This document shows, piece after piece, positions 1 to 64,000 of a stretch of 64,000 nucleotides of DNA. Under the pieces are notes generated by a model that searched no databases, was not told the DNA's origin, and worked only from the letters and a program-made list of their open reading frames with translations. The DNA comes from Planctomycetota bacterium. GTDB lineage: Bacteria > Planctomycetota > UBA8108 > SXIK01. The translations under genes and the position numbers were made by a program. The DNA is taken from assembly GCA_965223265.1 (NCBI GenBank), contig OZ244999.1, positions 4,608,001 through 4,672,000 of the forward strand, written 5' to 3'. Position 1 is the stretch's first letter. Each line of letters starts with the position of its first letter.

Positions 1-201
1 CTCTACCGGCTCTGACCGAGACCAAAGGAACTCTTCGGAGGGAGAATTGGCGGCGAACCGTTTCGCCAAACGGTTCCCCCATGCGGTTGCCTGGTCTTCC
101 GCTTTCGCTTCAATCACAAGGCATGCCACCCACTCGTTGTCCTGATCGTCGGGCGCAGCAGAAGTGTTTCTGAACCAAGCTGTGAACAAGTAGTCCTTCA
201 T
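1..201 (-). CDS. hypothetical protein, 5' part (runs off the left edge of the window)
   Basis: Hand translation from ATG at 201: MKDYLFTAWFRNTSAAPDDQDNEWVACLVIEAKAEDQATAWGNRLAKRF..., open to position 1. GGGAG lies upstream. It follows 221..853 on the same strand after a 19-nt gap. Not in the ORF track because it has no stop in the window. Confidence 0.65.
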   Translation of the reverse strand, partial: MKDYLFTAWFRNTSAAPDDQDNEWVACLVIEAKAEDQATAWGNRLAKRFAANSPSEEFLWSRSEPVE

Positions 202-220
202 TGCTGCCGCTCCCATTTGA

Positions 221-853
221 TCAGCACCACCGCCTCCCGAGTCCCCTGGAGATCAGTTCACCGTCCTTAAACTCACCCCAAGCCAACCAGTCCAGGGATG
301 CGACGGAGATCGCGTCGTCGATGAGACTCGCCGCCCAGGCTGGAACCCAAGAAACGATGGCTTGGTGTCCAGCGTCGTACCCGATCCAGGTGTCCAACGG
401 AGGAGTCTCGTCAAGGCAGCCATCGTAGCCATCTCCGATGAACCTCTGAGACTCTTCATGACTGACGTCACCGCCGAGCGAATAACCGAGAACGGTCAGG
501 AGGACTGCTCGGGGACGACGCAGCTGGTCCGGGACTCGTTCGGCAGGAAAGGGGGACAGTCCCTGTCGCTCAATCAATCTCCCCCGTTCTTGTTGAAACG
601 CCTGAAACACCTCCTCCCCTGACGGACGGCGACCCGACGGAAACTCCGAGAGTTCTCCGTTTGCGACAACTGCGATCTCTTGAAGAGCCGAGTCGCGGAA
701 CACGGTCGCGATGCGATCGTCTGGCGGTCTGGCAACGACGTGGGCGGCGCAAAGCGTGAGCGCCTGTTGGGCACCTTCCAAAAGATCGTCAAGTCGCGTC
801 GGCATCGGCAGCTCGTTTCGATAGTCCTCGACGTATTCTACCAGGCTGTCCAC
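221..853 (-). CDS. hypothetical protein
   Basis: 210-aa ORF of globular composition with PPLDTWIGY...IVSWVP...WLAW; operon-like spacing with the gene at <1..201. True start may be the internal Met (MPTRL). Confidence 0.6.
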   Translation of the reverse strand: MDSLVEYVEDYRNELPMPTRLDDLLEGAQQALTLCAAHVVARPPDDRIATVFRDSALQEIAVVANGELSEFPSGRRPSGEEVFQAFQQERGRLIERQGLSPFPAERVPDQLRRPRAVLLTVLGYSLGGDVSHEESQRFIGDGYDGCLDETPPLDTWIGYDAGHQAIVSWVPAWAASLIDDAISVASLDWLAWGEFKDGELISRGLGRRWC

Positions 854-1546
854 GGCTCAGCTTGCGATCCTCGGGGATGGATCACCCAGAGCATCAGTGC
901 CGCATCGATTAGTGCACACCGCCCCCCTCATCCCTTGGTCCCTTCTCCCTGGGATTCCGTTGTCCCTTGATTCGTAGAATTAACGGAAAGAGAAAGGAAG
1001 CAGCCTCCTGATCAGCAAAGGACTGAACCAAGGAAGCAGTAACAAGAGAGTGCGGTCCCGCTATCCGGTGCAATACCGTTCGGGCTCCTCACACGCAACG
1101 AGAGGTGGTGATCCAGATCCTCGGGCAGCGAGCCATACTGGCGCGACTTCAGTCGCCGCAGACGATTCACCCGTAGGTGGTCCAATTATCGGAGGTAGCG
1201 GGGAACCCCTCGCCGGGTCTTGCTCCCTGGGTCACTGGGGACGGGGTGGATACCGTTTTGCCCCTCCACTTTTTGTCTGCGCGTGGATCGGTCCTCTTCG
1301 CACTCCTCGGTGTCCCTTACCCTCGACGGGTACCAGCCGAATTTCGTCCGAGCCGACCACTGGGTTTTCACCGGGAGCGTCTGTAACCGTCGTGGTCCAG
1401 ACTACCCATCCACTTCCTTCAGATTCTGAGCGTTCGGAGGAAGAGTCGAGTGACAGCGTTTCAATCTCTCCTCGGTTGACGGAATCAACGAGATCGCCTC
1501 ATTGGAAATGAATGTATTCGCTTCAGGTTCCGCCCCTGGGGCTTAG

Positions 1547-1705
1547 CAGCCCGTTGAAAAAGTCATTCGGCCGAGAAACCGGCCTCTTCACGCCCAGCTC
1601 GACCGCGTCAATACTCGAAAATCTCGGAGATTACCTGCGTTTGCCGCGGCCGATCTGGACGCGAAGAGACCAGTTTTCGGCTCGAAGCACTTTTTCAACA
1701 GGCTG
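1547..1705. mobile_element. MITE (159 bp) with IS5-family-type ends
   Basis: Terminal inverted repeats CAGCCCGTTGAAAAAG / CTTTTTCAACAGGCTG (15/16 match) extend into ~60-bp imperfect arms. Flanked by direct TTAG at 1543-1546 and 1706-1709, which fits a YTAR target duplication. No transposase inside. Confidence 0.8.
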
Positions 1706-1711
1706 TTAGGC

Positions 1712-1886
1712 GAGCAGGATGTCTACTACCCCCTCCTCTCGTGGGGGTCCACCTGCTCGATGAGTTTCCCAGGGACGCGAGCACTCGGCGTCGATCGCCC
1801 GATAGAGTCCTACGGTCGGAGGCTTGGTGAACAGGATGTCTACTACTCACGCCGCGACGTGAATCCACCTGCTCGACGAGTTCCCC
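1712..1886 (-). repeat. two direct repeats (~117-nt period), each a hairpin with a conserved internal loop and a different inner stem
   Basis: Unit 1: GAGCAGG-ATGTCTACTA-CCCCC-N9-GGGGG-TCCA-CCTGCTC (1712-1758). Unit 2: GAACAGG-ATGTCTACTAC-TCACG-N6-CGTGA-ATCCA-CCTGCTC (1829-1874). Both are followed by GAYGAGTTYCCC. Confidence 0.65.
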
Positions 1887-2685
1887 GCTTTTGCAGAACT
1901 GAGCGCTCTAAGCGGACCTGCGTGTGAGGTATGTCAGAATTCGATGATCGCCTCCAAAAAACGCAGCCGTCGGCACTGGGAGGCGACCACCAGCACGGAC
2001 GGCTTACAGAAGATTCTTCCTCCACTCGATCTTTCTCGATCGCCTCGGATCGGGGAGGTGACAGTCTTGTTCGGGATGCAGTGCGACTAAGACGACGCAC
2101 GACGTATGCTTCTATTGTCTCCCCATCTCGACGCGCTGTCGAACGAGCAGCGATTCGTTCTGCCGCCAGGGGAAGGACTGCGACATAGAGAGCAAATCAT
2201 AGTGCGGTTAAGAGCAAACGTTCAGTCGCGCTCAGCAACAGTTTCATGGGGGGCGTTTACGGCAAAGCTCAACTGAGCTGGATTCGATCCGCAAGCGGCA
2301 AGGGAGTCACGATGGCAAGAACGCACTATAGGGATTAACCGCCACCTCGTGCCAAACTGCGGCAGATGAGGAAGAAACGCGACGGACAACCGGTCGTCGT
2401 AACTGCTGCTGCTACTGGTTCGACGACCTATGGCATCAATCGGACACCGGCAGACGGACCCCGACGAACACTGCGGGTGATCGCCACGTTTACCTTCGAG
2501 CCCGCTCTCACATTTCGCTTCGCGAAGCACGTCGGATTGAGGGGCTGCCGTTGTCCACTATCTGTACATACGCGTCGCCGTTCTTGTGTCGCCAATTCTT
2601 CGGAATATTTGACAGATGTTAGCCTCTGTGCCATTATTTAGTGGCGTTTGCGTCCGCTAAATGGGTCGAACAAGCGAGGAGATTC

Positions 2686-3375
2686 GTGGCACAAGAGGCA
2701 GTTTCTTACCTCCGGGTCTCCGGGACCGGTCAGGTTAGCGGTGACGGCTTTCCTCGTCAGCGCGATGCCGTTAACCACTTCGCGGAAGCACGCGGAATGG
2801 TAATCGAGGAGGAGTTCCGAGACGAGGGCGTCAGCGGCACTACCGAGCTGGAGAACCGTTCCGGGCTCGCTGCGTTGATCGACAAGCTCGAATCGAACGG
2901 CGTTCGTACCGTTCTGGTCGAGAACGCGACGAGGCTCGCCAGAGACCTCATGGTCGGCGAGGTCATCCTCGGACAGTTCCGATCGCTGGGCGTCCAAGTC
3001 TTTGACTCGTCAGGCAACGAGCTAACGGCTGGCGACGACGACCCCACTCGAAAGCTCATACGCCAGGTTCTCGGAGCCGTGGCGGAGTTCGAGAAGTCTG
3101 TCACGGTCCTGAAGCTGCGCGCCAGCAGAGAGCGCATACGGCGCAGGGAAGGACGCTGCGAAGGGCGCAAGCCTTTCGGCTTCTACCCCGGCGAGGCAGC
3201 GACTCTGCGCGAGATGAAGCGCCTGTACCGCAAGAATCCAAAGACTGGACGGCGGCGGAGTTGTGCTGTCATCGCCGCAGAATTGAATCGGCTAAGGCTG
3301 TCTACGCGGTCCGGGCGACCTTGGAGTCGCGGGTCGGTTCACGCGATCCTGAATCGTCCCGCCGCTCGACGCTGA
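2686..3375 (+). CDS. serine recombinase (resolvase domain plus short C-terminal Recombinase domain)
   Basis: Catalytic YLRVS motif, DEGVSGT, R-x-GL and TRLARD; C-terminal GRKPFGF...IAAELN...TRSGRPWSRGSVHAIL. GTG at 2686 follows an AGGAG RBS (ORF track starts at 2641). Confidence 0.9.
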   Translation: MAQEAVSYLRVSGTGQVSGDGFPRQRDAVNHFAEARGMVIEEEFRDEGVSGTTELENRSGLAALIDKLESNGVRTVLVENATRLARDLMVGEVILGQFRSLGVQVFDSSGNELTAGDDDPTRKLIRQVLGAVAEFEKSVTVLKLRASRERIRRREGRCEGRKPFGFYPGEAATLREMKRLYRKNPKTGRRRSCAVIAAELNRLRLSTRSGRPWSRGSVHAILNRPAARR

Positions 3376-3830
3376 GTCGCCAACGAACGCTTAATCGGGT
3401 CCCCCCTCGGAGAGGGGAAGGGCTACACATCTCTCCAGGGGAAAAACGGTGCCACGTGCTCGACGGGACGGGGAGTTCCCGGACTGGGGAGAGAGTTCTT
3501 ACATCAGAGCAGAGATCGAGGGCGAGGTCCGTCTCCAGAACCGCCTGAATCAATAGCGGTGCTTGATAACGACAAGCACTACCTCGAGCAACCACATGCT
3601 CGATCCTCGATTAATCGAGTTCTTCGGCGGCAATTGGCCAAAGCGGGCTCCGTAACAGTTTGCTGCCGACCCGGAGCACGGGTAGTGGCGCTTGATCGTT
3701 CTGATAAGAGACGACTTGTGTTCAGCGGTGTGACGTTGCTGGATTCGTAAAGATTTTTGCCGTTCCGTCGGTCGAAAACTCAAGAAGGGTGATAGAGAGG
3801 GCAGTCCCAAAAGTCTGTCGAGGGTGTGTC

Positions 3831-5153
3831 ATGACGATACTCAGTGACGTAACGGCGGCCAGTCAAGAGAGAAGAAGTGAAAGGGATCAAGAGGCACACG
3901 AGGGATTTCGAAACAATTTCGACCGCGACCGGGCCAGGATCGTGCACTCTTTTGCCTTTCGTCGGCTACAAGCAAAGACACAGGTCCTTGGGATCGGGGA
4001 GGGCGACTTTCACCGCACGCGCCTCACGCATTCGATGGAAGTAGCTAACATCGGGCGTGGAATCGTACACAAGATTCTCGATGACCCCAAAGCTCGTGAT
4101 ACGGCCAAGCTCGACGTTGACCTGATCGAGGCAATTGCGTTTGCCCACGATCTTGGACATCCACCGTTTGGGCATTCAGGCGAGATCGCGTTGAACTACG
4201 CGATGAGGGAGAGCGGAGGATTCGAAGGCAACGGTCAAACGCTTCGCATCCTCTCCACCTTGGAGCCACGAACACACGCGTACGGCCTGGATCTGACAAG
4301 ACGCACGCTGCTCGGTGTGCTCAAGTACCCAGCGAAGTACGGCTCTGTTCGTCGCCTTGAGCTGCCGAGAATCCCAGAGTCTGGCGCCAAGTTGATAGCG
4401 TCCGAGTGGAAACCTCCGAAATGCTACCTCGACACCGAAAAGGAGGTAGTTGAATGGTTGCTGGAACCAGCAGACGGCTCTGAGAGGGAACGCTTTTTTG
4501 ATTCCTCTGAACCAGGAAAGGAACAGCACGGAAAAAGTTCCAGAAAGTCCTTGGACTGCTCCATCATGGATCTTGCCGACGAGATTGCATACGGAACACA
4601 CGATTTGGAAGACTGCATCGAGCTGCGCATCGTCAAAGAGGACCAGTTTGCCTCTGAACTAAAAGATAAGCTGGATACCGCCTGGGCCAAGGAACACGAG
4701 CTAACGTCCATCGCCGAGAGGCTATTCTCCATGGAGAATTCGTCTTTACGTAAAGAGGCCGTCAGCTCTCTCGTCAGAGCGTTGGTGGCATCCACCACCC
4801 TGGTCAAGGACGATGCTGGAGGTTGTCCTCTCTTGTTCGACAAGGTCTCTCTTCACGAAGAAGCAAGGGTACTACTCGATGGTCTAATCGATCTGATCAA
4901 GAAGTACGTTCTAAGCGCGAGGCAAGTTCAAACGCTGGAGTACCGGGGACGTCAAATGTTGGTCGCGATCTTCGGCGCGATCCAATGCGAACCCGAAAAG
5001 CTCCTACCCGACACACACGTCAAGCGGCTGGAGAGTGATCCCAGCGAGCGCGTAATCTGCGACTACATTGCCGGAATGACGGACGGATTCGCGATGAGAA
5101 TGTACGAGCGTCTTTTCCTCCCAAGAGCTGGAAGCCTGTTCGAAAGGATATAG
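3831..5153 (+). CDS. dgt: deoxyguanosinetriphosphate triphosphohydrolase (dGTPase, HD family)
   Basis: Motifs FDRDRARIVHSFAFRRLQAKTQV, RTRLTHSMEV, AHDLGHPPFGHSGE, FEGNGQTLRIL, MDLADEIAYGTHDLED and CDYIAGMTD. ATG at 3831 taken as the start (ORF is open from 3789). Confidence 0.93.
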   Translation: MTILSDVTAASQERRSERDQEAHEGFRNNFDRDRARIVHSFAFRRLQAKTQVLGIGEGDFHRTRLTHSMEVANIGRGIVHKILDDPKARDTAKLDVDLIEAIAFAHDLGHPPFGHSGEIALNYAMRESGGFEGNGQTLRILSTLEPRTHAYGLDLTRRTLLGVLKYPAKYGSVRRLELPRIPESGAKLIASEWKPPKCYLDTEKEVVEWLLEPADGSERERFFDSSEPGKEQHGKSSRKSLDCSIMDLADEIAYGTHDLEDCIELRIVKEDQFASELKDKLDTAWAKEHELTSIAERLFSMENSSLRKEAVSSLVRALVASTTLVKDDAGGCPLLFDKVSLHEEARVLLDGLIDLIKKYVLSARQVQTLEYRGRQMLVAIFGAIQCEPEKLLPDTHVKRLESDPSERVICDYIAGMTDGFAMRMYERLFLPRAGSLFERI

Positions 5154-5256
5154 ATCGAAAGCTCTTCGCTCTTCGAGGTGTTGGAGATTCCGTTCCCTCG
5201 ATAGATTGTTTTGACCGCTGAGTCAGAACGACCCGGAAACGACCCTCATCGAAAAC

Positions 5257-5284
5257 GGGACTCCCGACCGAAGTCGTAAGTCCC
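5257..5284. other. stem-loop downstream of the tRNA fragment
   Basis: Minus strand GGGACT-TA-CGAC-TTCG-GTCG-GG-AGTCCC (UUCG tetraloop), lying between the convergent dgt gene and the tRNA fragment. Confidence 0.5.
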
Positions 5285-5326
5285 TTTCGTTTCCTGCTCA
5301 AGCCTCGCCTCAACCAACCTGGCGAT

Positions 5327-5368
5327 TCAAGTTGGGAAGCTGACGCTCTACCACTGAGCTACACCCGC
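5327..5368 (-). tRNA. tRNA-Gly(CCC) 5' fragment (disrupted; likely att junction)
   Basis: Minus strand GCGGGTG TA GCTC AGTGGTA GAGC G TCAGC TTCCCAA gives acceptor 5' strand, D arm and CCC anticodon loop. It continues CTTGAATCGCCAGGTTGGTTGAGG, with no GGTTCGA T-loop and no CACCCGC acceptor 3' strand. Confidence 0.8.
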
Positions 5369-5443
5369 ACAGTTGGTCTGCCGAGAATCTTATCCCGGTC
5401 GGCACAGGGCAGCAAGCGGTTGTTTCAACCGGAGCTGGACGCC

Positions 5444-6833
5444 TCACTCTTCTTCAGCCGGACTGTCCAACCGCTCGGCGGCTATGTCCCGCCAGATCTG
5501 CCTCTCCGTCAAGAACCCCAAATGACCACTGTCTGTGAACGCACGATACGTCACCCGGTCCCCACACAGCGTGACGAGTTCCCGAAAGGCGGTCGGCGGG
5601 CAAAAAGAGTCGTGAGCACTTGAGTAAAGAAAAAACTTGAGCTCTGGATTCGCGCTCAGGCCGGCGAGAACGTCGGCGGGTGTGACCGGATCTGTAGCCG
5701 TGATCGGGAAAGAATCGGACTCGCGGCGACTCGTCCCGCGGAAGGACACGTGCGCGCGCCTCCTCTCCGAGTAGCCACGTGTTGACGTCAATCCCTTCAG
5801 AATCTTCAGACTTGAGTCGCTTGAACAGGCGATGATAGAAGCGAGACAATGACCGATCTTCGGGAGCGTAGCATTCGATACGATTGGCGATCACGTTGAG
5901 AACATCCGCTTGCCCGCCACCAAAGAAGTGGAGGCCGATCCTTTCGGCTGTTGTCTTAAGCTCATCTTTGTTCAGTTGCCCCTTCTCGTCCAAAAGTCGA
6001 CCGAGATTGTCATGAATGCCAGGCCAGTACGCACGAACGCCAAGAAACAACCCGACGGAATCCAGTGTGTTCGATCCGCAGACTTCGGATTCTCCTGTGG
6101 TCAAACAACCATCGACCTGCTCCCAGACTTGGCTCAACAGTGTCCGATCGTTGGGGTAGCGCTCGAAATACTCCTGCAACACTTTGTCATGCATACGCAG
6201 GCGCTGGAGCGGCAACCTGGAGTTGTCAGTCTGCACGACCCATCCATGTGCGTAAGCTGAATTCAGATGACGTGGAGCCATGGCCACGTACCGCTGAACT
6301 GCGAGTGCGCCAAAGCTATTGCCGTACACCGACCACTTTGAGTCGACTCCCAAAACTTTGACCCGGACAGCCTCTGCGTCGCGCACAATTGCGCGCGTCA
6401 GATAGTTCGAAAAACGCGGCAAGTTTTCTGTCGACACCTCCGGAAGAGGACTCGAGCATCCGGTTCCGCGCTGATCCATGAATACGAAATCAAACTGCGA
6501 AAAGTCCTCTCCGAGGGTCTGCTTCAGTGGCGGAATCGACTCATGCGACGAAACGCCCGGACCGCCGTTTAGAAAGAGGAGCGGGTGGAGCGGCTTCGTC
6601 TCCTTCCCTCGCCAGTAGTAGAACACCTGGAGTTTTGGTCCTTCCGGCGCGTCCCAGTCCTCCGGGACGGTGACCCAGTCGAAAGAATATCCCGGGGGCA
6701 AATTGGCAATCAACGCAGTCTGCTCGACAGTCAACTCGTGGACCAGAGGCCGCGGTGGGTCTTGAGCCAAAGACGGCAAACAGAGGAGGCAGGCGAAGAT
6801 GGTGGACACCAGACAAAGGTTCGCTCGATTCAT
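5444..6833 (-). pseudogene. exported alpha/beta hydrolase (proline iminopeptidase/S33-like) with one frameshift near 5720-5770
   Basis: ATG at 6833 with GAGGA RBS and a signal peptide; motifs LNGGPG, DQRGTGCS and G-N-S-F-G nucleophile. The catalytic Asp (HDSFCP) and His (SGHLG) lie in the neighbouring frame, ORF 5444..5791. Could be a sequencing error rather than a true pseudogene. Confidence 0.75.
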
Positions 6834-7062
6834 GGGTTGTTCCTCACAGATCGTGCCCTTTACGTAGCAGACGCCACCGGACGGGAGCGATGAATCGCCA
6901 CCGAGCTGCTGCGGCAAAACGCACGTGTCCTGCCGCGAAGCTTCAGAATATAGTTGCAAAGTGAACCTGTCGATCGCGAATCGATCGGCTCCCAACTCCG
7001 CGCCTCCGGACGAGGCGAGGAAGTGTTACAAGGGTCGCGTCACTACAAAAAATGAGACGGGA

Positions 7063-8697
7063 ATGGCGGGTTCTAACCGAAGGGTTCCTCGGGACTCTCG
7101 CGATCTCCTCGAACGACTCGAAGCCGTGATGACCGGCCGGGCCGAGAAGTCGAGACACGAGGAAGTCCTAAATCTGATCACGTCGTTAGCTCGCAGCGGC
7201 GACCATGTCGCCGCTGTGTGCCTGCTTCCTCTCTGTTTTCACTCCAACCGAAACCTTTCGTTCGCAGCCGCTGCGGCGATCAGAAGACTGCTCACTGGTC
7301 TCACTCCGCTCGAATTCGTCGATCTTGACCATGCGATGCGAAGCGAGACTCCGATCGGCGCGGTTGTGATGCGCGCCTCTCCGTTTGGACCGGAGGGGGT
7401 CGCCAAGCTGGATGTTCCCGAGGACGACGCTCCGTTCGTTCTGGGTCTCCTGAGCTCGCATCTTGACGGTCACGTGCGTGAGGCGGCACTGAGGAAGCTC
7501 TCACACGGTCGCAGTGGACACGAGCTACCATTCGTTCTCATCCGGCTGAACGACTGGGTACCACAGGTGCGGGCGGTCGCCCGCAAAGCTCTTTTCGAAC
7601 GGCTCGTTCCTTCGTACGCAGAGCACTTCGTCGCCTACCTGCCGCTGGTTCTTCGCCTGCGAGAGTGCAGCCGTGCGGAACACAACGACGCGCTGCGAGA
7701 AGTCGAGCACCTCGTCGTATCACATGGGAGTGCCGAGGCGCTTCGTCACGGCTGCCAAGTCGACGACCGTGAAGTCCGACGAACGTGCTACCGGCTTGCG
7801 GCCGCAAGTCACCTACTGGAGCTCTGCGTCCAGGGGATTGACGACAGCGACTCCGGCATCAGATTCCTCTGCGCGAAAGTCCTCCTGCAAGAGTCCTCTT
7901 CGCGTCCCAAGCTCGCGTCGCTGATCGCGCGGCTTCTCGACGACCCGTTCATGCCCGTCAGACGCGCGGCGATCCGCGCGACGATCGCTCGGTTTCCCGA
8001 GACGGCAGAGAAACGCTTGTACGAGGGTCTCTTGGACCCAAGCGCCGCCATTCGCGACGTCTCGGCGTTCGAGTTACGCAAACGCGTCGACATCGATTTC
8101 GGCGAATTCTATCGGGAGCAGCTGAAGACAACCCAAGGAAGGCGTTTGGCCGCGGCGATTCTGGGAATCGGCAGGTACGGCCATAGAGACGATGTTCCGG
8201 CCCTGGTGGAGACGTATCACCGCAGCACGTCTCGCGCGCGGCAGGCGGTCCTGCGAGCGATCTCGCTCCTTGCCAGGGAGAGCCACACGGATCTGTTCAT
8301 CACGGCACTGCTTTCCCCACTGGCAGGGGTTTCACGGCAAGCGCGAGACGTTCTGGCGCCGCAAGCCGCCGAGGTGCAGCCGGACGCATTGAAGCTTGCG
8401 CTCCTGATCAATCCACACGCACATGTGCGAAAGAATGCGCTCGGAGTCTTAAGGAATCGCAGCAAATATGATGGGCTGTACTACACCTTACTGGCGATCC
8501 GGGACCGGGAGCGGAGCGTGCGAGACACGGCGCGACAGTTCGTCTCGCAGTGGATCCAGAACTACAATCGCAGTTTCGTCAAACCCACACGCGAAGAAGT
8601 GGAACGTCTGAGGGTGGCGTTTGAGGAGAGCGGGACCTACTTGCCACGGAACGCTGCTGTGCAGCTGGAGTTCCTCGTGCGACCGCTGACGAAATGA
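7063..8697 (+). CDS. HEAT/PBS-lyase repeat protein
   Basis: Repeated D-x-x-VR-x-x-A helical motifs (DGHVREAAL, LNDWVPQVR, DDREVRR, DDPFMPVRRAA, DPSAAIR, DRERSVR). Start taken at ATG 7063 (ORF open from 6925). Confidence 0.8.
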   Translation: MAGSNRRVPRDSRDLLERLEAVMTGRAEKSRHEEVLNLITSLARSGDHVAAVCLLPLCFHSNRNLSFAAAAAIRRLLTGLTPLEFVDLDHAMRSETPIGAVVMRASPFGPEGVAKLDVPEDDAPFVLGLLSSHLDGHVREAALRKLSHGRSGHELPFVLIRLNDWVPQVRAVARKALFERLVPSYAEHFVAYLPLVLRLRECSRAEHNDALREVEHLVVSHGSAEALRHGCQVDDREVRRTCYRLAAASHLLELCVQGIDDSDSGIRFLCAKVLLQESSSRPKLASLIARLLDDPFMPVRRAAIRATIARFPETAEKRLYEGLLDPSAAIRDVSAFELRKRVDIDFGEFYREQLKTTQGRRLAAAILGIGRYGHRDDVPALVETYHRSTSRARQAVLRAISLLARESHTDLFITALLSPLAGVSRQARDVLAPQAAEVQPDALKLALLINPHAHVRKNALGVLRNRSKYDGLYYTLLAIRDRERSVRDTARQFVSQWIQNYNRSFVKPTREEVERLRVAFEESGTYLPRNAAVQLEFLVRPLTK

Positions 8698-8716
8698 CCG
8701 CTCACGCTCCTGCCAC

Positions 8717-10021
8717 TCACTTCGCCGCCGGCAGCGCCCAGCGCACCGCCTCGATGTGCGTTTTGCCATCCTCGCCTCGGTAGCTGTAGACCGACACGAG
8801 CTTGCCACCGTCGACTTCGACCGTGCCGCCGAAGCCGCCGCCACTGGCGCCCACGTTCTGCGCGTCGATGACGAGACGGTCGTGCGTGAAGTCGAAGCTC
8901 TCGCCGTCCTCACTGACGATCGCGCGGAGGCCGAGCGCGTGCCCGTCCGTTGAGTTGCTGCGCACCGTGAACGTGAGAAGCACTCGACCATCGCTCAGCT
9001 GCAGAAAACGCGGATACATTTCACCATAGGCGCCGAACGTGCCGTGCTGGTTGTGCCGCCGCCACGTGCGCCCGGCGTCGTGGGATTCCCACAGCATCAT
9101 GCGGTCGCCCTGATCGCCGCTCTCCTTCTCGAGCTTCTTCGGCGTGTTACGAATGTGCCAGTGCGGTCCCGTCCGGTCGACGCGAACGACATGTAGTAAC
9201 TTACCTGTTCGCATCCGATGCGTAACAGATTGCGAGAAGAAACCATCGACGTCACTCCAGCCGCCCGTGTCGGGGCGGAGCGTCTTGTCCCACGTCGCAC
9301 CCCCATCTCGCGAGCGCCAGAGACGAACATTCGCCGGCGCGTCCGCACCGCCGTGCTGCATGCTGACGCCGAAGTACGTCACGTACTTTCCCAGGCGCTC
9401 TGGGTCGGGAAGCTCGAACGTCGTCCAGTCGGTCGCCGTTTGAGCATTCGGTGGAAAGCCCCCCGGGCCGACGCGAATCTCTGACCACGTCGCGCCGCGA
9501 TCCGTCGAACGAAACAGCTTACTGTGCGTGTACCCTGCTCCGTTCGCCTGGTCCTGCGCCAAGAGGTGACACGGCATGAGCAGCGTCCCATCGTGAAGGA
9601 CGTTGAGGGCGAACTCACGTCCACGCACGTCGCGACGCTCCTGACGTGCTCCCCAGGTCTTGCCGCCGTCGCGAGACCGCCAAAAGACGGCGCGCTCGTT
9701 GTAGCCACTTTCCCCTTCGAGCGCTCCGAAGCAGAAAGCGACGATGAAAAGCTGACCTCTGTTGAGTTTGGCGATCCAGGGTTTGTAATCATTCGGTATG
9801 CCGAGTGGCGTTCGCACCGCGTCCACGTCAGCACCAGAGAAGTTCTTCGGATGCAACACTTTGATGGGCTGATGCGACTTCGAGGGCATGCCGAGTGTCA
9901 GCGAAGGGAAGACCGCAAGCATAACCACGGCAACGCGACCCGCCACTCGTGCCGACGGAGGCTTATCGAAGGAGAGACTGCGCATAAATCGCCTCGTACT
10001 CGCTCTTCCGATGTCTTGCAC
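8717..10021 (-). CDS. exported BNR/Asp-box (sialidase-like) beta-propeller protein
   Basis: Asp boxes SRDGGKTW, STDRGATW, SRDGGATW, SHDAGRTW and SEDGESF; hydrophobic N-terminal segment. Start codon uncertain. Confidence 0.8.
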   Translation of the reverse strand: MQDIGRASTRRFMRSLSFDKPPSARVAGRVAVVMLAVFPSLTLGMPSKSHQPIKVLHPKNFSGADVDAVRTPLGIPNDYKPWIAKLNRGQLFIVAFCFGALEGESGYNERAVFWRSRDGGKTWGARQERRDVRGREFALNVLHDGTLLMPCHLLAQDQANGAGYTHSKLFRSTDRGATWSEIRVGPGGFPPNAQTATDWTTFELPDPERLGKYVTYFGVSMQHGGADAPANVRLWRSRDGGATWDKTLRPDTGGWSDVDGFFSQSVTHRMRTGKLLHVVRVDRTGPHWHIRNTPKKLEKESGDQGDRMMLWESHDAGRTWRRHNQHGTFGAYGEMYPRFLQLSDGRVLLTFTVRSNSTDGHALGLRAIVSEDGESFDFTHDRLVIDAQNVGASGGGFGGTVEVDGGKLVSVYSYRGEDGKTHIEAVRWALPAAK

Positions 10022-10325
10022 GAAACCACGCTGTGAGCTTACCGCCTCCTATGGTTCATAGGAAAGCCGATCGTCAGAGCGATCTTACCGAGCCTTGGGG
10101 CGCTCCACGCTTCTCGGCACCAATCAGCCGAGAGACGGTCCCGTAATGCGATGGGATCGCACGTCCGCAACTCGAGACTCGATCGGCTGAAGACCCGTCG
10201 GCGCGCTACCGACACATCAGTGTCGGGCAACCACAGGCGCAGAAATCATCTTTGAGTGCCGCCGGTTCTCATCACCCCGCGCAGCGTAAGGAACTTCCTC
10301 GTCTCACTTTCTAGCGGATAGATTC

Positions 10326-10862
10326 ATGAACTCTCGAAACATTTCGCTCGCAGGTCTCACACTGGCTGGGGCTCTTCTCTCCTCCGGTTGTGGCGCCGAC
10401 GAAGAAGCGCCGCTAACCGACGGCCTGCACCTAAAATACCGCTGGAGCGTGGTCGGCAGTGTGGTGTCCGTCGACATCAGAGTGAACAAGGTCGACGAAG
10501 ATCACTTTCTCCTCAACATCGAAGCCGAAAAAGATGGAGAGGCAGAACAGACCGCCTTGCAAGTAGATCGTTTCTTCAAAACGGAGAAGGGCGAACTGGC
10601 TTCGTTCGCCGGTCAACCGCTCTGGTTGCCAGCTTCGCGGCGCAAGAAGGGAGTCGCCGTCGTGGCTGACGGCTCGATCACAATGCGCAAGGAAAGAGCT
10701 TGGGATCGCTGGAACGTCTGGGCCGCTGGTGGCGGCGCAGTGCTCGGCACGGTCGAATGGTACTACGAGAGAGACACTGGGTTCTTGGTCGGGTCACGAG
10801 CGGAAAGCATGGGGTCGGGGATGCATCTAAAACTCATGGAAACGAACGCTCCGGGGCTATAG
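10326..10862 (+). CDS. putative lipoprotein
   Basis: Signal peptide ending in lipobox LSSG-C; 178 aa, beta-rich. Confidence 0.7.
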   Translation: MNSRNISLAGLTLAGALLSSGCGADEEAPLTDGLHLKYRWSVVGSVVSVDIRVNKVDEDHFLLNIEAEKDGEAEQTALQVDRFFKTEKGELASFAGQPLWLPASRRKKGVAVVADGSITMRKERAWDRWNVWAAGGGAVLGTVEWYYERDTGFLVGSRAESMGSGMHLKLMETNAPGL

Positions 10863-10888
10863 TCGAAAAACGTTCGTCGCTGAGCTCT

Positions 10889-11683
10889 TCAGGAAGCTGC
10901 GTCACGCGTCGCGTCGTGCACTCGTTTGGACTTGGGCTTCTGTGCGACAACGATCAATCGCGGCGCTTCGCGCCCATATGGCTGCCCGCCCCAGCTGCCC
11001 AAGAGCTTTAGAACGCACAGGCCCGCCCGCTCGATCCATGCGACCAGTTCATGCGATGCAAAGAGACGCAACCGGTTGGTGATCGTGTGGCGATGACCGT
11101 CCGGGTAGACGATCTCGTGATCGACTTCGTTCATTCCGGTGCGCCAATCGATGCGGCAAGTTTCAAGCTCGAGGGTGCCGTCGTCGGCTCGGTTCCAGCC
11201 ATGCGTTCGCCAGTGCTGCATGAGCCACGCGTAGTTCACCACGTCGATCAAAAACCGTCCGCCGCCCTTGAGCGCCTTGGCGACGCCGTCCAAAACGCGC
11301 TGGTTCTCAGAGTCATCCTCAAAGTAACCGAAGGCAGTGAACACATTGATGACCGCGTCGAACTCGCCCGTCCAATCGATCTCGCGCATGTCGCGTTCGA
11401 CGAATTCTGGGCTGACGCCTGCCGCACTCGCAGAACGCTTTGCTGCAGCCAAAAGAGCACCACTCAGGTCCTGACCCACTACGTGCATTCCCCTCTGCGC
11501 GAGCGGCACAACGTGGCGCCCCTGGCCGCAGCAGAGGTCGAGCAAACGCATGCCGGAAGTCAGCTCGAGCTCGCGGACGATGAAGTCGACCTGGCGCTCC
11601 GTCGCCGCGGCTGAAAATCGAGGCGCGTAGAGTTTCAGATAGGTTTTACCGAAAAACTCTTGGTACCAGTGCTGCTCGGTCAT
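10889..11683 (-). CDS. class I SAM-dependent methyltransferase
   Basis: LLDLCCGQGRH motif I, GQDLS, DMREI, FDAVINVFTAFGYF and LKGGGRFLID. ATG at 11683 follows GGAG (ORF track extends to 11851). Confidence 0.9.
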   Translation of the reverse strand: MTEQHWYQEFFGKTYLKLYAPRFSAAATERQVDFIVRELELTSGMRLLDLCCGQGRHVVPLAQRGMHVVGQDLSGALLAAAKRSASAAGVSPEFVERDMREIDWTGEFDAVINVFTAFGYFEDDSENQRVLDGVAKALKGGGRFLIDVVNYAWLMQHWRTHGWNRADDGTLELETCRIDWRTGMNEVDHEIVYPDGHRHTITNRLRLFASHELVAWIERAGLCVLKLLGSWGGQPYGREAPRLIVVAQKPKSKRVHDATRDAAS

Positions 11684-11807
11684 GAATCTTCCATCTCCTG
11701 CCGGGTCGCCGCCCCCTCTCCCCCGCCTCGTCTCACCTTTGCGAGATTGTAGTGACAAGGGCAGCTGTCGCGACAGGATCAGAGGCACACACCGAGGCAC
11801 GAACCAG

Positions 11808-14800
11808 TGCAGCTCACTCGCACACCTCGTAGTACTGACACGAGAGCGCATCAGCGCTCGAGTCGACGCCGCAGAGCTGCGGTGGCTCGGGCGCCGCGCC
11901 GCCCACGAAAAGGTGCAGGAGCAGCTTCACCGCGTCGCTCACCGTCACGCGTCCGTCGTCGTCGACGTCCGCCGCCCTCACGCAGGTCGGTGCCGCGCCG
12001 CGGCGAAACAGGTAGTTGAGCAGCGTCAGCGCGTCGCCAAGTGCCAGAGTGCCGTCGGCCTCCACGTCGCCGCGCTGAAACAGCGCCTCCGAGCGCTCTC
12101 CCTTCTCGTAGAACGTCGCCGCTTCCTCGGCGATCAGCGCGTAGCTCCCATCGAGGTAGCGCACCTGCGCCACCTCCTCGGCCTCTCCGGGAAGCACCGG
12201 ATCCGGAGCCTCCACCTCCACCACTCGCACCGCGCGAGCAAGACCCGCGACCGAAAGCGCCGGGTCCAGAACCACCCAGTAGCGAACGTCCACGTTGTGG
12301 CGACCCGCCGAGTAGACCAGTTGCCAGTAGTCGCTCACCACAACCGACTCGCCGCCGCCAAACACCACCGAAGCACGCTGAAGACTCGCAGGGCCCGTCG
12401 ATTGGCGATTCTCCGACGGCAAAAATCGCTCCACTAAATCGATCCGTGCACCGCTCGACGTCTCCAACGAAAGCTCCCAGCGCGGCAAGAGCCCATCGCT
12501 ACACGACGAGTAACTCACCAGAGGCTCACCCGCCAAGCTCCCCGTCGACACCAGCGAAAACCTCAAAAACTCCTCGTCCACCAAAAACCGCTCCTCCAGC
12601 GCGCGCGAGCCCGCACCGCGAAGCTCCACTCCCAAAAGCTGCACCACGTAGCTCTCGCCACCCAGCAGCGTGAACTCCTGCTCGTAGCTGAAGCGATACA
12701 GCGTCACTCCACCCCCCTCCGCTACCCGCGCCACGCGGTAAAGACCCGCCGCCACAGCCTGAGCCTCCTCCTGCTCAGGGCCAAAGCGAACACTCTCGAT
12801 CAGCTCACCTGAAAAACTCTCCGAGCTCGTCACAAGCTCGTGCACTCCGGCGCGCAGACGCACCTCGCTCTTCAGCTCGTACTCCACCTGGGGATCGCGG
12901 CCAGTGCGGTCCGCCGAAAACACCCCGCACAAAACCGTCCCCTCGGGAACCAAAAGCTCAAAAGCCGGTGACGGCACAACCGTCTCCGGAATCAAAAACG
13001 GACGCACCTGCTTCACCGCTAATGAGCCGTCCGCCTCCACCTTGAACTCAAAGTCCAAAAGCACCTGCTCGCGAGGATAACCTTCAAGATCCAAAGGAAA
13101 GTTCGTATCCACATGCCACATCAGAGAACCCAGATCTCCCAGCTGCTCCTCCGTCAGAACCACCTCCCCCGCACCAACCAGAGATGAGCTCCGGTCGCGA
13201 ACGATCCGCACTACCTCACCTTCAACCACCTCCAAAAAATTCCGCTCCACGCTCACACCCGCCGCTGGACTCACTACGCTCTCCTCGCCAACCTGAGCGG
13301 TGATCATGTAGCGCCGATCTCGAACGTTCTGAGGGTTACCGGTGAACGCAACTCCGTTCGCTGCCTCATCGAGGAAGGCCCGGTTCACCAGCAAACCCAT
13401 CGTCGCTGCCTCTGGAGGAATCTGGAAAAACGTCCGCTCCTCATGCGCTCGGAACGTCCAAAGGCTCGACCACACCTTCTTCAGAGCGCGCTCGATCGTC
13501 CGCTCGTTGTCGCGCGTCGCGTCGCAGTGAGAGCTGTCAGGGCTCGCAGGGTCCAGCGTGTCCGCGGCGCACGCAGACGTCGACTCGTAAAGGCCCGCAC
13601 CGTTGAACTCCAGCGCGTCCTCGACATTCGACGACGAGCGAAAGCGAACCATCAGAGCGCGAGAGCCGAAAACCTCTTCGATCCGCCCTACAAGCCCCGC
13701 CACCAGCGCTGGCGACACCTCGCCACGATCTCGCACAAAGTCGCGAAATTCATCCAGCACCCTGAAGCGCACAGATGAATCGCTCTTGAACTCCTCACTC
13801 GATAGCAGCTCCGTCAGATACTCCTGGTAGCTCAGGTCGCGTCCCTCGATCGCGACGCGGTTCGACTCCATGAACTCCACGTAGTAGCGCATCGGGATGC
13901 CAAAACCAGCCTCTTGAAACTCAGCGTACTCCCCAGTCAAAACTCGCTGCAGCCGCGCAAGGTTCGTCGCCTTGCCGCCGAAGCGAGACACCGGGTTCAC
14001 AACGCCCTCCAGATCCATATCCAAGAGGTGATCAAAGCCGCCGTACTCCCGATCGGTCCCAGCAAGGCGCGGCAGCGAAGGCTGGTTCTCCCGCCAAAAC
14101 TCCTCAGCCTCAGACACACTCGCTGGCTCCACTAAGTACGTCACCTCACCCACCTCAAGGCGCACCAGCTCGCCCGCAAAGCGGGAAAACTCCTCCACTG
14201 CTCCCAATACAAACGCGTTCGGGGTCCCGCGCCGTGCCGTCCGCACCGCCACGTGACTCAGTGGCCCTTGAATGCTTCCCGTCACGAAACCACCGATCAC
14301 ACCCTCTACGTCCTGCGGCGCCGTCTCCACAACCACTATGTCTTGAAACGTGAACAGACCCTGAGAGTTCGCGCTCTCGAACTCCTCCAGCGTGAACACG
14401 CGCACCCGCCCGTAACCCACTCCAAGCGTGTAAGCCTCGTACTCCAGCTCCGGGGTAGGCTCCGTCAAAATCGGAAACGCAGGATCACTCCAGCTCGAAG
14501 CAGCCTCCTTCGCAAGCTGCGTGTCCGGCTCGTAGCCTAAAAGCTCTAAATCAAACGCCCCCTTCAGCTCCAGGTACACGCTCTCAACCTCAGACTCGCT
14601 CAAAACCTCAGAGGCGTCAGAGCCTGTGTCCGCAAACACCGTGAAAGCGTACTCGATTCCACCCGAGCCTCGCCGCCGAGCGATCGAGCCCACGTAGTAG
14701 TCGCGCGTTGCGCGGCGCCCTACCAGCTGGTCGTACTCCTCCCCTTGAGGGCGCGTCGGAAACTGATCCGGAAACGCTCCAGCCAGAAAATCCTCGTGAA

Positions 14801-14936
14801 GGCTGAAACGACGAACGTTCTGAAACACCGCTGGGATCAAGCTCCCGTCGTCACCACGCGCCGGCACCACGTACTTCGTGAAGCGACCAAGGCTCGACGG
14901 AACCGAAATGCTGAAAAAGTCCCCTTCCGTGCAGAC
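11808..14936. repeat. 3.1-kb near-identical repeat, copy 1 (constant cassette; GRINS-like skew)
   Basis: Same offset at both ends to 17258-20386 (5450) and to 28851-31936 (17039); C/A-rich on the + strand. Confidence 0.92.
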
Positions 14937-17267
14937 CTGTTCAAGAAAGTCGCCGCCGAGTCGCGGTGCTTGATTCAAAAGCACCGTGAGGTCACGTGAA
15001 TTACGGTTGGCGCTGACGAGATCGAGATCGCCGTCGCGATCGAGATCGCCTGCGACGCCGAAGCGCGGCTGCGAGCCAACCGGCTGGACCACGGGCAGGG
15101 TGAATGATCGATCACCGTTGCTAAAGAACGTCGCGAGCGTGTTGGTCGATGGGCTGGATGCAATCACATCGAGAATCCCGTCACCGTCGACGTCACCTGC
15201 AATCAAGGAATGCGGTTGCCGTTCGACCGTCAGGTTGGTGACGGCGGAGAAATCGGCTGTGCCATCGTTCCATAGCACTGCGGCACTACCTCTCGACTCA
15301 CTCGCTGTCACTACGTCGACTGCCCCGTCGGCATCGAAGTCACCAGCGATGATAAAGTTCGGTGCATCCGCCACCGGAAAGGCTGTTGTGTCGCCGAATC
15401 CCGCAGCCCCATCGCCACGAAGAATCGCCACGTCCCTCGAGCCTGAGTTGGCCACCGCCAGGTCGACGTTTCCATCGGCGTCGAAATCGACGGCAACAAG
15501 AGCCGCCGGCTGCGTTCCTGCCACAGGCGATGCACCAGCGGCAAACGTACCGTCGCCCTGATTGATCAACACCGAGACCGTTCCCGCCGATTGATTCGAC
15601 GTAACGAGCTCGGGGAAACGATCGCCCGTAAGCTCGGCCGCCGTCACATGCGATGGCGTATCTCCGACTGGGTACTCAACGCTCGTCTCGAAAACACCGT
15701 CGCCTCGGTTGGGAAAGACGTAGAGCGTGTTCGGAAAAATACCGTCGGTCGCCGCGAGGTCGAGGTCACCATCATCATCGACGTCTGCAAGCTCGACGCG
15801 CAGAGGGTTTTCCGCGATCACGTACTCGACAGCGTCGAAAAACGATCCGTCGCCACGATTGACGAAGGCTGAAAGAGCAACGGCGTTGTCGTTGTTCCCC
15901 GTAACAATGTCGAGATGCCCGTCACCGTTGATGTCACCAATGTCCACGGTGTGCGGCTCACTTGCGGCATCGAACGTAGCTGACAAAAACGGAATAGTCC
16001 TCGTCTCACCTTCCGTGTTCCAAACGATGGAGACGTTGTTAGTGCGGACGACGAGGAGAGCGACGTCTACGTCACCGTCACCGTCGAAATCATCAGCCCA
16101 CGATGTCGTCGACGGGAACAGATTCCCGTGGTCTTCGACCGCCGCGCGAAAGTCGCTCGAGCGGTGACTCCTGAGAACTGCGACTTTACCAACGTCGCGA
16201 AATCCGGCCACGAGGTCGAGCTGGCCGTCGCCTTCGATGTCAGCTGCACCAAGCGACGTGACTGAACCTGATAGCGTAAATGTGACCGGCGCAGCGAAGG
16301 TCCCATCCCCACGGTTGACGAGGATCGCGCTGGCACCTGATCCGGCAACCGCCAAGTCGACGTGAGCATCGCCGTTGAGGTTGCCCGCCACGACCGCGAA
16401 CGGCACCCCGGCTCCGGCCGGATAGTCCACGTGCTGCTCGAAGTCTGAGTCAGCTCGGCTTGCGAGTATAGAGACGACGTCCGTCTTGCTAGCCACCGCG
16501 ACGTCGACGATCCCATCATCGTTGAAATCCGCGGCGGCCACGGCGCTCGGCTGCGCAGAAACGGAGAACGGCTTTGGAGCCTCGAACGTGCCGTCACCGC
16601 GGTTCGTTAGGAGTGCGACTTGGCTCTCCGTCTCGATGGTGACGACCAGGTCGTCGCTACCGTCGCCCGTGAAGTCAGCCGCCGCAATTCGTAGCGCCGA
16701 AGGCGCAACGTCATATCCTACCGGAGGCATAAACCCTACGCCCCCCGAGTTCAAAAGCACCTGAATCGAGTCGTCGCTGGCCGTGGCGAGATCTGGACGG
16801 CCATCGCGGTCTAGGTCCGCAACAGTGAAATCCGCCAGCTTTTCACCGGCATCGAAATCGGTCGCCTCAGAAAACCGTCGATCGCCTTCGTTGATCAAAA
16901 GCGACACCGTTGACGATTGGTTCAGCGCCTGGCTTGCCGAGACGAGGTCTCGATCACCATCGCCGTCAAAATCGACGCTGCGAACGACACGCGGGAATCG
17001 TGCCACCGCAAGCGTTGTCGCCTCGACATCAAAGGTCACAGGACTCGCTTCGCACTCATCCGGTATGCCGTTGTTGTTGCAATCGTCGCTCGCGTTATTC
17101 GCGATGTCATCCAAGTCATCGGCGCTGTTACCATTACAGTCGACACCATAGGCATGCGCCGGCGCAAAGGAGAACACGATGGCCGCGCCGAGAAGGATCG
17201 ACGTCTTCGCAAGACGGCTTCTCCACGGGTCTCTTGCGTTTGGTAGATCCGTCTTGCTGCAGCTCAC
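11814..17267 (-). CDS. paralog A: exported FG-GAP repeat / phospho-His + ATP-grasp dikinase / dockerin-like protein (~1,817 aa)
   Basis: Signal-like segment, DCNGN...DCNNNGIPDEC, many DxDGDGxxD FG-GAP repeats, GPLSHVAVRTARRGTPN (His codon 14253-14255), FGGKATNL, RSSSNVED...GAGLYES, KKVWSSLW, DFEFK, KQVRP, and C-terminal FQRGD...ADVDDDGRVTVSDAV. GTG at 17267 overlaps the TGA of paralog B (ORF open from 17273). Confidence 0.88.
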   Translation of the reverse strand: MSCSKTDLPNARDPWRSRLAKTSILLGAAIVFSFAPAHAYGVDCNGNSADDLDDIANNASDDCNNNGIPDECEASPVTFDVEATTLAVARFPRVVRSVDFDGDGDRDLVSASQALNQSSTVSLLINEGDRRFSEATDFDAGEKLADFTVADLDRDGRPDLATASDDSIQVLLNSGGVGFMPPVGYDVAPSALRIAAADFTGDGSDDLVVTIETESQVALLTNRGDGTFEAPKPFSVSAQPSAVAAADFNDDGIVDVAVASKTDVVSILASRADSDFEQHVDYPAGAGVPFAVVAGNLNGDAHVDLAVAGSGASAILVNRGDGTFAAPVTFTLSGSVTSLGAADIEGDGQLDLVAGFRDVGKVAVLRSHRSSDFRAAVEDHGNLFPSTTSWADDFDGDGDVDVALLVVRTNNVSIVWNTEGETRTIPFLSATFDAASEPHTVDIGDINGDGHLDIVTGNNDNAVALSAFVNRGDGSFFDAVEYVIAENPLRVELADVDDDGDLDLAATDGIFPNTLYVFPNRGDGVFETSVEYPVGDTPSHVTAAELTGDRFPELVTSNQSAGTVSVLINQGDGTFAAGASPVAGTQPAALVAVDFDADGNVDLAVANSGSRDVAILRGDGAAGFGDTTAFPVADAPNFIIAGDFDADGAVDVVTASESRGSAAVLWNDGTADFSAVTNLTVERQPHSLIAGDVDGDGILDVIASSPSTNTLATFFSNGDRSFTLPVVQPVGSQPRFGVAGDLDRDGDLDLVSANRNSRDLTVLLNQAPRLGGDFLEQVCTEGDFFSISVPSSLGRFTKYVVPARGDDGSLIPAVFQNVRRFSLHEDFLAGAFPDQFPTRPQGEEYDQLVGRRATRDYYVGSIARRRGSGGIEYAFTVFADTGSDASEVLSESEVESVYLELKGAFDLELLGYEPDTQLAKEAASSWSDPAFPILTEPTPELEYEAYTLGVGYGRVRVFTLEEFESANSQGLFTFQDIVVVETAPQDVEGVIGGFVTGSIQGPLSHVAVRTARRGTPNAFVLGAVEEFSRFAGELVRLEVGEVTYLVEPASVSEAEEFWRENQPSLPRLAGTDREYGGFDHLLDMDLEGVVNPVSRFGGKATNLARLQRVLTGEYAEFQEAGFGIPMRYYVEFMESNRVAIEGRDLSYQEYLTELLSSEEFKSDSSVRFRVLDEFRDFVRDRGEVSPALVAGLVGRIEEVFGSRALMVRFRSSSNVEDALEFNGAGLYESTSACAADTLDPASPDSSHCDATRDNERTIERALKKVWSSLWTFRAHEERTFFQIPPEAATMGLLVNRAFLDEAANGVAFTGNPQNVRDRRYMITAQVGEESVVSPAAGVSVERNFLEVVEGEVVRIVRDRSSSLVGAGEVVLTEEQLGDLGSLMWHVDTNFPLDLEGYPREQVLLDFEFKVEADGSLAVKQVRPFLIPETVVPSPAFELLVPEGTVLCGVFSADRTGRDPQVEYELKSEVRLRAGVHELVTSSESFSGELIESVRFGPEQEEAQAVAAGLYRVARVAEGGGVTLYRFSYEQEFTLLGGESYVVQLLGVELRGAGSRALEERFLVDEEFLRFSLVSTGSLAGEPLVSYSSCSDGLLPRWELSLETSSGARIDLVERFLPSENRQSTGPASLQRASVVFGGGESVVVSDYWQLVYSAGRHNVDVRYWVVLDPALSVAGLARAVRVVEVEAPDPVLPGEAEEVAQVRYLDGSYALIAEEAATFYEKGERSEALFQRGDVEADGTLALGDALTLLNYLFRRGAAPTCVRAADVDDDGRVTVSDAVKLLLHLFVGGAAPEPPQLCGVDSSADALSCQYYEVCE

Positions 17268-20200
17268 TCGCACACCTCATAGTACTGACACGAGAGCGCA
17301 TCAGCGCTCGAGTCGACGCCGCAGCTCTGCGGCGGCTCGGGCGCCGCGCCGCCCACGAAAAGGTGCAGGAGCAGCTTCACCGCGTCGCTCACCGTCACAC
17401 GTCCGTCGTCGTCGACGTCCGCCGCCCTCGCGCAGCTCGGAGCTGCGCCGCGGCGAAAGAGGTAATTCAACAGCGTCAGCGCATCGCCAAGCGCCAGAGT
17501 GCCGTCGGCCTCCACGTCGCCGCGCTGAAACAGCGACTCCGAGCGCTCTCCCTTCTCGTAGAACGTCGCCGCTTCCTCGGCGATCAGCGCGTAGCTCCCA
17601 TCGAGGTAGCGCACCTGCGCCACCTCCGGAGCTTCTCCGGGAAGCACCGGATCGGGAGCCTCCACCTCCACCACTCGCACAGCGCGATCAAGACCCGCTA
17701 CTGAGATCTCTGGATCCAAAACCACCCAGTAGCGAACGTCCACGTTGTGGCGACCCGCCGAGTACACCAGCTGCCAGTAGTCGCTCACCACAACCGACTC
17801 GCCGCCGCCAAACACCACCGAAGCACGCTGAAGACTCGCAGGGCCCGTCGATTGGCGATTCTCAGACGGCAAAAATCGCTCCACTAAATCGATCCGTGCA
17901 CCGCTCGACGTCTCCAACGAAAGCTCCCAGCGCGGCAAGAGCCCATCGCTACACGACGAGTAACTCACCAGAGGCTCACCCGCCAAGCTCCCCGTCGACA
18001 CCAGCGAAAACCTCAAAAACTCCTCGTCCACCAAAAACCGCTCCTCCAGCGCGCGCGAGCCCGCACCGCGAAGCTCCACTCCCAAAAGCTGCACCACGTA
18101 GCTCTCGCCACCCAGCAGCGTGAACTCCTGCTCGTAGCTGAAGCGATACAGCGTCACTCCACCCCCCTCCGCTACCCGCGCCACGCGGTAAAGACCCGCC
18201 GCCACAGCCTGAGCCTCCTCCTGCTCAGGGCCAAAGCGAACACTCTCGATCAGCTCACCTGAAAAACTCTCCGAGCTCGTCACAAGCTCGTGCACTCCGG
18301 CGCGCAGACGCACCTCGCTCTTCAGCTCGTACTCCACCTGGGGATCGCGGCCAGTGCGGTCCGCCGAAAACACACCGCACAAAACCGTCCCCTCGGGAAC
18401 CAAAAGCTCAAACGCCGGTGACGGCACAACCGTCTCCGGAATCAAAAACGGACGCACCTGCTTCACCGCCAGCGAGCCGTCCGGCTCCACCTTGAACTCA
18501 AAGTCCAAAAGCACCTGCTCGCGAGGATAGCCTTCAAGATCCAGAGGAAAGTTCGTATCCACATGCCACATCAGAGAACCCAGATCACCCAGCTGCTCCT
18601 CCGTCAGAACCACCTCCCCCGCACCAACCAGAGATGAGCTCCGGTCGCGAACGATCCGCACCACCTCGCCTTCAACCACCTCCAAAAAGTTCCGCTCCAC
18701 GCTCACACCCGCCGCTGGACTCACTACGCTCTCCTCGCCAACCTGCGCCGTGATCATGTAGCGACGATCTCGAACGTTCTGAGGGTTACCGGTGAACGCA
18801 ACTCCGTTCGCTGCCTCATCGAGGAAGGCCCGGTTCACCAGCAGACCCATCGTCGCTGCCTCTGGAGGAATCTGGAAAAACGTCCGCTCCTCGTGCGCGC
18901 GGAACGTCCAAAGGCTCGACCACACCTTCTTCAGCGCCCGCTCGATCGTCCGCTCGTTGTCGCGCGTCGCGTCGCAGTGCGAGCTGTCAGGGCTCGCAGG
19001 GTCCACTGTGTCCGCGGCGCACGCAGACGTCGACTCGTAAAGGCCCGCACCGTTGAACTCCAGGGCGTCCTCGACATTCGACGACGAGCGAAAGCGAACC
19101 ATCAGCTCCCGCGAGCCGAAAACCTCTTCGATCCGCGCTACAAGCGACGCCACCAGCGCTGGCGACACCTCGCCGCGGTCTCGCACAAAGTCGCGAAATT
19201 CATCCAGCACCCTGAAGCGCACTGATGAGTCGCTCTTGAACTCCTCACTCGATAGCAGCTCCGTCAGATACTCCTGGTAGCTCAGGTCGCGTCCCTCGAT
19301 CTCGACGCGGTTCGACTCCATGAACTCCACGTAGTAGCGCATCGGGATGCCAAAGCCAGCCTCTTGAAACTCAGCGTACTCTCCAGTCAAAACTCGCTGC
19401 AGCCGCGCAAGGTTCGTCGCCTTGCCGCCGAAGCGAGACACCGGGTTCACTACGCCCTCCAGATCCATATCCAACAGGTGATCAAAGCCGCCGTACTCTC
19501 GATCGGTCCCAGCAAGGCGCGGCAGCGAAGGCTGGTTCTCTCGCCAAAATTCCTCCGCCTCAGATACACTCGCTGGCTCCACCAAATACGTCACCTCACC
19601 CACCTCAAGGCGCACCAGCTCGCCCTCAAAGCGGGAAAACTCCTCCACCGCTCCCAGTACAAACGCGTTCGGGGTCCCGCGCCGCGCCGTCCGCACCGCC
19701 ACGTGACTCAGTGGCCCTTGAATGCTACCCGTCACGAAACCACCGATCACACCCTCTACGTCCTGCGGCGCCGTCTCCACAACCACTATGTCTTGAAACG
19801 TAAAGAGACCCTGAGAGTTCGCGCTCTCGAACTCCTCCAGCGTGAACACGCGCACCCGCCCGTAACCCACTCCAAGCGTGTAAGCCTCGTACTCCAGCTC
19901 CGGGGTAGGCTCCGTCAAAATCGGAAACGCTGGATCACTCCAGCTCGAAGCAGCCTCCTTCGCAAGCTGCGTGTCCGGCTCGTAGCCTAAAAGATCTAAA
20001 TCAAACGCCCCCTTCAGCTCCAGGTACACGCTCTCAACCTCAGACTCACTCAAAACCTCAGAGGCGTCAGAGCCTGTGTCCGCAAACACCGTGAAAGCGT
20101 ACTCGATTCCACCCGAGCCTCGCCGCCGAGCGATCGAGCCCACGTAGTAGTCGCGCGTTGCGCGGCGCCCTACCAGCTGGTCGTACTCCTCCCCTTGAGG

Positions 20201-20386
20201 GCGCGTCGGAAACTGATCCGGAAACGCTCCAGCCAGAAAATCCTCGTGAAGGCTGAAACGACGAACGTTCTGAAACACCGCTGGGATCAAGCTCCCGTCG
20301 TCACCACGCGCCGGCACCACGTACTTCGTGAAGCGACCAAGGCTCGACGGAACCGAAATGCTGAAAAAGTCCCCTTCCGTGCAGAC
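17258..20386. repeat. 3.1-kb near-identical repeat, copy 2
   Basis: From TGCAGCTCACTCGCACACCTC to CCCCTTCCGTGCAGAC, collinear with 11808-14936. Confidence 0.92.
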
Positions 20387-22756
20387 TCGCGCCAGGAAAT
20401 CATCGCCGCTAAGAGGTGTTTGATTGAAGAGAACAGTAAAGTTAACGGAGCCGTGGTTGGCACTGATGATATCGACGTCCCCATCGCGATCGACGTCCCC
20501 AGTCAGCGAGAAACGTGGTTCCGCTCCAACGGCGAACGTGACGGTCGCGTCGAACGATCGACCGACGTCAAAAAACACGACCGTGACGTTGTTGTTACCC
20601 GGATTCGAAGTGACCACTTCGGCACGGCCGTCGCCGTCGGTATCGCCGGTGACGAGCGAGTGCGGTGCGCCATCAAGCGAGAGATCAGACGGAGAGCCGA
20701 AAAGAGTGTCTGTCTGGCGGCTGCCACTATTCCATAGGATCGAGATACTCTGCGCCGATTCGTTCGCGGTCACCAAATCGATGTGGCCATCACGGTCGAG
20801 ATCATTCGCGGCGATCCAGAGCGGTGAACCGATCAACGGGAACACTCCGCGCTGCGGGAATCCTCCCGCAGCATCATTCATCAAAACGATGACCTCCGCG
20901 GAACCGGTGTTCGCCACTGCGATGTCGAGATCTCCATCTGAGTCGTAATCTGCTATCGCTGATGAATGCGGCCCACTGCCGACGGTGATCTCGTCCTGCG
21001 AGTCAAACACTCCTGCGCCGGAGTTTTTCAAAATCGTCACCGTGTTGGCGGCCCGGTTCGAGCTCACAATCTCGACGGCGCCATCTCCGTCGAGATCACC
21101 TGTGGCAAGCTGAAAGGACCCCCCGCGGACAAATGCCGTCGTGCCGCGTTCGAAAAGACCACTGCCGTTATTGATCTGAATCTCAACGCCACTCTGCGCA
21201 CTAGCGGTCGATCCGCTCTCGTCGAGCGCCGCCAGGTCAATGTCACCGTCACCGTCGAGGTCAGCTGCGGCAACGGCGAACGGTCTCACTTCCGTCGGAT
21301 AGATCACTGGAGGATCAAACGATCCATTGCCACGATTCATTAAGATCGAAAGACCATTCGCCCGGCGGTTGTTCCCGCTGATGAGATCGAGATCGCCATC
21401 GCCGTCGAGGTCAGCGATCGCAGTGGTGTGCGGTTCACCTCCGGCTGGATACTCTTCGGCGATCACAGTGAGACTGCGAGCCGGTGTCTCGACGTTCCAG
21501 ACGACCACGACACTGTTCGACACCAGCAGAGCGACGTCGCCATCGCCGTCACCGTCGAAGTCGTCGACGACGGAACCTGAAGAACTTGGGATACTGCCCT
21601 GGCTTTCTACGGAGGCACGGTAGGATCCGTCCGCGCTCTGCCCACGAATGACGGTCAGCTGTCCTTCGCGCGCGAATCCAAGCGCCAGATCGATGATGCC
21701 GTCACTGTCGACGTCCTCCGCCGAAAGGGAGCTCGCCGTGCCGACGAAGCCGAAAAAGATCGCAGGTGCGAAGCTGCCGTCCCCCTCGCCGCGGAAGACC
21801 GCGACCCGTGACGCGCTGCCGACCGCAAGGTCAAGCGTACCGTCGGCATCGAAATCTTCCGCCAGCAGCGCGAACGGACGTGTGAATTCCGAGGCCGCAA
21901 CATCCGCAGCGGCACCGAACGTGCCGCCCCCCTGATTGAGAAGCACCGCGACCGTGCCCGCGTTGCGGCTCAGCGCGGCAACGTCGACGAGTCCGTCGCC
22001 GTTGAAATCCCTCGCCACTACGCTGTTGGGATGATCTCCAACGTCGTAGAGCTGGGGTACGCCGAAGCTACCCGCCTCCCGAAGCGTCACGGAGATTTGG
22101 TCGCTCTCAGAGTGGGCGACGACGAGATCGAGCTGGCGATCGTCGTTCGCGTCGGCCAAAGCGACGGCGCTCGCCGCCACCGGGACGTCAACTCTTGTGG
22201 GAGCCGCCAACACACCGGCGCCGTTGTTCGCGAGTATCCAGATCGCCTCCGTACCACCGACGGCCACGTCGAGATCACCATCGCTGTCGACGTCGCCAAG
22301 AGCCGCACCGCCAAGCCCGCCACCACTGGCGTACGTCTCCACAGTTGAAAACGTCTGCTCCCCTTGGTTGATCAGCACCGAGACGCTCGATGTGGAGTCA
22401 ACATTGAGGTGCGCAGTGACAAGATCGACACGATCGTCGCCGTCGAGGTCGCCGCTCAGGACGATGCGCGGAAACCTGGCGACGCCGAAAGGGGTCTCAC
22501 CGATGCTGAGAGTCAGAGGACTCACCTCGCACTCATCGGGAATGCCGTTTTGATTGCAGTCGAGGCTAAAACTGCTTGCAACGTCTTCAGAGTCTTCGCG
22601 GTCGTTGCCGTTGCAATCGATCGCGAACACTGAATCTGGCCAGTTCAGGAAGACACCGACCGCGAGTGTCACGAGCGCGAGAGACTTCATACCGCGGACC
22701 GAAGCCGTCATGGCCAAATCTCCGAAAAGACGGAATGTCCGAACAATCAATCGCAT
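17264..22756 (-). CDS. paralog B: exported FG-GAP / dikinase / dockerin-like protein (1,830 aa)
   Basis: Same motifs as paralog A; His codon 19703-19705. ATG at 22756 overlaps the end of paralog C; later Met starts are possible. Confidence 0.88.
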   Translation of the reverse strand: MRLIVRTFRLFGDLAMTASVRGMKSLALVTLAVGVFLNWPDSVFAIDCNGNDREDSEDVASSFSLDCNQNGIPDECEVSPLTLSIGETPFGVARFPRIVLSGDLDGDDRVDLVTAHLNVDSTSSVSVLINQGEQTFSTVETYASGGGLGGAALGDVDSDGDLDVAVGGTEAIWILANNGAGVLAAPTRVDVPVAASAVALADANDDRQLDLVVAHSESDQISVTLREAGSFGVPQLYDVGDHPNSVVARDFNGDGLVDVAALSRNAGTVAVLLNQGGGTFGAAADVAASEFTRPFALLAEDFDADGTLDLAVGSASRVAVFRGEGDGSFAPAIFFGFVGTASSLSAEDVDSDGIIDLALGFAREGQLTVIRGQSADGSYRASVESQGSIPSSSGSVVDDFDGDGDGDVALLVSNSVVVVWNVETPARSLTVIAEEYPAGGEPHTTAIADLDGDGDLDLISGNNRRANGLSILMNRGNGSFDPPVIYPTEVRPFAVAAADLDGDGDIDLAALDESGSTASAQSGVEIQINNGSGLFERGTTAFVRGGSFQLATGDLDGDGAVEIVSSNRAANTVTILKNSGAGVFDSQDEITVGSGPHSSAIADYDSDGDLDIAVANTGSAEVIVLMNDAAGGFPQRGVFPLIGSPLWIAANDLDRDGHIDLVTANESAQSISILWNSGSRQTDTLFGSPSDLSLDGAPHSLVTGDTDGDGRAEVVTSNPGNNNVTVVFFDVGRSFDATVTFAVGAEPRFSLTGDVDRDGDVDIISANHGSVNFTVLFNQTPLSGDDFLARVCTEGDFFSISVPSSLGRFTKYVVPARGDDGSLIPAVFQNVRRFSLHEDFLAGAFPDQFPTRPQGEEYDQLVGRRATRDYYVGSIARRRGSGGIEYAFTVFADTGSDASEVLSESEVESVYLELKGAFDLDLLGYEPDTQLAKEAASSWSDPAFPILTEPTPELEYEAYTLGVGYGRVRVFTLEEFESANSQGLFTFQDIVVVETAPQDVEGVIGGFVTGSIQGPLSHVAVRTARRGTPNAFVLGAVEEFSRFEGELVRLEVGEVTYLVEPASVSEAEEFWRENQPSLPRLAGTDREYGGFDHLLDMDLEGVVNPVSRFGGKATNLARLQRVLTGEYAEFQEAGFGIPMRYYVEFMESNRVEIEGRDLSYQEYLTELLSSEEFKSDSSVRFRVLDEFRDFVRDRGEVSPALVASLVARIEEVFGSRELMVRFRSSSNVEDALEFNGAGLYESTSACAADTVDPASPDSSHCDATRDNERTIERALKKVWSSLWTFRAHEERTFFQIPPEAATMGLLVNRAFLDEAANGVAFTGNPQNVRDRRYMITAQVGEESVVSPAAGVSVERNFLEVVEGEVVRIVRDRSSSLVGAGEVVLTEEQLGDLGSLMWHVDTNFPLDLEGYPREQVLLDFEFKVEPDGSLAVKQVRPFLIPETVVPSPAFELLVPEGTVLCGVFSADRTGRDPQVEYELKSEVRLRAGVHELVTSSESFSGELIESVRFGPEQEEAQAVAAGLYRVARVAEGGGVTLYRFSYEQEFTLLGGESYVVQLLGVELRGAGSRALEERFLVDEEFLRFSLVSTGSLAGEPLVSYSSCSDGLLPRWELSLETSSGARIDLVERFLPSENRQSTGPASLQRASVVFGGGESVVVSDYWQLVYSAGRHNVDVRYWVVLDPEISVAGLDRAVRVVEVEAPDPVLPGEAPEVAQVRYLDGSYALIAEEAATFYEKGERSESLFQRGDVEADGTLALGDALTLLNYLFRRGAAPSCARAADVDDDGRVTVSDAVKLLLHLFVGGAAPEPPQSCGVDSSADALSCQYYEVCE

Positions 22757-25700
22757 CCTGAGTAAAACTGGCAGGAGAGTGCATCAGGCGTCGGGTCAGT
22801 GCCGCACGAGAGAGGTGCCACCGGCGCCGCCCCGCCAGCAAAGAGGTGGAGGAGAATCTTCACTCCGTCGCTGACCGTCACGCGACCGTCGTCGTCGACA
22901 TCGGCAGTCTTGACGCACTCGGGTGCGGCACCGCGGCGAAAGAGGTAGCCGAGAAGCGACAGAGCGTCGCCCAGCTGCAGCATCCCGTTCACCTCCACGT
23001 CGCCACGTACGAAAAACGCCTCAGCTGTACGCACCTTGTTGAACGCGGTGGGCATCACCGTTGTCATCACGACGAAGTTGTCGTCCAGATATCGCACGAC
23101 TGCGGTTTCCGGTGGTTCGCCGGGAAGCACCGGATCCGGTGCCTCGACCTCGACGACCTTGACGGGTCGCTCCACGCCAGTAACGTTGATAGGCGTCTCC
23201 AAAACGACCCAGTAGCGCACGTCCACATTGTGGCGTCGCGCCGAGTAAACGAGACGCCAGTAGTCCGTCACCACGATGCTGTGGCCATCGAGCTCGATTT
23301 CCGCACGGCGCAGACTTGCCGGCCCTGACGACAAGTTGACCTCTGACGGTAAAAACCGCTCGACGAGCGAGATGCGCGAACCGCCGCCAAGATCAACGTC
23401 GATCTCCCACCGCGGCAAGAGCGAATGAGTGCACGACGAGTAACCAGTCACAGGTTGCCCCGCGAGCACCCCCCGCGCCGAGAGCTGAGAGGTCATGAAG
23501 TCTTCGTCGAAGCTGAGCGTTTTTTCCACCGGCGTCGACCCACGCCCTCTCAAGTCGAAGCCCGAGAGTCGAACTTCGAAGGCATCGCCACTGGGCAGTT
23601 GAAACCCTTGCGTGTACGAAAAACTGTAAACTGTCTCGCCATTCGTCCCCGCGGCGGCTTCGACTTGGAAGAGCCCAGTCTCCACCGCCGTAGCCACAAG
23701 CTGCTCGGGACCAAAGACGACCTCTTCGATGAGATCAGCCGAAAACGAGGACGATCCAGTTGGCAGCGGATGGACACCCGATCTCAGCGTCACCCGACTC
23801 TTCGTCTCGTACTCCGTGCGCGGTTCGCGACCGTCAAGATCCTCTGTGAAGACGCCGCAAAGAGCGGTCCCCGCAGGCACCTCGAGCTCAAAGTCCGGCG
23901 AAGGAGGTACGGTGTCCGGGATGAGAAACGGCCGGACTTGCTTCACGGCGAGCGAACCGTCCGGTTCGATCTTGAACTCGAAATCGAGAAGCACCTGCTC
24001 GCGAGCATGGCCCTCCAAGTCGAGAGGAAAGTTCTGATCGATGTGCCACATGAGCCGGCCGAGAGTACTCAGGTCGTCGTCCGACATCACAACCTCGCCA
24101 GGTTCGACCAGCGACGAACGCCGATCGCGGACGATCCGCACAACGTCTCCGTCGGACACCTCCAGAAATGTACGCTCGACGCTGATCCCTGCGGCTGGGC
24201 TGACAACGCTTTCTTCACCGAGCTGCGCCGTGATCATGTAGCGCCGGTCCCGTACGTTCTGTGGATTGCCGGTGAACGCGACGCCGTTCGCTGCCTCGTC
24301 AAGAAAAGCTCGATTGACGAGCAGCCCCATCGTCGCGGCCTCCGGAGGAATCTGAAAGAACGTGCGCTCCTCATGAGCGCGAAACGTCCACAGGCTCGAC
24401 CAGACTTTCTTGAGCGCGCGTTCAATCGTTCGCTCGCTATTGCGCGTCGGGTCGCAGTGTGATCCGTCAGGAGTCGCCGGATCAACGGTGTCCGCAGCAC
24501 AGACCGACGTCGACTCGTAGAGGCCGGCGCCGTTGAACTCGAGAGCATCTTCGACGTTCGACGACGAGCGAAAACGTACCATCACCTGGCGCGAGCCGAA
24601 CACTTCTTCGATGCGCGCCACGAGCGCAGCGACGAGTGCCGGATCGACGACGCCTTCGCCGCGAACCAGCTCTCGGAACTCCTCTAACCTTTGGAAGCGA
24701 GTCGCTGAATCGCTCTTGAAGGTCTCGTCTGCAAGCATTTCAGCGAGAAACTCTGCGTAGCTCAGGTCACGACCGCCGACATCGACGCGATTCGTGGCCA
24801 TAAACTCAACGTAGTAGCGCATGGGAATCGCAAAGCCCTGCTCCTGGAACTCCGCTAGCTCGCCGGTCAAGACGCGCTGCAAGCGTGCGAGATTCGTGGC
24901 CTTGCCGCCGAAACGTGACACCGGGTTAACAGCTCCTTCAAGCTCCATATCGAAGAGATGATCAAAGCTTCCGTGCGTCGCATCGATGCCAGCGAGTCGC
25001 GGCAACGACGGTCGATTCGTGGCCCAAAAGTCTTCGGCCTCCTGAGGATCCGCCTCATCGACGAAAAACGTCACCGGACCGACTTCCAGTCGGACGAGCC
25101 GATTCTCGAAGCGGGCAAACTCCTCGAGTGCGTCGGCAACAAAGGCGTTCGGCGTACCCCGTCTTGCCGTCCGCACCGACACGTGACTCAGCGGCCCCTG
25201 GATGGCTCCGGTGATGAACCCTCCGACAACTCCTTCGACGTCTCGAGGCGCCTCGTCAACGACGATGATGTCCTGAAACGTGAAGAGCCCGCTCGAGTTC
25301 GCCGCCTCAAACTCTTCGAGAGTGAAAATACGCACGCGTCCAAATCCGATGCCCAGCGTGTACGCTTCGTAGTCGATCTGTGGAGCCGACTCCGAAACGA
25401 TCGGAAACGGCGGATTCTGCCACGTCGCCGCCTGATCCTTCGCCAGTTGGGTGTCTGGTTCGTACGCCAAAAGCTCCAGGTCGAAAGCCGTCAGCAGCTG
25501 CTGATAGACATGCTCAACCTCCGACTCTTGAAGCACTTCGGCGGGATCGAAGCCGGTGTCGGCGGCAACCGTAAACGCGTAGACGATTCCCTCTGCGGTG
25601 CGGCGCCGCGCCAAAGCGCCGACGTAGTAGTCACGGGTGGCGCGACGACCGACCAATTCGTCGTACTCGTCGCCCTGCGGCCGAGTTGGAAATCGATCGG

Positions 25701-28365
25701 GAAAAGCACCGGCAAGGAAATCTTCGTGCAAGCTGAAACGTCGCACGTTCTGAAACACCGGTGGGATCAAACTCGGATCGTCCTTCGCCGGCACGACGAA
25801 CTTGACGAAGCGTCCAAGGCTCGACGGCACCGAAATGCTGACGAAATCACCCTCGGTGCAGATGCGCTCAAGGAAGTCAGCGTCGACGACTGGTGTCTGA
25901 TTTGACAGCACCGTGATATCGACTGAACCCCAGTTTGCGGTCACGAGGTCAAGATCGCCGTCGAGATCAACATCGCCCGTGAAGATATGGCGCGGATTGT
26001 TACCGACCGCGAACGTCAGCGAACGTTCGAGCGCCTGGCCGGCGCCGACGAACAGCACAGACGCGCTATTATCCCCGACGTTAGCGGTCGCCATCTCGGC
26101 GCGACCGTCGCGATCCATGTCGCCGACAGCGATCGACGCCGGAGCGAAGTCGACGCTGGCGCTTACTGCGGGTGCGAACAACTCGTCACCGCCCGTCTGA
26201 CCAAGATTCCGCAGCATCGACACACTCCCCGCACCGCGGTTCGCAGTCGCCAAGTCGATGTATCCATCACCATCGAGGTCGCCAGCCGCGATCCCCGACG
26301 GAGAGCCGGCGACTGGATAACGCCGCGGCGGGTCGAACGTTCCGTCGCCTCGATTGATCAGCAGCTCGACTCCACCTCCCGCCGAAATCGCGACGTCGAG
26401 GTCGCCGTCGCGATCGACATCCGCGGTCATGCTGAACGACTGAGAACTACCAACGTCGATCGAGGTGCCCTCAAAGGTTCCGTCCTGAAGGTTTCTGAAA
26501 ACACTGAACGAGCTGACGAAGCTGTGGGATACGAAGAATTCCGGAAAGCCGTCGCCCGTGGTATCGCCTGTTGAGACGTGGATCGGCTTGTCTGACACCG
26601 TGTAGCCACCGGCGTGGGCGTAGCGGTTCTCTCCGTCGTTGGTCATGATCTCGACGCGGGTCGTCACGGCTGTGCCGCCGCCACCGAGCGCGGCGATATC
26701 GAGGTCGCCATCGCTTTCAACGTCGAAAAGCGCGAGAGAAATCGTGCTGCCCTCCGTGGTGTAACCGACGCGGTCGGGGTAGGTTCCATCGCCGCGATTG
26801 ACATAGACCGTGATACCGTTGACGCGCGTGTTGTTGCCCGTGATGGCATCGATATCACCGTCGCCATCGATGTCGCCAATGGCGCCAGTGTGCGGCTTCG
26901 CCGTCGACTGGTAAGCACTGGAGGCGAAGGACACTGATCGGGTCGACTCGCCGTCGTTGCGGGCGAGCTCCACCGAGTTGTTCGTGATGACCACCGCGTC
27001 GCAATCACCGTCTCCGTCGATGTCGCCGGCGGCGACGGCGCGTGAGCGGAGCAGGTTCCCTTGAGTCTCCACCAAGCCACGAAATTCTGCGGCAGGTTCG
27101 CCGGCAGATACAGTGACGTTGCGAACGAGCATCAATTGATCCGACCGCAGAAAGCTGACAACGATGTCGGGATCAATGTCCCCGTCGACATCGCCGACGG
27201 CAATTGCAGAAGCTGTGCCAGAGTAATTGACGATGCTCGGCGCACCGAAGCTGCCGTCCCCCGCGTTCGTCAAAACGGCCACGGCCGATCCACTGCCCAA
27301 AGCGAGGTCGATCGAACCGTCACCATCGAAATCACTCGCGACGATGCCAAACGGCCGCACGACCCCGGCCGGGTAGTCCACCGAGCTGGCCAAGTTTCCG
27401 TCGCCTTGACTGAGCAGCACAGACACGGTCGCACTGTTGCGGTTGCCAACTGCCAAGTCGACATCACCGTCGCCGTTGAGGTCAGCTGCAAGAACGGAGC
27501 TGGGAAACTCGCCAACCGCGTGCGGTTGTGGCGCGAGGAAACTACCACTGCCTTGGTTTTCAAGCACTGAAACCGAGCCGGCCGCCGAGTGTGTCACGAT
27601 CAAATCGGGCAAACCGTCGCCGCTTAAGTCTCCAGCGACAATCGCTGCCGCTGTCTCGCCGACGATCACCGCCACGCCATCGGCGAACGTTCCCGTACCG
27701 TCGTTCTCGAAAAGGAGCAACTGCGTTTCGTTGACGCTGACGACATCGGCAGCTCCGTCATCCGTCAGATCTGCCACCGCGAGCGCCGAAAGCTTCGTCC
27801 CGGCGTCGTACTCGACGGCAGAGCTGAACACGGCGTCGACCGGGTCGCGCAGCAACACTGACAAAATCGACGTCCCGTCAGTCGCTTGACTGCCAACGAC
27901 GATGTCGAGCTCACCGTCACGATTGAAATCCGCTGTCGCCACGGCGAGGGGGAAACGCGGTACAGCGAGAGGACTTCCCTCGAGCTCGAACGTCAGCGGA
28001 TTGACATCGCACTCGTCCGGAATGGCATCGCCATTGCAATCGTCACTGAAGGAACTGGCGATGTCATCGAGGTCGTCGATGTCGTTGCCGTTGCAATCGG
28101 CTGCGTTCGACTGCGGCAGGGACAGAAGGAGCGCAGTCGACACCAAAGCCAGCAAAGTCGAGATGCGCCCGGAACCCCCGAGGAGGCGGTAAGGGACGGC
28201 CAAGACGCTCAAGGGAGTTGAGAACATCGGACGTCGAATGCGACCGGCGTGACACATTCCGAACGCATGCCTCTCTGGTGGCAAGCGCATACTGGATTCC
28301 CCCGAAAGATGGCGTTGGTCGGGCCGACGCGCTCCACACAGCAGTGCGCTAGCCCACGAAGTCAC
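22747..28365 (-). CDS. paralog C: exported FG-GAP / dikinase / dockerin-like protein (C-terminal half homologous but not part of the near-identical repeat)
   Basis: GPLSHVSVRTARRGTPN (His codon 25183-25185), the same ATP-grasp motifs, and dockerin-like FVRGD...ADVDDDGRVTVSDGV. True start is probably downstream (e.g. ATG 28227). Confidence 0.88.
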   Translation of the reverse strand: MTSWASALLCGARRPDQRHLSGESSMRLPPERHAFGMCHAGRIRRPMFSTPLSVLAVPYRLLGGSGRISTLLALVSTALLLSLPQSNAADCNGNDIDDLDDIASSFSDDCNGDAIPDECDVNPLTFELEGSPLAVPRFPLAVATADFNRDGELDIVVGSQATDGTSILSVLLRDPVDAVFSSAVEYDAGTKLSALAVADLTDDGAADVVSVNETQLLLFENDGTGTFADGVAVIVGETAAAIVAGDLSGDGLPDLIVTHSAAGSVSVLENQGSGSFLAPQPHAVGEFPSSVLAADLNGDGDVDLAVGNRNSATVSVLLSQGDGNLASSVDYPAGVVRPFGIVASDFDGDGSIDLALGSGSAVAVLTNAGDGSFGAPSIVNYSGTASAIAVGDVDGDIDPDIVVSFLRSDQLMLVRNVTVSAGEPAAEFRGLVETQGNLLRSRAVAAGDIDGDGDCDAVVITNNSVELARNDGESTRSVSFASSAYQSTAKPHTGAIGDIDGDGDIDAITGNNTRVNGITVYVNRGDGTYPDRVGYTTEGSTISLALFDVESDGDLDIAALGGGGTAVTTRVEIMTNDGENRYAHAGGYTVSDKPIHVSTGDTTGDGFPEFFVSHSFVSSFSVFRNLQDGTFEGTSIDVGSSQSFSMTADVDRDGDLDVAISAGGGVELLINRGDGTFDPPRRYPVAGSPSGIAAGDLDGDGYIDLATANRGAGSVSMLRNLGQTGGDELFAPAVSASVDFAPASIAVGDMDRDGRAEMATANVGDNSASVLFVGAGQALERSLTFAVGNNPRHIFTGDVDLDGDLDLVTANWGSVDITVLSNQTPVVDADFLERICTEGDFVSISVPSSLGRFVKFVVPAKDDPSLIPPVFQNVRRFSLHEDFLAGAFPDRFPTRPQGDEYDELVGRRATRDYYVGALARRRTAEGIVYAFTVAADTGFDPAEVLQESEVEHVYQQLLTAFDLELLAYEPDTQLAKDQAATWQNPPFPIVSESAPQIDYEAYTLGIGFGRVRIFTLEEFEAANSSGLFTFQDIIVVDEAPRDVEGVVGGFITGAIQGPLSHVSVRTARRGTPNAFVADALEEFARFENRLVRLEVGPVTFFVDEADPQEAEDFWATNRPSLPRLAGIDATHGSFDHLFDMELEGAVNPVSRFGGKATNLARLQRVLTGELAEFQEQGFAIPMRYYVEFMATNRVDVGGRDLSYAEFLAEMLADETFKSDSATRFQRLEEFRELVRGEGVVDPALVAALVARIEEVFGSRQVMVRFRSSSNVEDALEFNGAGLYESTSVCAADTVDPATPDGSHCDPTRNSERTIERALKKVWSSLWTFRAHEERTFFQIPPEAATMGLLVNRAFLDEAANGVAFTGNPQNVRDRRYMITAQLGEESVVSPAAGISVERTFLEVSDGDVVRIVRDRRSSLVEPGEVVMSDDDLSTLGRLMWHIDQNFPLDLEGHAREQVLLDFEFKIEPDGSLAVKQVRPFLIPDTVPPSPDFELEVPAGTALCGVFTEDLDGREPRTEYETKSRVTLRSGVHPLPTGSSSFSADLIEEVVFGPEQLVATAVETGLFQVEAAAGTNGETVYSFSYTQGFQLPSGDAFEVRLSGFDLRGRGSTPVEKTLSFDEDFMTSQLSARGVLAGQPVTGYSSCTHSLLPRWEIDVDLGGGSRISLVERFLPSEVNLSSGPASLRRAEIELDGHSIVVTDYWRLVYSARRHNVDVRYWVVLETPINVTGVERPVKVVEVEAPDPVLPGEPPETAVVRYLDDNFVVMTTVMPTAFNKVRTAEAFFVRGDVEVNGMLQLGDALSLLGYLFRRGAAPECVKTADVDDDGRVTVSDGVKILLHLFAGGAAPVAPLSCGTDPTPDALSCQFYSGCD

Positions 28366-28850
28366 CGTTTCTCCAGCGTGTGTGGTGGTCTACAACCCGA
28401 ACCACGAAGTCGCGAGGTCCGATCTTCTCACCACTTGGCGACTGCTTGAGAAGCTGGCAGCGCCGCGGTGAGAACAACCGTTCGCCTGCTGACACCCTCC
28501 TCGATCTCAGCTGATCGAATTCACCCAACGGAAGAGGCCACTCCTTCCGAAACTGGCCGCCATCGTGCCTGGCACGCGAGGCGTGGTCAACGATTGATTG
28601 AGGCACGCACCTGGACAAGTCCGCTCATTCGGTTGAACGAGGTCGCAGGTGAGATCGTTCCGGCAACCTCGAAAACCGTGTGCCTTTCCGGTCTCCGTAG
28701 CCGTCTGAGTTCGAGAGCGTGGACCGCGCGACGAACTCAAAACGAAGAGTCCCGCGCGTCAACGAATCGTGCTCGGCCCTGGATCGCAGGATCCACGCTA
28801 CTGGCGTACGCGTACCGTCGTTCGAATCAACGACGGCCTGCGGGCGACGG

Positions 28851-31800
28851 GCTCACTCGCACACCTCATAGTACTGACACGAGAGCGCATCAGCGCTCGA
28901 GTCGACGCCGCAGTTCTGCGGCGGCTCGGGCGCCGCGCCGCCCGCGAAAAGGTGCAGGAGCAGCTTCACCGCGTCGCTCACCGTCACGCGTCCGTCGTCG
29001 TCGACGTCCGCCGTCTTGACGCAGCTCGGTGCCGCGCCGCGGCGAAACAGGTAATTCAACAGCGTCAGCGCATCGCCAAGCGCCAGAGTGCCGTCGGCCT
29101 CCACGTCGCCGCGCTGAAACAGCGACTCCGAGCGCTCTCCCTTCTCGTAGAACGTCGCCGCTTCCTCGGCGATCAGCGCGTAGCTCCCATCGAGGTAGCG
29201 CACCTGCGCCACCTCCGGAGCTTCTCCGGGAAGCACCGGATCGGGAGCCTCCACCTCCACCACTCGCACAGCGCGATCAAGACCCGCTACTGAGATCTCT
29301 GGATCCAAAACCACCCAGTAGCGAACGTCTACGTTGTGACGGCGCGCCGAGTAGACCAGCTGCCAGTAGTCGCTCACCACAACCGATTCGCCACCGCCGA
29401 ACACCACTGACGCGCGCTGGAGACTCGCCGGACCTGTCAGCAAGCGCCCTTCTGGTGGCAAAAATCGCTCCACTAAATCGATCCGTGCACCGCTCGCCGT
29501 CTCCAACGAAAGCTCCCAGCGCGGCAAGAGCCCATCGCTACACGACGAGTAACTCACCAGAGGCTCACCCGCCAAGCTCCCCGTCGACACCAGCGAAAAC
29601 CTCAAAAACTCCTCGTCCACCAAAAACCGCTCCTCCAGCGCACGCGAGCCCGCACCGCGAAGCTCCACTCCCAAAAGCTGCACCACGTAGCTCTCGCCAC
29701 CCATCAGCGTGAACTCCTGCTCGTAGCTGAAGCGATACAGCGTCACTCCACCCCCCTCCGCTACCCGCGCCACGCGGTAAAGACCCGCCGCCACAGCCTG
29801 AGCCTCCTCCTGCTCAGGGCCAAAGCGAACACTCTCGATCAGCTCACCTGAAAAACTCTCCGAGCTCGTCACAAGTTCGTGCACTCCGGCGCGCAGACGC
29901 ACTTCGCTCTTCAGCTCGTACTCCACCTGGGGATCGCGGCCAGTGCGGTCCGCCGAAAACACCCCGCACAAAACCGTCCCCTCGGGAACCAAAAGCTCAA
30001 AAGCCGGTGACGGCACAACCGTCTCCGGAATCAAAAACGGACGCACCTGCTTCACCGCCAGCGAGCCGTCCGGCTCCACCTTGAACTCAAAGTCCAAAAG
30101 CACCTGCTCGCGAGGATAACCTTCAAGATCCAAAGGAAAGTTCGTATCCACATGCCACATCAGAGAACCCAGATCTCCCAGCTGCTCCTCCGTCAGAACC
30201 ACCTCCCCCGCACCAACCAAAGATGAGCTCCGGTCGCGAACGATCCGCACCACCTCGCCTTCAACCACCTCCAAAAAATTCCGCTCCACGCTCACACCCG
30301 CCGCTGGACTCACTACGCTCTCCTCGCCAACCTGAGCGGTGATCATGTAGCGCCGATCTCGAACGTTCTGAGGGTTACCGGTGAACGCAACTCCGTTCGC
30401 TGCCTCATCGAGGAAGGCCCGGTTCACCAGCAAACCCATCGTCGCTGCCTCTGGAGGAATCTGGAAAAACGTCCGCTCCTCATGCGCTCGGAACGTCCAA
30501 AGGCTCGACCACACCTTCTTCAGCGCACGCTCAATCGTCCGCTCGTTGTCGCGCGTCGCGTCGCAGTGTGAGCTGTCAGGGCTCGCAGGGTCCAGCGTGT
30601 CCGCGGCGCACGCAGACGTCGACTCGTAAAGGCCCGCACCGTTGAACTCCAGCGCGTCCTCGACATTCGACGACGAGCGAAAGCGAACCATCAGAGCGCG
30701 AGAGCCGAAAACCTCTTCGATCCGCCCTACAAGCCCCGCCACCAGCGCTGGCGACACCTCGCCACGATCTCGCACAAAGTCGCGAAATTCATCCAGCACC
30801 CTGAAGCGCACAGATGAATCGCTCTTGAACTCCTCACTCGATAGCAGCTCCGTCAGATACTCCTGGTAGCTCAGGTCGCGTCCCTCGATCGCGACGCGGT
30901 TCGACTCCATGAACTCCACGTAGTAGCGCATCGGGATGCCAAAACCAGCCTCTTGAAACTCAGCGTACTCCCCAGTCAAAACTCGCTGCAGCCGCGCAAG
31001 GTTCGTCGCCTTGCCGCCGAAGCGAGACACCGGGTTCACAACTCCCTCCAGATCCATATCCAACAGGTGATCAAAGCCGCCGTACTCCCGATCGGTCCCA
31101 GCAAGGCGCGGCAGCGAAGGCTGGTTCTCCCGCCAAAACTCCTCAGCCTCAGACACACTCGCTGGCTCCACCAAGTACGTCACCTCACCCACCTCAAGGC
31201 GCACCAGCTCGCCCGCAAAGCGGGAAAACTCCTCCACTGCTCCCAATACAAACGCGTTCGGGGTCCCGCGCCGTGCCGTCCGCACCGCCACGTGACTCAG
31301 TGGCCCTTGAATGCTTCCCGTCACGAAACCACCGATCACACCCTCTACGTCCTGCGGCGCCGTCTCCACAACCACTATGTCTTGAAACGTGAACAGACCC
31401 TGAGAGTTCGCGCTCTCGAACTCCTCCAGCGTGAACACGCGCACCCGCCCGTAACCCACTCCAAGCGTGTAAGCCTCGTACTCCAGCTCCGGGGTAGGCT
31501 CCGTCAAAATCGGAAATGCAGGATCACTCCAGCTCGAAGCAGCCTCCTTCGCAAGCTGCGTGTCCGGCTCGTAGCCTAAAAGCTCTAAATCAAACGCCCC
31601 CTTCAGCTCCAGGTACACGCTCTCAACCTCAGACTCGCTCAAAACCTCAGAGGCGTCAGAGCCTGTGTCCGCAAACACCGTGAAAGCGTACTCGATTCCA
31701 CCCGAGCCTCGCCGCCGAGCGATCGAGCCCACGTAGTAGTCGCGCGTTGCGCGGCGCCCTACCAGCTGGTCGTACTCCTCCCCTTGAGGGCGCGTCGGAA

Positions 31801-31936
31801 ACTGATCCGGAAACGCTCCAGCCAGAAAATCCTCGTGAAGGCTGAAACGACGAACGTTCTGAAACACCGCTGGGATCAAGCTCCCGTCGTCACCACGCGC
31901 CGGCACCACGTACTTCGTGAAGCGACCAAGGCTCGA
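28851..31936. repeat. 3.1-kb near-identical repeat, copy 3
   Basis: From GCTCACTCGCACACCTC to AAGCGACCAAGGCTCGA, collinear with 11812-14897; one locally divergent patch at about 29330-29460. Confidence 0.92.
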
Positions 31937-34276
31937 GGGGATCGAGACGTTGACGAAATCGAACTCTGTACAGATGTGCGACAGAAAGTCCTCTCTGAAA
32001 ATCTGTGTCTGATTGAACAGCACGCGGATGTCTCGCTCGCCATGATTCTGACTGACGATGTCGATGTCACCGTCGAGATCGACATCGCCGGTAACCACAA
32101 AGCGCGGCTCAATCCCGACCGTGAACGGTCCGGCGAGAGTAAACGTACGCGGTCCGGTTCCGACAAGAACTGAGACGTTTGCATCCGGTTGATTTGACGT
32201 CACGAGGTCGAGCTGTCCGTCACCGTTGACGTCGGCGATGACCAATGAATGGGGTCCCCCATGGACGTCGATGACCTCGGCCTCAAATCGAGGCACACCG
32301 GCGTCACTCCCCGCATTCCAAAGAATCGTAACGTTGCCACGCGACTCGCTCGCCGTGACCAAGTCGTTTCTCGCATCGCCGTCGAGGTCACTGGCGACCA
32401 CGTAGTTAGGTGGCATCAAAATCGGCTCGCTAGCCTCCCGAAAACCGTCGCCGTCGTTGAGAAGCATGAACACGCTGGAGGAGCCAGAATTGGCGACGAC
32501 GACGTCCGCGCGCCGATCGCCGTTGACGTCCGCGACGGTCGTCGCTCTCGGACCAGCTCTGGAGTCGAATGTCTCCCGACGTTCGAAACCTCCTCCACCG
32601 TCGTTGAACATGATCGTGACACTGCTGGTCGAAGCGTTCGAGCTAATGACCTCCGGCGCACCGTCGCCGTCAACGTCGCCTGCAGTGACGTGGAACGCAG
32701 TACCGCCAACGACATATGTCGTACCGCTCTCGAAAAACCCGGTGCCGTCGTTCGGTTGTATGAGAACTCTGCACTGGGTGCACGACCCACCAGGCGGCGG
32801 TGCTAACCCTGAGGCTAAATCGAGGTCGCCATCGCGATCGAAGTCGGCCAGCACAATCGAAAAGGGATGACCCTGCGTGATGTGGTACTTGATCGCAGGC
32901 TCAAACGTGCCATTCCCACGATTCATGAACACAGTGACGCCGTTGCTGGAACTGTTGTTGCCCGTCACGACATCGAGGTCGCCGTCACGATCGAGATCAC
33001 CGATGGCGATGGAGTGCGGTTGCCCCTCAACGAGGTGGCGCTCAGGCGGCGAAAACGTCAACGGCGCGCCCGAATCAGGAATGCTGCGAAATGTGGCGAC
33101 TGCGTTGGATGCGAGCAGTGCGAAATCAAGCGCACCATCGCCATCGAAATCGATGGGAGTCGCGCCGGAAGAGCGCGCGATATTCTCGTACAGCTCGACC
33201 GCAGGTCGGTACGACTCCGCCCCCATGTTTCGAATGATCACCGTCTGCGCCGCGCTGCGAAACCCAAGAAGTAGATCATGGTCATGGTCGCCATCAAAAT
33301 CACCGGCACTGAGCGAGCTGGCGGTTTCGGGGAACGTCACCAGACGCGGCGGCGCCAATGTGCCCCCGTCCTGATTGATGAGCACGGCCACTCGGCCGCT
33401 GTCGGCAGCGGCAACATCGATGTCACCATCGCCATCAAGATCGACGGCTGTCACGGCCAGTGGACGCACAAGCGGTGTATCGTGCTCGATCGGTGCAGCG
33501 AAGTCTCCGCCGCCGCGAGACTCGATGACAGCAAGCCGACCAATCGCTCGGCGTGCCACAACCATGTCGGCGACCCCGTCGGCGGTGACGTCGCCAAGCG
33601 CGATCGAGCTAGGCGACTCGTCCACCTCGACCCACACAGGCGCCCCGAACGCGCCAGCCTCGTTTCGAAGCACTCCAACGCGTCCAACCGTAGAGTGTGC
33701 GGTCACTATGTCGACCGCTCCGTCTCCCGTTACATCGCCCGCGGCGAGATCCCTCGAACTCTCACCCAACTCAAAAAACGTCGGCGCCCGAAACGACCCC
33801 GTGCCTTCACCGACGAGAAGTGCGACTTTCGAGTCGTTCGTCGCCGCCAGATCGACACGACCGTCCGCATCAAAATCAGCTGCCACGAGTGCTCCAAGCT
33901 GCGTCCCAGCGTCGAACTCGATGGCGGCCGCGAATTCGTCACCTTGACGACGCAAGATCGACACCGTCGAACTCCCGTCGGGTTTCAAGTTGCCCGTGAC
34001 GATGTCCGCATCCCCATCGCCATCAACATCGCAGCCGAGAATCGCGAGGGGAAATCTTGTCACACTGAGCTCAGCGTCGGCAGCCTCAAAGGCGAGATCA
34101 ATGCCGTCGCATTCGTCGGGGATACCATTGCCGTTACAATCGGGGCTTGACGCAGCAGCAAGATCCTCAGCATCCTCCACGTCGTTCCCGTTGCAGTCGA
34201 TCGCCCGGACATCGCTGGTAGGCAGTAAGCCAAACGTCACCACGAAAAAGGCGATCTGCCGTCTTGACGAACTCAT
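28853..34276 (-). CDS. paralog D: exported FG-GAP / dikinase / dockerin-like protein (1,807 aa)
   Basis: ATG at 34276 with GGGAGG RBS; signal peptide ending VRA-IDCNGND; His codon 31292-31294; same C-terminal cassette as A and B. Confidence 0.9.
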   Translation of the reverse strand: MSSSRRQIAFFVVTFGLLPTSDVRAIDCNGNDVEDAEDLAAASSPDCNGNGIPDECDGIDLAFEAADAELSVTRFPLAILGCDVDGDGDADIVTGNLKPDGSSTVSILRRQGDEFAAAIEFDAGTQLGALVAADFDADGRVDLAATNDSKVALLVGEGTGSFRAPTFFELGESSRDLAAGDVTGDGAVDIVTAHSTVGRVGVLRNEAGAFGAPVWVEVDESPSSIALGDVTADGVADMVVARRAIGRLAVIESRGGGDFAAPIEHDTPLVRPLAVTAVDLDGDGDIDVAAADSGRVAVLINQDGGTLAPPRLVTFPETASSLSAGDFDGDHDHDLLLGFRSAAQTVIIRNMGAESYRPAVELYENIARSSGATPIDFDGDGALDFALLASNAVATFRSIPDSGAPLTFSPPERHLVEGQPHSIAIGDLDRDGDLDVVTGNNSSSNGVTVFMNRGNGTFEPAIKYHITQGHPFSIVLADFDRDGDLDLASGLAPPPGGSCTQCRVLIQPNDGTGFFESGTTYVVGGTAFHVTAGDVDGDGAPEVISSNASTSSVTIMFNDGGGGFERRETFDSRAGPRATTVADVNGDRRADVVVANSGSSSVFMLLNDGDGFREASEPILMPPNYVVASDLDGDARNDLVTASESRGNVTILWNAGSDAGVPRFEAEVIDVHGGPHSLVIADVNGDGQLDLVTSNQPDANVSVLVGTGPRTFTLAGPFTVGIEPRFVVTGDVDLDGDIDIVSQNHGERDIRVLFNQTQIFREDFLSHICTEFDFVNVSIPSSLGRFTKYVVPARGDDGSLIPAVFQNVRRFSLHEDFLAGAFPDQFPTRPQGEEYDQLVGRRATRDYYVGSIARRRGSGGIEYAFTVFADTGSDASEVLSESEVESVYLELKGAFDLELLGYEPDTQLAKEAASSWSDPAFPILTEPTPELEYEAYTLGVGYGRVRVFTLEEFESANSQGLFTFQDIVVVETAPQDVEGVIGGFVTGSIQGPLSHVAVRTARRGTPNAFVLGAVEEFSRFAGELVRLEVGEVTYLVEPASVSEAEEFWRENQPSLPRLAGTDREYGGFDHLLDMDLEGVVNPVSRFGGKATNLARLQRVLTGEYAEFQEAGFGIPMRYYVEFMESNRVAIEGRDLSYQEYLTELLSSEEFKSDSSVRFRVLDEFRDFVRDRGEVSPALVAGLVGRIEEVFGSRALMVRFRSSSNVEDALEFNGAGLYESTSACAADTLDPASPDSSHCDATRDNERTIERALKKVWSSLWTFRAHEERTFFQIPPEAATMGLLVNRAFLDEAANGVAFTGNPQNVRDRRYMITAQVGEESVVSPAAGVSVERNFLEVVEGEVVRIVRDRSSSLVGAGEVVLTEEQLGDLGSLMWHVDTNFPLDLEGYPREQVLLDFEFKVEPDGSLAVKQVRPFLIPETVVPSPAFELLVPEGTVLCGVFSADRTGRDPQVEYELKSEVRLRAGVHELVTSSESFSGELIESVRFGPEQEEAQAVAAGLYRVARVAEGGGVTLYRFSYEQEFTLMGGESYVVQLLGVELRGAGSRALEERFLVDEEFLRFSLVSTGSLAGEPLVSYSSCSDGLLPRWELSLETASGARIDLVERFLPPEGRLLTGPASLQRASVVFGGGESVVVSDYWQLVYSARRHNVDVRYWVVLDPEISVAGLDRAVRVVEVEAPDPVLPGEAPEVAQVRYLDGSYALIAEEAATFYEKGERSESLFQRGDVEADGTLALGDALTLLNYLFRRGAAPSCVKTADVDDDGRVTVSDAVKLLLHLFAGGAAPEPPQNCGVDSSADALSCQYYEVCE

Positions 34277-34404
34277 GAGCAGCCTCCCGACTGTGCTGAG
34301 TCTCTCGTGGCCTCAATCGCTGGAAAAGACGATGACGACTACCGTATCGATGACGGACGCACGCGTACAGGACTCTTTCGCTTCTTCTACGGTGAGGCGA
34401 CAAC

Positions 34405-36759
34405 ATGGTTCCGACGAATAAGAGCTCCAATGATCCGCGCATCGCCGGACTGACGGTTCACGCGAGCGGAGTTTTTCTCTTCCTCACGAGCTTTTGCGTA
34501 CTCGTCTTCGAAGTTTCGCTCTCTCGCATCTGTAGCGTGCTGCTGCAGTACCACATGAGCTTCGCCGTGGTGTCGCTCACCATCCTCGGCATAGGCGCCG
34601 GCGGATTCGCAGCCTACACTGCAACGCGGAAAAAGCATTCAGCGACCGACGTCGCCACTACTGCATTGACTCTGTTTTCGCCTGCGCTCTTGGCAGCGCT
34701 CGCGACGCTTCTGTGGCTCCCCTTCGCGCGGTTCTGGCCATTTCTCATCTTCCTTTTGCTCCCAGCCTTCGTCGCGACCGGGGCTTTTCAGGCGCTGGTC
34801 CTGCGGTCGTTTCCACAGCGGGCAGGCATTCTCTACGGCGCCGATTTGTGCGGAGGAGCGCTAGGCGCGCTCGCCTCGGTGCCAGCAATGAACATCCTGG
34901 GGGGCCCCGTAAACACCGCGGTCGCCATCGCTCTTCTCGGGGCACTGACGGCCTTGGGATGGTCGCTGATTCGATCTCCAGGCGTGCCAGTCGGTCAGCT
35001 GGCCCCGGCGCGCACGCGTAAGGTCACGGTGTTCTTGGCTCTCCTGGCCGCTTCAAGCTTAGCAGCGCAGCTGTCGCACCCACTGTTCGATGTGAACTAT
35101 GAGCGCACTCCGGAGAAGCTCATTCACCGGCTGACCCGCCCGATCACATTGCGGCCGAATGGCGCTCCACCTCGTACGGTCGTGCCAAGAATCGTCCCCG
35201 AATTGACCCGCTGGGACGCGTATAGCCGCGTCGATGTCGTCGAGCTCAACCATCCCCCTCTCGTGCAGCGACGAGTCTTTATCGACGGCGAGACGCCGAC
35301 GGCGATGCTGCCCGCAGGCACGAAGTTCGGGCGCGGCAGCAACGTCCTCGTCCACGAATCTCTCGCGGCGTTTCCCTACCGACTCCTGCGTCCGCAGAGT
35401 GTCCTCGCGATTGGCTCCGGCGGCGGATACGACGTAGTCGTCGCGAAACGATTCGACGCACAAAGGATCGATGCCGTCGAGCTCAACCGCAGCGTTCTCG
35501 AAGTAACCGACGAAGCGCGCGCATTCACCGGTGACGTCTACCGGCTGCCCGGAGTCCGCCTCGTTCACGCCGAAGGACGCCAGTTCGTACGCGCCGCGGA
35601 GCCCTCCACGTACGACCTCGTCGTCCTCGCCCTCGCGCAATCCCTTGCCGGCAATCTTCAAGAGTTCGCGCTCGCCGAGAACTACCTCTACACAGAAGAA
35701 GCATTCGACGACTACTTTCGCGTCCTGCGCCCGGGCGGCGCTGTGGCGATCCTTGTCGACCAGCCTGTCTACCTCAAGAGACTCCTGTCGACGGCGTTCG
35801 CCGCGCTCGAGCAGCACGGTTTCACGCCGACCGGCCACGTGATCGCGCTGGGAAGTCCAAAAGAGCGTCCTTACAACCATCTACTCGTCGTTCGCAACAC
35901 TCCGTACGCCGAGCTAGAGCGTCAGGTCATGAGTCGTGACGCGCGTGGACGACGCTACGCGCTGTTTCATCTTCCGACCGTCGATCGTTCGGAGGCGCCG
36001 CAGCTGACAGCGCGCGAATTGTTGAACGAGCGAGCGTTCGACCTGAGCCCGGCGACAGACGATCGCCCTTTCTTCTTCCACGTCAGCCGATCGTCGCCGG
36101 GAGGACTCGTTCTCTTGATCGGCATTGCATCGATCCTCGTCGTCGCCGCATGGCTGGTGACACCGCGAGCGGCGCTCATCACCGCCGACAGCTCGCCGCA
36201 TCGACATGCAGCGTTCTTTGGCCTCCTCGGCCTCGCGTTCATCGCAGCCGAAATCCTCGTCCTCCAAAAGACGGTTCTGATCGTCGGTTTTCCGACAATC
36301 AATCTCGCCGTCGTGCTCGCCGTCTTTCTGTTCGCTGCCGGGCTTGGAAGTGCCTGCAGCCCAGTGATCGTAGGGGGCTCGCGCCGTCGCCTGCGCGCCC
36401 TATTACTCTTTCTGGCTGCAGCACTGACGTCGATCCCGTTTCTGCTCGATTCCCTGCACGGCGCACTTCAGGGAGCGTCGCTCGTCAGTCGTTGTGTCGT
36501 GCTGAGCGCCACGCTGTCTCCCTACGCATTCGTCATGGGCATGCCATTTCCTTCGGCGATTCGGCTTCTGTCAGGGAGCCAGCGCCACCTCGTACCATGG
36601 CTCTGGGGGATCAACGGCGCCGCCTCAATCCTCGGCTCAGGGATCGCGGTATATGTTGCCCTTCAGTTAGGGTTTCGGCTCACAGCTCTCCTTCCGGCGG
36701 CCCTCTACACTCTGGCCGGGATTCTCAGCGCCCCGACACCAGGTAACGATTCCGCTTGA
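34405..36759 (+). CDS. membrane-bound spermidine-synthase-like SAM-dependent methyltransferase
   Basis: N-terminal TM bundle with YGADLCGGALG, WDAYSRVDV, VLAIGSGGGYDV, DAVELN, EGRQFV, ENYLYTEEAF, PATDDRPFF, then a C-terminal TM bundle with MGMPFP and WGINGAAS. Confidence 0.85.
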   Translation: MVPTNKSSNDPRIAGLTVHASGVFLFLTSFCVLVFEVSLSRICSVLLQYHMSFAVVSLTILGIGAGGFAAYTATRKKHSATDVATTALTLFSPALLAALATLLWLPFARFWPFLIFLLLPAFVATGAFQALVLRSFPQRAGILYGADLCGGALGALASVPAMNILGGPVNTAVAIALLGALTALGWSLIRSPGVPVGQLAPARTRKVTVFLALLAASSLAAQLSHPLFDVNYERTPEKLIHRLTRPITLRPNGAPPRTVVPRIVPELTRWDAYSRVDVVELNHPPLVQRRVFIDGETPTAMLPAGTKFGRGSNVLVHESLAAFPYRLLRPQSVLAIGSGGGYDVVVAKRFDAQRIDAVELNRSVLEVTDEARAFTGDVYRLPGVRLVHAEGRQFVRAAEPSTYDLVVLALAQSLAGNLQEFALAENYLYTEEAFDDYFRVLRPGGAVAILVDQPVYLKRLLSTAFAALEQHGFTPTGHVIALGSPKERPYNHLLVVRNTPYAELERQVMSRDARGRRYALFHLPTVDRSEAPQLTARELLNERAFDLSPATDDRPFFFHVSRSSPGGLVLLIGIASILVVAAWLVTPRAALITADSSPHRHAAFFGLLGLAFIAAEILVLQKTVLIVGFPTINLAVVLAVFLFAAGLGSACSPVIVGGSRRRLRALLLFLAAALTSIPFLLDSLHGALQGASLVSRCVVLSATLSPYAFVMGMPFPSAIRLLSGSQRHLVPWLWGINGAASILGSGIAVYVALQLGFRLTALLPAALYTLAGILSAPTPGNDSA

Positions 36760-37153
36760 CTTCACTTCAGAAGCTCGCGACGCTGTGTACGGGTGAAGTC
36801 CAGGCGAACGCGCGCCTAGCTTAGCGCGCGGTAAGTCAACCAAAGGCGGGAGGGATAGGATTAAAGCCACGGCTTTTGTTCACCAACTTCTCGACGAAAA
36901 CGTTGGGAGACGATAGCGTTGTGGAAGGGAGGTGGGTCCGCAAGTGACGGGTGCAGCCATTCTGAACGTTACCGTTGAGTGCATCAAGACTGGCTCAACG
37001 AAGCCAAAGGCTGTGTGATGAAGCGCTTAGTCCTCTGTTCTGTTCGGCAAATGGGAGGTAAGTTCAAGCTGAGTGAGTGATTCCTATAGGAGAGGCAACG
37101 CCATAGAAAGGGAGGCGTTGCTCGAAGACGAGTCCAGCTGTTGGAGGCTGCAG

Positions 37154-39007
37154 ATGATGTCAAGGAAGGGTTTCTTTGCGGCGGTCATGGTTTTGGGCTT
37201 CGGAACGAATGCTGTCGCGGACACGCTCGCGGAGCTCGAGGCCGAGGACATCGTGTTTCCGGTGGCCTGGGAAGACATCGTGTTGGTCCAACCTTCGTCG
37301 GACGAAATTCGTCTACCGGATGCGGACCTGCGCCACGACGCGATGCCGTGCTTTGGATTTCTGTCGCGGCTCGAGTTCGTTCAAAATTCGAATGACCTCG
37401 CGGTCGTCGGCTGGTGCGAAGAGGGTGGCTGGACCGGCCCGGCGCGCGCCACGGTTTACAAGTACAGCCCGGACGGCGCGCTCATCGGCGAAACCAGCGT
37501 CCAGGACGCTGGCGAGCCCGCCATGGGTCACGGCGACGGCTGGGATATCCACACATTCTCAGACGGCGGTGTGGTCGCCTGCGGCACGGCCCGATTCGGC
37601 CTTCCCGCGCCGCTAGACGTGATCGACTGGGGACTCCCGGGCGTGCGCCGCTTCGAGTCAGATCTGACCCCGCTTTCACCGCTGGAGAGCCCCGTCGAGC
37701 CTGAGCTCGTGCCGGGAAATGACGAGCGGGACTTCACAGGTGCGGGAGAGAACCTCTTGCGCCCCCGCATCGCTGTCCTGCCAGGCGAAGGAAACGATGA
37801 GCGCTACGTGTTGTCGTATTCTCTACAATCCGCGGAGTTGCAGAAGTCCGTTGGGCTCACCGACCCGGGTGGCGAAGCCGCCCCCGGGGCGAAGATCTAC
37901 TATCGCGTCTTCCAAAAAGATGGCACGCCAGTCACCGCAACACAGCTCGGCTTTGACATCGACGCTGACGACGACCTTGGCCGGTGGGGCGCCTCGTATG
38001 CGCGCCACGATATCGAGACGACGGGAGACGGCGGTTTCATGATGGTCACCCTCGGCCCAGCACCAGCGGTCGATGGTGATGCGACGCCGATTTACTTCTT
38101 CGATCGCGATGGCAATCGATCGCGAGACCCGTTCAGCGTGCACGATCCCGATCTCGTGGCGAACGCCGTGGTGCCCCAGAATATCATCGAGCCGGAGCTT
38201 TTCTTCGGTAACGGCGTCTACGCGCTGCAGTCGGCTGTGATCCTCGAGGGCACGCAGAACATGGCGTTGACCATGTTCGACATCGCCCCCGACGACTCGA
38301 TCAATATCGTGCGCTCGACATTCAATGCGAGCAGTCAAAAGAATCTGTCCCCTATTCGCGAAAGTGAAATGGGCATGGATCCTCGCGGCAACATCTTCGT
38401 GACGACGCGCGGCGAGTACACCGATCCCGACACGGGCTTTCCGCTCGGGCCGGACGACCAGAACGACATGCTTACCGTGCGCATCTTCGACAATACGGGC
38501 GAGCCTTTCACAGCTCCGTTCATCCCGTACTCCCAAGATGCGATCGATCCGAACACGGGCGAAGAAGTCAACAACTACATCGGTAGTCAACGTGACCCGC
38601 AAATCGACGCCAACAGCGGCTTCTTTGCAGTGATCTATCTGAGCGATGCGCCGCCGTCGACCGTCGGTGGCCTGAACGCGTTCAGGATCTTCGAGAACCC
38701 CGTGGCTGGATTTGCCGTTCCGTACGATGTCAATCTCGACGGCGGTGTTGACATCTCGGATCCGGTTGCAGACCTCAACTTCCAGTTCGCAGGAGTCGCA
38801 CTCGCCTCATGTCTGTTGGACGACGCAGGGCTCCTAAAGCCGTCCACCGTTGAACTCGTCGATTTCAACGGCGACGGCGGGCACGACATCTCGGATCCGG
38901 TGGCCTCTCTCAACTGGCAGTTCGCCGGTGGTGGATTCGCCCCGCACCCCCGTGGTGTCGATTGCGTTGATTTCAACATCACATGCGACGACGCTTGCTC
39001 GCAGTAG
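37154..39007 (+). CDS. acidic exported protein with a C-terminal dockerin-like pair
   Basis: ATG at 37154 after GGAGG; signal peptide ending AVA-D; C-terminal YDVNLDGGVDISDPV and DFNGDGGHDISDPV with a Cys-rich tail. Confidence 0.8.
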   Translation: MMSRKGFFAAVMVLGFGTNAVADTLAELEAEDIVFPVAWEDIVLVQPSSDEIRLPDADLRHDAMPCFGFLSRLEFVQNSNDLAVVGWCEEGGWTGPARATVYKYSPDGALIGETSVQDAGEPAMGHGDGWDIHTFSDGGVVACGTARFGLPAPLDVIDWGLPGVRRFESDLTPLSPLESPVEPELVPGNDERDFTGAGENLLRPRIAVLPGEGNDERYVLSYSLQSAELQKSVGLTDPGGEAAPGAKIYYRVFQKDGTPVTATQLGFDIDADDDLGRWGASYARHDIETTGDGGFMMVTLGPAPAVDGDATPIYFFDRDGNRSRDPFSVHDPDLVANAVVPQNIIEPELFFGNGVYALQSAVILEGTQNMALTMFDIAPDDSINIVRSTFNASSQKNLSPIRESEMGMDPRGNIFVTTRGEYTDPDTGFPLGPDDQNDMLTVRIFDNTGEPFTAPFIPYSQDAIDPNTGEEVNNYIGSQRDPQIDANSGFFAVIYLSDAPPSTVGGLNAFRIFENPVAGFAVPYDVNLDGGVDISDPVADLNFQFAGVALASCLLDDAGLLKPSTVELVDFNGDGGHDISDPVASLNWQFAGGGFAPHPRGVDCVDFNITCDDACSQ

Positions 39008-39031
39008 CAGCGAACGCCCACGTATCAGCTG

Positions 39032-39077
39032 AATCGGTTACAGCGGTCCTGTCGGCCCGCTGTAACCGATTTTTTTT
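39032..39077 (+). terminator. Rho-independent terminator
   Basis: 15-bp perfect stem AATCGGTTACAGCGG / CCGCTGTAACCGATT, 10-nt loop and a T-run, starting 25 nt after the stop at 39007. Confidence 0.85.
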
Positions 39078-39129
39078 CGTCGGTGAGGCCTCAGAGCGCT
39101 CGGTTTTCCGGTGGCGTGCGGCAGCGCTG

Positions 39130-41322
39130 ATGTTGTTGTTCACCGTGACGCCAAACGGCCTCGTGCGCGCCGATTTCTTACGCGGCGACGCGAATCAAGA
39201 CGGTCGCGTCAACATCGGCGATGCCGTGGTGCAGATCCTGCACATCTTTGGCTCCGACGTAGCGCTCGAATGCCTCGACGCGGCCGACTCCAACGACGAT
39301 GGCCAGGTCGACGTGTCGGATCCCCTACGGACCCTGACGGCACTCTTCTTCGCCGCGACCCTGCCGAGCCCCGGCATGACCTCTTTCGGGCCCGACCCGT
39401 CATGCGACGAGCTCACCTGCGCCGCAGCCCCGGGGCCACCTGCGGTCATTCTCAACGAAATTCAGTACAACCCGCTCGGCCCACGCGGCTCAGCCGCCGA
39501 CGAAGAGTTCATCGAGCTCCACAATCGCTCGAGTGAACCTCAGGATGTCAGCGGGTTTCGCTTCGTGCGCGGCATCAACTATACGATTCCTGCCGGAACT
39601 ATGATCCCCGCCGGAGGGTATCTTCTCATCCTCAAGGCACCGACGATCAGCCGCTGGCGAAACATACCGCAGCCGAAGGTCGGGCCGTACGACGGTTGGC
39701 TCTCAGACGGCGGCGAAGCGATCGAGCTGCGAGGCCCCTGCAGCCAGGAACTCGTGGTGTACGACGACCGCGCTCCGTGGCCGTCTGGCGCTGATGGCGA
39801 CGGCCCATCCCTCGAGCGCGTCGCGCCGGCAGCCCGCGCCGACGATTTCCACAGCTGGAGGTCGGCGTCGAAGCGAGGCGGCACGCCAGGGACCGTCAAC
39901 TCGAGTCGCGACGTGCCGACGCATCCGGTGATCACCTCAGCAACCTTCACTCCGGCGAGGCCGACGTCGCGCGATTGTGTCATGGTTCGCGCGGTACTCG
40001 ATATCGAACCTGAGCGTCTCGGCGCGGTGCGACTTCACTGGGAGGTTGTTGACGTGCCGACGCCGATCGCCGGTATGCTGCTGCCCATGCAGCTTCGAGA
40101 GAGCGGCGACTCATGGAGCACTTTCGAAGCAGAGTTGCCGCCACAGCCAAGCCAGACGCTCGTGCGCGCAAATCTCGAGGTCGTCGGGCTCGACGACACC
40201 ACCGAACCACTGATTCTGCCCTACAGCGTCGATCCAGATGCTTACCTGAGCTACTTCGTGTATGACTTCGAGATGGCAGCGAAACTGCCGATTCTTTGGC
40301 TCGTGAACGCACACGAAAGTCAGCTGCCACCCGCTCCGCGGCGATTGACCGCAGCGGTTATCCTTGAAGTGGGAAGCGACACGCCGCTCGTTTTTGACGG
40401 TGCGCGTCTGAGCAATTCGCAAAACGGCACGAACCTCAAATTCCTCAAGGGTGCAGAGTATCGCGGCGATCGAACGGTCAACATCATCCCGGAGAGACCG
40501 CTCTCGTTCGGCTCCGGCGGCGACCTCGGGCCACACGTCGAGCACCTCGGATTCACGGTATTCGAAAAGCTTGGCGCGCTCGCCCCGTGGGCCGAGTGGT
40601 TTCGCGTTGTGGAGCATCGCCGCGAGATTCGCACTCACAGCCAACGGCTTCTTATCCAACAGGTCAACGAACGATTTTTTGCTGTCAATGGCCTCGACCC
40701 AGACGGTGATCTCTACAGAATTGACAAAACCGTCTGGGGAAAAAGGACCAATCTCTACTCTGGCGTCGACACGATCGTCCAGCTGCGGACAGCACTGAGG
40801 AAACAAGATCCCGACGCCCGACGCAGCGCCGTTTTCTCGCTTATGGACGTTGGCAACGTTGGCCTCTATTCAGCGATCGGCATGCTGATGTCGAACTGGG
40901 ACGGTTTCAACAACAACATGTACGCCTACCATGATCTCTCTCCGATGGCACTCTGGCGTGTGATTCCGTGGGACCTCGACCACACGTTTCGCCAAGACTC
41001 GGCAGCGCTCGACTTGGCGCATCCCCGGATCGGCATGATTGGTGACGCATTCCACGAAGTGGCTGAGCTCGATGCTGCGTATCGCGAGCAGATCAAAACA
41101 TTCATTGCGCCTGGAGGTGGCTTCACCGCCGACGAGGTCGAACCCGAGATCGCAGCCACCGAAACTTTGCTGCTCGAAGACCTAAGACTCTTGGAAACGT
41201 TTCTCGGCGAGATCCGCACCGAGCGGCGTGAACAGATTGACTTGAGCTACAAGCACATTCGGGGTTTCGTGCACGCCCGGCTCGCTTTTCTGCGTGCTGC
41301 ACTTGACGCCTCTGGAGGGTGA
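39130..41322 (+). CDS. dockerin-like + lamin-tail domain + CotH kinase family protein
   Basis: FLRGDANQDGRVNIGD...CLDAADSNDDGQVDVSD (dockerin-like); VILNEIQYNP...EEFIELHN...GPSLER...GGTPG (LTD); NWDGFNNNMYAY...IPWDLDHTF (CotH). The ORF-track start at 38983 crosses the terminator, so a start near 39130 is assumed. Confidence 0.85.
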   Translation: MLLFTVTPNGLVRADFLRGDANQDGRVNIGDAVVQILHIFGSDVALECLDAADSNDDGQVDVSDPLRTLTALFFAATLPSPGMTSFGPDPSCDELTCAAAPGPPAVILNEIQYNPLGPRGSAADEEFIELHNRSSEPQDVSGFRFVRGINYTIPAGTMIPAGGYLLILKAPTISRWRNIPQPKVGPYDGWLSDGGEAIELRGPCSQELVVYDDRAPWPSGADGDGPSLERVAPAARADDFHSWRSASKRGGTPGTVNSSRDVPTHPVITSATFTPARPTSRDCVMVRAVLDIEPERLGAVRLHWEVVDVPTPIAGMLLPMQLRESGDSWSTFEAELPPQPSQTLVRANLEVVGLDDTTEPLILPYSVDPDAYLSYFVYDFEMAAKLPILWLVNAHESQLPPAPRRLTAAVILEVGSDTPLVFDGARLSNSQNGTNLKFLKGAEYRGDRTVNIIPERPLSFGSGGDLGPHVEHLGFTVFEKLGALAPWAEWFRVVEHRREIRTHSQRLLIQQVNERFFAVNGLDPDGDLYRIDKTVWGKRTNLYSGVDTIVQLRTALRKQDPDARRSAVFSLMDVGNVGLYSAIGMLMSNWDGFNNNMYAYHDLSPMALWRVIPWDLDHTFRQDSAALDLAHPRIGMIGDAFHEVAELDAAYREQIKTFIAPGGGFTADEVEPEIAATETLLLEDLRLLETFLGEIRTERREQIDLSYKHIRGFVHARLAFLRAALDASGG

Positions 41323-41583
41323 CTCGGTGGTCCTAACCTCGAGTTTGGCCCTTTCGCGGCGGCTCACCGGATGGATCGGGCGGAGTTCAAAGACGTCGGT
41401 CCGGAGAGAGTCGCAGACACGCGCAAACCAAGAGCAAAGCTCGAGGTTGGTCTCGAGGCGGAAGCGCACCTGAGATATGATGACGCGAGTGTATTGTCGA
41501 ATCACCTGATGCGTCCCGCTCTTGGCGCCACGCGCCGTCTTGCGGGATAAACCCCGGCGATCAACAGAACTCGGAGATCGGCG

Positions 41584-44500
41584 ATGAACAGTCGCCCATG
41601 GAACGTCCTCCTCGTCGCTATCGTTGTTGCACTCTGCCCCGTCGACATACCCACGAGTGTGTTCGCCACGGACGGCAAGCTGATCGAATCGGCGCCTCTC
41701 GAGGCCCAAGGAGACGCTGGAGGCGAGCGCCCGACGCTCTTCGAGCTGGTCTCGCCGGAAGCGTCGGGCGTCGACGTGACCCATCCGATCGACACGGCGC
41801 ACCCGCTCAAACGTCTCTACATTTCCGGTTTTCTCTGCGGCGGGATCGCGGTCGGTGACGTCGACGGCGACGGCGCGCCAGACCTCTACCTCGTCAGTGG
41901 CCCGAGGAAAAATCGACTCTATCGCCAAGTGGGCAATTTCAAATTCGAAGACATCACGACGTTCGCCGGCGTTGACGGTGGTGACTCTTGGGGTGCCGGA
42001 GCGAGCCTTGCCGATGTCGATGGCGATGGGGATCTGGACATCTACGTGTGCAACTACGACTCGCCAAACGCCCTCTACATCAACGACGGTAACGGCGCCT
42101 TCAAGGACGAAGCCGCCGCGCGGGGTGTCGATTTCGTCGATGCATCGCTCATGGCGGCGTTCTGCGATTACGATCGCGACGGTGATATCGACTTTTACCT
42201 GCTCACCAATCGCCTCTACCGCGCCGGAGGTCGTCCCGCGCGGCCGCCGATGAAGTTCGTCGACGGCAAACCGACCGTTCTGCCCGAATTCGAACGCTAC
42301 TACGGGATCATCGACCTGGGTGCCAATCGGTTCGTTATGGACACCATCGGACGCGCCGATTTCTTGCTCGAAAACAACGGTGATGGCACCTTCCGCGACG
42401 TCACTGAAAAGGCAGGCATCTCCGGACGCCAGTATGGGCTCTCGGCGACTTGGTGGGACTACGACCGCGACGGCTTTTCGGATCTCTACGTCGGTAACGA
42501 CTTCGATGACCCCGATCGACTCTATCGCAACAATGGCGACGGCACGTTCACCGATGTGCTCAAAGACGTCGTGCCGCACACGTCGTGGTTCTCTATGGGC
42601 GCCGACATCGGCGACGTCAACAACGATGGCTGGCTCGACCTCCTGATCGCGGACATGTCGGCGACGACTCATTTCAAACAGAAAACGTCGATGGGCACCA
42701 TGAACGCGAACAAGATTCTCAAGGTCGCCGGCCCACCACCGCAGATCATGCGCAACGCTCTCTATCTCAACACTGCTGGTGGGCCCTTCATGGAGGCAGC
42801 GTATCTGACGGGTCTGGCCGACTCCGACTGGACCTGGGCAATCAAGTTCGCCGATTGGGATAACGATGGCCTAACCGATGTATTCATTAGTAACGGCATG
42901 GCTCGGAGTTTTACGAACTCCGATATCACCCACACCTTGCACGATCTGATCGGACGCACGAAGTGGTCCATTTACGAGGACACCCCGCCTCGAAAGGAAA
43001 CCAACTTGGCTCTCAAAAATCTCGGCGACTTGAGATTCGAGAGCAGAGCGAAGGAATGGGGTCTTGATCATTTCGGTATGAGTGTGGCGGCTGCCTACGT
43101 CGATTTCGAGCGTGACGGCGATCTCGATCTCGTCGTCGCCAATCTCGACGAGCCCGTGAGTCTCTACCGCAACCTCTCGCACGGCAGCCACCGCGTTCTG
43201 ATCCGACTTCGCGGCACGTCCAGTAACAGTTTCGGCCTCGGCTCGGTGGTCACGATCGAGACGGCAGCGGGCCGACAGACGCGCGAGTTGTCGCCGATGA
43301 CAGGGTACCTTTCGAATAACGAAGCACTGCTTCACTTCGGTCTCGGCAAGGAGTCTTCGATTCGCGAGCTGATCGTCGACTGGCCGAGCGGCGAAAAACA
43401 GCGGTTCACCGACCTCGAGGTCGACCGTCTCTATACCGTCACCGAACCAAGCTCGAGCGGCAAAGAGACTTCGCCCGCGGCGGCGGAGAGGCCGACCGCG
43501 CCGCCTCTCTTTCGCGCTGCTAAGCTTTTCTCTACGATCCGCCACCAGGAACAGCCATTCGACGACTTCGCGCTCCAGCCGCTTCTACCCAACAAGCTAT
43601 CACAGCTCGGGCCTGGCATGGCGTGGGGCGATATCGACGGCGACGGCGATGACGATGTCTACTTCGGGGGGGCGGCTGGGCAGTCCGGATCTCTTCTCCG
43701 CCAGGTGAGCGCGGGCGTATTCGAACCCGTCGAGTCGGTTGCCATCGCAGCTGACGCTCAAGCTGAAGACCTGGGCGCTCTCTTCTTCGACGCTGATGCG
43801 GACGGCGACGCCGACCTCTACGTGGTCACCAGCAACGTCGAATCCGGGCGAAAGTCCGGTTTTCGCGCCAGCCGACTTTACCTCAACGATGGGCATGGGA
43901 ACTTCTCGCACTCGACAGGGTCTCGCCCCTCGGGGACGATGAGCGGTGGAGTCGTCGCAGCGGCGGACTACGATCACGACGGTGACCTTGACGCCTTCGT
44001 CGGTGGACGCGTCGTCCCGGGTCGCTACCCCACGGCGCCGGGGAGTGTGCTGTCGCGCAACGATCGCGGCAGCTGGCGAGACGTGACGCGATTGGTCGCG
44101 CCCGATCTCCAGCAAAGCGGCATGGTCACCGGTGCACTCTGGTCGGACGCCAACGATGATGGCTGGCTCGATCTGCTGGTGACGCACGAATGGGGCCCCG
44201 TCAGACTCTATCTCAACGACGAAGGCACGCTGCGTGACCAAACCGACGAATCCGGACTCGCCGCATTCTCTGGTTGGTGGAACGGAATTGCCGGGAGTGA
44301 CCTCGACGGCGACGGCGACATCGACTACGTCGTGACAAACTTCGGCCTCAACACTAAGTACCACGCCAGCGCTGAGAAACCGGCGCTGATCTACTACGGC
44401 GACTTCGCCAACGACGGCCGGCTGCGCATCGTCGAAGCAGAGTACGAAGCCGACAAACTCTTCCCTGTGCGCGGCAAGAGCTGCTCGACGCAGGCGATGC

Positions 44501-45273
44501 CGTTTTTGCGCCGGAAGTTCGCTACGTTCGAGAGCTTCGCGCTCGCCGAACTTGACGACCTTTACACCTCGGAGTGCCTCGAGAAAGCCGAACGTTTTGC
44601 AGCCACGACCCTCGAGTCGGGTGTGCTGCTCAATGACGGCAGCGGTCGGTTCGAGTTCAAGCCGCTCCCGCGCTTGGCGCAGATCTCCCCAGCGTTTGGT
44701 GCCGTCATCACGGAGGTCGATGGCGACGGCATTCCCGATGTCTACATAGTACACAACTTCTTCACGCCGCAGCTCGAGACAGGCCGCATGGACAGTGGGC
44801 TGAGCCTCCTTCTCAAAGGCGTCGGCGACGGCACGTTCACGCCGGTTTGGCCGCAGGCGAGCGGACTGATCGTACGCGGCGACGCCAAGAGCCTCGCGAC
44901 GACAGATCTCAACGGCGATGGTTGGCCGGACTTCGTCGTCGGCATCAATGACGACGCACCGAGAGCGTTTCTTCACGGCGGTTGGACAAACGGACGCGTC
45001 TTGAGCGTTCGGCTTCTCGGTCCGCGGGACAACAGAACCGCGATCGGTGCTCGTGTCACCCTATGGCTCTCGAACGGGTCACGACAAACCGCGGAGGTCT
45101 CCAGCGCCAGCGGCTACCTCTCGCAGTCTTCTCCCACGCTCACGTTCGGGCTCGGCAACGAACAGGTGGAGCGGATCGATGTGCGCTGGCCGAACGGCCA
45201 ATCGACCACGGCCCAACCCGCTGACACCAATCGTGTGGTGATCGATCTGCTCGCGCCTCAGCTCGGCAAGTGA
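41584..45273 (+). CDS. FG-GAP/VCBS repeat protein with two ASPIC/UnbV domains (CRTAC1-like)
   Basis: Signal peptide; many DxDGDGDLD and LYxNNGDGTF repeats; GYLSNNEALLHFGLG and GYLSQSSPTLTFGLG...VRWPNG. Confidence 0.9.
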   Translation: MNSRPWNVLLVAIVVALCPVDIPTSVFATDGKLIESAPLEAQGDAGGERPTLFELVSPEASGVDVTHPIDTAHPLKRLYISGFLCGGIAVGDVDGDGAPDLYLVSGPRKNRLYRQVGNFKFEDITTFAGVDGGDSWGAGASLADVDGDGDLDIYVCNYDSPNALYINDGNGAFKDEAAARGVDFVDASLMAAFCDYDRDGDIDFYLLTNRLYRAGGRPARPPMKFVDGKPTVLPEFERYYGIIDLGANRFVMDTIGRADFLLENNGDGTFRDVTEKAGISGRQYGLSATWWDYDRDGFSDLYVGNDFDDPDRLYRNNGDGTFTDVLKDVVPHTSWFSMGADIGDVNNDGWLDLLIADMSATTHFKQKTSMGTMNANKILKVAGPPPQIMRNALYLNTAGGPFMEAAYLTGLADSDWTWAIKFADWDNDGLTDVFISNGMARSFTNSDITHTLHDLIGRTKWSIYEDTPPRKETNLALKNLGDLRFESRAKEWGLDHFGMSVAAAYVDFERDGDLDLVVANLDEPVSLYRNLSHGSHRVLIRLRGTSSNSFGLGSVVTIETAAGRQTRELSPMTGYLSNNEALLHFGLGKESSIRELIVDWPSGEKQRFTDLEVDRLYTVTEPSSSGKETSPAAAERPTAPPLFRAAKLFSTIRHQEQPFDDFALQPLLPNKLSQLGPGMAWGDIDGDGDDDVYFGGAAGQSGSLLRQVSAGVFEPVESVAIAADAQAEDLGALFFDADADGDADLYVVTSNVESGRKSGFRASRLYLNDGHGNFSHSTGSRPSGTMSGGVVAAADYDHDGDLDAFVGGRVVPGRYPTAPGSVLSRNDRGSWRDVTRLVAPDLQQSGMVTGALWSDANDDGWLDLLVTHEWGPVRLYLNDEGTLRDQTDESGLAAFSGWWNGIAGSDLDGDGDIDYVVTNFGLNTKYHASAEKPALIYYGDFANDGRLRIVEAEYEADKLFPVRGKSCSTQAMPFLRRKFATFESFALAELDDLYTSECLEKAERFAATTLESGVLLNDGSGRFEFKPLPRLAQISPAFGAVITEVDGDGIPDVYIVHNFFTPQLETGRMDSGLSLLLKGVGDGTFTPVWPQASGLIVRGDAKSLATTDLNGDGWPDFVVGINDDAPRAFLHGGWTNGRVLSVRLLGPRDNRTAIGARVTLWLSNGSRQTAEVSSASGYLSQSSPTLTFGLGNEQVERIDVRWPNGQSTTAQPADTNRVVIDLLAPQLGK

Positions 45274-45334
45274 GGCGCGATGATGGGCGGCTTCGCCCAA
45301 CGGTTTCTCTTGCCACACCGGCCGCGATGTTCGA

Positions 45335-47704
45335 TCACTTTTGAGGAGCGCGCCCGAGCTGCAGTCGTTTCAGGGCGATCTTCTTGAGTTCCTTTCGCCC
45401 TTCGACGATTTCGATCGTTTGGTCGACCGCAACATTGTCGAAGACCTGCGTCGTGTTGCTCGCCGGCCAGAAGATTTCGAGCCGATCGACTCGCCTCGCG
45501 TGACCGAGACCGATGGTTTGGCGCAGCGGATTACCGCCGTAGCTCCCCCCACTGGAGACGTAGCGAATCACCTGATTCGCGCTACCGTCGGGAGCTTTCA
45601 GCTGCAAACGAATCCGCGAGCCAATCGCGCCGCGATTGGACTTCGTGCCCACGAGTTTGACGCGCAGAAATGTCGTCCCGAAGCCTGGATTTTCAAAGAG
45701 CGCATCGTGAGCCCGATCGATCAGCGACGCTCCGCCTTGCTGCTGAAACAGGTCGAGATCGCCGTCGTTGTCCACATCTGCGAACGCTGTGCCGTTGCCG
45801 TTGGAAAGCAGCCCGACGCCACTGGCAGTCGTCACGTCGGCGAATCTTTTCCCTGCCTGATTCAGGAGCAGGATATTCGGCAGCGGGCTGCCCTGCTGCG
45901 CCACTCCCGTCCCAAGACACGCATCCAAATATCCGTCGCCGTCGATGTCACCGAAATTCCCGCCGACCGTCACGAAGGGGTACGTCAGACCCGAATGCAA
46001 GGTCACATCCTTTAGCTTCCCTTTTCCGTCACCGCGATAAAGACTGACTGCCTCGGCCTGGTGTTCCCGAGAGCGGTAATGAAGACCAACGTGATCGACC
46101 GTTCCACCATGGGCGCCAGCGAAAAGGTCTAGCGCGCCGTCGTTGTCGAAATCCCAGGTCCAAGCGGAAAAACTGCGGATCGGTCTCTGCGCTGAAGTCG
46201 CCCGTGTGACGTCTTCGAACGTGCCGTCACCCCGGTTCTTAAAGAGTCGATTGGAGCCAAGTAGGTTGGAGACGAACAGGTCGGGATAACGATCGCCGTC
46301 GAAATCACCCCACGCGGCGCCTTTTGTCATGCGCAAGTTCTGCACCCCGGCAGCTTTGGCGACGTCGACAAACGTACCGTCACCGCGGTTCTGAAAGAGC
46401 TGACATGGGGCTTCGAACTGGGTATTCGACTCATTGCCGACGAAAAGATCTACGTCACCGTCGAGGTCATAGTCGGCCCACGCCGCCGTTTGCGTCGGCA
46501 AGTGAACCTCACCGAGCCCAGAGTCAAACGTCACGTCCTTGAACGATCCGTCACCACGATTTTGCAGCAAAGAATTCGGGTGTTTTCCCTTTTCGCCCAA
46601 CCAGCCTCCCCGCATCACAAAAAGGTCCAAGTCGCCGTCGTTGTCGTAGTCGGCCTGCACGAGATTGAGTCCACCTAGTATGCTCCGCAGACGAGAATCG
46701 GACGTGCGGTTTGAGAATGAACCGTCGCCGTCATTTTCGAAATAACGCAGGCTCTCGGTGGGGTCCCACGATGATGTGACGATGTCGAGAAATCCGTCAC
46801 CGTTGAAGTCGTCCACCACGACGCCGCCGCAGCAGCCAAACGTGTTCACGCCAAGTCTCGGGGCGACGTCGACGAAGCGTGGAAAATCGACGTGAGAACG
46901 GAGCGCCTCGGGTGAAACCAAATGACGCGTCGGAACCGCCTCGGGGTACGTACCGGCGAGCATGTAGTTGATATTGAGCAGCCAGCGGATTCCATGCTCT
47001 GCGAATCGACGCTTCGATGGCACGTCCAGAAACGCTTCGAAGTACTCGATGGCTCGGTCTGCTCCTTCCGTGTTGGCGTGCACACGTCCACAGCCGATGG
47101 GCAGCACCGCGCGGTTGCCGTCCGCGGCGGCGCGATTCTCCTCCTCCCCCAGCCGCCAGTGCGCCACGCCAAGCCAGTAGAGGGTTTGGCGCAGATCGAG
47201 TCCATCGTTGCGCTCGAGCGTGATCAGCTCGCGTGCGCGCTTCAAATGCTTGATCGCCTCCTGCACGTCGCCAAGTCGCAGCTCCGCTCTGCCAAGCGAA
47301 AGATGCAGTCCCCAGCGTATGTGATCTCGGCCTCGCTTCGCCAGCCGGGCCATCTGCTCACGAAGCGAGCGTCGTAGCGAGTCTCCGAGGTACGGGTGGT
47401 CATCAGCCACACGCGATCCAATGTACTGAAGCAGCCCCCGCATGCGCGCGTCGCCGTCCGCAGGGACTTCGGAAGCCGTGCTGCCTTTCTTTGCGGACGC
47501 GGTCTTGTCTCGATGCGGTGGCTCCTCCGCGAAACAGGGCAGTGACGCAAGAGAGAGTGAAAGAATCAATCCGCTCCATTCGACCGTCAGCCTAGGGCAA
47601 ATGCGCCGGCACGCGACTCGTGCGAACTCAGTCTTTGGCATTGCGGTGAAGCACCTTCTGGGGAGTTGGTCGGTCGTGATTATACAGAAAGACCAGGGAA
47701 CCAT
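45335..47704 (-). CDS. CRTAC1 family (TPR-like + FG-GAP + ASPIC/UnbV) protein
   Basis: Helical N-terminal region, RWLLNINYM, QADYDNDGDLD, AWADYDLDGDVD, SNRGAIGSRI, SGGSYGGNPLRQTIGLG...IFWP. Start uncertain. Confidence 0.88.
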   Translation of the reverse strand: MVPWSFCIITTDQLPRRCFTAMPKTEFARVACRRICPRLTVEWSGLILSLSLASLPCFAEEPPHRDKTASAKKGSTASEVPADGDARMRGLLQYIGSRVADDHPYLGDSLRRSLREQMARLAKRGRDHIRWGLHLSLGRAELRLGDVQEAIKHLKRARELITLERNDGLDLRQTLYWLGVAHWRLGEEENRAAADGNRAVLPIGCGRVHANTEGADRAIEYFEAFLDVPSKRRFAEHGIRWLLNINYMLAGTYPEAVPTRHLVSPEALRSHVDFPRFVDVAPRLGVNTFGCCGGVVVDDFNGDGFLDIVTSSWDPTESLRYFENDGDGSFSNRTSDSRLRSILGGLNLVQADYDNDGDLDLFVMRGGWLGEKGKHPNSLLQNRGDGSFKDVTFDSGLGEVHLPTQTAAWADYDLDGDVDLFVGNESNTQFEAPCQLFQNRGDGTFVDVAKAAGVQNLRMTKGAAWGDFDGDRYPDLFVSNLLGSNRLFKNRGDGTFEDVTRATSAQRPIRSFSAWTWDFDNDGALDLFAGAHGGTVDHVGLHYRSREHQAEAVSLYRGDGKGKLKDVTLHSGLTYPFVTVGGNFGDIDGDGYLDACLGTGVAQQGSPLPNILLLNQAGKRFADVTTASGVGLLSNGNGTAFADVDNDGDLDLFQQQGGASLIDRAHDALFENPGFGTTFLRVKLVGTKSNRGAIGSRIRLQLKAPDGSANQVIRYVSSGGSYGGNPLRQTIGLGHARRVDRLEIFWPASNTTQVFDNVAVDQTIEIVEGRKELKKIALKRLQLGRAPQK

Positions 47705-48097
47705 TCACTCCAGTTCGGTGTGATCTTCCCACGGTAGCGGCCGAGGATGACCGTCCGGTGCGAAGATACGCGGCTCTGCGACAGGAAAAAACGCTAGCAA
47801 GTGGACCTCGTGATCCCCAGCTGGGCGAACGGCATGGATGGCCCGCTCGGGGACGACGATTGTGGCGGGCGCCTCCACGGTCGCATCCTCACCGTCCTGC
47901 GAGTAGATCACTGCCCCCGAGAGAATCACGAGGATCTCCTCCTCTTCGTGATAGTGCGGCGGGATGTATCCGGCGGCATGGATCCATTGTTCCCACACAG
48001 CCGTCGACTCCGCGCCACTCCCTGCTCCAACGATCACGCGAGTCTTGATGCGCGGCACGGAGTGAACAAATTGATCATCGTGAATGCGAATCAACAT
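47705..48097 (-). CDS. cupin domain protein
   Basis: PPHYHEEEEILVILSG...PERAIHAV cupin motifs; AGGAG RBS. Confidence 0.85.
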   Translation of the reverse strand: MLIRIHDDQFVHSVPRIKTRVIVGAGSGAESTAVWEQWIHAAGYIPPHYHEEEEILVILSGAVIYSQDGEDATVEAPATIVVPERAIHAVRPAGDHEVHLLAFFPVAEPRIFAPDGHPRPLPWEDHTELE

Positions 48098-48228
48098 GGT
48101 GCTCTCCTGGGTTTTGACACGAGCAGGTAGACAAAATCGGCCCGCCGCGCACCGACCTCACGTACAATCCTGTGACACTCGAATCCTTGCTCTCAGCGGC
48201 CTATAAGATCAAAGGACTTTCTCTATCG

Positions 48229-51183
48229 ATGAAGACCCGACAGCCTAATTTCTTCTCTATTCTCGCAGCAGCGCTTTGTGCGCTCTACATCGACAGCACG
48301 GTTACAGCTACCGATCTCCTCACGAAGTCAGTTACGGACACGCCCGTCAACGATTTGGCGGCGACCACGCTCGGCGACCAGGGCATTCTTTGCGTGTGGA
48401 CTCCCAAAGAAGAGAGTGGCGACGGCGATGCTGTGCACGGCGCGCTGCTCGCACCGTCGGCAGCTGCTTGGCGTTCGCCGCGGCAACTTTTTCGTACATC
48501 GGCACACATCGACGGCCTGGCACTGCACCAAAAGAGCGAGAACAGTGTCGAACTACTCAGCGTGGAAGACGACCACGGTAAAAAAACGCTCCTGCGGTCA
48601 AGAGTCAGCGACGACAGCGGAGCCACTTGGTCGCCCCCGCGCACGGTTCTCGAAAGTCTTGGCCGTGTCTACCTAGCCCCATCAGCCGCTCTCGCTGGAG
48701 TCGTCATCGTCGCCGAGGCGGCTGGTGAGAAAGTCACCATCAAAGCGCTGACGCTTACCAGCGGTGGTGCTTGGTCGAGCGCAACGATTGCCGCTTCTTC
48801 AACATTGGCCTCGGCAGCGCCCATCGTTTTCGGCAACGCAGATAGCGATCTCAGTGTGCTCCTGCGACGCCGTGACCGACCCAGGCGCTATCTGCGCAGC
48901 ATTCGCGGCGACGACGGTACATGGAGCGTTCCAGCAGCGGTCAATCTTCCCTTCGCCGACGCCGACGATCATGGGAGCGGGGGAGACCACTGGAGTAACG
49001 AAAGCGTGCATGCGGCCCTTCTCCCCCTTGACACGACACGCGCTGTTGCGGTGTCGAACGACAACGTCCTACGCCCCTCCGAACTCAGCCTCCGCACTTC
49101 GTACGATGGCGGGCGCACGTGGCCAACGCGGCGAATCCTCAGCACGAAGGCAAAGTCTGCTCGCCCGTGCCTCCTGCGCGGCAATGACGAGCAAGTGCAC
49201 GTGATTTATCGCGGGCAAGGAGTTCAGCATCTCTCGTTTTCAGCTTCATCGGCGACGTCTCACCTGCAGCTGGCCTCGAAACCGCGCCTCTTCAACGTCA
49301 CCCCGCCGGGAAACCTAGGGCGTCGCCGCCGGTCTGCTTTCAGTGTCTCGTTGCCACTGGCAGACACGCCGTTTATGGAACACGTGCAGATTCCCAGCAA
49401 CGAAAGAGAGTGGCAACGGGTCGCGCCACGCCCCGTCGCTCGCAGCGTCGCCGGCGTTGCCGCCGCACCGACGACGCCGGTGGTTCGCCAAGGCAATATC
49501 GAATGGGTCGGAACCGCAAGAGGGCTCTACTTACGTGTGGCAGATGGCGCCTATGAACTCCACCCTCACTACGGCGTCGATGGTCCCCTCTCCAACCGCA
49601 TCGCGGGACTGGCCGTCGACACGAACGAAACGCTGTGGGTCGCGACCCCAGCTGGGTTGAGTGCACGCTCCCGTCAAGGCGCTTGGAACCACGTTCGGGG
49701 CCGCGACGGACTTCCTTGGGAGGAGCTCACGTCGATCGCGGTCGACCGCGACGGCCACTTGTGGCTCGGCTCGAGCCGCGGTCTCATTCACTACCGACCG
49801 ACTGCGGACGAAGGCGCGCGCCGGTGGTTCTATCGTGCGGGCAAACGCTACCTCCCGGATGACAACGTCCTTGCAGTCGCAGTGTCTGAGGATGGCCGCA
49901 GCGTCTTTGCCCATACGCAAGCGGGCATCAGTCGCATCGACGCCGTCACCCGAACACTTTTCAGCAAGGCCGAGTATCTCGAGCGGAGAATCAACCAGCG
50001 CCATCGACGTCTTGGAATTCCCGCGCCGGCCAACTACAGTGACGAGACGCTCACGCACTGGGAGCACGGGCCGCAGCCGAGCGACGGACTCTGGACTGGC
50101 TATCACGTCACCGCGATGTGCCTCGCCTACTCTCTCACGCTCGACGAGCGGTATCGCACTTCAGCGCGGATCGGCATGGAGGCTCTCTACCTGCTGCAAA
50201 ACGTCACCGGCATCCGCGGTCTGGTTGCCCGAAGCGTCGTCGCGGTTGACGAACCCGCCGCAGCGAGGGTACGAAATCAATCCAACTGGCACGCGACCAA
50301 GGACGGTCGCTACCTGTGGCGCGACGATGTCTCCAGCGATCAAATCGACGGTCACTACCTCGCTTTCTACGCCTACTTCGAGCACATCGCGCAGTTCGAC
50401 CCGCTCGAGCGAGAACGCCTCGAGAAGCAGATCCGTCAGGTGACCGACTACATCCTCGAAAACGACTACCAGATCATCGACTGGAATGGCAAACGGACGA
50501 AGTGGGGCTGGTGGAGCCCTCCGCTCCTCAACGACGAGCCAAGCAATTTTCTCGAGGCGGGTCTCTATTCGCTGATGATGTTGTCGTTCCTCAAGACAGC
50601 CTATTACGTCACCGACGACGAGAAGTATCTGACTCACTTCCGTGAGCTGATCGAGCGCCACGACTACCTCAGCAATCTTCTCCTCGAGAAGAAGGTGTTT
50701 CCGGACATGCTGAATCACTCCGACGATCAACTTGCCGCGGTGGCCTATTACCCGATCTTGCAGCTCGAGCACGATCCGTTCATCCGCGACGCCCTGCAGC
50801 GGGCGGCGCGGCGACACGCATGGATCGAAGTTGCCGAACGCAACAGTTTCATGGGACTCGTCTACGCCTCGATCGACCCGCGGGGCGCCGATGTCGCCGG
50901 CAGCGTCCGGACGCTGCGCGAAATGCCGCAGGACCGCAGGGACTGGCGCATGCAGAACTCACATCGCGCCGACATCACGTTCCGGCCACGACGCAGTCGC
51001 GGCGGTCAACCCGTCCTCCTCGAGGTGCTTCCCTACGACGAGCATCACTTCGAACGCTGGAACCAGGACCCATATCACGCCGACGCCGGCGGTAACGGCC
51101 GCAGCGAAGGCGCGGGAGTGCACTATCTCCTGCCGTACTGGATTGGACGCTACCACGGCCTGATCGCGCCGCCGGAGGCGTGA
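48229..51183 (+). CDS. exported multidomain protein: BNR/sialidase-like + regulator-propeller repeats + helical C-terminal domain
   Basis: Asp boxes SDDSGATW and SYDGGRTW; propeller repeats LWVATPAGL and DGHLWLGSSRGL; C-terminal SDGLWTG, WRDDVSSDQIDGH, NHSDDQLA, YLLPYWIGRY. ATG at 48229 (ORF open from 48172). Confidence 0.75.
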   Translation: MKTRQPNFFSILAAALCALYIDSTVTATDLLTKSVTDTPVNDLAATTLGDQGILCVWTPKEESGDGDAVHGALLAPSAAAWRSPRQLFRTSAHIDGLALHQKSENSVELLSVEDDHGKKTLLRSRVSDDSGATWSPPRTVLESLGRVYLAPSAALAGVVIVAEAAGEKVTIKALTLTSGGAWSSATIAASSTLASAAPIVFGNADSDLSVLLRRRDRPRRYLRSIRGDDGTWSVPAAVNLPFADADDHGSGGDHWSNESVHAALLPLDTTRAVAVSNDNVLRPSELSLRTSYDGGRTWPTRRILSTKAKSARPCLLRGNDEQVHVIYRGQGVQHLSFSASSATSHLQLASKPRLFNVTPPGNLGRRRRSAFSVSLPLADTPFMEHVQIPSNEREWQRVAPRPVARSVAGVAAAPTTPVVRQGNIEWVGTARGLYLRVADGAYELHPHYGVDGPLSNRIAGLAVDTNETLWVATPAGLSARSRQGAWNHVRGRDGLPWEELTSIAVDRDGHLWLGSSRGLIHYRPTADEGARRWFYRAGKRYLPDDNVLAVAVSEDGRSVFAHTQAGISRIDAVTRTLFSKAEYLERRINQRHRRLGIPAPANYSDETLTHWEHGPQPSDGLWTGYHVTAMCLAYSLTLDERYRTSARIGMEALYLLQNVTGIRGLVARSVVAVDEPAAARVRNQSNWHATKDGRYLWRDDVSSDQIDGHYLAFYAYFEHIAQFDPLERERLEKQIRQVTDYILENDYQIIDWNGKRTKWGWWSPPLLNDEPSNFLEAGLYSLMMLSFLKTAYYVTDDEKYLTHFRELIERHDYLSNLLLEKKVFPDMLNHSDDQLAAVAYYPILQLEHDPFIRDALQRAARRHAWIEVAERNSFMGLVYASIDPRGADVAGSVRTLREMPQDRRDWRMQNSHRADITFRPRRSRGGQPVLLEVLPYDEHHFERWNQDPYHADAGGNGRSEGAGVHYLLPYWIGRYHGLIAPPEA

Positions 51184-51540
51184 GGGGATCGGTGGGCGCC
51201 TCCTGCTCCGCCGTGACCGCCCCTGTCTCGGTCCCTACTCCGTCTTGTCTCTAAAGTAGGATCACACGCCAAGGCTGCGAAGTGGAACGTGATCGCAGGT
51301 CACGGTCCACGACCGTATGCCCGTCCGGTCTTGCGGAAGTGTGCGTCGGCGCCAGCGGGGACGAATCTCTGCTTCTGACTCTGTCTCCAACGTTGCAAAA
51401 GAGGCGCGCCTCAAGACCGTGCGCGATTGCGATTGAGTGAGAGTGTGGGTGTGCGTGGGCGAGGGGGAACACGGCACACCGTCAACCTCACCAAACGTGA
51501 GGTCCGCCGCGACGTCCTTCAACTGCCGATCGAACCTCAG

Positions 51541-51659
51541 GGAAAGGGGTTCTGAGCCCTTCCTGCGGAAACTTATGCAACGGGTCTGTCTCCGCCTCTG
51601 TCTCTGTCTCTGATCCTGTCTCCGCCTCTGTCTCTGATCCTGCCTCCGCCTCCGCCCCC
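51541..51659. repeat. REP-like palindrome plus pyrimidine-rich hexamer repeats
   Basis: GGAAAGGGGTTCTGAGCCCTTCC at 51541-51563; CTGTCT/CCGCCT/CTGATC hexamers at 51586-51659; located between convergent genes. Confidence 0.5.
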
Positions 51660-51664
51660 GTCCG

Positions 51665-52936
51665 TCAATCCCCCGACCCGATCTTCCAAAGATGCCGGTC
51701 GCTGCGCACAAACAGCGCACCGCCGGCTGCAGCAGGCGAGCACAGGATCGTCTCCTCGAGCGCACACTCGGCGATCGTCCGACCTTCGTCGTTGAGGTCG
51801 GCGATTTGGCCAACGCCATCCTCGTTGAACGCGTAGAGCAGCCCGTCCGCGACAATGGGCGTGCCACTGAACGGGCCCTTGAGGCGCGCTCGCCAAACAA
51901 CATTTCCGTTAGCGACGTCACCACAGATCAGAATGGAGCCGCTGATCGTGTACACCCGCTTGTCGTACACAATCGGACTCGCCGTCGAGACCTTAAGCAA
52001 CTTCGACTGCCATGCGGGCTGCGGCTCCCCACCGGGAGAGTTGACGTCGAGCGCCGTCAATCCGCCGCCAGGAACAAAGAGACGATTGCCGGCGACCGTC
52101 GTCGACGGGATACTTGCACCTCCGACGTCATAACGCCACAGTTCGTTGCCGGTGGCCGGATCGTGGCCTGTCAACTGCGTTGACTGCAGCACCAACACGG
52201 ATGCCTCGCCCTTCGGGCCAGCGATCGCGACAGGAGACACCCAGTTCGCCTTCGCCGGGCGCGGAATCTTCCAGCGGTTCAGTCCAGTGACTGGATCCAA
52301 ACCAGCGGCGAAAGAGTTGCTTTCGTTCTCGACTTGGACGACGAGAGTGCCGTCGATCATGAGCGGCGATGATGTCATGCCAACGCTGTTGCTGGAGTGC
52401 GGATAATCGTGTGTCAAGCCGCGCAGCCAGAGGAGGTTGCCGTCGAGATCAAGGCAGATCAAATCGTTGCTGGAGTAAAAAGCGAAGATGCGTTCACCGT
52501 CGCTAGCTGGCGTTGGTGCAGCGACGCAAGTCTTTGGATGGCAAAACGTCATTCCTGTCGCCCAAAAGCGCCTCTCCCAGCGCTTCGCACCTGACGCTCG
52601 ATCGAAGCAAAGGACATGCAGGTGCTCTTGACGGACGCCGCTGCTCGCGGTGAGGACGACACGACTTCCGATGACGAGTGGGCCAGACAGCCCGCGGCCC
52701 GGGAGCTCGGCCTTCCACGCAATGTTCTTCGCTCGATCCCAGGTGCGCGGCAAGTGCTCGCCGACGACGACGCCGTTGCTGCGCGACCCGCGAAACTGCA
52801 GCCAATCGCCAGCGACGACGGGCGGTCCCGGCAACAGCATGGGGAAGAGCAGAGTCGCGGCGATGGCCCCGACTACGCGGAGTGTCTTCGGCTGCGCAGT
52901 GTTCGACACGGTTGTCTCGGTGAAATATCGCATCAT
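51665..52936 (-). CDS. PQQ-binding-like beta-propeller protein (BamB-like, planctomycete type)
   Basis: GDWLQFRG, NIAWKAELPGRGLSGP, APTPASDGERIF, LDLDGNLLW, ASPIV, RSDRHLWKIG. Confidence 0.88.
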   Translation of the reverse strand: MMRYFTETTVSNTAQPKTLRVVGAIAATLLFPMLLPGPPVVAGDWLQFRGSRSNGVVVGEHLPRTWDRAKNIAWKAELPGRGLSGPLVIGSRVVLTASSGVRQEHLHVLCFDRASGAKRWERRFWATGMTFCHPKTCVAAPTPASDGERIFAFYSSNDLICLDLDGNLLWLRGLTHDYPHSSNSVGMTSSPLMIDGTLVVQVENESNSFAAGLDPVTGLNRWKIPRPAKANWVSPVAIAGPKGEASVLVLQSTQLTGHDPATGNELWRYDVGGASIPSTTVAGNRLFVPGGGLTALDVNSPGGEPQPAWQSKLLKVSTASPIVYDKRVYTISGSILICGDVANGNVVWRARLKGPFSGTPIVADGLLYAFNEDGVGQIADLNDEGRTIAECALEETILCSPAAAGGALFVRSDRHLWKIGSGD

Positions 52937-54168
52937 TCGCCTCCCTGCGCAGCGGTTTCCTCGTTCGATGGCGGCGCAGCGTCCCCAGCGTCTGCATCGC
53001 GAGCCAGTGGGGATCTCGTCTGCGACAAGATCGCCGTCCCAGCGCTATCGCAGACGCGGATTTGAAACTGCCACTGCTTCGTCCAAGATTTCACGAGCTC
53101 GTTCTGACACACCTTCAAAAGAACATCGTTCTTGCCAGCTCGCAGGCGAGCTCTCGCCCGGTAGTGATCAAGCTTCGTGCCGTGATGGTACTCATCGCGC
53201 TCAAATGCGAGCTCGCCATTCACCCATAGCTTGAAGGCGTTCTTCGAGCCGATGCGCAGCTCGACGTCACGCTCTTGATCGCTCGTAAACTCGTGGTAAG
53301 CGTATCCGGCGACTCCCTTCTCCGTGACCAGCGCAGCATTCAAATCGACGATGCCGTAGTCATCCTCGGTGACGTAGTCACGCCAGCCGATTTTTCCCGA
53401 CTTACCGTCATACTCGGCGTCCAATCGAATCTCCGCCTCGGGCGGGTAAGGCGTATTGAAGCCGCGTTTGCCGCTGTTGTCGAAAGGACCGACGACTTTC
53501 CAGCGCATGAGAAACCCATAGTGAAGGGGCAAGTCGACCGTCTCCCCGTAACCCCGCAGGCGCTCCACGATCAGCTTCACCTGATCCTCGTCGCGTGCCC
53601 CACCCAAAGCCTCTCGGTAGAGGGACACGGCCGCAGCTTGCGCGGCCGCTTGTGCATCGTCCTGCTCCTTCGCGGCGCCGAGGAGTCGCTCGACGGCATC
53701 GCGCCGAAACTCGACACTGGGGTCGTGGAGAAGCCTGGGAACCCAGCGCTCGCGTGCACCAGGATCGACGCGCAAAAGCCAGCTATAGGCGATCCGACGC
53801 GCACGTGGTGAGCGCGAAGTATCCGCGAGGAACGTCTCCAACTCTGCCTTCGGCAGCCCACCCTTCGATGTCAACGCGCGCTCCGCGATGGCGTCAACGG
53901 CACCGCGGATCCAGTTCGCAGCCAACTCATGTTCATCGTCCATCGCACCGAGGAGCACCGGCAACACGGACGCATCGAGTTGGCTGAGCTGTCGCCATGC
54001 CCGCGCAGCCTTCTCATTGCCGCGCCCTTCGGCGCCGACGTTCTGCAGCTCGGTCAAGAGTTGTCGCGCCTGGGCAGCCACTTCCGTCGGCTCGGGCGCT
54101 GCCGAGACCGCGGACGTCAAAAACCAAAGCACGCCACCGGCGACGCAAGCACGTGAAGCCATCAACAT
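52933..54168 (-). CDS. exported hypothetical protein (HEAT-like N-terminus, beta-sandwich C-terminus)
   Basis: ATG at 54168 after AAGGA; signal peptide; WKVVGPFDN, KLWVNGE, LRAGKNDVLLKVCQ. Its stop overlaps the start of the PQQ gene. Confidence 0.75.
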   Translation of the reverse strand: MLMASRACVAGGVLWFLTSAVSAAPEPTEVAAQARQLLTELQNVGAEGRGNEKAARAWRQLSQLDASVLPVLLGAMDDEHELAANWIRGAVDAIAERALTSKGGLPKAELETFLADTSRSPRARRIAYSWLLRVDPGARERWVPRLLHDPSVEFRRDAVERLLGAAKEQDDAQAAAQAAAVSLYREALGGARDEDQVKLIVERLRGYGETVDLPLHYGFLMRWKVVGPFDNSGKRGFNTPYPPEAEIRLDAEYDGKSGKIGWRDYVTEDDYGIVDLNAALVTEKGVAGYAYHEFTSDQERDVELRIGSKNAFKLWVNGELAFERDEYHHGTKLDHYRARARLRAGKNDVLLKVCQNELVKSWTKQWQFQIRVCDSAGTAILSQTRSPLARDADAGDAAPPSNEETAAQGGE

Positions 54169-54352
54169 GAGAAAAGTCCTTTCGATGGAGTGTGAGACGG
54201 GCATTCTATCCGCTCTGTCCCTCCCGCCGCAGCGAAAAGACCGTAGGCGTCGCAGCAAGGCACGGTCCGGCGCGAAGCACACGGACTCCAACGTTGCCAA
54301 AGCGTGGCGCGTCCCGAGGCGTTTCTGTCGTCAGTGTGCGGCGTCCGTCGCT

Positions 54353-54490
54353 GGCGTTTGCGTGGGCGTTTGCGTGGGCGTGGCGTTTCTTAAAGTGGCA
54401 GGCACACGCCGTGTGCCGTCCGATCTTGCGGGAGTCGCAGTCGCAGCGAGCGTTTGCGTGGGCGTGCGGACTTTCCGCCTCCGCCTCTGT
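54353..54490. repeat. REP-like hairpin with short flanking repeats
   Basis: GTGGCA-GGCACAC-GCC-GTGTGCC (54395-54417); GCGTTTGCGTGGGCGT occurs at about 54354, 54366 and 54450. Confidence 0.5.
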
Positions 54491-54514
54491 CAGCCACGAA
54501 TCGTAGAACAATCC

Positions 54515-57500
54515 TCACTTCGACGCACACGTCGTGAACGCTTCGCAAGTGAGAGTATCGACCGTTGGATCCATCTCACAGTCCGTCGGCTCCGGGAGAG
54601 GACCGTGACTCGCGAACAGATGGAGTAGCAGGCGCACCGCGTCGCTCACCGTCAAACGGCCATCGTCGTCGGCGTCCGCGCTCTTCGCACACGGGGGCGT
54701 CTCGCCGCGGCGAAAAAGATAGCCAAGAAGGCTGACTGCGTCGTTCAGGTCAACCTCGCCGTCGCCGTCGACGTCTCCACGACGAAAGACGTCCCCCACC
54801 ACCTCTTGCCTGTCGAATCCGGTCGCGATCGCTTCACCGACGACACTTAGCATCTCGTCGAAGTACGTCACCCGCGGCGCATCGAGACCGCCGAAACCAG
54901 CTGGGTTCGGGGTGGCAATCTCGACGATCCGAACAGCCGCAGACAAGCCGGGGAGCGAGACCGGCGGTTCAAGCACCACCCAGTAACGGGCGTCGAGGTT
55001 GTGACGCTGCGCAGCGTAGACGAGCTGCCAGTAGTCGGAGACGACCCTGTTGTGGCCGTCGAGGATCAACTCTGCGCGCTGTAGACTTGCTGGACCCGTG
55101 AGCACCAAGTTCTCCGACGGCAAGAATCTCTCGACGAGTCGGATGTGAGAATCTCCGTCGAGGTCTACGTCCAGGTGCCACAGCGGCAGCAACCCTTGCT
55201 CGCACGAGGAGTACGTGACGAGCGGCTCGCCCCCAACAGCTCCCTCCATCACGAGATCGAACATCAGGTACGCTTCGTCGAATACAATTGTCGGGTCAAG
55301 CGCGACTTCACCCCGGCCGCGAAACGCCAGGTCGAAGATCTCGACATCGAATCGCTCGCCGCCTGGAATCCTGAAAGTCTGCGTGTAACTAAAACGGTAG
55401 ATGGTTTCGCTACCGCCGGACGGCACACGAGTGAGCTCAAAAAGCCCTGGCTCCTCGGCGCTGAGCTCGAGCTGTTCCTCTCCGAAAACCACCGACTCGA
55501 TGAGATCGGCCGAGAAAGACTCGGCGCCGGTGGGCAAGTCGAACGAGCCCGAACGCAGGGAAACCTGGCTCTTCGTTTGATACTCGACAAGCGGCGCGCG
55601 CCCGGGCCGCCCGGTGGGAAACATGCCGCACACCAGGGTCTCTGTGGGGATCAGGAGCTCGAACTGCGGGGTGGGCACAGAACTCTCCGGAATCAAAAAC
55701 GGACGCACCTGCTTCACGGCCAACGCCCCGTCAGGCTCGATCTTGAACTCGAAGTCGAGAAGAACCTGATCGCGGGGATGACCGGCAAGATCGAGAGGAA
55801 ACTCACGATCGACGTGTGCCATCAGTTGACCGAGCTCTCGCAGCTGATCGTCACTGAGCACGGTCTCGCCCGGCTCCACCAAAGACGAGCTGCGCTCACG
55901 GATGATGCGGACCACCGTGCCGTCCGCCATCTCCAGAAGATTTCGCTCCACGAGTGTTCCAGGCGCCGGGCTGACGACGCTCTCCTCGCCGATCTGCGCG
56001 GTGACGACGTAGCGTTTGTCGCTGGCGCGGCGAGGATTGCCAGTGAATGCGACGCCGTTCGCCACCTCGTCGAGAAAAGCTCGGGTCACGAGGATGCCCA
56101 TGGCCGCTCTCTCTGGCGGGATCTGAAACCAACTGCGCTCCTCGTGCGCGCGAAACGTCCACAGGCTGGTCCAAACCTTCTTCAGCGCCCGCTCGATCGT
56201 TCGCTCGTCGTCCCGAAGTGGATCGCAATGAGACCCATCCGGCGATGCCGGGTCGAGGGTGTCGTCAGGACAAACGGAGGTCGACTCGTAGAGCCCGGCT
56301 CCGTTGAACTCGAGCGCGTCCTCAACGTTGGAAGACGAACGGTAGCGCACCATGGTTGCCGTCGATCCAAAGACTTCACGGCTCCGATCGATGAGAGCTT
56401 GGACGAGAGTCGCATCGACCACCCCCTGACGACGCACCAGCTGGCGAAACGCATCGAGATTCTCGAAGCGAAGCTGCGAGTCGCTTTCGAATCCGGGCTG
56501 CGTCAGAACGTCCGTGAGATGCTCTTGGTAGGTCTTCTCCTCGCCGCCGATCGCGATCTTGCCTGCCTGCATGAAATCGACGTAGTAGTGCATCGGAATC
56601 GCGAAGCCCGACGCGCGATACGAAGCGTACGTGCCGCCGAGCACATCCTGCAAGCGCGCAAAGTTCGTCGCCTTGCCGCCAAAACGTGAAACTGCGGACT
56701 CATCGAGAGACATCTCATCGAGCGCGTCGAGCTGGCGATACGCCGCGTCCACCTCTGGCAGCTCAGCAAGACTCGGCCTGATTTGCGACCAGAACGCCTC
56801 TGCCTCCTCGCTCGTCGCCGGTTCGACAAAATACTCTGTATCGAATACCTGCAGCCGCACGAGCTCGCCCGCGCGCGGCGCCAAAGCCTCGCGCGCGTTC
56901 TTCACAAAGGCGTTGGGAGTCCCGCGCCGGGCCGTGCGTACAGCAATGTGGCTCAAATCGCCCTGAATCGCGCCTGTGATGACGCCACCGACGACGCCTT
57001 CAATATCCCGCGGCGCTTCGTCGATGACGAGGACGTCCTGAAACGTGAAGAGGCCCTTCTCGTTCGCAGTTTGAAACTCCTCGAGGCTCAGCAGACGCAC
57101 ACGCCCGAATCCTGTTCCGGTGGTGTAGGCCTCGAAATCAATTTGCGGTGTCTCACCGAAAAAGACATCGAATGGAGGGTTCGTCCAACTCTCGGCGCGT
57201 CGTTTTTCGAGCTCTGTGGCGGGCTGATAAGCGAGCGGCTCGAGCTCAAAGGACGCGCGGAGCGTCTCGTGGACATACCGCACCTCTTCGAGCTCGAGCA
57301 GTTCTGACACAGCGAATCCTGTGTCAGCGACAATGGTGAATGCATGGAGGAGTCGCGTTCCCACACGGTGCTGAAACAAAACCCCGACGTAGTAGTCACG
57401 AGTCGCACGGCGGCCGACGAGGGCGTTGTAGAAGTCTCGATCTTCTGGGAGCGACGGGAAACGATCTGGAAACGCAGTGGCGAGAAAGTCCTCGTGCAGC

Positions 57501-59938
57501 TGGAATCGATTGACGTTTTGAAAGAGCGTCGGCAAGAGGGACGGATCGAAGCGTGCTGGCAGAACGTACTTCGTGGCCCGCATTGCCGAACCAGACGACG
57601 AAGCGTCCGCCGAAATTCGTACCAGGTCCGCCTGTGTGCAGATGCGCTCGAGCGAGCTGCCGGGAAAGGTTTGGTTCAGGAATACGGTAAAGTCTTCGGA
57701 GAGGTGATTGGCGCTGACAATGTCGACATCACCGTCTCGGTCGAAGTCTCGACCGAAGACGCACCGCGGCCCTATATTGCCGACGGTGAATGGAACGGAT
57801 TCTTCGAAGGTGCGGCCGCTGACGTTGAAAAGAATCGACACACTGTGGTCCAGTTGATTCGCCGTGAGCAGTTCCAGTCGACCGTCGGCATCGAGGTCCG
57901 CACAAGAGAGCGTGAACGGCCGATCGTTGATGGTGAAATTCGCCGCACTCTCAAACGCATTTTCGAACGCATCCTGCCCACCGCTGCGGCCTCGATTCCA
58001 GAACACGGAGACGCTGCGGTCGGGATCGTTCGCCGTGGCTAGGTCGACATATCCGTCCCCATCGATATCCGTCGCCTCGACAAATGCTGGGCGCCCCGGT
58101 ACGGGTCGTCGCACGACTGCAGCGAACTGCCGCTCACCCAGATTGGCGAACAGCGCGACGTCGGAAGAGCCGCTGTTTGCCGTTGCCAGGTCGAGATCAT
58201 CGTCGCCGTCAATGTCGCCAAGCGCCGAGGCTCGTGTACCACTTCCGACGCGCAACTCGGTCTGCGGCCCATCAAAGGTGCCGTCGCCACGATTCCACAG
58301 CACCACGACCTTAAACGAAAACGTCGCGACGATGTCCACGTAACCATTCCCGTCCAGATCGCCCGCCGCCACGTGACTCGGGCGATCGACAACCTGATAG
58401 ACCGTGAGATCGAAACTCGCGTCACCGTCGTTCAGCAGTACTGAGACGCGCGCATGGCTCGGGTGGACCGACACGATGTCGAGATCGCCGTCGAGGTCGA
58501 CATCCACAGCGACGACCGAGAAAGAGAAGAGCCGCACCGCTTCGGGCGGGTCGTAGCTGCCGTCACCCCGGTTTCTGAGAATCGAGATGACTCCACCAGT
58601 ATTGTTCGCTGAGACGATATCGAGGTCGCCATCGCCGTCAAGGTCCCCAACGTCGGCGCCGTGAGGGCGCCCGATGGCGTCGTAGGCGTGGCTATCGAGC
58701 GGAAAAGTCCGGCGCTCCGGACCCTCGTTCCAAAGGATCTTCAGATTCGGCCCGAAAACCGTAGCCAAGTCGAGATCGCCGTCGCCGTCGAGATCTTCCG
58801 CAGCGAGCGCCGTGGAGCGCGGTACATTCCCTTCCTGCAAATTGAGCACGCCGACGCGAAACGGATCGGTCCCGCCGGTCGAGATCACCGTCACTTTGTC
58901 AGCGTCTCGATGCCCGAGGATCAAGTCGACGTCACCGTCGCCCTCAGCGTCCTCGGCGCGCAGCGAATTCGGCCTGCCGTCGATCTGAACGAACATCGGA
59001 TCGAGCAAACCGCCAAGGCCATCGTTGAGAAAGAGAGCAGCGCCCTCCGGCGTCGCCGCTGCGACGTCAGGCGTTCCGTCCACATCAAGATCCTCGACGA
59101 TGACCGAGAAGGGTCTACCGCGAGTGACCTCGTAATCTACGTGACCAGCGAAGAGCGACTCATCCTGGCTCGAGAGCACCGTAAGGTTTGAGGAACCGGC
59201 GTTCGAAACGACCAGCTCCGCCCAACCGTCACCATCGAGGTCGCCGAGGGCCGCGCTGCTTGGCTGCGCCCCCACCACAAACGATTGGGGAGCCAGAAAA
59301 CCACCATCACCGTCGCTCTCGAGGAGTGTCACGGCGTTTTCCTTCGCATGCAGCACGATGACGTCAGACGTGCCGTCGCCGGTCACGTCGCCGGCAACCA
59401 GAAAAGTTGCTTCGTTGGAGAACTGGACTGTGCGCGGTTCTCCCAAGTTTCCATCCGGCGCGACTGGACGTACAGTCAGCCGCGAGTCTTGCGCCACGAG
59501 CAGTTCAAGGCTGCCATCACCGTCGAGATCCGTTGTCGTCAGAGCAGCAAAACCGGCACCGATCGAGAACTCAGTGATCGGTGAAAACTCACCCGCTCCG
59601 CGTCCCGCGAGCACGGCGACGGCAGAACTGCCGTCAGCACGAAGGATGCCCGTCACAAGATCAAGCGCGCCGTTGCCGTCGAGGTCTACGGCTTCGATAG
59701 CGCGCGGGAAACGCCCCAAGGGGAAACTCTGCTGGCGGCTCCCGATCTTGATCGGAAGTCCGTCGCACTCGTCAGGAATCTTGTTGGCGTTGCAGTCGAG
59801 GCTAAAGCCGCTGGCAAGATCCGTCGCATCCTCGATGTCGTTGCCGTTACAGTCGATGCAGTTTCCGATGCGGGCGCAACTGACGACAAGACACGAGACA
59901 CCAAAAACCCACCGTACACTTTCCTTCGGCAAGTTCAC
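54515..59938 (-). CDS. paralog E: dispersed exported FG-GAP / dikinase / dockerin-like protein (1,807 aa)
   Basis: GTG start after GGGAGG; IDCNGND...DCNANKIPDEC; GDLSHIAVRTARRGTPN (His codon 56948-56950), FGGKATNF, RSSSNVEDALEFNGAGLYES, and FRRGDVDGDGEVDLND...ADADDDGRLTVSD. Confidence 0.88.
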   Translation of the reverse strand: MNLPKESVRWVFGVSCLVVSCARIGNCIDCNGNDIEDATDLASGFSLDCNANKIPDECDGLPIKIGSRQQSFPLGRFPRAIEAVDLDGNGALDLVTGILRADGSSAVAVLAGRGAGEFSPITEFSIGAGFAALTTTDLDGDGSLELLVAQDSRLTVRPVAPDGNLGEPRTVQFSNEATFLVAGDVTGDGTSDVIVLHAKENAVTLLESDGDGGFLAPQSFVVGAQPSSAALGDLDGDGWAELVVSNAGSSNLTVLSSQDESLFAGHVDYEVTRGRPFSVIVEDLDVDGTPDVAAATPEGAALFLNDGLGGLLDPMFVQIDGRPNSLRAEDAEGDGDVDLILGHRDADKVTVISTGGTDPFRVGVLNLQEGNVPRSTALAAEDLDGDGDLDLATVFGPNLKILWNEGPERRTFPLDSHAYDAIGRPHGADVGDLDGDGDLDIVSANNTGGVISILRNRGDGSYDPPEAVRLFSFSVVAVDVDLDGDLDIVSVHPSHARVSVLLNDGDASFDLTVYQVVDRPSHVAAGDLDGNGYVDIVATFSFKVVVLWNRGDGTFDGPQTELRVGSGTRASALGDIDGDDDLDLATANSGSSDVALFANLGERQFAAVVRRPVPGRPAFVEATDIDGDGYVDLATANDPDRSVSVFWNRGRSGGQDAFENAFESAANFTINDRPFTLSCADLDADGRLELLTANQLDHSVSILFNVSGRTFEESVPFTVGNIGPRCVFGRDFDRDGDVDIVSANHLSEDFTVFLNQTFPGSSLERICTQADLVRISADASSSGSAMRATKYVLPARFDPSLLPTLFQNVNRFQLHEDFLATAFPDRFPSLPEDRDFYNALVGRRATRDYYVGVLFQHRVGTRLLHAFTIVADTGFAVSELLELEEVRYVHETLRASFELEPLAYQPATELEKRRAESWTNPPFDVFFGETPQIDFEAYTTGTGFGRVRLLSLEEFQTANEKGLFTFQDVLVIDEAPRDIEGVVGGVITGAIQGDLSHIAVRTARRGTPNAFVKNAREALAPRAGELVRLQVFDTEYFVEPATSEEAEAFWSQIRPSLAELPEVDAAYRQLDALDEMSLDESAVSRFGGKATNFARLQDVLGGTYASYRASGFAIPMHYYVDFMQAGKIAIGGEEKTYQEHLTDVLTQPGFESDSQLRFENLDAFRQLVRRQGVVDATLVQALIDRSREVFGSTATMVRYRSSSNVEDALEFNGAGLYESTSVCPDDTLDPASPDGSHCDPLRDDERTIERALKKVWTSLWTFRAHEERSWFQIPPERAAMGILVTRAFLDEVANGVAFTGNPRRASDKRYVVTAQIGEESVVSPAPGTLVERNLLEMADGTVVRIIRERSSSLVEPGETVLSDDQLRELGQLMAHVDREFPLDLAGHPRDQVLLDFEFKIEPDGALAVKQVRPFLIPESSVPTPQFELLIPTETLVCGMFPTGRPGRAPLVEYQTKSQVSLRSGSFDLPTGAESFSADLIESVVFGEEQLELSAEEPGLFELTRVPSGGSETIYRFSYTQTFRIPGGERFDVEIFDLAFRGRGEVALDPTIVFDEAYLMFDLVMEGAVGGEPLVTYSSCEQGLLPLWHLDVDLDGDSHIRLVERFLPSENLVLTGPASLQRAELILDGHNRVVSDYWQLVYAAQRHNLDARYWVVLEPPVSLPGLSAAVRIVEIATPNPAGFGGLDAPRVTYFDEMLSVVGEAIATGFDRQEVVGDVFRRGDVDGDGEVDLNDAVSLLGYLFRRGETPPCAKSADADDDGRLTVSDAVRLLLHLFASHGPLPEPTDCEMDPTVDTLTCEAFTTCASK

Positions 59939-60013
59939 TCGAGCCCTCCCGTACCGAATCGTCCGTTCGCTGTTGTAGCGCCGACCTCGTCGTCCGAGAA
60001 ACGACCGTGCTTT

Positions 60014-61129
60014 TCATCCTGCCGCGTCCCCCCAGGCCTGCCTGAAAAACCGCAGCGCGTTGGCGTGCAGAATCCCGTCGACGTCGCTATCCGAGACCCC
60101 CGCATTTTTCAAGACCGGGCCGAATCCTTGCAGATCTGCGATCGTGTCGACGTCGGTCGGCGTCAACTCAGCGCCGAACCCTCCGTCCATGTCGGTCCCA
60201 ATCGCAACGTTCGCGAGCGATCCACCGGCGAGCTCGGCGATGTTCTCCATGTGAGGAATCAAGCCGTCCATGCCAAGTCGACCTTGCCAACTGTCCTTCT
60301 CAGGTCGGCTCGCCCAGTCAACTTGTGGGTCCATGAAAAACTGACAAAACACCAACCCGATGATGCCATCGCGACGCACGAGCTCGCGAATCATATCGTC
60401 GGTGAGATGGCGCTGGCCGGGGACGATCTTCCGACACATGCAGTGCGACGCCAGGATTGGTCCATCCCAGAGATCGAATGCCTCCCAGACTGCCTGATCC
60501 GCCATGTGGGTGATGTCGAGAATCATGCCCGCTTGGCGCATCGCTTTGAACAGCGCCTTGGCGGGTGGCTTCAAGCCTCCCTCCGTCTCCGTGCCGTAAA
60601 TGTACGTGTTGTGCCCAAAGTGGGCCGGACCGACGACCCGCAGTCCTGCGTTCCACCAGAACTCGACGTCATCAGGGTCGGCAATCGGGTCAGCGCTCTC
60701 CATCGACAGGATGTGATAGATCGGCGTCTGGGCGCTCGGATGCGACCACGCTGCAACCGCCTCGTCGAGGTCGGCGAGCGAGCGCACCGCCTTGATCTCA
60801 CCGCGCGCTGCCATCGTCTGATAGTATGCGAGGTGCCCGCGTCCCATGGCGATCGCTTGCTCCTGGGTCCGCATGCCGTCTCGTCGCCGGCGCTGTCTCG
60901 GCTCGATGCGCGACATGATCGTGCTGAGCATGATGCCGACGCTGCCGCGCCGCATCTCCGGAAAGGTTACGGTGCAGCGACCGACGTTGATATCGTCGGC
61001 GACTTGCGGCGTCTCCTCAGCTTCTTCTTGAGCGCGGACGTCCTCCGCGGTCATCGTCAAATCTCGATTCCAAAAGAGCGCATCCCAGGCGAGGTCGAGA
61101 TGCAGATCAACGATGAGAGGCTGACTCAT
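60014..61129 (-). CDS. membrane dipeptidase (peptidase M19)
   Basis: IVDLHLD, SMESAD, LDITHM, ASH, RHLTD, IGTDMDG, ANALRFF. ATG at 61129 after GGAG. Confidence 0.9.
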   Translation of the reverse strand: MSQPLIVDLHLDLAWDALFWNRDLTMTAEDVRAQEEAEETPQVADDINVGRCTVTFPEMRRGSVGIMLSTIMSRIEPRQRRRRDGMRTQEQAIAMGRGHLAYYQTMAARGEIKAVRSLADLDEAVAAWSHPSAQTPIYHILSMESADPIADPDDVEFWWNAGLRVVGPAHFGHNTYIYGTETEGGLKPPAKALFKAMRQAGMILDITHMADQAVWEAFDLWDGPILASHCMCRKIVPGQRHLTDDMIRELVRRDGIIGLVFCQFFMDPQVDWASRPEKDSWQGRLGMDGLIPHMENIAELAGGSLANVAIGTDMDGGFGAELTPTDVDTIADLQGFGPVLKNAGVSDSDVDGILHANALRFFRQAWGDAAG

Positions 61130-61373
61130 GAGATCTCCGTTCGTGCGTCCCTGTCGTATTGCCTCTACACTGGCGTTCTCGGTTCGATAGATCAAGCCCT
61201 ATCAAGTCGCGGAGCAGTGGTTGTCAGCCGGATGCCGAGCCTGGTCGCCGCCCACCTCCGGAGTCGGAGCGCTGGCGACCTTGGTACCGAAGGATTGGAT
61301 TCATAGTCGAAAGACGAGTCGAGCGACTTGCGCGAATCGCCGCACGAGCAAGAGAGCTTCATCGTAGGGTTAA

Positions 61374-61429
61374 CCGTTGAAAAAGTCATTCGGCCGAGAA
61401 ACTGGCCTCTTCACGCCCAGATCGACCGC
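61374..61429 (+). mobile_element. remnant (one arm) of the same MITE family as 1547-1705
   Basis: 54/56 identical to 1551-1606. The outermost TIR bases and the second arm are missing. Confidence 0.75.
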
Positions 61430-61570
61430 AGCGAGCCACGCGAAGACCGACTCGGGACGACGCCCGGCTCCCAGCCGGGCCCGAAAAAAACAACGGGCAA
61501 CGAAACCGGCACTTCGGGCTCTCGTGCCGTCAACCTCGAGACGCTATACTCCTGTCGCAAGGAGGACTCC

Positions 61571-62326
61571 ATGCGGACGAAGCTAAGAATGTGTTGTGCT
61601 CGAACGTGTTGTGCTCTGCTGTGCGCCGTGGCGCTGGTCTCGTGCGTCGCGCGCGACAATCGTCTGACACCGGACGAACGTCGATCGGGGTGGATCCTCC
61701 TCTTTGACGGTGAAACTCTCGATGGCTGGATGACCAGCGCGCGCCAGCCAAGCGCCCGCCCGGTCGAAAATGGTGCGCTCAACCCACACCGCTGTGGCGA
61801 CTACATGCTCGTCTACGAGGAAACGTTCGACAACTTTGTGCTCGCACTCGACTTTATGATCAGTGAGAGCAAGGAAAAGCCGGTGAAAGACCGCACGTAC
61901 AACAGCGGGCTCTTCTTCCGCGTCGCATCGCTCGAAGTTCGCCCCGGGCTCGACGTCGGCTACAATGGCATCGAGATGGCGATCGACTACCGGCCTGACG
62001 ATCCGAGCAGTCGAGGATTTCACGACACCGGCGCCATCTACGACCTTGTGCGGCCACACCGTAACGTCATGCGTCCGCCGGGCACATGGAACCATGTCGC
62101 CCTCACGTGCGACGACAACTTGATCGTCATCGAGCTCAATGGCGAAGAGGTTTCGCGCATGGATCTTAACGAGTGGATCGAGCCCGGGACGCGCCCTGAC
62201 GGCACGTCGCACAAATTCGATGTCGCGTACAAACATCACCCACGATCGGGTTACATCGGCCTCCAAGACCATGGCTGTAACATCTGGTTCAAAAACATCA
62301 AACTGAAACCGTTAGTGGACCGTTGA
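61571..62326 (+). CDS. DUF1080 (3-keto-disaccharide hydrolase family) protein, possible lipoprotein
   Basis: GWILLFDGETLDGW, FDNFVLALDF, NSGLFFR, TGAIYD, GTWNH, GYIGLQDHG..IWFKNIKLK. ATG at 61571 after GGAGG. Confidence 0.9.
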   Translation: MRTKLRMCCARTCCALLCAVALVSCVARDNRLTPDERRSGWILLFDGETLDGWMTSARQPSARPVENGALNPHRCGDYMLVYEETFDNFVLALDFMISESKEKPVKDRTYNSGLFFRVASLEVRPGLDVGYNGIEMAIDYRPDDPSSRGFHDTGAIYDLVRPHRNVMRPPGTWNHVALTCDDNLIVIELNGEEVSRMDLNEWIEPGTRPDGTSHKFDVAYKHHPRSGYIGLQDHGCNIWFKNIKLKPLVDR

Positions 62327-62493
62327 GCCAAGTGGCCGCAGCGCCACCCAGTCGGTGCCGCGGAAACCCCGGCACACATGCGCCCCGGCGAGAGCTCGGC
62401 GCAACTCCCCGACCGGTCTCGGTACCGATGCAAGACTTGAGTTCGCCTCCGGCGTCTGCGAGAGTTGTTGGAAACGAATCTGAGGATTTGCGC

Positions 62494-64000
62494 ATGTCGC
62501 GTGACAGGTCTATCTCTACCGGCCGCGTGTTTTCGTCCGGAGCCTTGTGGCTCCTTCTCGCCAGTTCGGCCGCATGGGCGGCGGACGACCCCGCCGTGGA
62601 GCGCTCGATCAGCTTCAATACGGCGATCCGGCCGCTTCTCTCGGAGCACTGCTTCGCCTGCCACGGCCCAGATGCGGCGGCGCGCAAAGCGGATCTGCGT
62701 CTCGATCGACGTGAGGACGCCCTCACCGGTGAGCTGATCATCCCGGGCAGCGCCAAGACGTCGGAGCTCATCACTCGCATCACGAGCTCCGACCCAGAGC
62801 TCGTCATGCCACCACCTGAGACCAACAAACCCCTCACCGAAGCAGACAAGGCGCTCCTCGCTCGGTGGATTGATGCTGGTGCAAAATGGGAGGAGCATTG
62901 GGCGTTCGTAGCACCGCGGCGCCCGAGTCTTCCGGACCTGAAGGCTGACGACGACTGGACGCAGAACCCAATTGACCATTTTGTGTTGAAGCGGTTGCGG
63001 GAGACTCGACTGCGGCCGAACCCACCGGCCAACCGCCACACTCTCGCGCGCCGGGTCGCACTCGACTTGACCGGCCTGCCGCCACCGCGTCGACTACTCG
63101 ACACCTTCACCTCCGACTCGAGCGAACATGCCTACGAACGATACATCGACGCGTTACTTTCCTCGCCTCATGCTGGCGAACATCGCGCTCGCTTCTGGCT
63201 GGACGCAGCACGCTATGGCGACACACACGGCATGCACGTCGACAATTATCGCGAAATCTGGCCGTATCGTGATTGGGTGATCGACGCGTTCAACTCCAAC
63301 ATGCCATTCGATCGATTCGTGATCGAGCAGATTGCAGGCGATCTGCTCCCGGAGTCGACGCTTGCCGCGCGCATAGCAACCGGATTCAACCGCTGCAACG
63401 TCACCACCGCCGAAGGCGGCTCGATTCCAGAAGAAGTCAACGTCAGGTACATGGTCGACCGCGTTGAGACGACGGCGACTGTGTTCTTGGGGCTCACGGC
63501 TGGCTGTGCGGTCTGCCACAACCACAAGTACGACCCCATCACACAGCGCGAGTTCTATCAACTTGGAGCGTTCTTCAACAACACGACGCAGCCGGCGATG
63601 GATGGCAACCAGAAAGACTCACCACCGGTCGCCGTGCTGCCCGCCGCAGCGTTCGGCGACGAATGGGAGGCTCTTCGCGCTCGGAGAAGCCAACTGCAGG
63701 CGCAGCTCAGCTCGTGGAAGTCGAGTGCATCATCATGGTGGGACACACGCGCGGCAAAAGTCACGCACCCAGTCACGGCGGACGAACTCGCGCTCTGGCT
63801 GCCACTAGCAGGCGACCATCGAGGCGTCGAACTGCCAGCGTCCGCAACGGCCGCGACCGATCACCCCGAAGGTGCACGCGGCATCCGTTTTGGCACCAAA
63901 GAAGGCTTCGATGTCGAATTCGACGCGCCACGAAGCGATGAACCACTGACGGTCAGTTTCTGGTATCGCACCCCCGACCGTGTGATCTCGACCACGATTT
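62494..64000 (+). CDS. PSD1 / planctomycete cytochrome c domain protein (DUF1549/DUF1553 type), 3' end outside the window
   Basis: Hand translation: MSRDRS...FNTAIRPLLSEHCFACHGPD...HWAFVAP...NPIDHFV...RRVALDLTGLPP...WLDAARYGD...YRDWVI...CAVCHNHKYDPI; GAGGA RBS. Confidence 0.92.
   Translation, partial: MSRDRSISTGRVFSSGALWLLLASSAAWAADDPAVERSISFNTAIRPLLSEHCFACHGPDAAARKADLRLDRREDALTGELIIPGSAKTSELITRITSSDPELVMPPPETNKPLTEADKALLARWIDAGAKWEEHWAFVAPRRPSLPDLKADDDWTQNPIDHFVLKRLRETRLRPNPPANRHTLARRVALDLTGLPPPRRLLDTFTSDSSEHAYERYIDALLSSPHAGEHRARFWLDAARYGDTHGMHVDNYREIWPYRDWVIDAFNSNMPFDRFVIEQIAGDLLPESTLAARIATGFNRCNVTTAEGGSIPEEVNVRYMVDRVETTATVFLGLTAGCAVCHNHKYDPITQREFYQLGAFFNNTTQPAMDGNQKDSPPVAVLPAAAFGDEWEALRARRSQLQAQLSSWKSSASSWWDTRAAKVTHPVTADELALWLPLAGDHRGVELPASATAATDHPEGARGIRFGTKEGFDVEFDAPRSDEPLTVSFWYRTPDRVISTTI

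What the first reader, a model, noticed from the sequence alone, without database searches (positions are those of the whole stretch)
11814..34276. Array of giant exported FG-GAP / dikinase / dockerin proteins: candidate undescribed surface phosphorylation system
Seen: four tandem ~1,800-aa genes, plus a fifth at 54.5-59.9 kb, share one architecture. It runs N-terminal hydrophobic signal, DCNGN..DCN.N.IPDEC, ~750 aa of FG-GAP repeats (about two propellers), a His domain (LSHVAVRTARRGTP), an ATP-grasp domain (GGKA, RSSSNVED, GAGLYES, VWSSLW, DFEF, QVRP) and a dockerin-like tail. I see no TM segment between the propellers and the kinase part. Established: His-swivel plus ATP-grasp pairs occur in PEP synthase, PPDK, rifampicin phosphotransferase and glucan-water dikinase, which are intracellular enzymes. 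Inference: these are exported, surface-docked dikinases whose propellers select different targets (glycans, proteins or other cells). The catalytic motifs are intact in all five copies, which argues for retained activity. I know of no characterised system with this architecture, but could not search.
Basis: partly seen in the sequence, partly recalled or inferred. Interest (0 to 1): 0.92.

Follow-up and report, generated by a model that had tools for sequence, protein, structure and literature searches.

The report
Exported propeller-dikinase-dockerin gene family array
Five of 35 copies of a giant exported planctomycete protein join variable calcium-binding propellers to a constant ATP-driven phospho-histidine engine built like plant starch dikinases, which is puzzling because ATP is not expected outside the cytoplasm.

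Summary
Five intact minus-strand genes of 1807-1872 codons share one plan: signal peptide, Cys-rich DCN cap, 14 FG-GAP repeats and a ~1030-aa constant module. That module holds an unassigned N-domain, a His domain, a PPDK_N ATP-grasp, an unassigned beta-rich domain and a dockerin.

They are 5 of 35 paralogues in a 9.18-Mb Planctomycetota genome. The His-then-ATP-grasp order, and weak but family-specific hits to Pfam GWD1_pHisD, point to plant glucan,water dikinases. They do not point to PEP synthase: PF00391 is not detected and there is no PEP barrel.

Four lines support export: signal peptides, lipobox-bearing relatives in Myxococcota, eight conserved cysteines in the constant module, and fusions to extracellular modules. 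The phospho-acceptor His and ATP-site residues are kept in 35 of 35 paralogues.

New here: the constant halves of genes 1, 2 and 4 are 97% identical in DNA with mosaic conversion tracts, while their propeller halves are about 50% identical. Two other tandem clusters show the same pattern.

Activity, substrate, docking and the external ATP source remain untested. No characterised family with this architecture turned up. The scan had already flagged other paralogues of this genome. Verdict: a new variant of a known kind, of high interest.

The parts
11814..17273 (-). Gene 1 (P0001, 1819 aa). The database gene call is 1817 aa, starting at the GTG at 17267 that overlaps the stop of gene 2 as GTGA.
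17151..17273 (-). Gene 1 signal peptide, residues 1-41: basic n-region, h-region ILLGAAIVFSF, then AHA before YGVDC.
   Evidence: Sequence read; hydropathy; the same layout occurs in 33 of 33 long paralogues. No SignalP was run.
17049..17141 (-). Gene 1 Cys-rich cap DCNGN..DCNNNGIPDEC, residues 45-75, with three conserved Cys.
   Evidence: A strict two-part motif is found in 40 frames of the genome, 31 of them family members.
14949..17021 (-). Gene 1 variable head: 14 FG-GAP Ca-loop repeats, residues about 85-775. Two seven-bladed propellers are inferred.
   Evidence: Identity between copies is 30-48% aa and about 50% nt.
14451..14900 (-). Constant-module N-domain, const 1-150 = residues 792-941. 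Alpha/beta fold, no family assigned. Invariant H35 and F43 in the 41-sequence alignment A2.
14076..14450 (-). His domain, const 151-275 = residues 942-1066. Swivelling beta/beta/alpha fold. The conserved His1007 (codon 14253-14255) sits at the start of a short helix in LSHVAVRTARRGTPN.
12981..14000 (-). PPDK_N-type ATP-grasp nucleotide-binding domain, const 301-640. Motifs GGKA, RFRSSSNVED, GAGLYES, DFEFK and KQVRP. It carries a family-specific loop with two invariant Cys.
12096..12968 (-). Beta-rich C-domain, const 645-935. No family or fold assigned. Two Cys conserved in 35 of 35 paralogues.
11817..12083 (-). Dockerin type I-like tail with four conserved Cys, const 940-1028.
17264..22756 (-). 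Gene 2 (P0002, 1830 aa; database call 1815 aa). Its homogenised constant block is 17264-20347.
22747..28365 (-). Gene 3 (P0003, 1872 aa as the longest ORF; database call 1847 aa). Its constant half is only about 71% aa and about 70% nt identical to genes 1, 2 and 4.
28853..34276 (-). Gene 4 (P0004, 1807 aa). Its homogenised constant block is 28853-31936.
54515..59938 (-). Gene 5 (P0005, 1807 aa). Its constant half is 50-58% identical to the others.
11814..14897 (-). 3084-nt constant block of gene 1. It is 97.0-97.5% identical to the blocks of genes 2 and 4, with mosaic conversion tracts.

Best explanation
These genes encode Sec-exported modular enzymes of one large, uncharacterised family.

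The catalytic core. A constant module carries a His-dikinase engine in the glucan,water-dikinase order. By analogy with GWD, PPDK and rifampin phosphotransferase, an ATP-grasp domain would bind ATP, pass the beta-phosphate to His1007 on a swivelling domain just upstream, and release AMP and Pi. The His domain would then swing to an acceptor site. I place that site in the conserved N-domain and/or the C-domain.

The targeting parts. Fourteen Ca-binding FG-GAP blades in front of the core form a paralogue-specific head that brings the engine to different ligands. The dockerin tail would hold the protein on cohesin-bearing scaffolds.

Genome dynamics. The genome keeps 35 such genes. In tandem clusters, gene conversion homogenises the constant half while the heads stay far apart.

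Shown here: the architecture, the ATP-grasp fold, residue conservation, the export signals, the copy number and the conversion mosaic.

Inferred: phosphoryl transfer, the acceptor site, targeting by the propellers, docking, and any external ATP supply.
For: ATP-grasp:
- Pfam PPDK_N at E 1e-13 to 1e-17, in 49 of 50 family members.
- A family profile hits PEP synthase 8a8e at E 1e-12, with GGK, RSS and E..Q.RP aligned.
- The AF2 model has pLDDT 89.5. Foldseek matches rifampin phosphotransferase 5hv1 at E 1.9e-15 and its ATP domain 5hv6_A at TMt 0.73.

Catalytic residues: K310, R419, R421, E618, K620, Q631 and R633 are each kept in 35 of 35 paralogues, and D616 in 34 of 35. E618, K620, K630, Q631 and R633 are invariant in 50 of 50 family members.

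His domain:
- H216 (=H1007) is invariant in 35 of 35 paralogues and 41 of 41 aligned sequences.
- The AF2 model of const 1-300 has pLDDT 91.3. Its Foldseek hits are all swivelling beta/beta/alpha domains.
- Pfam GWD1_pHisD hits 16 of 50 members and 8 of 10 His segments, colinear, best 23.8 bits against a cut-off of 27.
- A six-frame scan of the whole genome with that model gives 25 hits at E<=1, all 25 inside the family's His segments and none elsewhere.
- The domain order matches StGWD1 (PMC13553574, sections 6 and 13).

Export:
- A signal-like N-terminus occurs in 33 of 33 long paralogues.
- Short forms have a signal peptide directly before the constant module.
- Six of six ~700-aa relatives inspected have lipoboxes, one of them in a cluster named Polyangiaceae.
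- A crude signal heuristic is positive in 161 of 197 family proteins.
- There is no internal TM segment.
- Eight Cys columns are conserved in 34-35 of 35 paralogues.
- Relatives are fused to CHB_HEX_C, Fn3_assoc, LTD, Lcl_C and TSP3_bac modules.

Conversion:
- The constant halves are 97.0-97.5% nt identical while the heads are about 50%.
- Three consecutive blocks support three different groupings of genes 1, 2 and 4.
- 91 of 129 variable sites are at codon position 3.
- Two other tandem clusters show 98.8-99.2% constant identity against 34-37% head identity.
Against: - No ATP source is known outside the cytoplasm, and nothing in the window or near the 35 loci suggests one.
- No hit of the His domain to any phosphohistidine family reaches a curated threshold.
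- PF00391 is not found at E<=0.1 in the three proteins scanned, hits only 1 of 50 members at E<=10, and is not found in the family by the genome scan.
- A His-domain profile against PDB sequences gives nothing significant; the PPDK central domain 2fm4 scores E 0.69 among noise.
- hhalign against canonical PEP-utiliser domains gives P 0.064 and probability below 1%, although the two His residues align.
- Foldseek on const 1-300 has no hit at E<=0.001, and known phosphohistidine domains appear only far down the list.
- I could not read coordinates, so I did not verify the reach of His1007 to the ATP site or the disulfides.
- No substrate-binding module of any known dikinase is present: no CBM45, CBM20 or PEP barrel.
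- No RNA or protein evidence of expression was available.
Confidence: 0.55

Rival explanations
1. Nucleotide-binding but non-phosphorylating surface proteins. The family would be an adhesin or receptor repertoire in which the dikinase-like module only binds (for example senses) extracellular nucleotides, or serves as a scaffold. The propellers would do the real work.
For: ATP is scarce outside cells, and no partner or ATP-supply gene recurs near the 35 loci. The family's diversity lies in the propellers. A relative, P0211, keeps propellers, C-domain and dockerin but has no dikinase core.
Against: The phospho-acceptor His and the phosphate/Mg ligands of the ATP-grasp are kept in 35 of 35 paralogues at a median 56-59% domain identity and in relatives named as Myxococcota and Kiritimatiellia. 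91 of 129 variable sites in the constant block are at third codon positions. Pure binding would not need the His.
Confidence: 0.17
2. Effectors that act inside another cell. The proteins would be exported, bind a prey or competitor surface through the variable propellers, and the dikinase part would work only after entry into a foreign cytoplasm, where ATP is available.
For: The plan of variable binding head plus constant enzymatic part. The large repertoire of 35 copies. This reading removes the ATP problem.
Against: No translocation domain, secretion-system marker or immunity-like small gene recurs beside the genes. The ~700-aa relatives are lipoproteins, which argues for a resident envelope enzyme. 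The dockerin tail suggests retention on the producer.
Confidence: 0.1
3. Same engine, other chemistry. Phosphoryl transfer would activate a group for condensation or cleavage, as the PPDK_N/PEP-utiliser proteins PigC and RedH do in prodiginine synthesis, rather than leave a phosphate on a polymer.
For: Weak NCBIfam hits of the ATP-grasp to RedH and PigC (E 3e-4 to 1e-2, far under their cut-offs). Two unassigned conserved domains could hold such a site.
Against: The same weak hits go to PEP synthase and rifampin phosphotransferase, so they only mark the superfamily. The ATP problem remains.
Confidence: 0.1
4. Cytoplasmic enzymes whose N-termini are wrongly read as signal peptides.
For: No SignalP or DeepTMHMM run was possible. 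My heuristic is crude, and 36 of 197 family proteins failed it.
Against: 33 of 33 long paralogues show n-region, h-region and a small-x-small site followed at once by a Cys-rich cap. Relatives carry lipoboxes. Other evidence includes conserved cysteine columns, Ca-loop FG-GAP repeats, the dockerin, and fusions to extracellular modules.
Confidence: 0.05

Closest known systems
Plant/algal alpha-glucan,water dikinase GWD1 and phosphoglucan,water dikinase (EC 2.7.9.4 / 2.7.9.5)
   Same: Same order: binding modules, then a further domain, then the His domain, then a C-terminal PPDK_N-type ATP-binding domain (PMC13553574, abstract and sections 6 and 13). The conserved His sits on a short helix. The only phosphohistidine Pfam model that picks up this family is GWD1_pHisD.
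   Different: No CBM45 or CBM20. It has two FG-GAP propellers, an extra beta-rich C-domain and a dockerin. It carries a signal peptide and conserved cysteines instead of a plastid location. All GWD1_pHisD scores are under the cut-off (best 24.4 bits against 27). The substrate is unknown.
Rifampin phosphotransferase (Listeria RPH, PDB 5hv1/5hv3/5hv6)
   Same: Best structural match of the ATP-grasp domain (E 1.9e-15; TMt 0.73 to the isolated ATP domain). It is also a three-part His-dikinase.
   Different: RPH runs ATP-grasp, drug-binding domain, then His domain, and is cytoplasmic. NCBIfam RIF_Ptrans_rph scores 13.8 bits against a cut-off of 999.
PEP synthase / pyruvate,phosphate dikinase
   Same: Homologous nucleotide-binding domain, with GGK, RSS and E..Q.RP motifs aligned (Pfam PF01326).
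   Different: No PEP/pyruvate TIM barrel, and PF00391 is not detected. The domain order is permuted. NCBIfam PEP-synthase models score 17-28 bits against cut-offs of about 600-880.
HpeHI two-component hydroxyphenylethanone kinase (PDB 9goj HpeI)
   Same: Foldseek E 2.4e-9 to the ATP-grasp part. Another case of the dikinase engine rebuilt in a new arrangement (PMC12167813, seen as a search listing only).
   Different: It is split into two cytoplasmic proteins and acts on a small aromatic substrate.
Cellulosomal type I dockerin-bearing enzymes
   Same: C-terminal duplicated Ca-loop/helix module: Pfam Dockerin_1 scores 25.8 bits against a cut-off of 22.9 in P0001, and profile hits to solved dockerins reach E about 3e-5. 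Cohesin-like domains exist in the genome (3 over the cut-off).
   Different: The cargo is not a glycoside hydrolase. The tail has four extra conserved Cys. More than 100 other proteins of this genome carry the tail. Binding to a cohesin was not shown.

Membership tests
Glucan,water dikinase family (GWD/PWD) | C-terminal PPDK_N-type nucleotide-binding domain with intact ATP-site residues | tested here: met
Glucan,water dikinase family (GWD/PWD) | Phosphohistidine domain (Pfam PF22973) immediately upstream of the ATP domain, with the catalytic His | tested here: inconclusive
   Position, swivel fold and an invariant His are present. PF22973 hits are colinear and exclusive to the family (25 of 25 genome hits; 8 of 10 segments), but all are under the 27-bit cut-off.
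Glucan,water dikinase family (GWD/PWD) | Starch-binding modules (CBM45 or CBM20) and the GWD central domain | tested here: not met
   No such Pfam hit at E<=0.1 in P0001, P0003 or P0005. FG-GAP repeats and an unassigned N-domain stand in their place.
Glucan,water dikinase family (GWD/PWD) | ATP + glucan + H2O -> AMP + phosphoglucan + Pi through a beta-phospho-His intermediate | not testable with these tools
   Needs a biochemical assay.
PEP synthase / PPDK (PEP-utilising enzymes) | PEP-utiliser mobile domain PF00391 | tested here: not met
   No hit at E<=0.1; 1 of 50 members at E 0.042. The genome scan finds 6 PF00391 matches, none in this family. hhalign gives P 0.064.
PEP synthase / PPDK (PEP-utilising enzymes) | C-terminal PEP/pyruvate-binding TIM barrel, and the order ATP-grasp then His then barrel | tested here: not met
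   No PEP-utilizers_C hit. The His domain precedes the ATP-grasp.
Rifampin phosphotransferase | Equivalog model NF041857 and the order ATP-grasp, rifampin-binding domain, His domain | tested here: not met
   13.8-14.8 bits against a cut-off of 999. The order differs.
Type I dockerin | Duplicated Ca-binding loop-helix segment recognised by PF00404 | tested here: met
   P0001 scores 25.8 bits, over the 22.9 cut-off; P0003 (18.1) and P0005 (21.7) fall under it. 27 of 50 members hit. The profile hits solved dockerins at E 3e-5 to 8e-3.
Type I dockerin | Binds a cognate cohesin | not tested
   Cohesin-like domains exist in the genome. The single fold test run gave no verdict and counts neither way.
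FG-GAP / VCBS beta-propeller | Tandem FG-GAP repeats with Ca-binding loops, in multiples of seven | tested here: met
   PF13517 E 1e-63 to 2e-83 and PF01839 E 5e-25 to 2e-29. 13-14 Ca-loop motifs per protein. Closure into propellers was not modelled.

The most novel reading that the evidence does not exclude
Planctomycetota of this order, with related lipoproteins in Myxococcota, run a true extracytoplasmic phosphorylation system. In this genome that would mean dozens of scaffold-docked His-dikinases, each aimed by its own pair of propellers at a different polymer or cell surface, writing phosphate esters outside the cytoplasmic membrane. This implies an as yet unknown supply of ATP, or of another phosphoryl donor, to the enlarged planctomycete periplasm or cell surface. 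Gene conversion would keep one optimised engine while the targeting heads diversify.
Probability: 0.3. Interest if true: 0.9.

Novelty: new variant of a known kind. Interest (0 to 1): 0.72.

Why it matters
His-dikinases (PEP synthase, PPDK, GWD, rifampin phosphotransferase) are known as cytoplasmic or plastid enzymes. This is a family of several hundred sequence clusters in which the complete engine sits behind signal peptides or lipoboxes, is fused to extracellular binding modules, and is expanded to 35 copies (about 2% of one genome).

Two outcomes are possible, and both are of interest. Either bacteria phosphorylate material outside the cytoplasm, which raises the question of where the ATP comes from. 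Or a fully conserved dikinase engine has been given another job.

The constant module of about 1030 aa, and the natural short forms, are directly testable in vitro. The sharp-edged homogenisation of the constant half next to saturated divergence of the heads is also a clean bacterial example of domain-limited concerted evolution.

Tried and rejected
Searches and tests that led nowhere:
- A PDB sequence search with the single constant region found only weak dockerin hits.
- A His-domain profile against PDB sequences found nothing significant. The top rows are HLA chains, TruD and pertussis toxin S1 as noise, and the PPDK central domain scores E 0.69.
- hhalign of the His-domain alignment A3 against canonical PEP-utiliser domains of this and related genomes (A4) gave P 0.064 and probability under 1%. 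I treat this as inconclusive.
- ESM Atlas look-ups of the C-domain gave no usable hit, both for the window's own copy and for P0095. The fold of the C-domain stays unassigned. In the whole-module Foldseek list only low-probability GFP and porin barrels appear.
- The complex prediction test of a genome cohesin (L011 ORF, residues 335-490) with the gene-1 dockerin tail and 2 Ca gave no verdict: score 0.30 against a mark of 0.34, and the controls were not run. It counts neither way.
- The look-up of sequencing runs listed no RNA holder: four DNA holders from one study plus one empty run.
- Read laying on those four runs showed contigs identical to the unique halves (14907-17291, 20357-24538, 24514-28880, 31907-34276) that break at the repeat borders. 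The runs probably include the source sample, so this is not independent support. It does not confirm the order of the array.

Conserved neighbours: 316 flanking frames were examined. No partner gene recurs. The largest cluster (22 frames) is held together only by the common dockerin module. CotH adjacency occurs only in this window: of the 11 CotH-like paralogues, none of the others lies beside a family gene. PSCyt/DUF1549-type neighbours recur 9 times, but I did not test enrichment.

The promoter/terminator scan of 10500-30400 found 0 promoter-like sites and fewer terminator-like sites than the shuffles, so it was uninformative.

Literature. Searches found no paper on this architecture.
- The Omnitrophota preprint's only 'dikinase' is selenide,water dikinase (passage read).
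- The giant-gene preprint only lists PPDK_N among frequent domains, in a figure legend.
- Supplementary files were not asked for and are closed. They could hold domain tables that bear on this.
- PMC3882102, on extracellular ATP in bacterial cultures, was seen as a listing only and is not used as evidence.

Ideas considered and dropped:
- An assembly artefact as the source of the near-identical halves. Rejected, because the three copies differ at 129 sites in a mosaic pattern.
- Recent duplication with fast head evolution. Rejected, because the heads are about 50% identical in DNA, which is saturated, next to 97% in the constant block.

Recalled, not tested: the SCOP grouping of MccF C-domain, aconitase swivel, RraA, MJ0783, the carbamoyl-phosphate-synthetase small-subunit N-domain and phosphohistidine domains as one 'swivelling beta/beta/alpha' fold; and the roles of the PPDK ATP-site residues.
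Full report
1. THE OBSERVATION

All are open.

Pfam was run on three of them (P0001, P0003, P0005). It finds:
- 10-11 stretches of FG-GAP_3 (E 1e-63 to 2e-83) plus FG-GAP;
- PPDK_N PF01326 (E 1e-13 to 1e-17);
- Dockerin_1 (E 1e-5 to 3e-3, over the curated cut-off only in P0001).

Each protein has 13-14 Ca-loop motifs at a period of about 50 aa once off-period regex hits are discounted by eye. That is enough for two seven-bladed propellers, but I did not model them.

The only hydrophobic stretches near TM level are the N-terminal ones, plus one D/E-containing beta-like stretch in P0003. The window is planctomycete: a PSCyt1/PSCyt2 protein lies at 62323 onward, and database relatives are named Planctomycetes/Planctomycetota bacterium.

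2. ANATOMY

Aligning the five proteins splits them cleanly. Up to about residue 780 they are 30-48% identical. From there to the end:
- genes 1, 2 and 4 are 96-100% identical;
- gene 3 is about 71% identical to them;
- gene 5 is 50-58% identical.

I call the last ~1030 residues the constant module. 'Const' position p equals P0001 residue p+791.

An AlphaFold2 model built on a 50-sequence alignment (A1) is confident: mean pLDDT 89.5, pTM 0.74. The module divides as follows:
- alpha/beta N-domain, const 1-150;
- a domain of about 125 aa carrying the conserved His, const 151-275;
- a linker;
- the ATP-grasp, const 301-640;
- a beta-rich C-domain, const 645-935;
- the dockerin, const 940-1028.

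3. THE ATP-GRASP

A profile of A1 hits PEP synthase 8a8e at E 1e-12. GGK, the RSS strand and the E..Q.RP end are aligned. Foldseek puts rifampin phosphotransferase first (5hv1 E 1.9e-15; isolated ATP domain 5hv6_A TMt 0.73). HpeI follows (9goj, E 2.4e-9), then D-Ala-D-Ala ligases at weak scores.

E618, K620, K630, Q631 and R633 are invariant in 50 of 50 aligned family members. K310, R419, R421, S422, S423, E427, D428, E618, K620, K630, Q631 and R633 are each kept in 35 of 35 paralogues of this genome, and D616 in 34 of 35. The match of these residues to the PPDK ATP-site residues is from recall.

A loop with two invariant Cys (const 444 and 459) falls in a profile stretch that does not align to PEP synthase.

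4. THE HIS DOMAIN

This is the weakest link, so I tested it five ways.

(a) Conservation. H216 (=His1007) is invariant in 41 of 41 and 35 of 35. In both models it sits at the start of a short helix followed by a strand. StGWD1, PPDK and RPH also expose their catalytic His on a short helix (PMC13553574, section 13).

(b) Fold. A separate model of const 1-300 has pLDDT 91.3. It gives no Foldseek hit at E<=0.001. The list (E 1.6e-3 upward, probability about 1.0) is MccF C-domain, AF_0055, aconitase X, MJ0783, RraA and the carbamoyl-phosphate-synthetase small subunit. Lower down come the C-terminal domain of S. aureus pyruvate kinase and an enzyme-I fragment. From recall, SCOP groups these as the swivelling beta/beta/alpha fold that also holds phosphohistidine domains. 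So the fold class fits, but the superfamily is not shown.

(c) Pfam. GWD1_pHisD (PF22973) hits 16 of 50 members at E<=10, and PF00391 hits 1 of 50. On ten isolated His segments, PF22973 hits 8 of 10, always colinear. The best is 23.8 bits, E 3.5e-5, against a cut-off of 27.

(d) Specificity. A six-frame scan of the whole 9.18-Mb genome with PF22973 at E<=1 returns 25 matches. All 25 lie inside the His segments of the family as mapped, and none lies elsewhere. None reaches the cut-off, and 5 of 14 control genomes also give sub-threshold hits.

(e) Canonical PEP-utiliser domains. The genome scan with PF00391 finds six other genes and none of this family. hhalign of the family's His alignment against 16 canonical domains aligns His on His, but with P 0.064 and probability under 1%. 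A profile search of PDB sequences is empty.

My reading is that this is a real, very diverged phosphohistidine-type domain closer to the GWD kind. I put that at about 80%.

5. DOMAIN ORDER

The order is head, N-domain, His, ATP-grasp. StGWD1 runs CBM45, CBM45, central domain, His domain, ATP-binding domain. That paper stresses that this order differs from PPDK and RPH (PMC13553574, abstract and sections 6 and 13).

No CBM45, CBM20 or PEP barrel is present. NCBIfam equivalog models for PEP synthase, RPH, PigC and RedH all score 12-28 bits against cut-offs of 600-1350. So this works like a GWD-type dikinase but is not a member of any characterised family.

6. EXPORT

- All 33 long paralogues show a basic n-region, an uncharged h-region and a small-x-small site. 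The cap DCNxNG...DCNxNxxPDEC follows at once.
- The strict two-part cap occurs in 40 frames of the genome, 31 of them in this family.
- The database holds natural short forms of 1070-1100 aa in which a signal peptide leads straight into the constant module.
- About 700-aa forms stop after the ATP-grasp, and six of six inspected begin with a lipobox. One sits in a cluster with a member named Polyangiaceae, 'PEP/pyruvate-binding domain-containing protein'.
- A crude heuristic of my own (uncharged 12-mer with KD >= 1.9, followed by an AxA-like site or lipobox) is positive in 161 of 197 usable family proteins. That breaks down as 105 of 123 propeller forms, 48 of 54 direct forms and 8 of 20 others. 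It misses some signals visible by eye, such as P0095.
- Eight Cys columns of the constant module are kept in 34-35 of 35 paralogues.
- In other lineages the core is fused to CHB_HEX_C, Fn3_assoc, beta-helix, LTD, fn3 and TSP3_bac modules (P0210, Kiritimatiellia), to Lcl_C (P0187), or to 15 FG-GAP stretches (P0178).

Taken together I put export at about 85-90%.

7. SIZE AND SPREAD OF THE FAMILY

The genome has 35 full constant modules: 33 in frames of 1794-1917 aa, 2 in frames of 1074 and 1098 aa, and one fragment. Over 100 further proteins share only the dockerin tail.

The word-indexed search returned 256 relatives, a capped figure. The exhaustive search of 50%-identity representatives gave 830 at E<=1e-30. 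Sources name them only 'FG-GAP-like/VCBS repeat-containing' or 'PEP/pyruvate-binding domain-containing'.

In 301 genomes sampled across the phylum, 19 have a match at E<=1e-30. Strong full-length matches occur in all 7 other genomes sampled from the same order and in one genome of another family. Elsewhere there are weaker matches of about 700-1000 aa.

8. CONCERTED EVOLUTION

This is the feature specific to this array. In DNA the heads of genes 1, 2 and 4 are about 50% identical. From gene-1 nucleotide 2377 to the stop codon, the three genes are 97.0-97.5% identical over 3084 nt, and identity drops to about 43% right after the stop.

Of the 129 variable sites, 91 are at third codon positions. 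They also fall into consecutive blocks with different groupings:
- nt 2676-4350: gene 2 is the odd one;
- nt 4410-4983: gene 4 is the odd one;
- nt 5005-5259: gene 1 is the odd one.

That pattern is a recombination mosaic, meaning gene conversion confined to the constant half. Gene 3 lies between genes 2 and 4 but has escaped it, at about 70% nt identity.

The same contrast appears in two other tandem clusters: 99.2% constant against 36.7% head, and 98.8% against 34.2%. Some dispersed pairs look like ordinary duplicates, at 74% against 67%.

Short-read contigs from four runs of one study reproduce the unique halves without differences and break at the repeat borders. These runs are probably not independent of the assembly.

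Genes 3, 2 and 1 abut or overlap; the stop of gene 2 and a GTG start of gene 1 form GTGA. A SAM-methyltransferase ORF overlaps the end of gene 1 by 38 nt.

9. MECHANISM AND THE OPEN PROBLEM

The best-supported reading is a constant His-dikinase engine carried by paralogue-specific propeller heads and held by a dockerin.

The N-domain has invariant or near-invariant polar residues (H35, N28, R66). This suggests, by inference only, one common acceptor chemistry for all paralogues, with the heads supplying the address.

Against this stands the lack of any known ATP source outside the cytoplasm. Nothing near the 35 loci hints at one. Cohesin-like domains exist in the genome (3 over the cut-off), but binding was not shown.

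The rival readings are listed separately: a binding-only module, an effector acting in another cell, activation chemistry, and a cytoplasmic location.

10. NOVELTY

No paper describing this architecture was found with the searches. The proteins are in public databases under domain-level names only.

Earlier notes of this scan had already described two other paralogues of this same genome as exported GWD-order dikinase fusions, and had described a cohesin-dockerin system. I re-tested those points here. This report adds:
- the genome-wide specificity test of the His domain;
- the lipoprotein and other fused forms outside the phylum;
- the count of 35 paralogues;
- the domain-limited gene conversion.

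I class the finding as a new variant of a known kind (the His-dikinases), with high interest because of its predicted location.

Noticed in passing
window 38983-41322 (+): A 779-aa protein with an N-terminal dockerin, a lamin-tail domain and a CotH kinase domain (Pfam E 4e-13). This is a second kinase-like protein tagged for the same docking system. The genome has about 11 CotH-like paralogues, and none of the others lies next to a dikinase gene.
   Followed up: partly
window 41584-45273 (+) and 45335-47704 (-): Two further FG-GAP proteins with UnbV_ASPIC domains, one also with TPR. BNR/sialidase-like propeller proteins lie at 8717-10021 and 48172-51183. The window is dense in secreted-type propeller proteins.
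   Followed up: no
G000:C1:8070875-8072029 (-): A 384-aa frame joins a dockerin module to the constant module's N-domain alone (const 4-149, E 1.4e-27). The unassigned N-domain therefore also exists as a free-standing docked unit.
   Followed up: no
database protein P0211 (1331 aa); also P0214, P0218, P0222: These relatives carry the C-domain and dockerin without the dikinase core. In P0211, the one scanned, FG-GAP repeats precede them. The C-domain plus dockerin is therefore a separable unit.
   Followed up: partly
L011:1111-2922 (-) = G000:C1:9018728-9020539: A 603-aa secreted protein with a dockerin at each end and a cohesin-like domain between them. It looks like an adaptor scaffold.
   Followed up: partly
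window 10889-11851 (-): A SAM-dependent methyltransferase ORF (Methyltransf_25, E 1.5e-16) overlaps the 3' end of gene 1 by 38 nt on the same strand. It may be co-transcribed with the array.
   Followed up: no
window 62323-63999 (+) and eight other loci near family genes: PSCyt1/PSCyt2 (DUF1549) proteins recur within 8 kb of 9 of the 35 family genes, with a second recurring neighbour family of 7. These families are very common in planctomycetes, and I did not test enrichment.
   Followed up: no
window 2641-3375 (+): A serine recombinase (Resolvase N-terminal domain plus Recombinase) lies 8 kb from the array. No link to the array was examined.
   Followed up: no

Follow-up and report, generated by a model that had tools for sequence, protein, structure and literature searches.

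The window analysed here, a stretch of 64,000 nt (OZ244999.1, positions 4,608,001-4,672,000 of the forward strand; assembly GCA_965223265.1, Planctomycetota bacterium), contains several members of one gene family on the minus strand, termed paralogs A to E (Table 1). Their products, exported and about 1,800 residues long, have an FG-GAP propeller part at the N-terminus, followed by a self-contained module of about 1,020 residues at the C-terminus, which comprises a dikinase-like ATP-grasp, a beta-rich domain and a dockerin. Searched by sequence, solved structures gave no match to the cassette that encodes this module; a fold search did give matches. The stop region of B overlaps the start of A by 10 nt. 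Antisense reading frames on the plus strand (up to 314 amino acids) were rejected as genes because their placement is inconsistent across A, B and D; they are interpreted as a consequence of third positions poor in A.

Table 1. Cassettes and N-terminal halves of the paralogs in window coordinates; cassette limits of A, B and D are from megablast.
Feature	Position	Strand	Remarks
Paralog A cassette	11808..14936	-	3' 3.1 kb of gene 11814-17273; C-terminal ~1023 residues; homogenised, G/T-skewed
Paralog A variable N-terminal half	14937..17273	-	FG-GAP repeats (Pfam FG-GAP_3, FG-GAP); unskewed, GC +0.045, fourfold +0.06
Paralog B cassette	17258..20386	-	in gene 17264-22756; homogenised with A and D
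Paralog B N-terminal half	20387..22756	-	equivalent to 14937-17273 of A
Paralog C cassette	22747..25812	-	gene 22747-28365; same array and strand as A/B/D; not homogenised, not skewed; internal control
Paralog D cassette	28851..31936	-	in gene 28853-34276; tract ~35 nt shorter at 5' side
Paralog D N-terminal half	31937..34276	-	equivalent to 14937-17273 of A
Paralog E cassette	54515..57580	-	gene 54515-59938; second unskewed control, same strand

The initial annotation described the 3' 3.1 kb of A, B and D as near-identical, and this is borne out: the three cassettes (3086-3129 bp) share 97% DNA identity, and the 5' halves show 30-50% protein identity among the paralogs. The repeat ends it gave (14936, 20386 and 31936) match the megablast limits, and measured by 30-nt identity the A-B tract spans 11807-14939 and the A-D tract 11811-14902, at 97% each. 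The cassette most closely related to that of A/B/D is the one in C (about 71% identical in protein and 70% in DNA), and the peptides ERTIERALKKVW and RRYMITAQ are found in A, B, C and D.

Nucleotide skew of the A, B and D cassettes

Counts by hand of three lines of sequence (12541, 12901 and 14101; C78 G28 A51 T23) had suggested coding-strand skews of 0.47 (GC) and 0.38 (TA). These counts are exact, as are those for lines 15421 and 23521, and the values are true of the three lines; however, the lines were high picks, as the skew over the whole A/B/D cassette is +0.23 for GC and +0.17 for TA (+0.228 and +0.176 in paralog A). When skew was averaged over 150-nt windows with a 30-nt step, paralog A gave a mean |GC| of 0.236 and a mean |TA| of 0.183. 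Across A, B and D, mean |GC| was 0.234-0.239 compared with 0.084 +/- 0.018 in 3059 genomic windows of 3 kb, two of which reached at least 0.23, whereas mean |TA| (0.172-0.186) was just 1.2-1.6 SD higher than in the genome (0.133 +/- 0.033). TA skew is thus far weaker evidence than GC skew. The GC skew peaks at third codon positions (+0.30 to +0.31 in A/B/D versus -0.01 in C and -0.04 in E), and at fourfold sites of the whole cassettes it is +0.49 in A, +0.07 in C and -0.03 in E. At 285 fourfold sites where the residues are identical, the values are +0.43 to +0.44 in A/B/D versus -0.10 in C/E. The skew therefore exceeds that of C and E and is not explained by amino-acid content, the two points on which the initial annotation had staked its reading, and the unskewed paralogs on the same strand serve as the built-in controls it proposed.

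Long skewed repeats of this kind, known as GRINS, were described in 2021. They are defined (PMC8256042) as duplicated regions of more than 500 bp with more than 80% DNA identity to another region of the same cluster or genome and mean |GC| and |TA| skew above 0.15, measured in 150-nt windows with a 30-nt step. A, B and D exceed every one of these values, as does another homogenised group elsewhere in the genome (group 1, see below), and the skew is limited to the repeated tract; the A/B/D cassettes are GRINS-type repeats, as the earlier label had it. The two skews are also positively correlated within the cassettes (r = 0.48 in A, 0.48-0.55 across A/B/D; 0.70 in the published GRINS), compared with 0.00 in the C cassette, -0.20 in that of E and a range of -0.05 to 0.21 across the N-terminal halves. 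Further features shared with GRINS are the strongest skew at third positions, the link to gene conversion between homologous modules and the existence of single-copy skewed regions.

In contrast to GRINS of polyketide synthases (PKSs), the present repeats lie in an exported FG-GAP/dikinase-like/dockerin family that is neither PKS nor mobile element, and in a planctomycete, a phylum outside the five of that paper's sample. Moreover, the sign of the skew is constant along the whole 3.1-kb cassette, whereas abrupt sign changes, although outside the formal definition, are frequent in the published repeats, and the TA component is weak here. The cassette genes thus do lie outside PKSs, as had been claimed, but this is not new in principle: GRINS are already reported there across five phyla, mainly in transposases and other non-PKS genes (PMC8256042), so that our cassettes add to a known phenomenon. 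In the literature searched, the phrase 'intense nucleotide skews' occurred in five papers, all on polyketide or peptide synthetases, and none of the matches listed was relevant when work linking GC skew to gene conversion between bacterial paralogs was sought.

Homogenisation across the 35-member family

The genome-wide count that the initial annotation had called for gives 35 cassettes, 9 homogenised and 26 not. All nine homogenised cassettes have a fourfold GC skew of +0.14 to +0.54, compared with -0.47 to +0.09 in the other 26. In the tree, they form three separate clades, each with unskewed sisters, and G-skew is found only in these groups, the members of which are in tandem or at most about 42 kb apart. 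Besides A/B/D, these are group 1 (3171 bp at 98.4% identity; mean |GC| 0.214-0.219, mean |TA| 0.155-0.160) and, also elsewhere in the genome, group 3 (2.0-3.2 kb at 98-99% identity), which fails the TA threshold and is absent from the 16 regions passing both thresholds. The homogenised tract, and the tract alone, has thus been recoded towards G and less strongly towards T on the coding strand, three independent times.

The limits of skew and of identity lie close together, as the initial annotation had expected. Change-points of skew were located 3063-3207 nt before the stop codon and identity tracts start 2888-3177 nt before it; gene by gene, the change-point and the start of the longest tract are 15-114 nt apart, with likelihood ratios of 33-100 compared with 3-11 in seven of eight controls. 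In paralog A, for example, the change-point is 3117 nt and the tract start 3101-3135 nt before the stop (change-point of B, 3132 nt). In group 3, the final 1 kb is identical in p31 and p32 only, and is skewed in p31 and p32 only. The single-copy cassette p14, outside the window, is skewed just as strongly but with the sign reversed, and its change-point falls at the same junction; together with some moderately skewed single-copy genes, it indicates that skew is possible without a present partner.

The tree of the N-terminal halves and that of the cassettes are discordant in all three groups. Where A, B and D differ, the variants are grouped in blocks as a mosaic (28 runs versus 83.0 +/- 5.1 when permuted; 28 or fewer in none of 10,000 permutations). 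By these sequence comparisons, repeated gene conversion between neighbouring cassettes is shown. The initial annotation's 'mutagenic conversion process' therefore stands as regards conversion but not as regards mutagenesis, because relative-rate tests revealed no acceleration of substitution in the skewed lineages: unique residue changes were 87 versus 82, 112 versus 126 and 114 versus 118, and nucleotide changes 327 versus 337. In this respect the family departs from the accelerated diversification proposed for GRINS (PMC8256042).

The mosaic also bears on foreign origin or misassembly of near-identical copies. The codon usage of the cassettes, atypical for this genome, would suit a donor with G-ending codons, yet we give either idea scarcely any credence. 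The skewed groups fall into three separate clades nested among native unskewed sisters, C being 71% identical whereas the closest external proteins reach 54-56% at most, and the copies are in frame with differing N-terminal halves and differ from one another in blocks. A short-read assembly check used two of the four DNA-type runs that contain the stretch, all from one sample, which may be the source sample. Contigs end at the edges of the repeat (piece 14907-17291), and word depth is about threefold over the cassette, a measure of depth and not of copy number. In relatives, two tandem or neighbouring pairs (G001 and G007; 68% identical) are unskewed, consistent with a link between skew and homogenisation; these are two pairs only, and most relatives' assemblies are fragmented, so that near-identical repeats would not assemble.

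The direction of change is harder to read from the substitutions. Polarising by parsimony with C and E as outgroups, as had been recommended, gave 86 C>G versus 14 G>C on the A/B/D branch, but the C branch was its mirror image (62 G>C versus 24 C>G), as saturation and unequal composition predict; this polarisation was therefore rejected as a test of direction, and outgroup polarisation of the A/B/D variants is confounded likewise. Among the 125 variable A/B/D sites, the two-copy allele is G or T and the odd allele A or C at 63 and the reverse at 34, in the same direction in all three blocks; group 3 gave 25 versus 16 (p 0.21, not significant). Because these sites sit in blocks, the counts are not independent, and the excess, which would favour a bias in the alleles copied, is equally readable as new mutations wearing down the skew. 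As no event was observed and external relatives are so distant, direction rests on trait parsimony, with all 26 of the 26 non-homogenised cassettes counted as unskewed, and not on polarised substitutions.

Recoding of codons and residues

The three groups converge on one codon set (GTG, CTG, GCG, ACG, GAG and AAG) and on a G content of 38.1%, with a third-position GC skew of +0.20 to +0.30 versus -0.13 +/- 0.08. Codons of the form NYC have become NYG and NAA has become NAG, whereas GGC and CGC are kept, GGG and CGG rising only slightly; at twofold NAY there is no move from C to T, NAT instead becoming NAC, so that the T-ending form falls if anything. The retention of GGC, CGC and C-ending NAY is not predicted by a bias of mutation or fixation alone, which would need an added selective filter. 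Synonymous sites are recoded most, and replacement sites shift in the same direction. The trends from Asp to Glu and from Ile to Val noticed in the initial annotation are real, with E/(D+E) at 0.64-0.72 compared with 0.47-0.60 in the 26 unskewed cassettes; Glu lies above the entire range of the latter. Convergently across the three groups, Gly (z 3.3), Val (z 1.6) and Ser are more frequent, and Pro (z -3.1), His (z -1.8), Thr (z -1.4) and Asp less so. Gains of Gly and Val and losses of Pro, Thr and His are likewise reported for GRINS, but Cys and Trp, which increase there, and Gln, which decreases (PMC8256042), are unchanged here.

Such a codon-specific and convergent shift (shares of GTG 0.69-0.81, GAG 0.92-0.95, AAG 1.00 and TAC about 0.9), with its sparing of GGC and CGC and its change from NAT to NAC, is what selection on codon usage or mRNA could produce, through the tRNA pool, expression state or RNA structure, with conversion only copying the tuned version. 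We consider this quite improbable. In five genes taken as proxies for high expression (EF-Tu, EF-G and three for GroEL), the fourfold GC skew is -0.05 to -0.21 and GTC, CTC and CGC are preferred, and no tuning is seen in the N-terminal part of the transcript that carries the cassette; these opposite codons and the unaffected half of the mRNA argue against translational selection. In addition, replacement sites shift likewise with convergent residue changes, and a giant, unrelated PKD/LamG gene whose internal repeats are at 92% is skewed in the same way (fourfold GC skew +0.40 to +0.66 in six bins, about 2.7-8.1 kb), although its last bin, still within the repeat, has only +0.03. Repeats as such are not the cause, since 130 repeat segments within open reading frames have a mean fourfold GC skew of -0.057 and insertion-sequence copies are unskewed or negative.

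GC-biased gene conversion, reportedly described in bacteria by Lassalle et al. in 2015, is strand-symmetric and raises GC. The present case resembles it as a recombination-tied fixation bias that alters synonymous composition, and at twofold sites A/T gives way to G/C (NAA to NAG, NAT to NAC). However, the main shift here is from C to G on one strand, and fourfold G+C is flat (413/590 or 0.70 in A, 424/594 or 0.71 in C, 417/580 or 0.72 in E); the strand-symmetric rise of GC-biased conversion is not seen.

RecA prefers GT-rich DNA, and R-loops form on G-rich non-template strands. Skew might have come first: one copy would have been skewed for an unrelated reason, for example when transcription or replication leaves a strand exposed to damage, and this skewed, G-rich sequence of lower complexity would then have recombined more and spread, a model proposed by the GRINS authors themselves in the Discussion of PMC8256042 and compatible with an R-loop or RecA-preference mechanism. 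Both p14 and the moderately skewed single-copy genes fit this order of events, as do, in the 38% G coding strand, 49-58 runs of at least three G (mean 26) and 63-64 two-tetrad G4-like motifs (mean 8). We nevertheless regard it as unlikely. It requires three chance skewings, precisely in the copies later homogenised and all reaching 38.1% G, while none of the 26 non-homogenised cassettes exceeds a fourfold GC skew of +0.09; the skew stops at the end of each tract, including the one confined to the p31/p32 pair; and the canonical G3x4 motif was not found. The k-mers GTGGAG and GGAGGAG are enriched in the cassettes, which is what G-ending codons followed by GAG yield. A Chi- or KOPS-like oriented octamer created by the recoding was also considered and rejected, as no octamer is prominent (the best are 74-85% leading-strand); for the E. 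coli Chi octamer the counts are 1, 0 and 1.

Strand polarity and a proposed bias in conversion

In eight of the nine homogenised family copies, coding strand and leading strand coincide in the G-rich strand, and either transcription or replication may set it. For the PKD/LamG gene and p14, too, the leading strand is the G-rich one, as it is in every independent case seen here. This agrees in sign with the leading-strand open reading frames of the genome (fourfold GC skew -0.013 and TA +0.198; lagging-strand values, -0.125 and +0.028), and one could ask whether ordinary replication-strand asymmetry is merely more visible in the cassette genes. We find that highly improbable: C and E, on the same strand and in the same region, are unskewed, which refutes this asymmetry as a sufficient cause; in addition, the cassette skew lies about 5-6 SD beyond leading-strand open reading frames, changes abruptly inside single genes and is carried by p30 in the lagging orientation. 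Replication asymmetry may, however, set the polarity.

We favour as the cause of recoding a conversion-linked bias towards G and T, and probably these GRINS-type repeats reflect a strand-asymmetric bias in allele survival that recodes the homogenised module. The C-terminal module is overwritten again and again by homologous gene conversion between array neighbours, in tracts whose 5' end is the end of alignable homology at the propeller/module junction and whose 3' end lies at or before the stop codon. On this proposal, extra mutation and translational selection would not be the source of the recoding; alleles would survive conversion with a strand-asymmetric bias, for instance through preferential correction of heteroduplex mismatches with the same strand always invading, and each copy family would be driven to a shared compositional end point of 38% G. 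As in the concerted evolution of surface-protein families, conversion preserves the uniformity of a conserved module as the adjoining binding part diverges; unlike in those families, which have no defining strand skew, the homogenised part is compositionally recoded.

A more far-reaching version is possible but, in our judgement, rather doubtful. Homologous conversion here would have a keto-favouring (G/T), strand-asymmetric transmission bias, under which every coding module that undergoes conversion repeatedly would move deterministically to about 38% G and one fixed codon set. The protein would change convergently with it (Asp to Glu, Ile to Val, fewer Pro, Thr and His), the substitution rate would not rise, and polarity would be given by the replication fork and not by transcription. 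If this were true, GRINS would be the footprint of a general, measurable repair bias and not a special genetic element, and the 35-member family, with three replicate events, a lagging-strand mirror-image single copy and 25 more unskewed cassettes, would be a system for measuring that bias.

The locus makes the GRINS puzzle a replicated natural experiment in one complete genome, with unskewed sister copies on the same strand a few kilobases away. The flat substitution rate, the codon-resolved signature and the G-rich leading strand in independent cases are constraints for any mechanism, and the recoding convergently alters protein composition in a non-biosynthetic, probably surface-exposed enzyme family.

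Nucleotide skew of the A, B and D cassettes

The host genome is a single contig of 9.18 Mb (window at 4608001-4672000), and relatives of its proteins carry the label Planctomycetota. Five giant paralogs, A to E, lie on the minus strand of the window (see table); with starts predicted as the first in-frame start codon, their ORFs span 1807-1872 residues. Each has some ten FG-GAP repeats and, after them, a weak hit to PPDK_N; in A, B, D and E a dockerin is matched at the C-terminus as well. Over the first ~880 alignment columns any pair of paralogs shows 30-50% protein identity, whereas over the last ~1023 residues, the C-terminal module that we call the cassette, A, B and D are 92-100% mutually identical, with 55-90% identity to C and 43-80% to E. 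The 5' side of the D tract is ~35 nt shorter. The stop region of B overlaps the predicted start of A by 10 nt (17264-17273), as does C that of B (22747-22756), so that A, B and C look like one tightly packed tandem operon; a gap of 487 nt separates C from D, and the D-E interval is dense in predicted extracellular propeller proteins.

Coordinates of the features discussed (window positions; genomic positions for features outside the window)
Feature	Position	Strand	Remarks
Paralog A	11814-17273	-	ORF
Paralog B	17264-22756	-	ORF
Paralog C	22747-28365	-	ORF
Paralog D	28853-34276	-	ORF
Paralog E	54515-59938	-	ORF
Cassette tract of A	11808-14936	-	97% DNA identity with B, D
Cassette tract of B	17258-20386	-	97% DNA identity with A, D
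Cassette tract of D	28851-31936	-	97% DNA identity with A, B
CotH-kinase/lamin-tail-domain protein	38983-41322	+	between D and E
FG-GAP protein with UnbV_ASPIC	41584-45273	+	between D and E
FG-GAP protein with UnbV_ASPIC	45335-47704	-	between D and E
Group 1 cassettes (p08, p09)	2.31 Mb		outside window
Group 2 cassettes (A, B, D)	window		
Group 3 cassettes (p30-p33)	8.24-8.28 Mb		outside window
p14, single-copy cassette	4110517-4113612 (~4.11 Mb)	+	outside window; lagging orientation
PKD/LamG gene	4423326-4432433	-	outside window; 3035 residues; PKD, Laminin_G_3, DUF2341, Big_7, GSDH domains; unrelated to cassette family

The initial annotation had likened the A/B/D repeats to GRINS, repeats with intense nucleotide skews described in assembly-line polyketide synthases (PMC8256042). 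Its hand counts of base composition were exact on recount, but the three lines counted were high picks of the repeat. Over whole cassettes, coding-strand GC skew is +0.228 to +0.233 and TA skew +0.166 to +0.176 in A, B and D, compared with +0.056 and +0.100 in C and +0.026 and +0.086 in E; the five N-terminal halves have GC skews of +0.03 to +0.07. By the GRINS recipe (150-nt windows, 30-nt step; PMC8256042), the A/B/D repeats have mean |GC| of 0.234-0.239 and mean |TA| of 0.172-0.186, and the two skews are correlated (r = 0.48-0.55, versus 0.00 and -0.20 in C and E). Against the genome background (3059 windows of 3 kb; |GC| 0.084 +/- 0.018, |TA| 0.133 +/- 0.033), in which only two windows reach |GC| 0.23, the GC component stands out as extreme and the TA component as modest.

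At third codon positions, A, B and D have GC skews of +0.30 to +0.31, versus -0.01 in C and -0.04 in E. At 285 alignment columns with the same residue in A, C and E and a fourfold codon box, A has G 137, C 55, T 68 and A 25 (GC skew +0.43), compared with G 95, C 115, T 49 and A 26 in C (-0.10) and G 93, C 114, T 43 and A 35 in E (-0.10). The C and E cassettes are thus unskewed and serve as the built-in controls proposed for them, and the alternative that the repeats are no more skewed than C and E, or skewed by composition, is contradicted by these values: amino-acid content does not account for the A/B/D skew. In a crude genome gene set (3877 ORFs of >= 300 residues, greedy choice), fourfold GC skew (G versus C at fourfold-degenerate third positions) has a mean of -0.067 +/- 0.114 and a maximum of 0.48, with means of -0.013 for leading-strand and -0.125 for lagging-strand ORFs. 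Outside the cassette family, 6 of 628 in-frame windows of 1023 codons reach 0.35, five of them from one other repeat-bearing gene.

A stand-alone cassette protein of ~1,070 residues is common in other Planctomycetota assemblies, and the host genome has two (p06 and p22; 1075 and 1099 residues). In a fold search with an AlphaFold model of the cassette (55 sequences, mean pLDDT 87.9), the central part matched the ATP-grasp nucleotide-binding domain of several enzymes, namely rifampin phosphotransferase (E 2e-15; TM 0.73 to the isolated domain 5hv6_A), PEP synthase and pyruvate phosphate dikinase, and is thus predicted to be a dikinase-like ATP-grasp domain. Residues ~640-930, beta-rich and without a clear match in this search, are followed by the dockerin.

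Homogenised cassettes and other repeats in the genome

The search for further cassette copies suggested by the initial annotation yielded 35 full-length cassettes (tblastn), in 33 ORFs of ~1,800-1,900 residues with a propeller part and the two stand-alone proteins. Nine are >= 97% identical to another copy and form three homogenised groups; their fourfold GC skew is +0.14 to +0.54, against -0.47 to +0.09 in the other 26. The cassette tree places each group in a clade of its own, next to unskewed sisters: p07 (+0.05) and p23 (+0.08) for group 1, C (+0.07) and p26 (-0.15) for A/B/D, and p02 (-0.31) and p00 (-0.15) for group 3. By trait parsimony, therefore, the skew arose three times. Within group 3, a ~2-kb tract common to p30-p33 is skewed in all four, whereas over the last ~1 kb both identity and skew (+0.15 to +0.36) are confined to p31/p32; the ends unique to p30 and to p33 range from -0.20 to +0.17. 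Skew boundaries follow the starts of the identity tracts, a coincidence that the initial annotation had proposed to test. Maximum-likelihood change-points (G versus C, fourfold sites) of the nine homogenised genes are all 3063-3207 nt ahead of the stop codon, identity tracts start at 2888-3177 nt, and 15-114 nt separate each change-point from where the gene's longest tract begins. Likelihood ratios are 33-100 in these genes versus 3-11 in seven of eight control paralogs.

The N-terminal-half tree conflicts with the cassette tree. The nearest relative of the A N-terminal half is p26, 1.4 Mb away; p09 groups with p07 and p23, not p08; and p30, p31 and p33 are each closest to a different non-homogenised paralog, with p32 adjoining the p31/p03 pair, so that p30-p33 form no clade. 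The 125 variable sites of A/B/D lie in blocks (28 runs observed versus 83.0 +/- 5.1 permuted; none of 10,000 permutations <= 28), the odd copy being B at cassette nt ~530-1650, D at 2021-2594 and A at 2616-2870, a mosaic that needs at least three separate tracts. Because the half-gene trees conflict and the differences come in blocks, homogenisation proceeded by conversion rather than recent duplication. Homogenised copies are at most ~42 kb apart, and one of them, p30, has the opposite orientation to its partners. In one sample, which may be the source, short-read contigs end at repeat edges (for example, piece 14907-17291), and word depth on the cassette is raised about threefold, although such depth does not equate to copy number.

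Being repeated does not in itself bring skew. Across 130 repeat-in-ORF segments, fourfold GC skew averages -0.057, and the many mobile-element copies at 99-100% identity are unskewed or negative. A 4.07-kb element has ~10 copies at 99.9-100% identity (for example, 4184332-4188408 and 4763449-4767522), and its 635-residue ORF has a fourfold GC skew of -0.42 whichever way it is oriented; near-identity of copies does not by itself produce the positive skew. After merging, 16 of 145 duplicated regions pass both GRINS thresholds, five being cassettes of the A-E family. The top 11 repeat-in-ORF segments by skew comprise nine cassettes, one ORF of a multi-copy element and the internal repeats (~1.8-kb offset, 92% identity) of the PKD/LamG gene, a second GRINS-like case in this genome. 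Six 900-nt bins of this gene (~2.7-8.1 kb) have fourfold GC skews of +0.40 to +0.66, and three bins of its 5' flank have -0.20 to +0.08; the bin at 8.1-9.0 kb, the last one, is at +0.03 though within the megablast repeat, so the skew fills the repeat only in part. The genome's top 3-kb mean |GC skew| (0.261) belongs to a single-copy ORF of 2012 residues at 3290744-3296779 (+), with fourfold GC skew up to 0.37, no TA skew and no repeat by blastn.

Direction, rate and polarity of the recoding

Recoding is convergent codon by codon across the three groups. The share of GTC goes from 0.47 down to 0.03-0.06 and that of GTG up to 0.69-0.81; CTC, GCC, ACC and TCC also drop, with gains by G-ending and partly T-ending codons, and the G-ending share of Glu/Lys/Gln codons goes from 0.66 to 0.92-0.93. 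GGC and CGC are mostly retained (GGG and CGG gain little), TAT, AAT and CAT are slightly lower, and the C share of twofold pyrimidine-ending codons is unchanged (C:T 78:38 in A, 75:41 in C, 77:39 in E). GC-biased gene conversion, in which G+C at synonymous sites is expected to rise, differs from this recoding, because fourfold-site G+C is the same in recoded A as in C and E. Proxies for high expression (EF-Tu, EF-G and three GroEL; n = 5) prefer C-ending codons. G makes up 0.381 of all bases in each group, which suggests a common ceiling or equilibrium for the three independent recodings. On the coding strand, G runs are twice and two-tetrad G4-like motifs ~8 times as frequent as usual. Replacement sites shift in the same direction: GC skews at first and second codon positions exceed those of 25 unskewed cassettes by 2-5 SD, Gly and Ser are up, and Asp, Pro, Ile and His are down. 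In each of the three groups Glu exceeds the entire range of the 26 controls. The D>E and I>V trends noted initially both hold.

Recoding alters the direction and not the amount of change, as relative-rate counts are balanced. In Tajima-type tests, unique residue changes number 87 in A versus 82 in C (outgroup p26), 112 in p08 versus 126 in p07 and 114 in p31 versus 118 in p02; of nine tests that involve a positively skewed cassette, only one reaches significance, and the comparison of p14 with p04 does not. Unique nucleotide changes number 327 in A versus 337 in C. The conversion process had been proposed to be mutagenic, but skewed cassettes have no substitution excess, evidence against hypermutation and in favour of biased fixation or transmission. 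Of the sites that vary among A, B and D, 63 have G/T as the two-copy allele and A/C as the odd one and 34 show the reverse, with the same direction in each of three blocks (binomial p 0.004, overstated by site linkage); the group 3 count is 25 versus 16 (not significant). Both counts would also fit ordinary mutations that wear down the skew of the odd copy.

Cumulative GC skew places the origin at ~7.96 Mb and the terminus at ~3.54 Mb. The leading strand is the G-rich strand in the PKD/LamG gene and in eight of nine homogenised cassettes; the ninth, p30, has its tract in common with inverted partners. The cassette p14 is recoded in the opposite sense (fourfold GC skew -0.47, TA -0.15, C-ending codons throughout), with a change-point 2964 nt before the stop (likelihood ratio 34) at the propeller/module junction, as in the homogenised genes. 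As p14 is in lagging orientation, the leading strand is again G-rich and the sign relative to replication equals that of the other cases. Leading-strand polarity in five of five independent cases (one-sided 0.03, uncorrected) is a hint only, and transcription fits four of them equally well.

Place among known GRINS

Groups 1 and 2 are GRINS by all formal criteria, so the GRINS-like label for A/B/D stands, as does their occurrence outside polyketide synthases. The latter is not new in itself: GRINS have been reported from five phyla, where transposases and other mobile genes hold most of them, and single-copy skewed regions were mentioned, with the mechanism left open and Planctomycetes absent from the sample (PMC8256042). 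In the literature searched, the phrase 'intense nucleotide skews' occurred in polyketide or peptide synthetase papers only, including PMC11907408. The A-E family thus provides a genuine GRINS case, unusually clean, from a gene family and a phylum that are both new for such repeats, although the supplements of PMC8256042 may hold codon-level or non-mobile parallels. What makes it valuable is that replication and controls are built in and that it constrains the GRINS mechanism.
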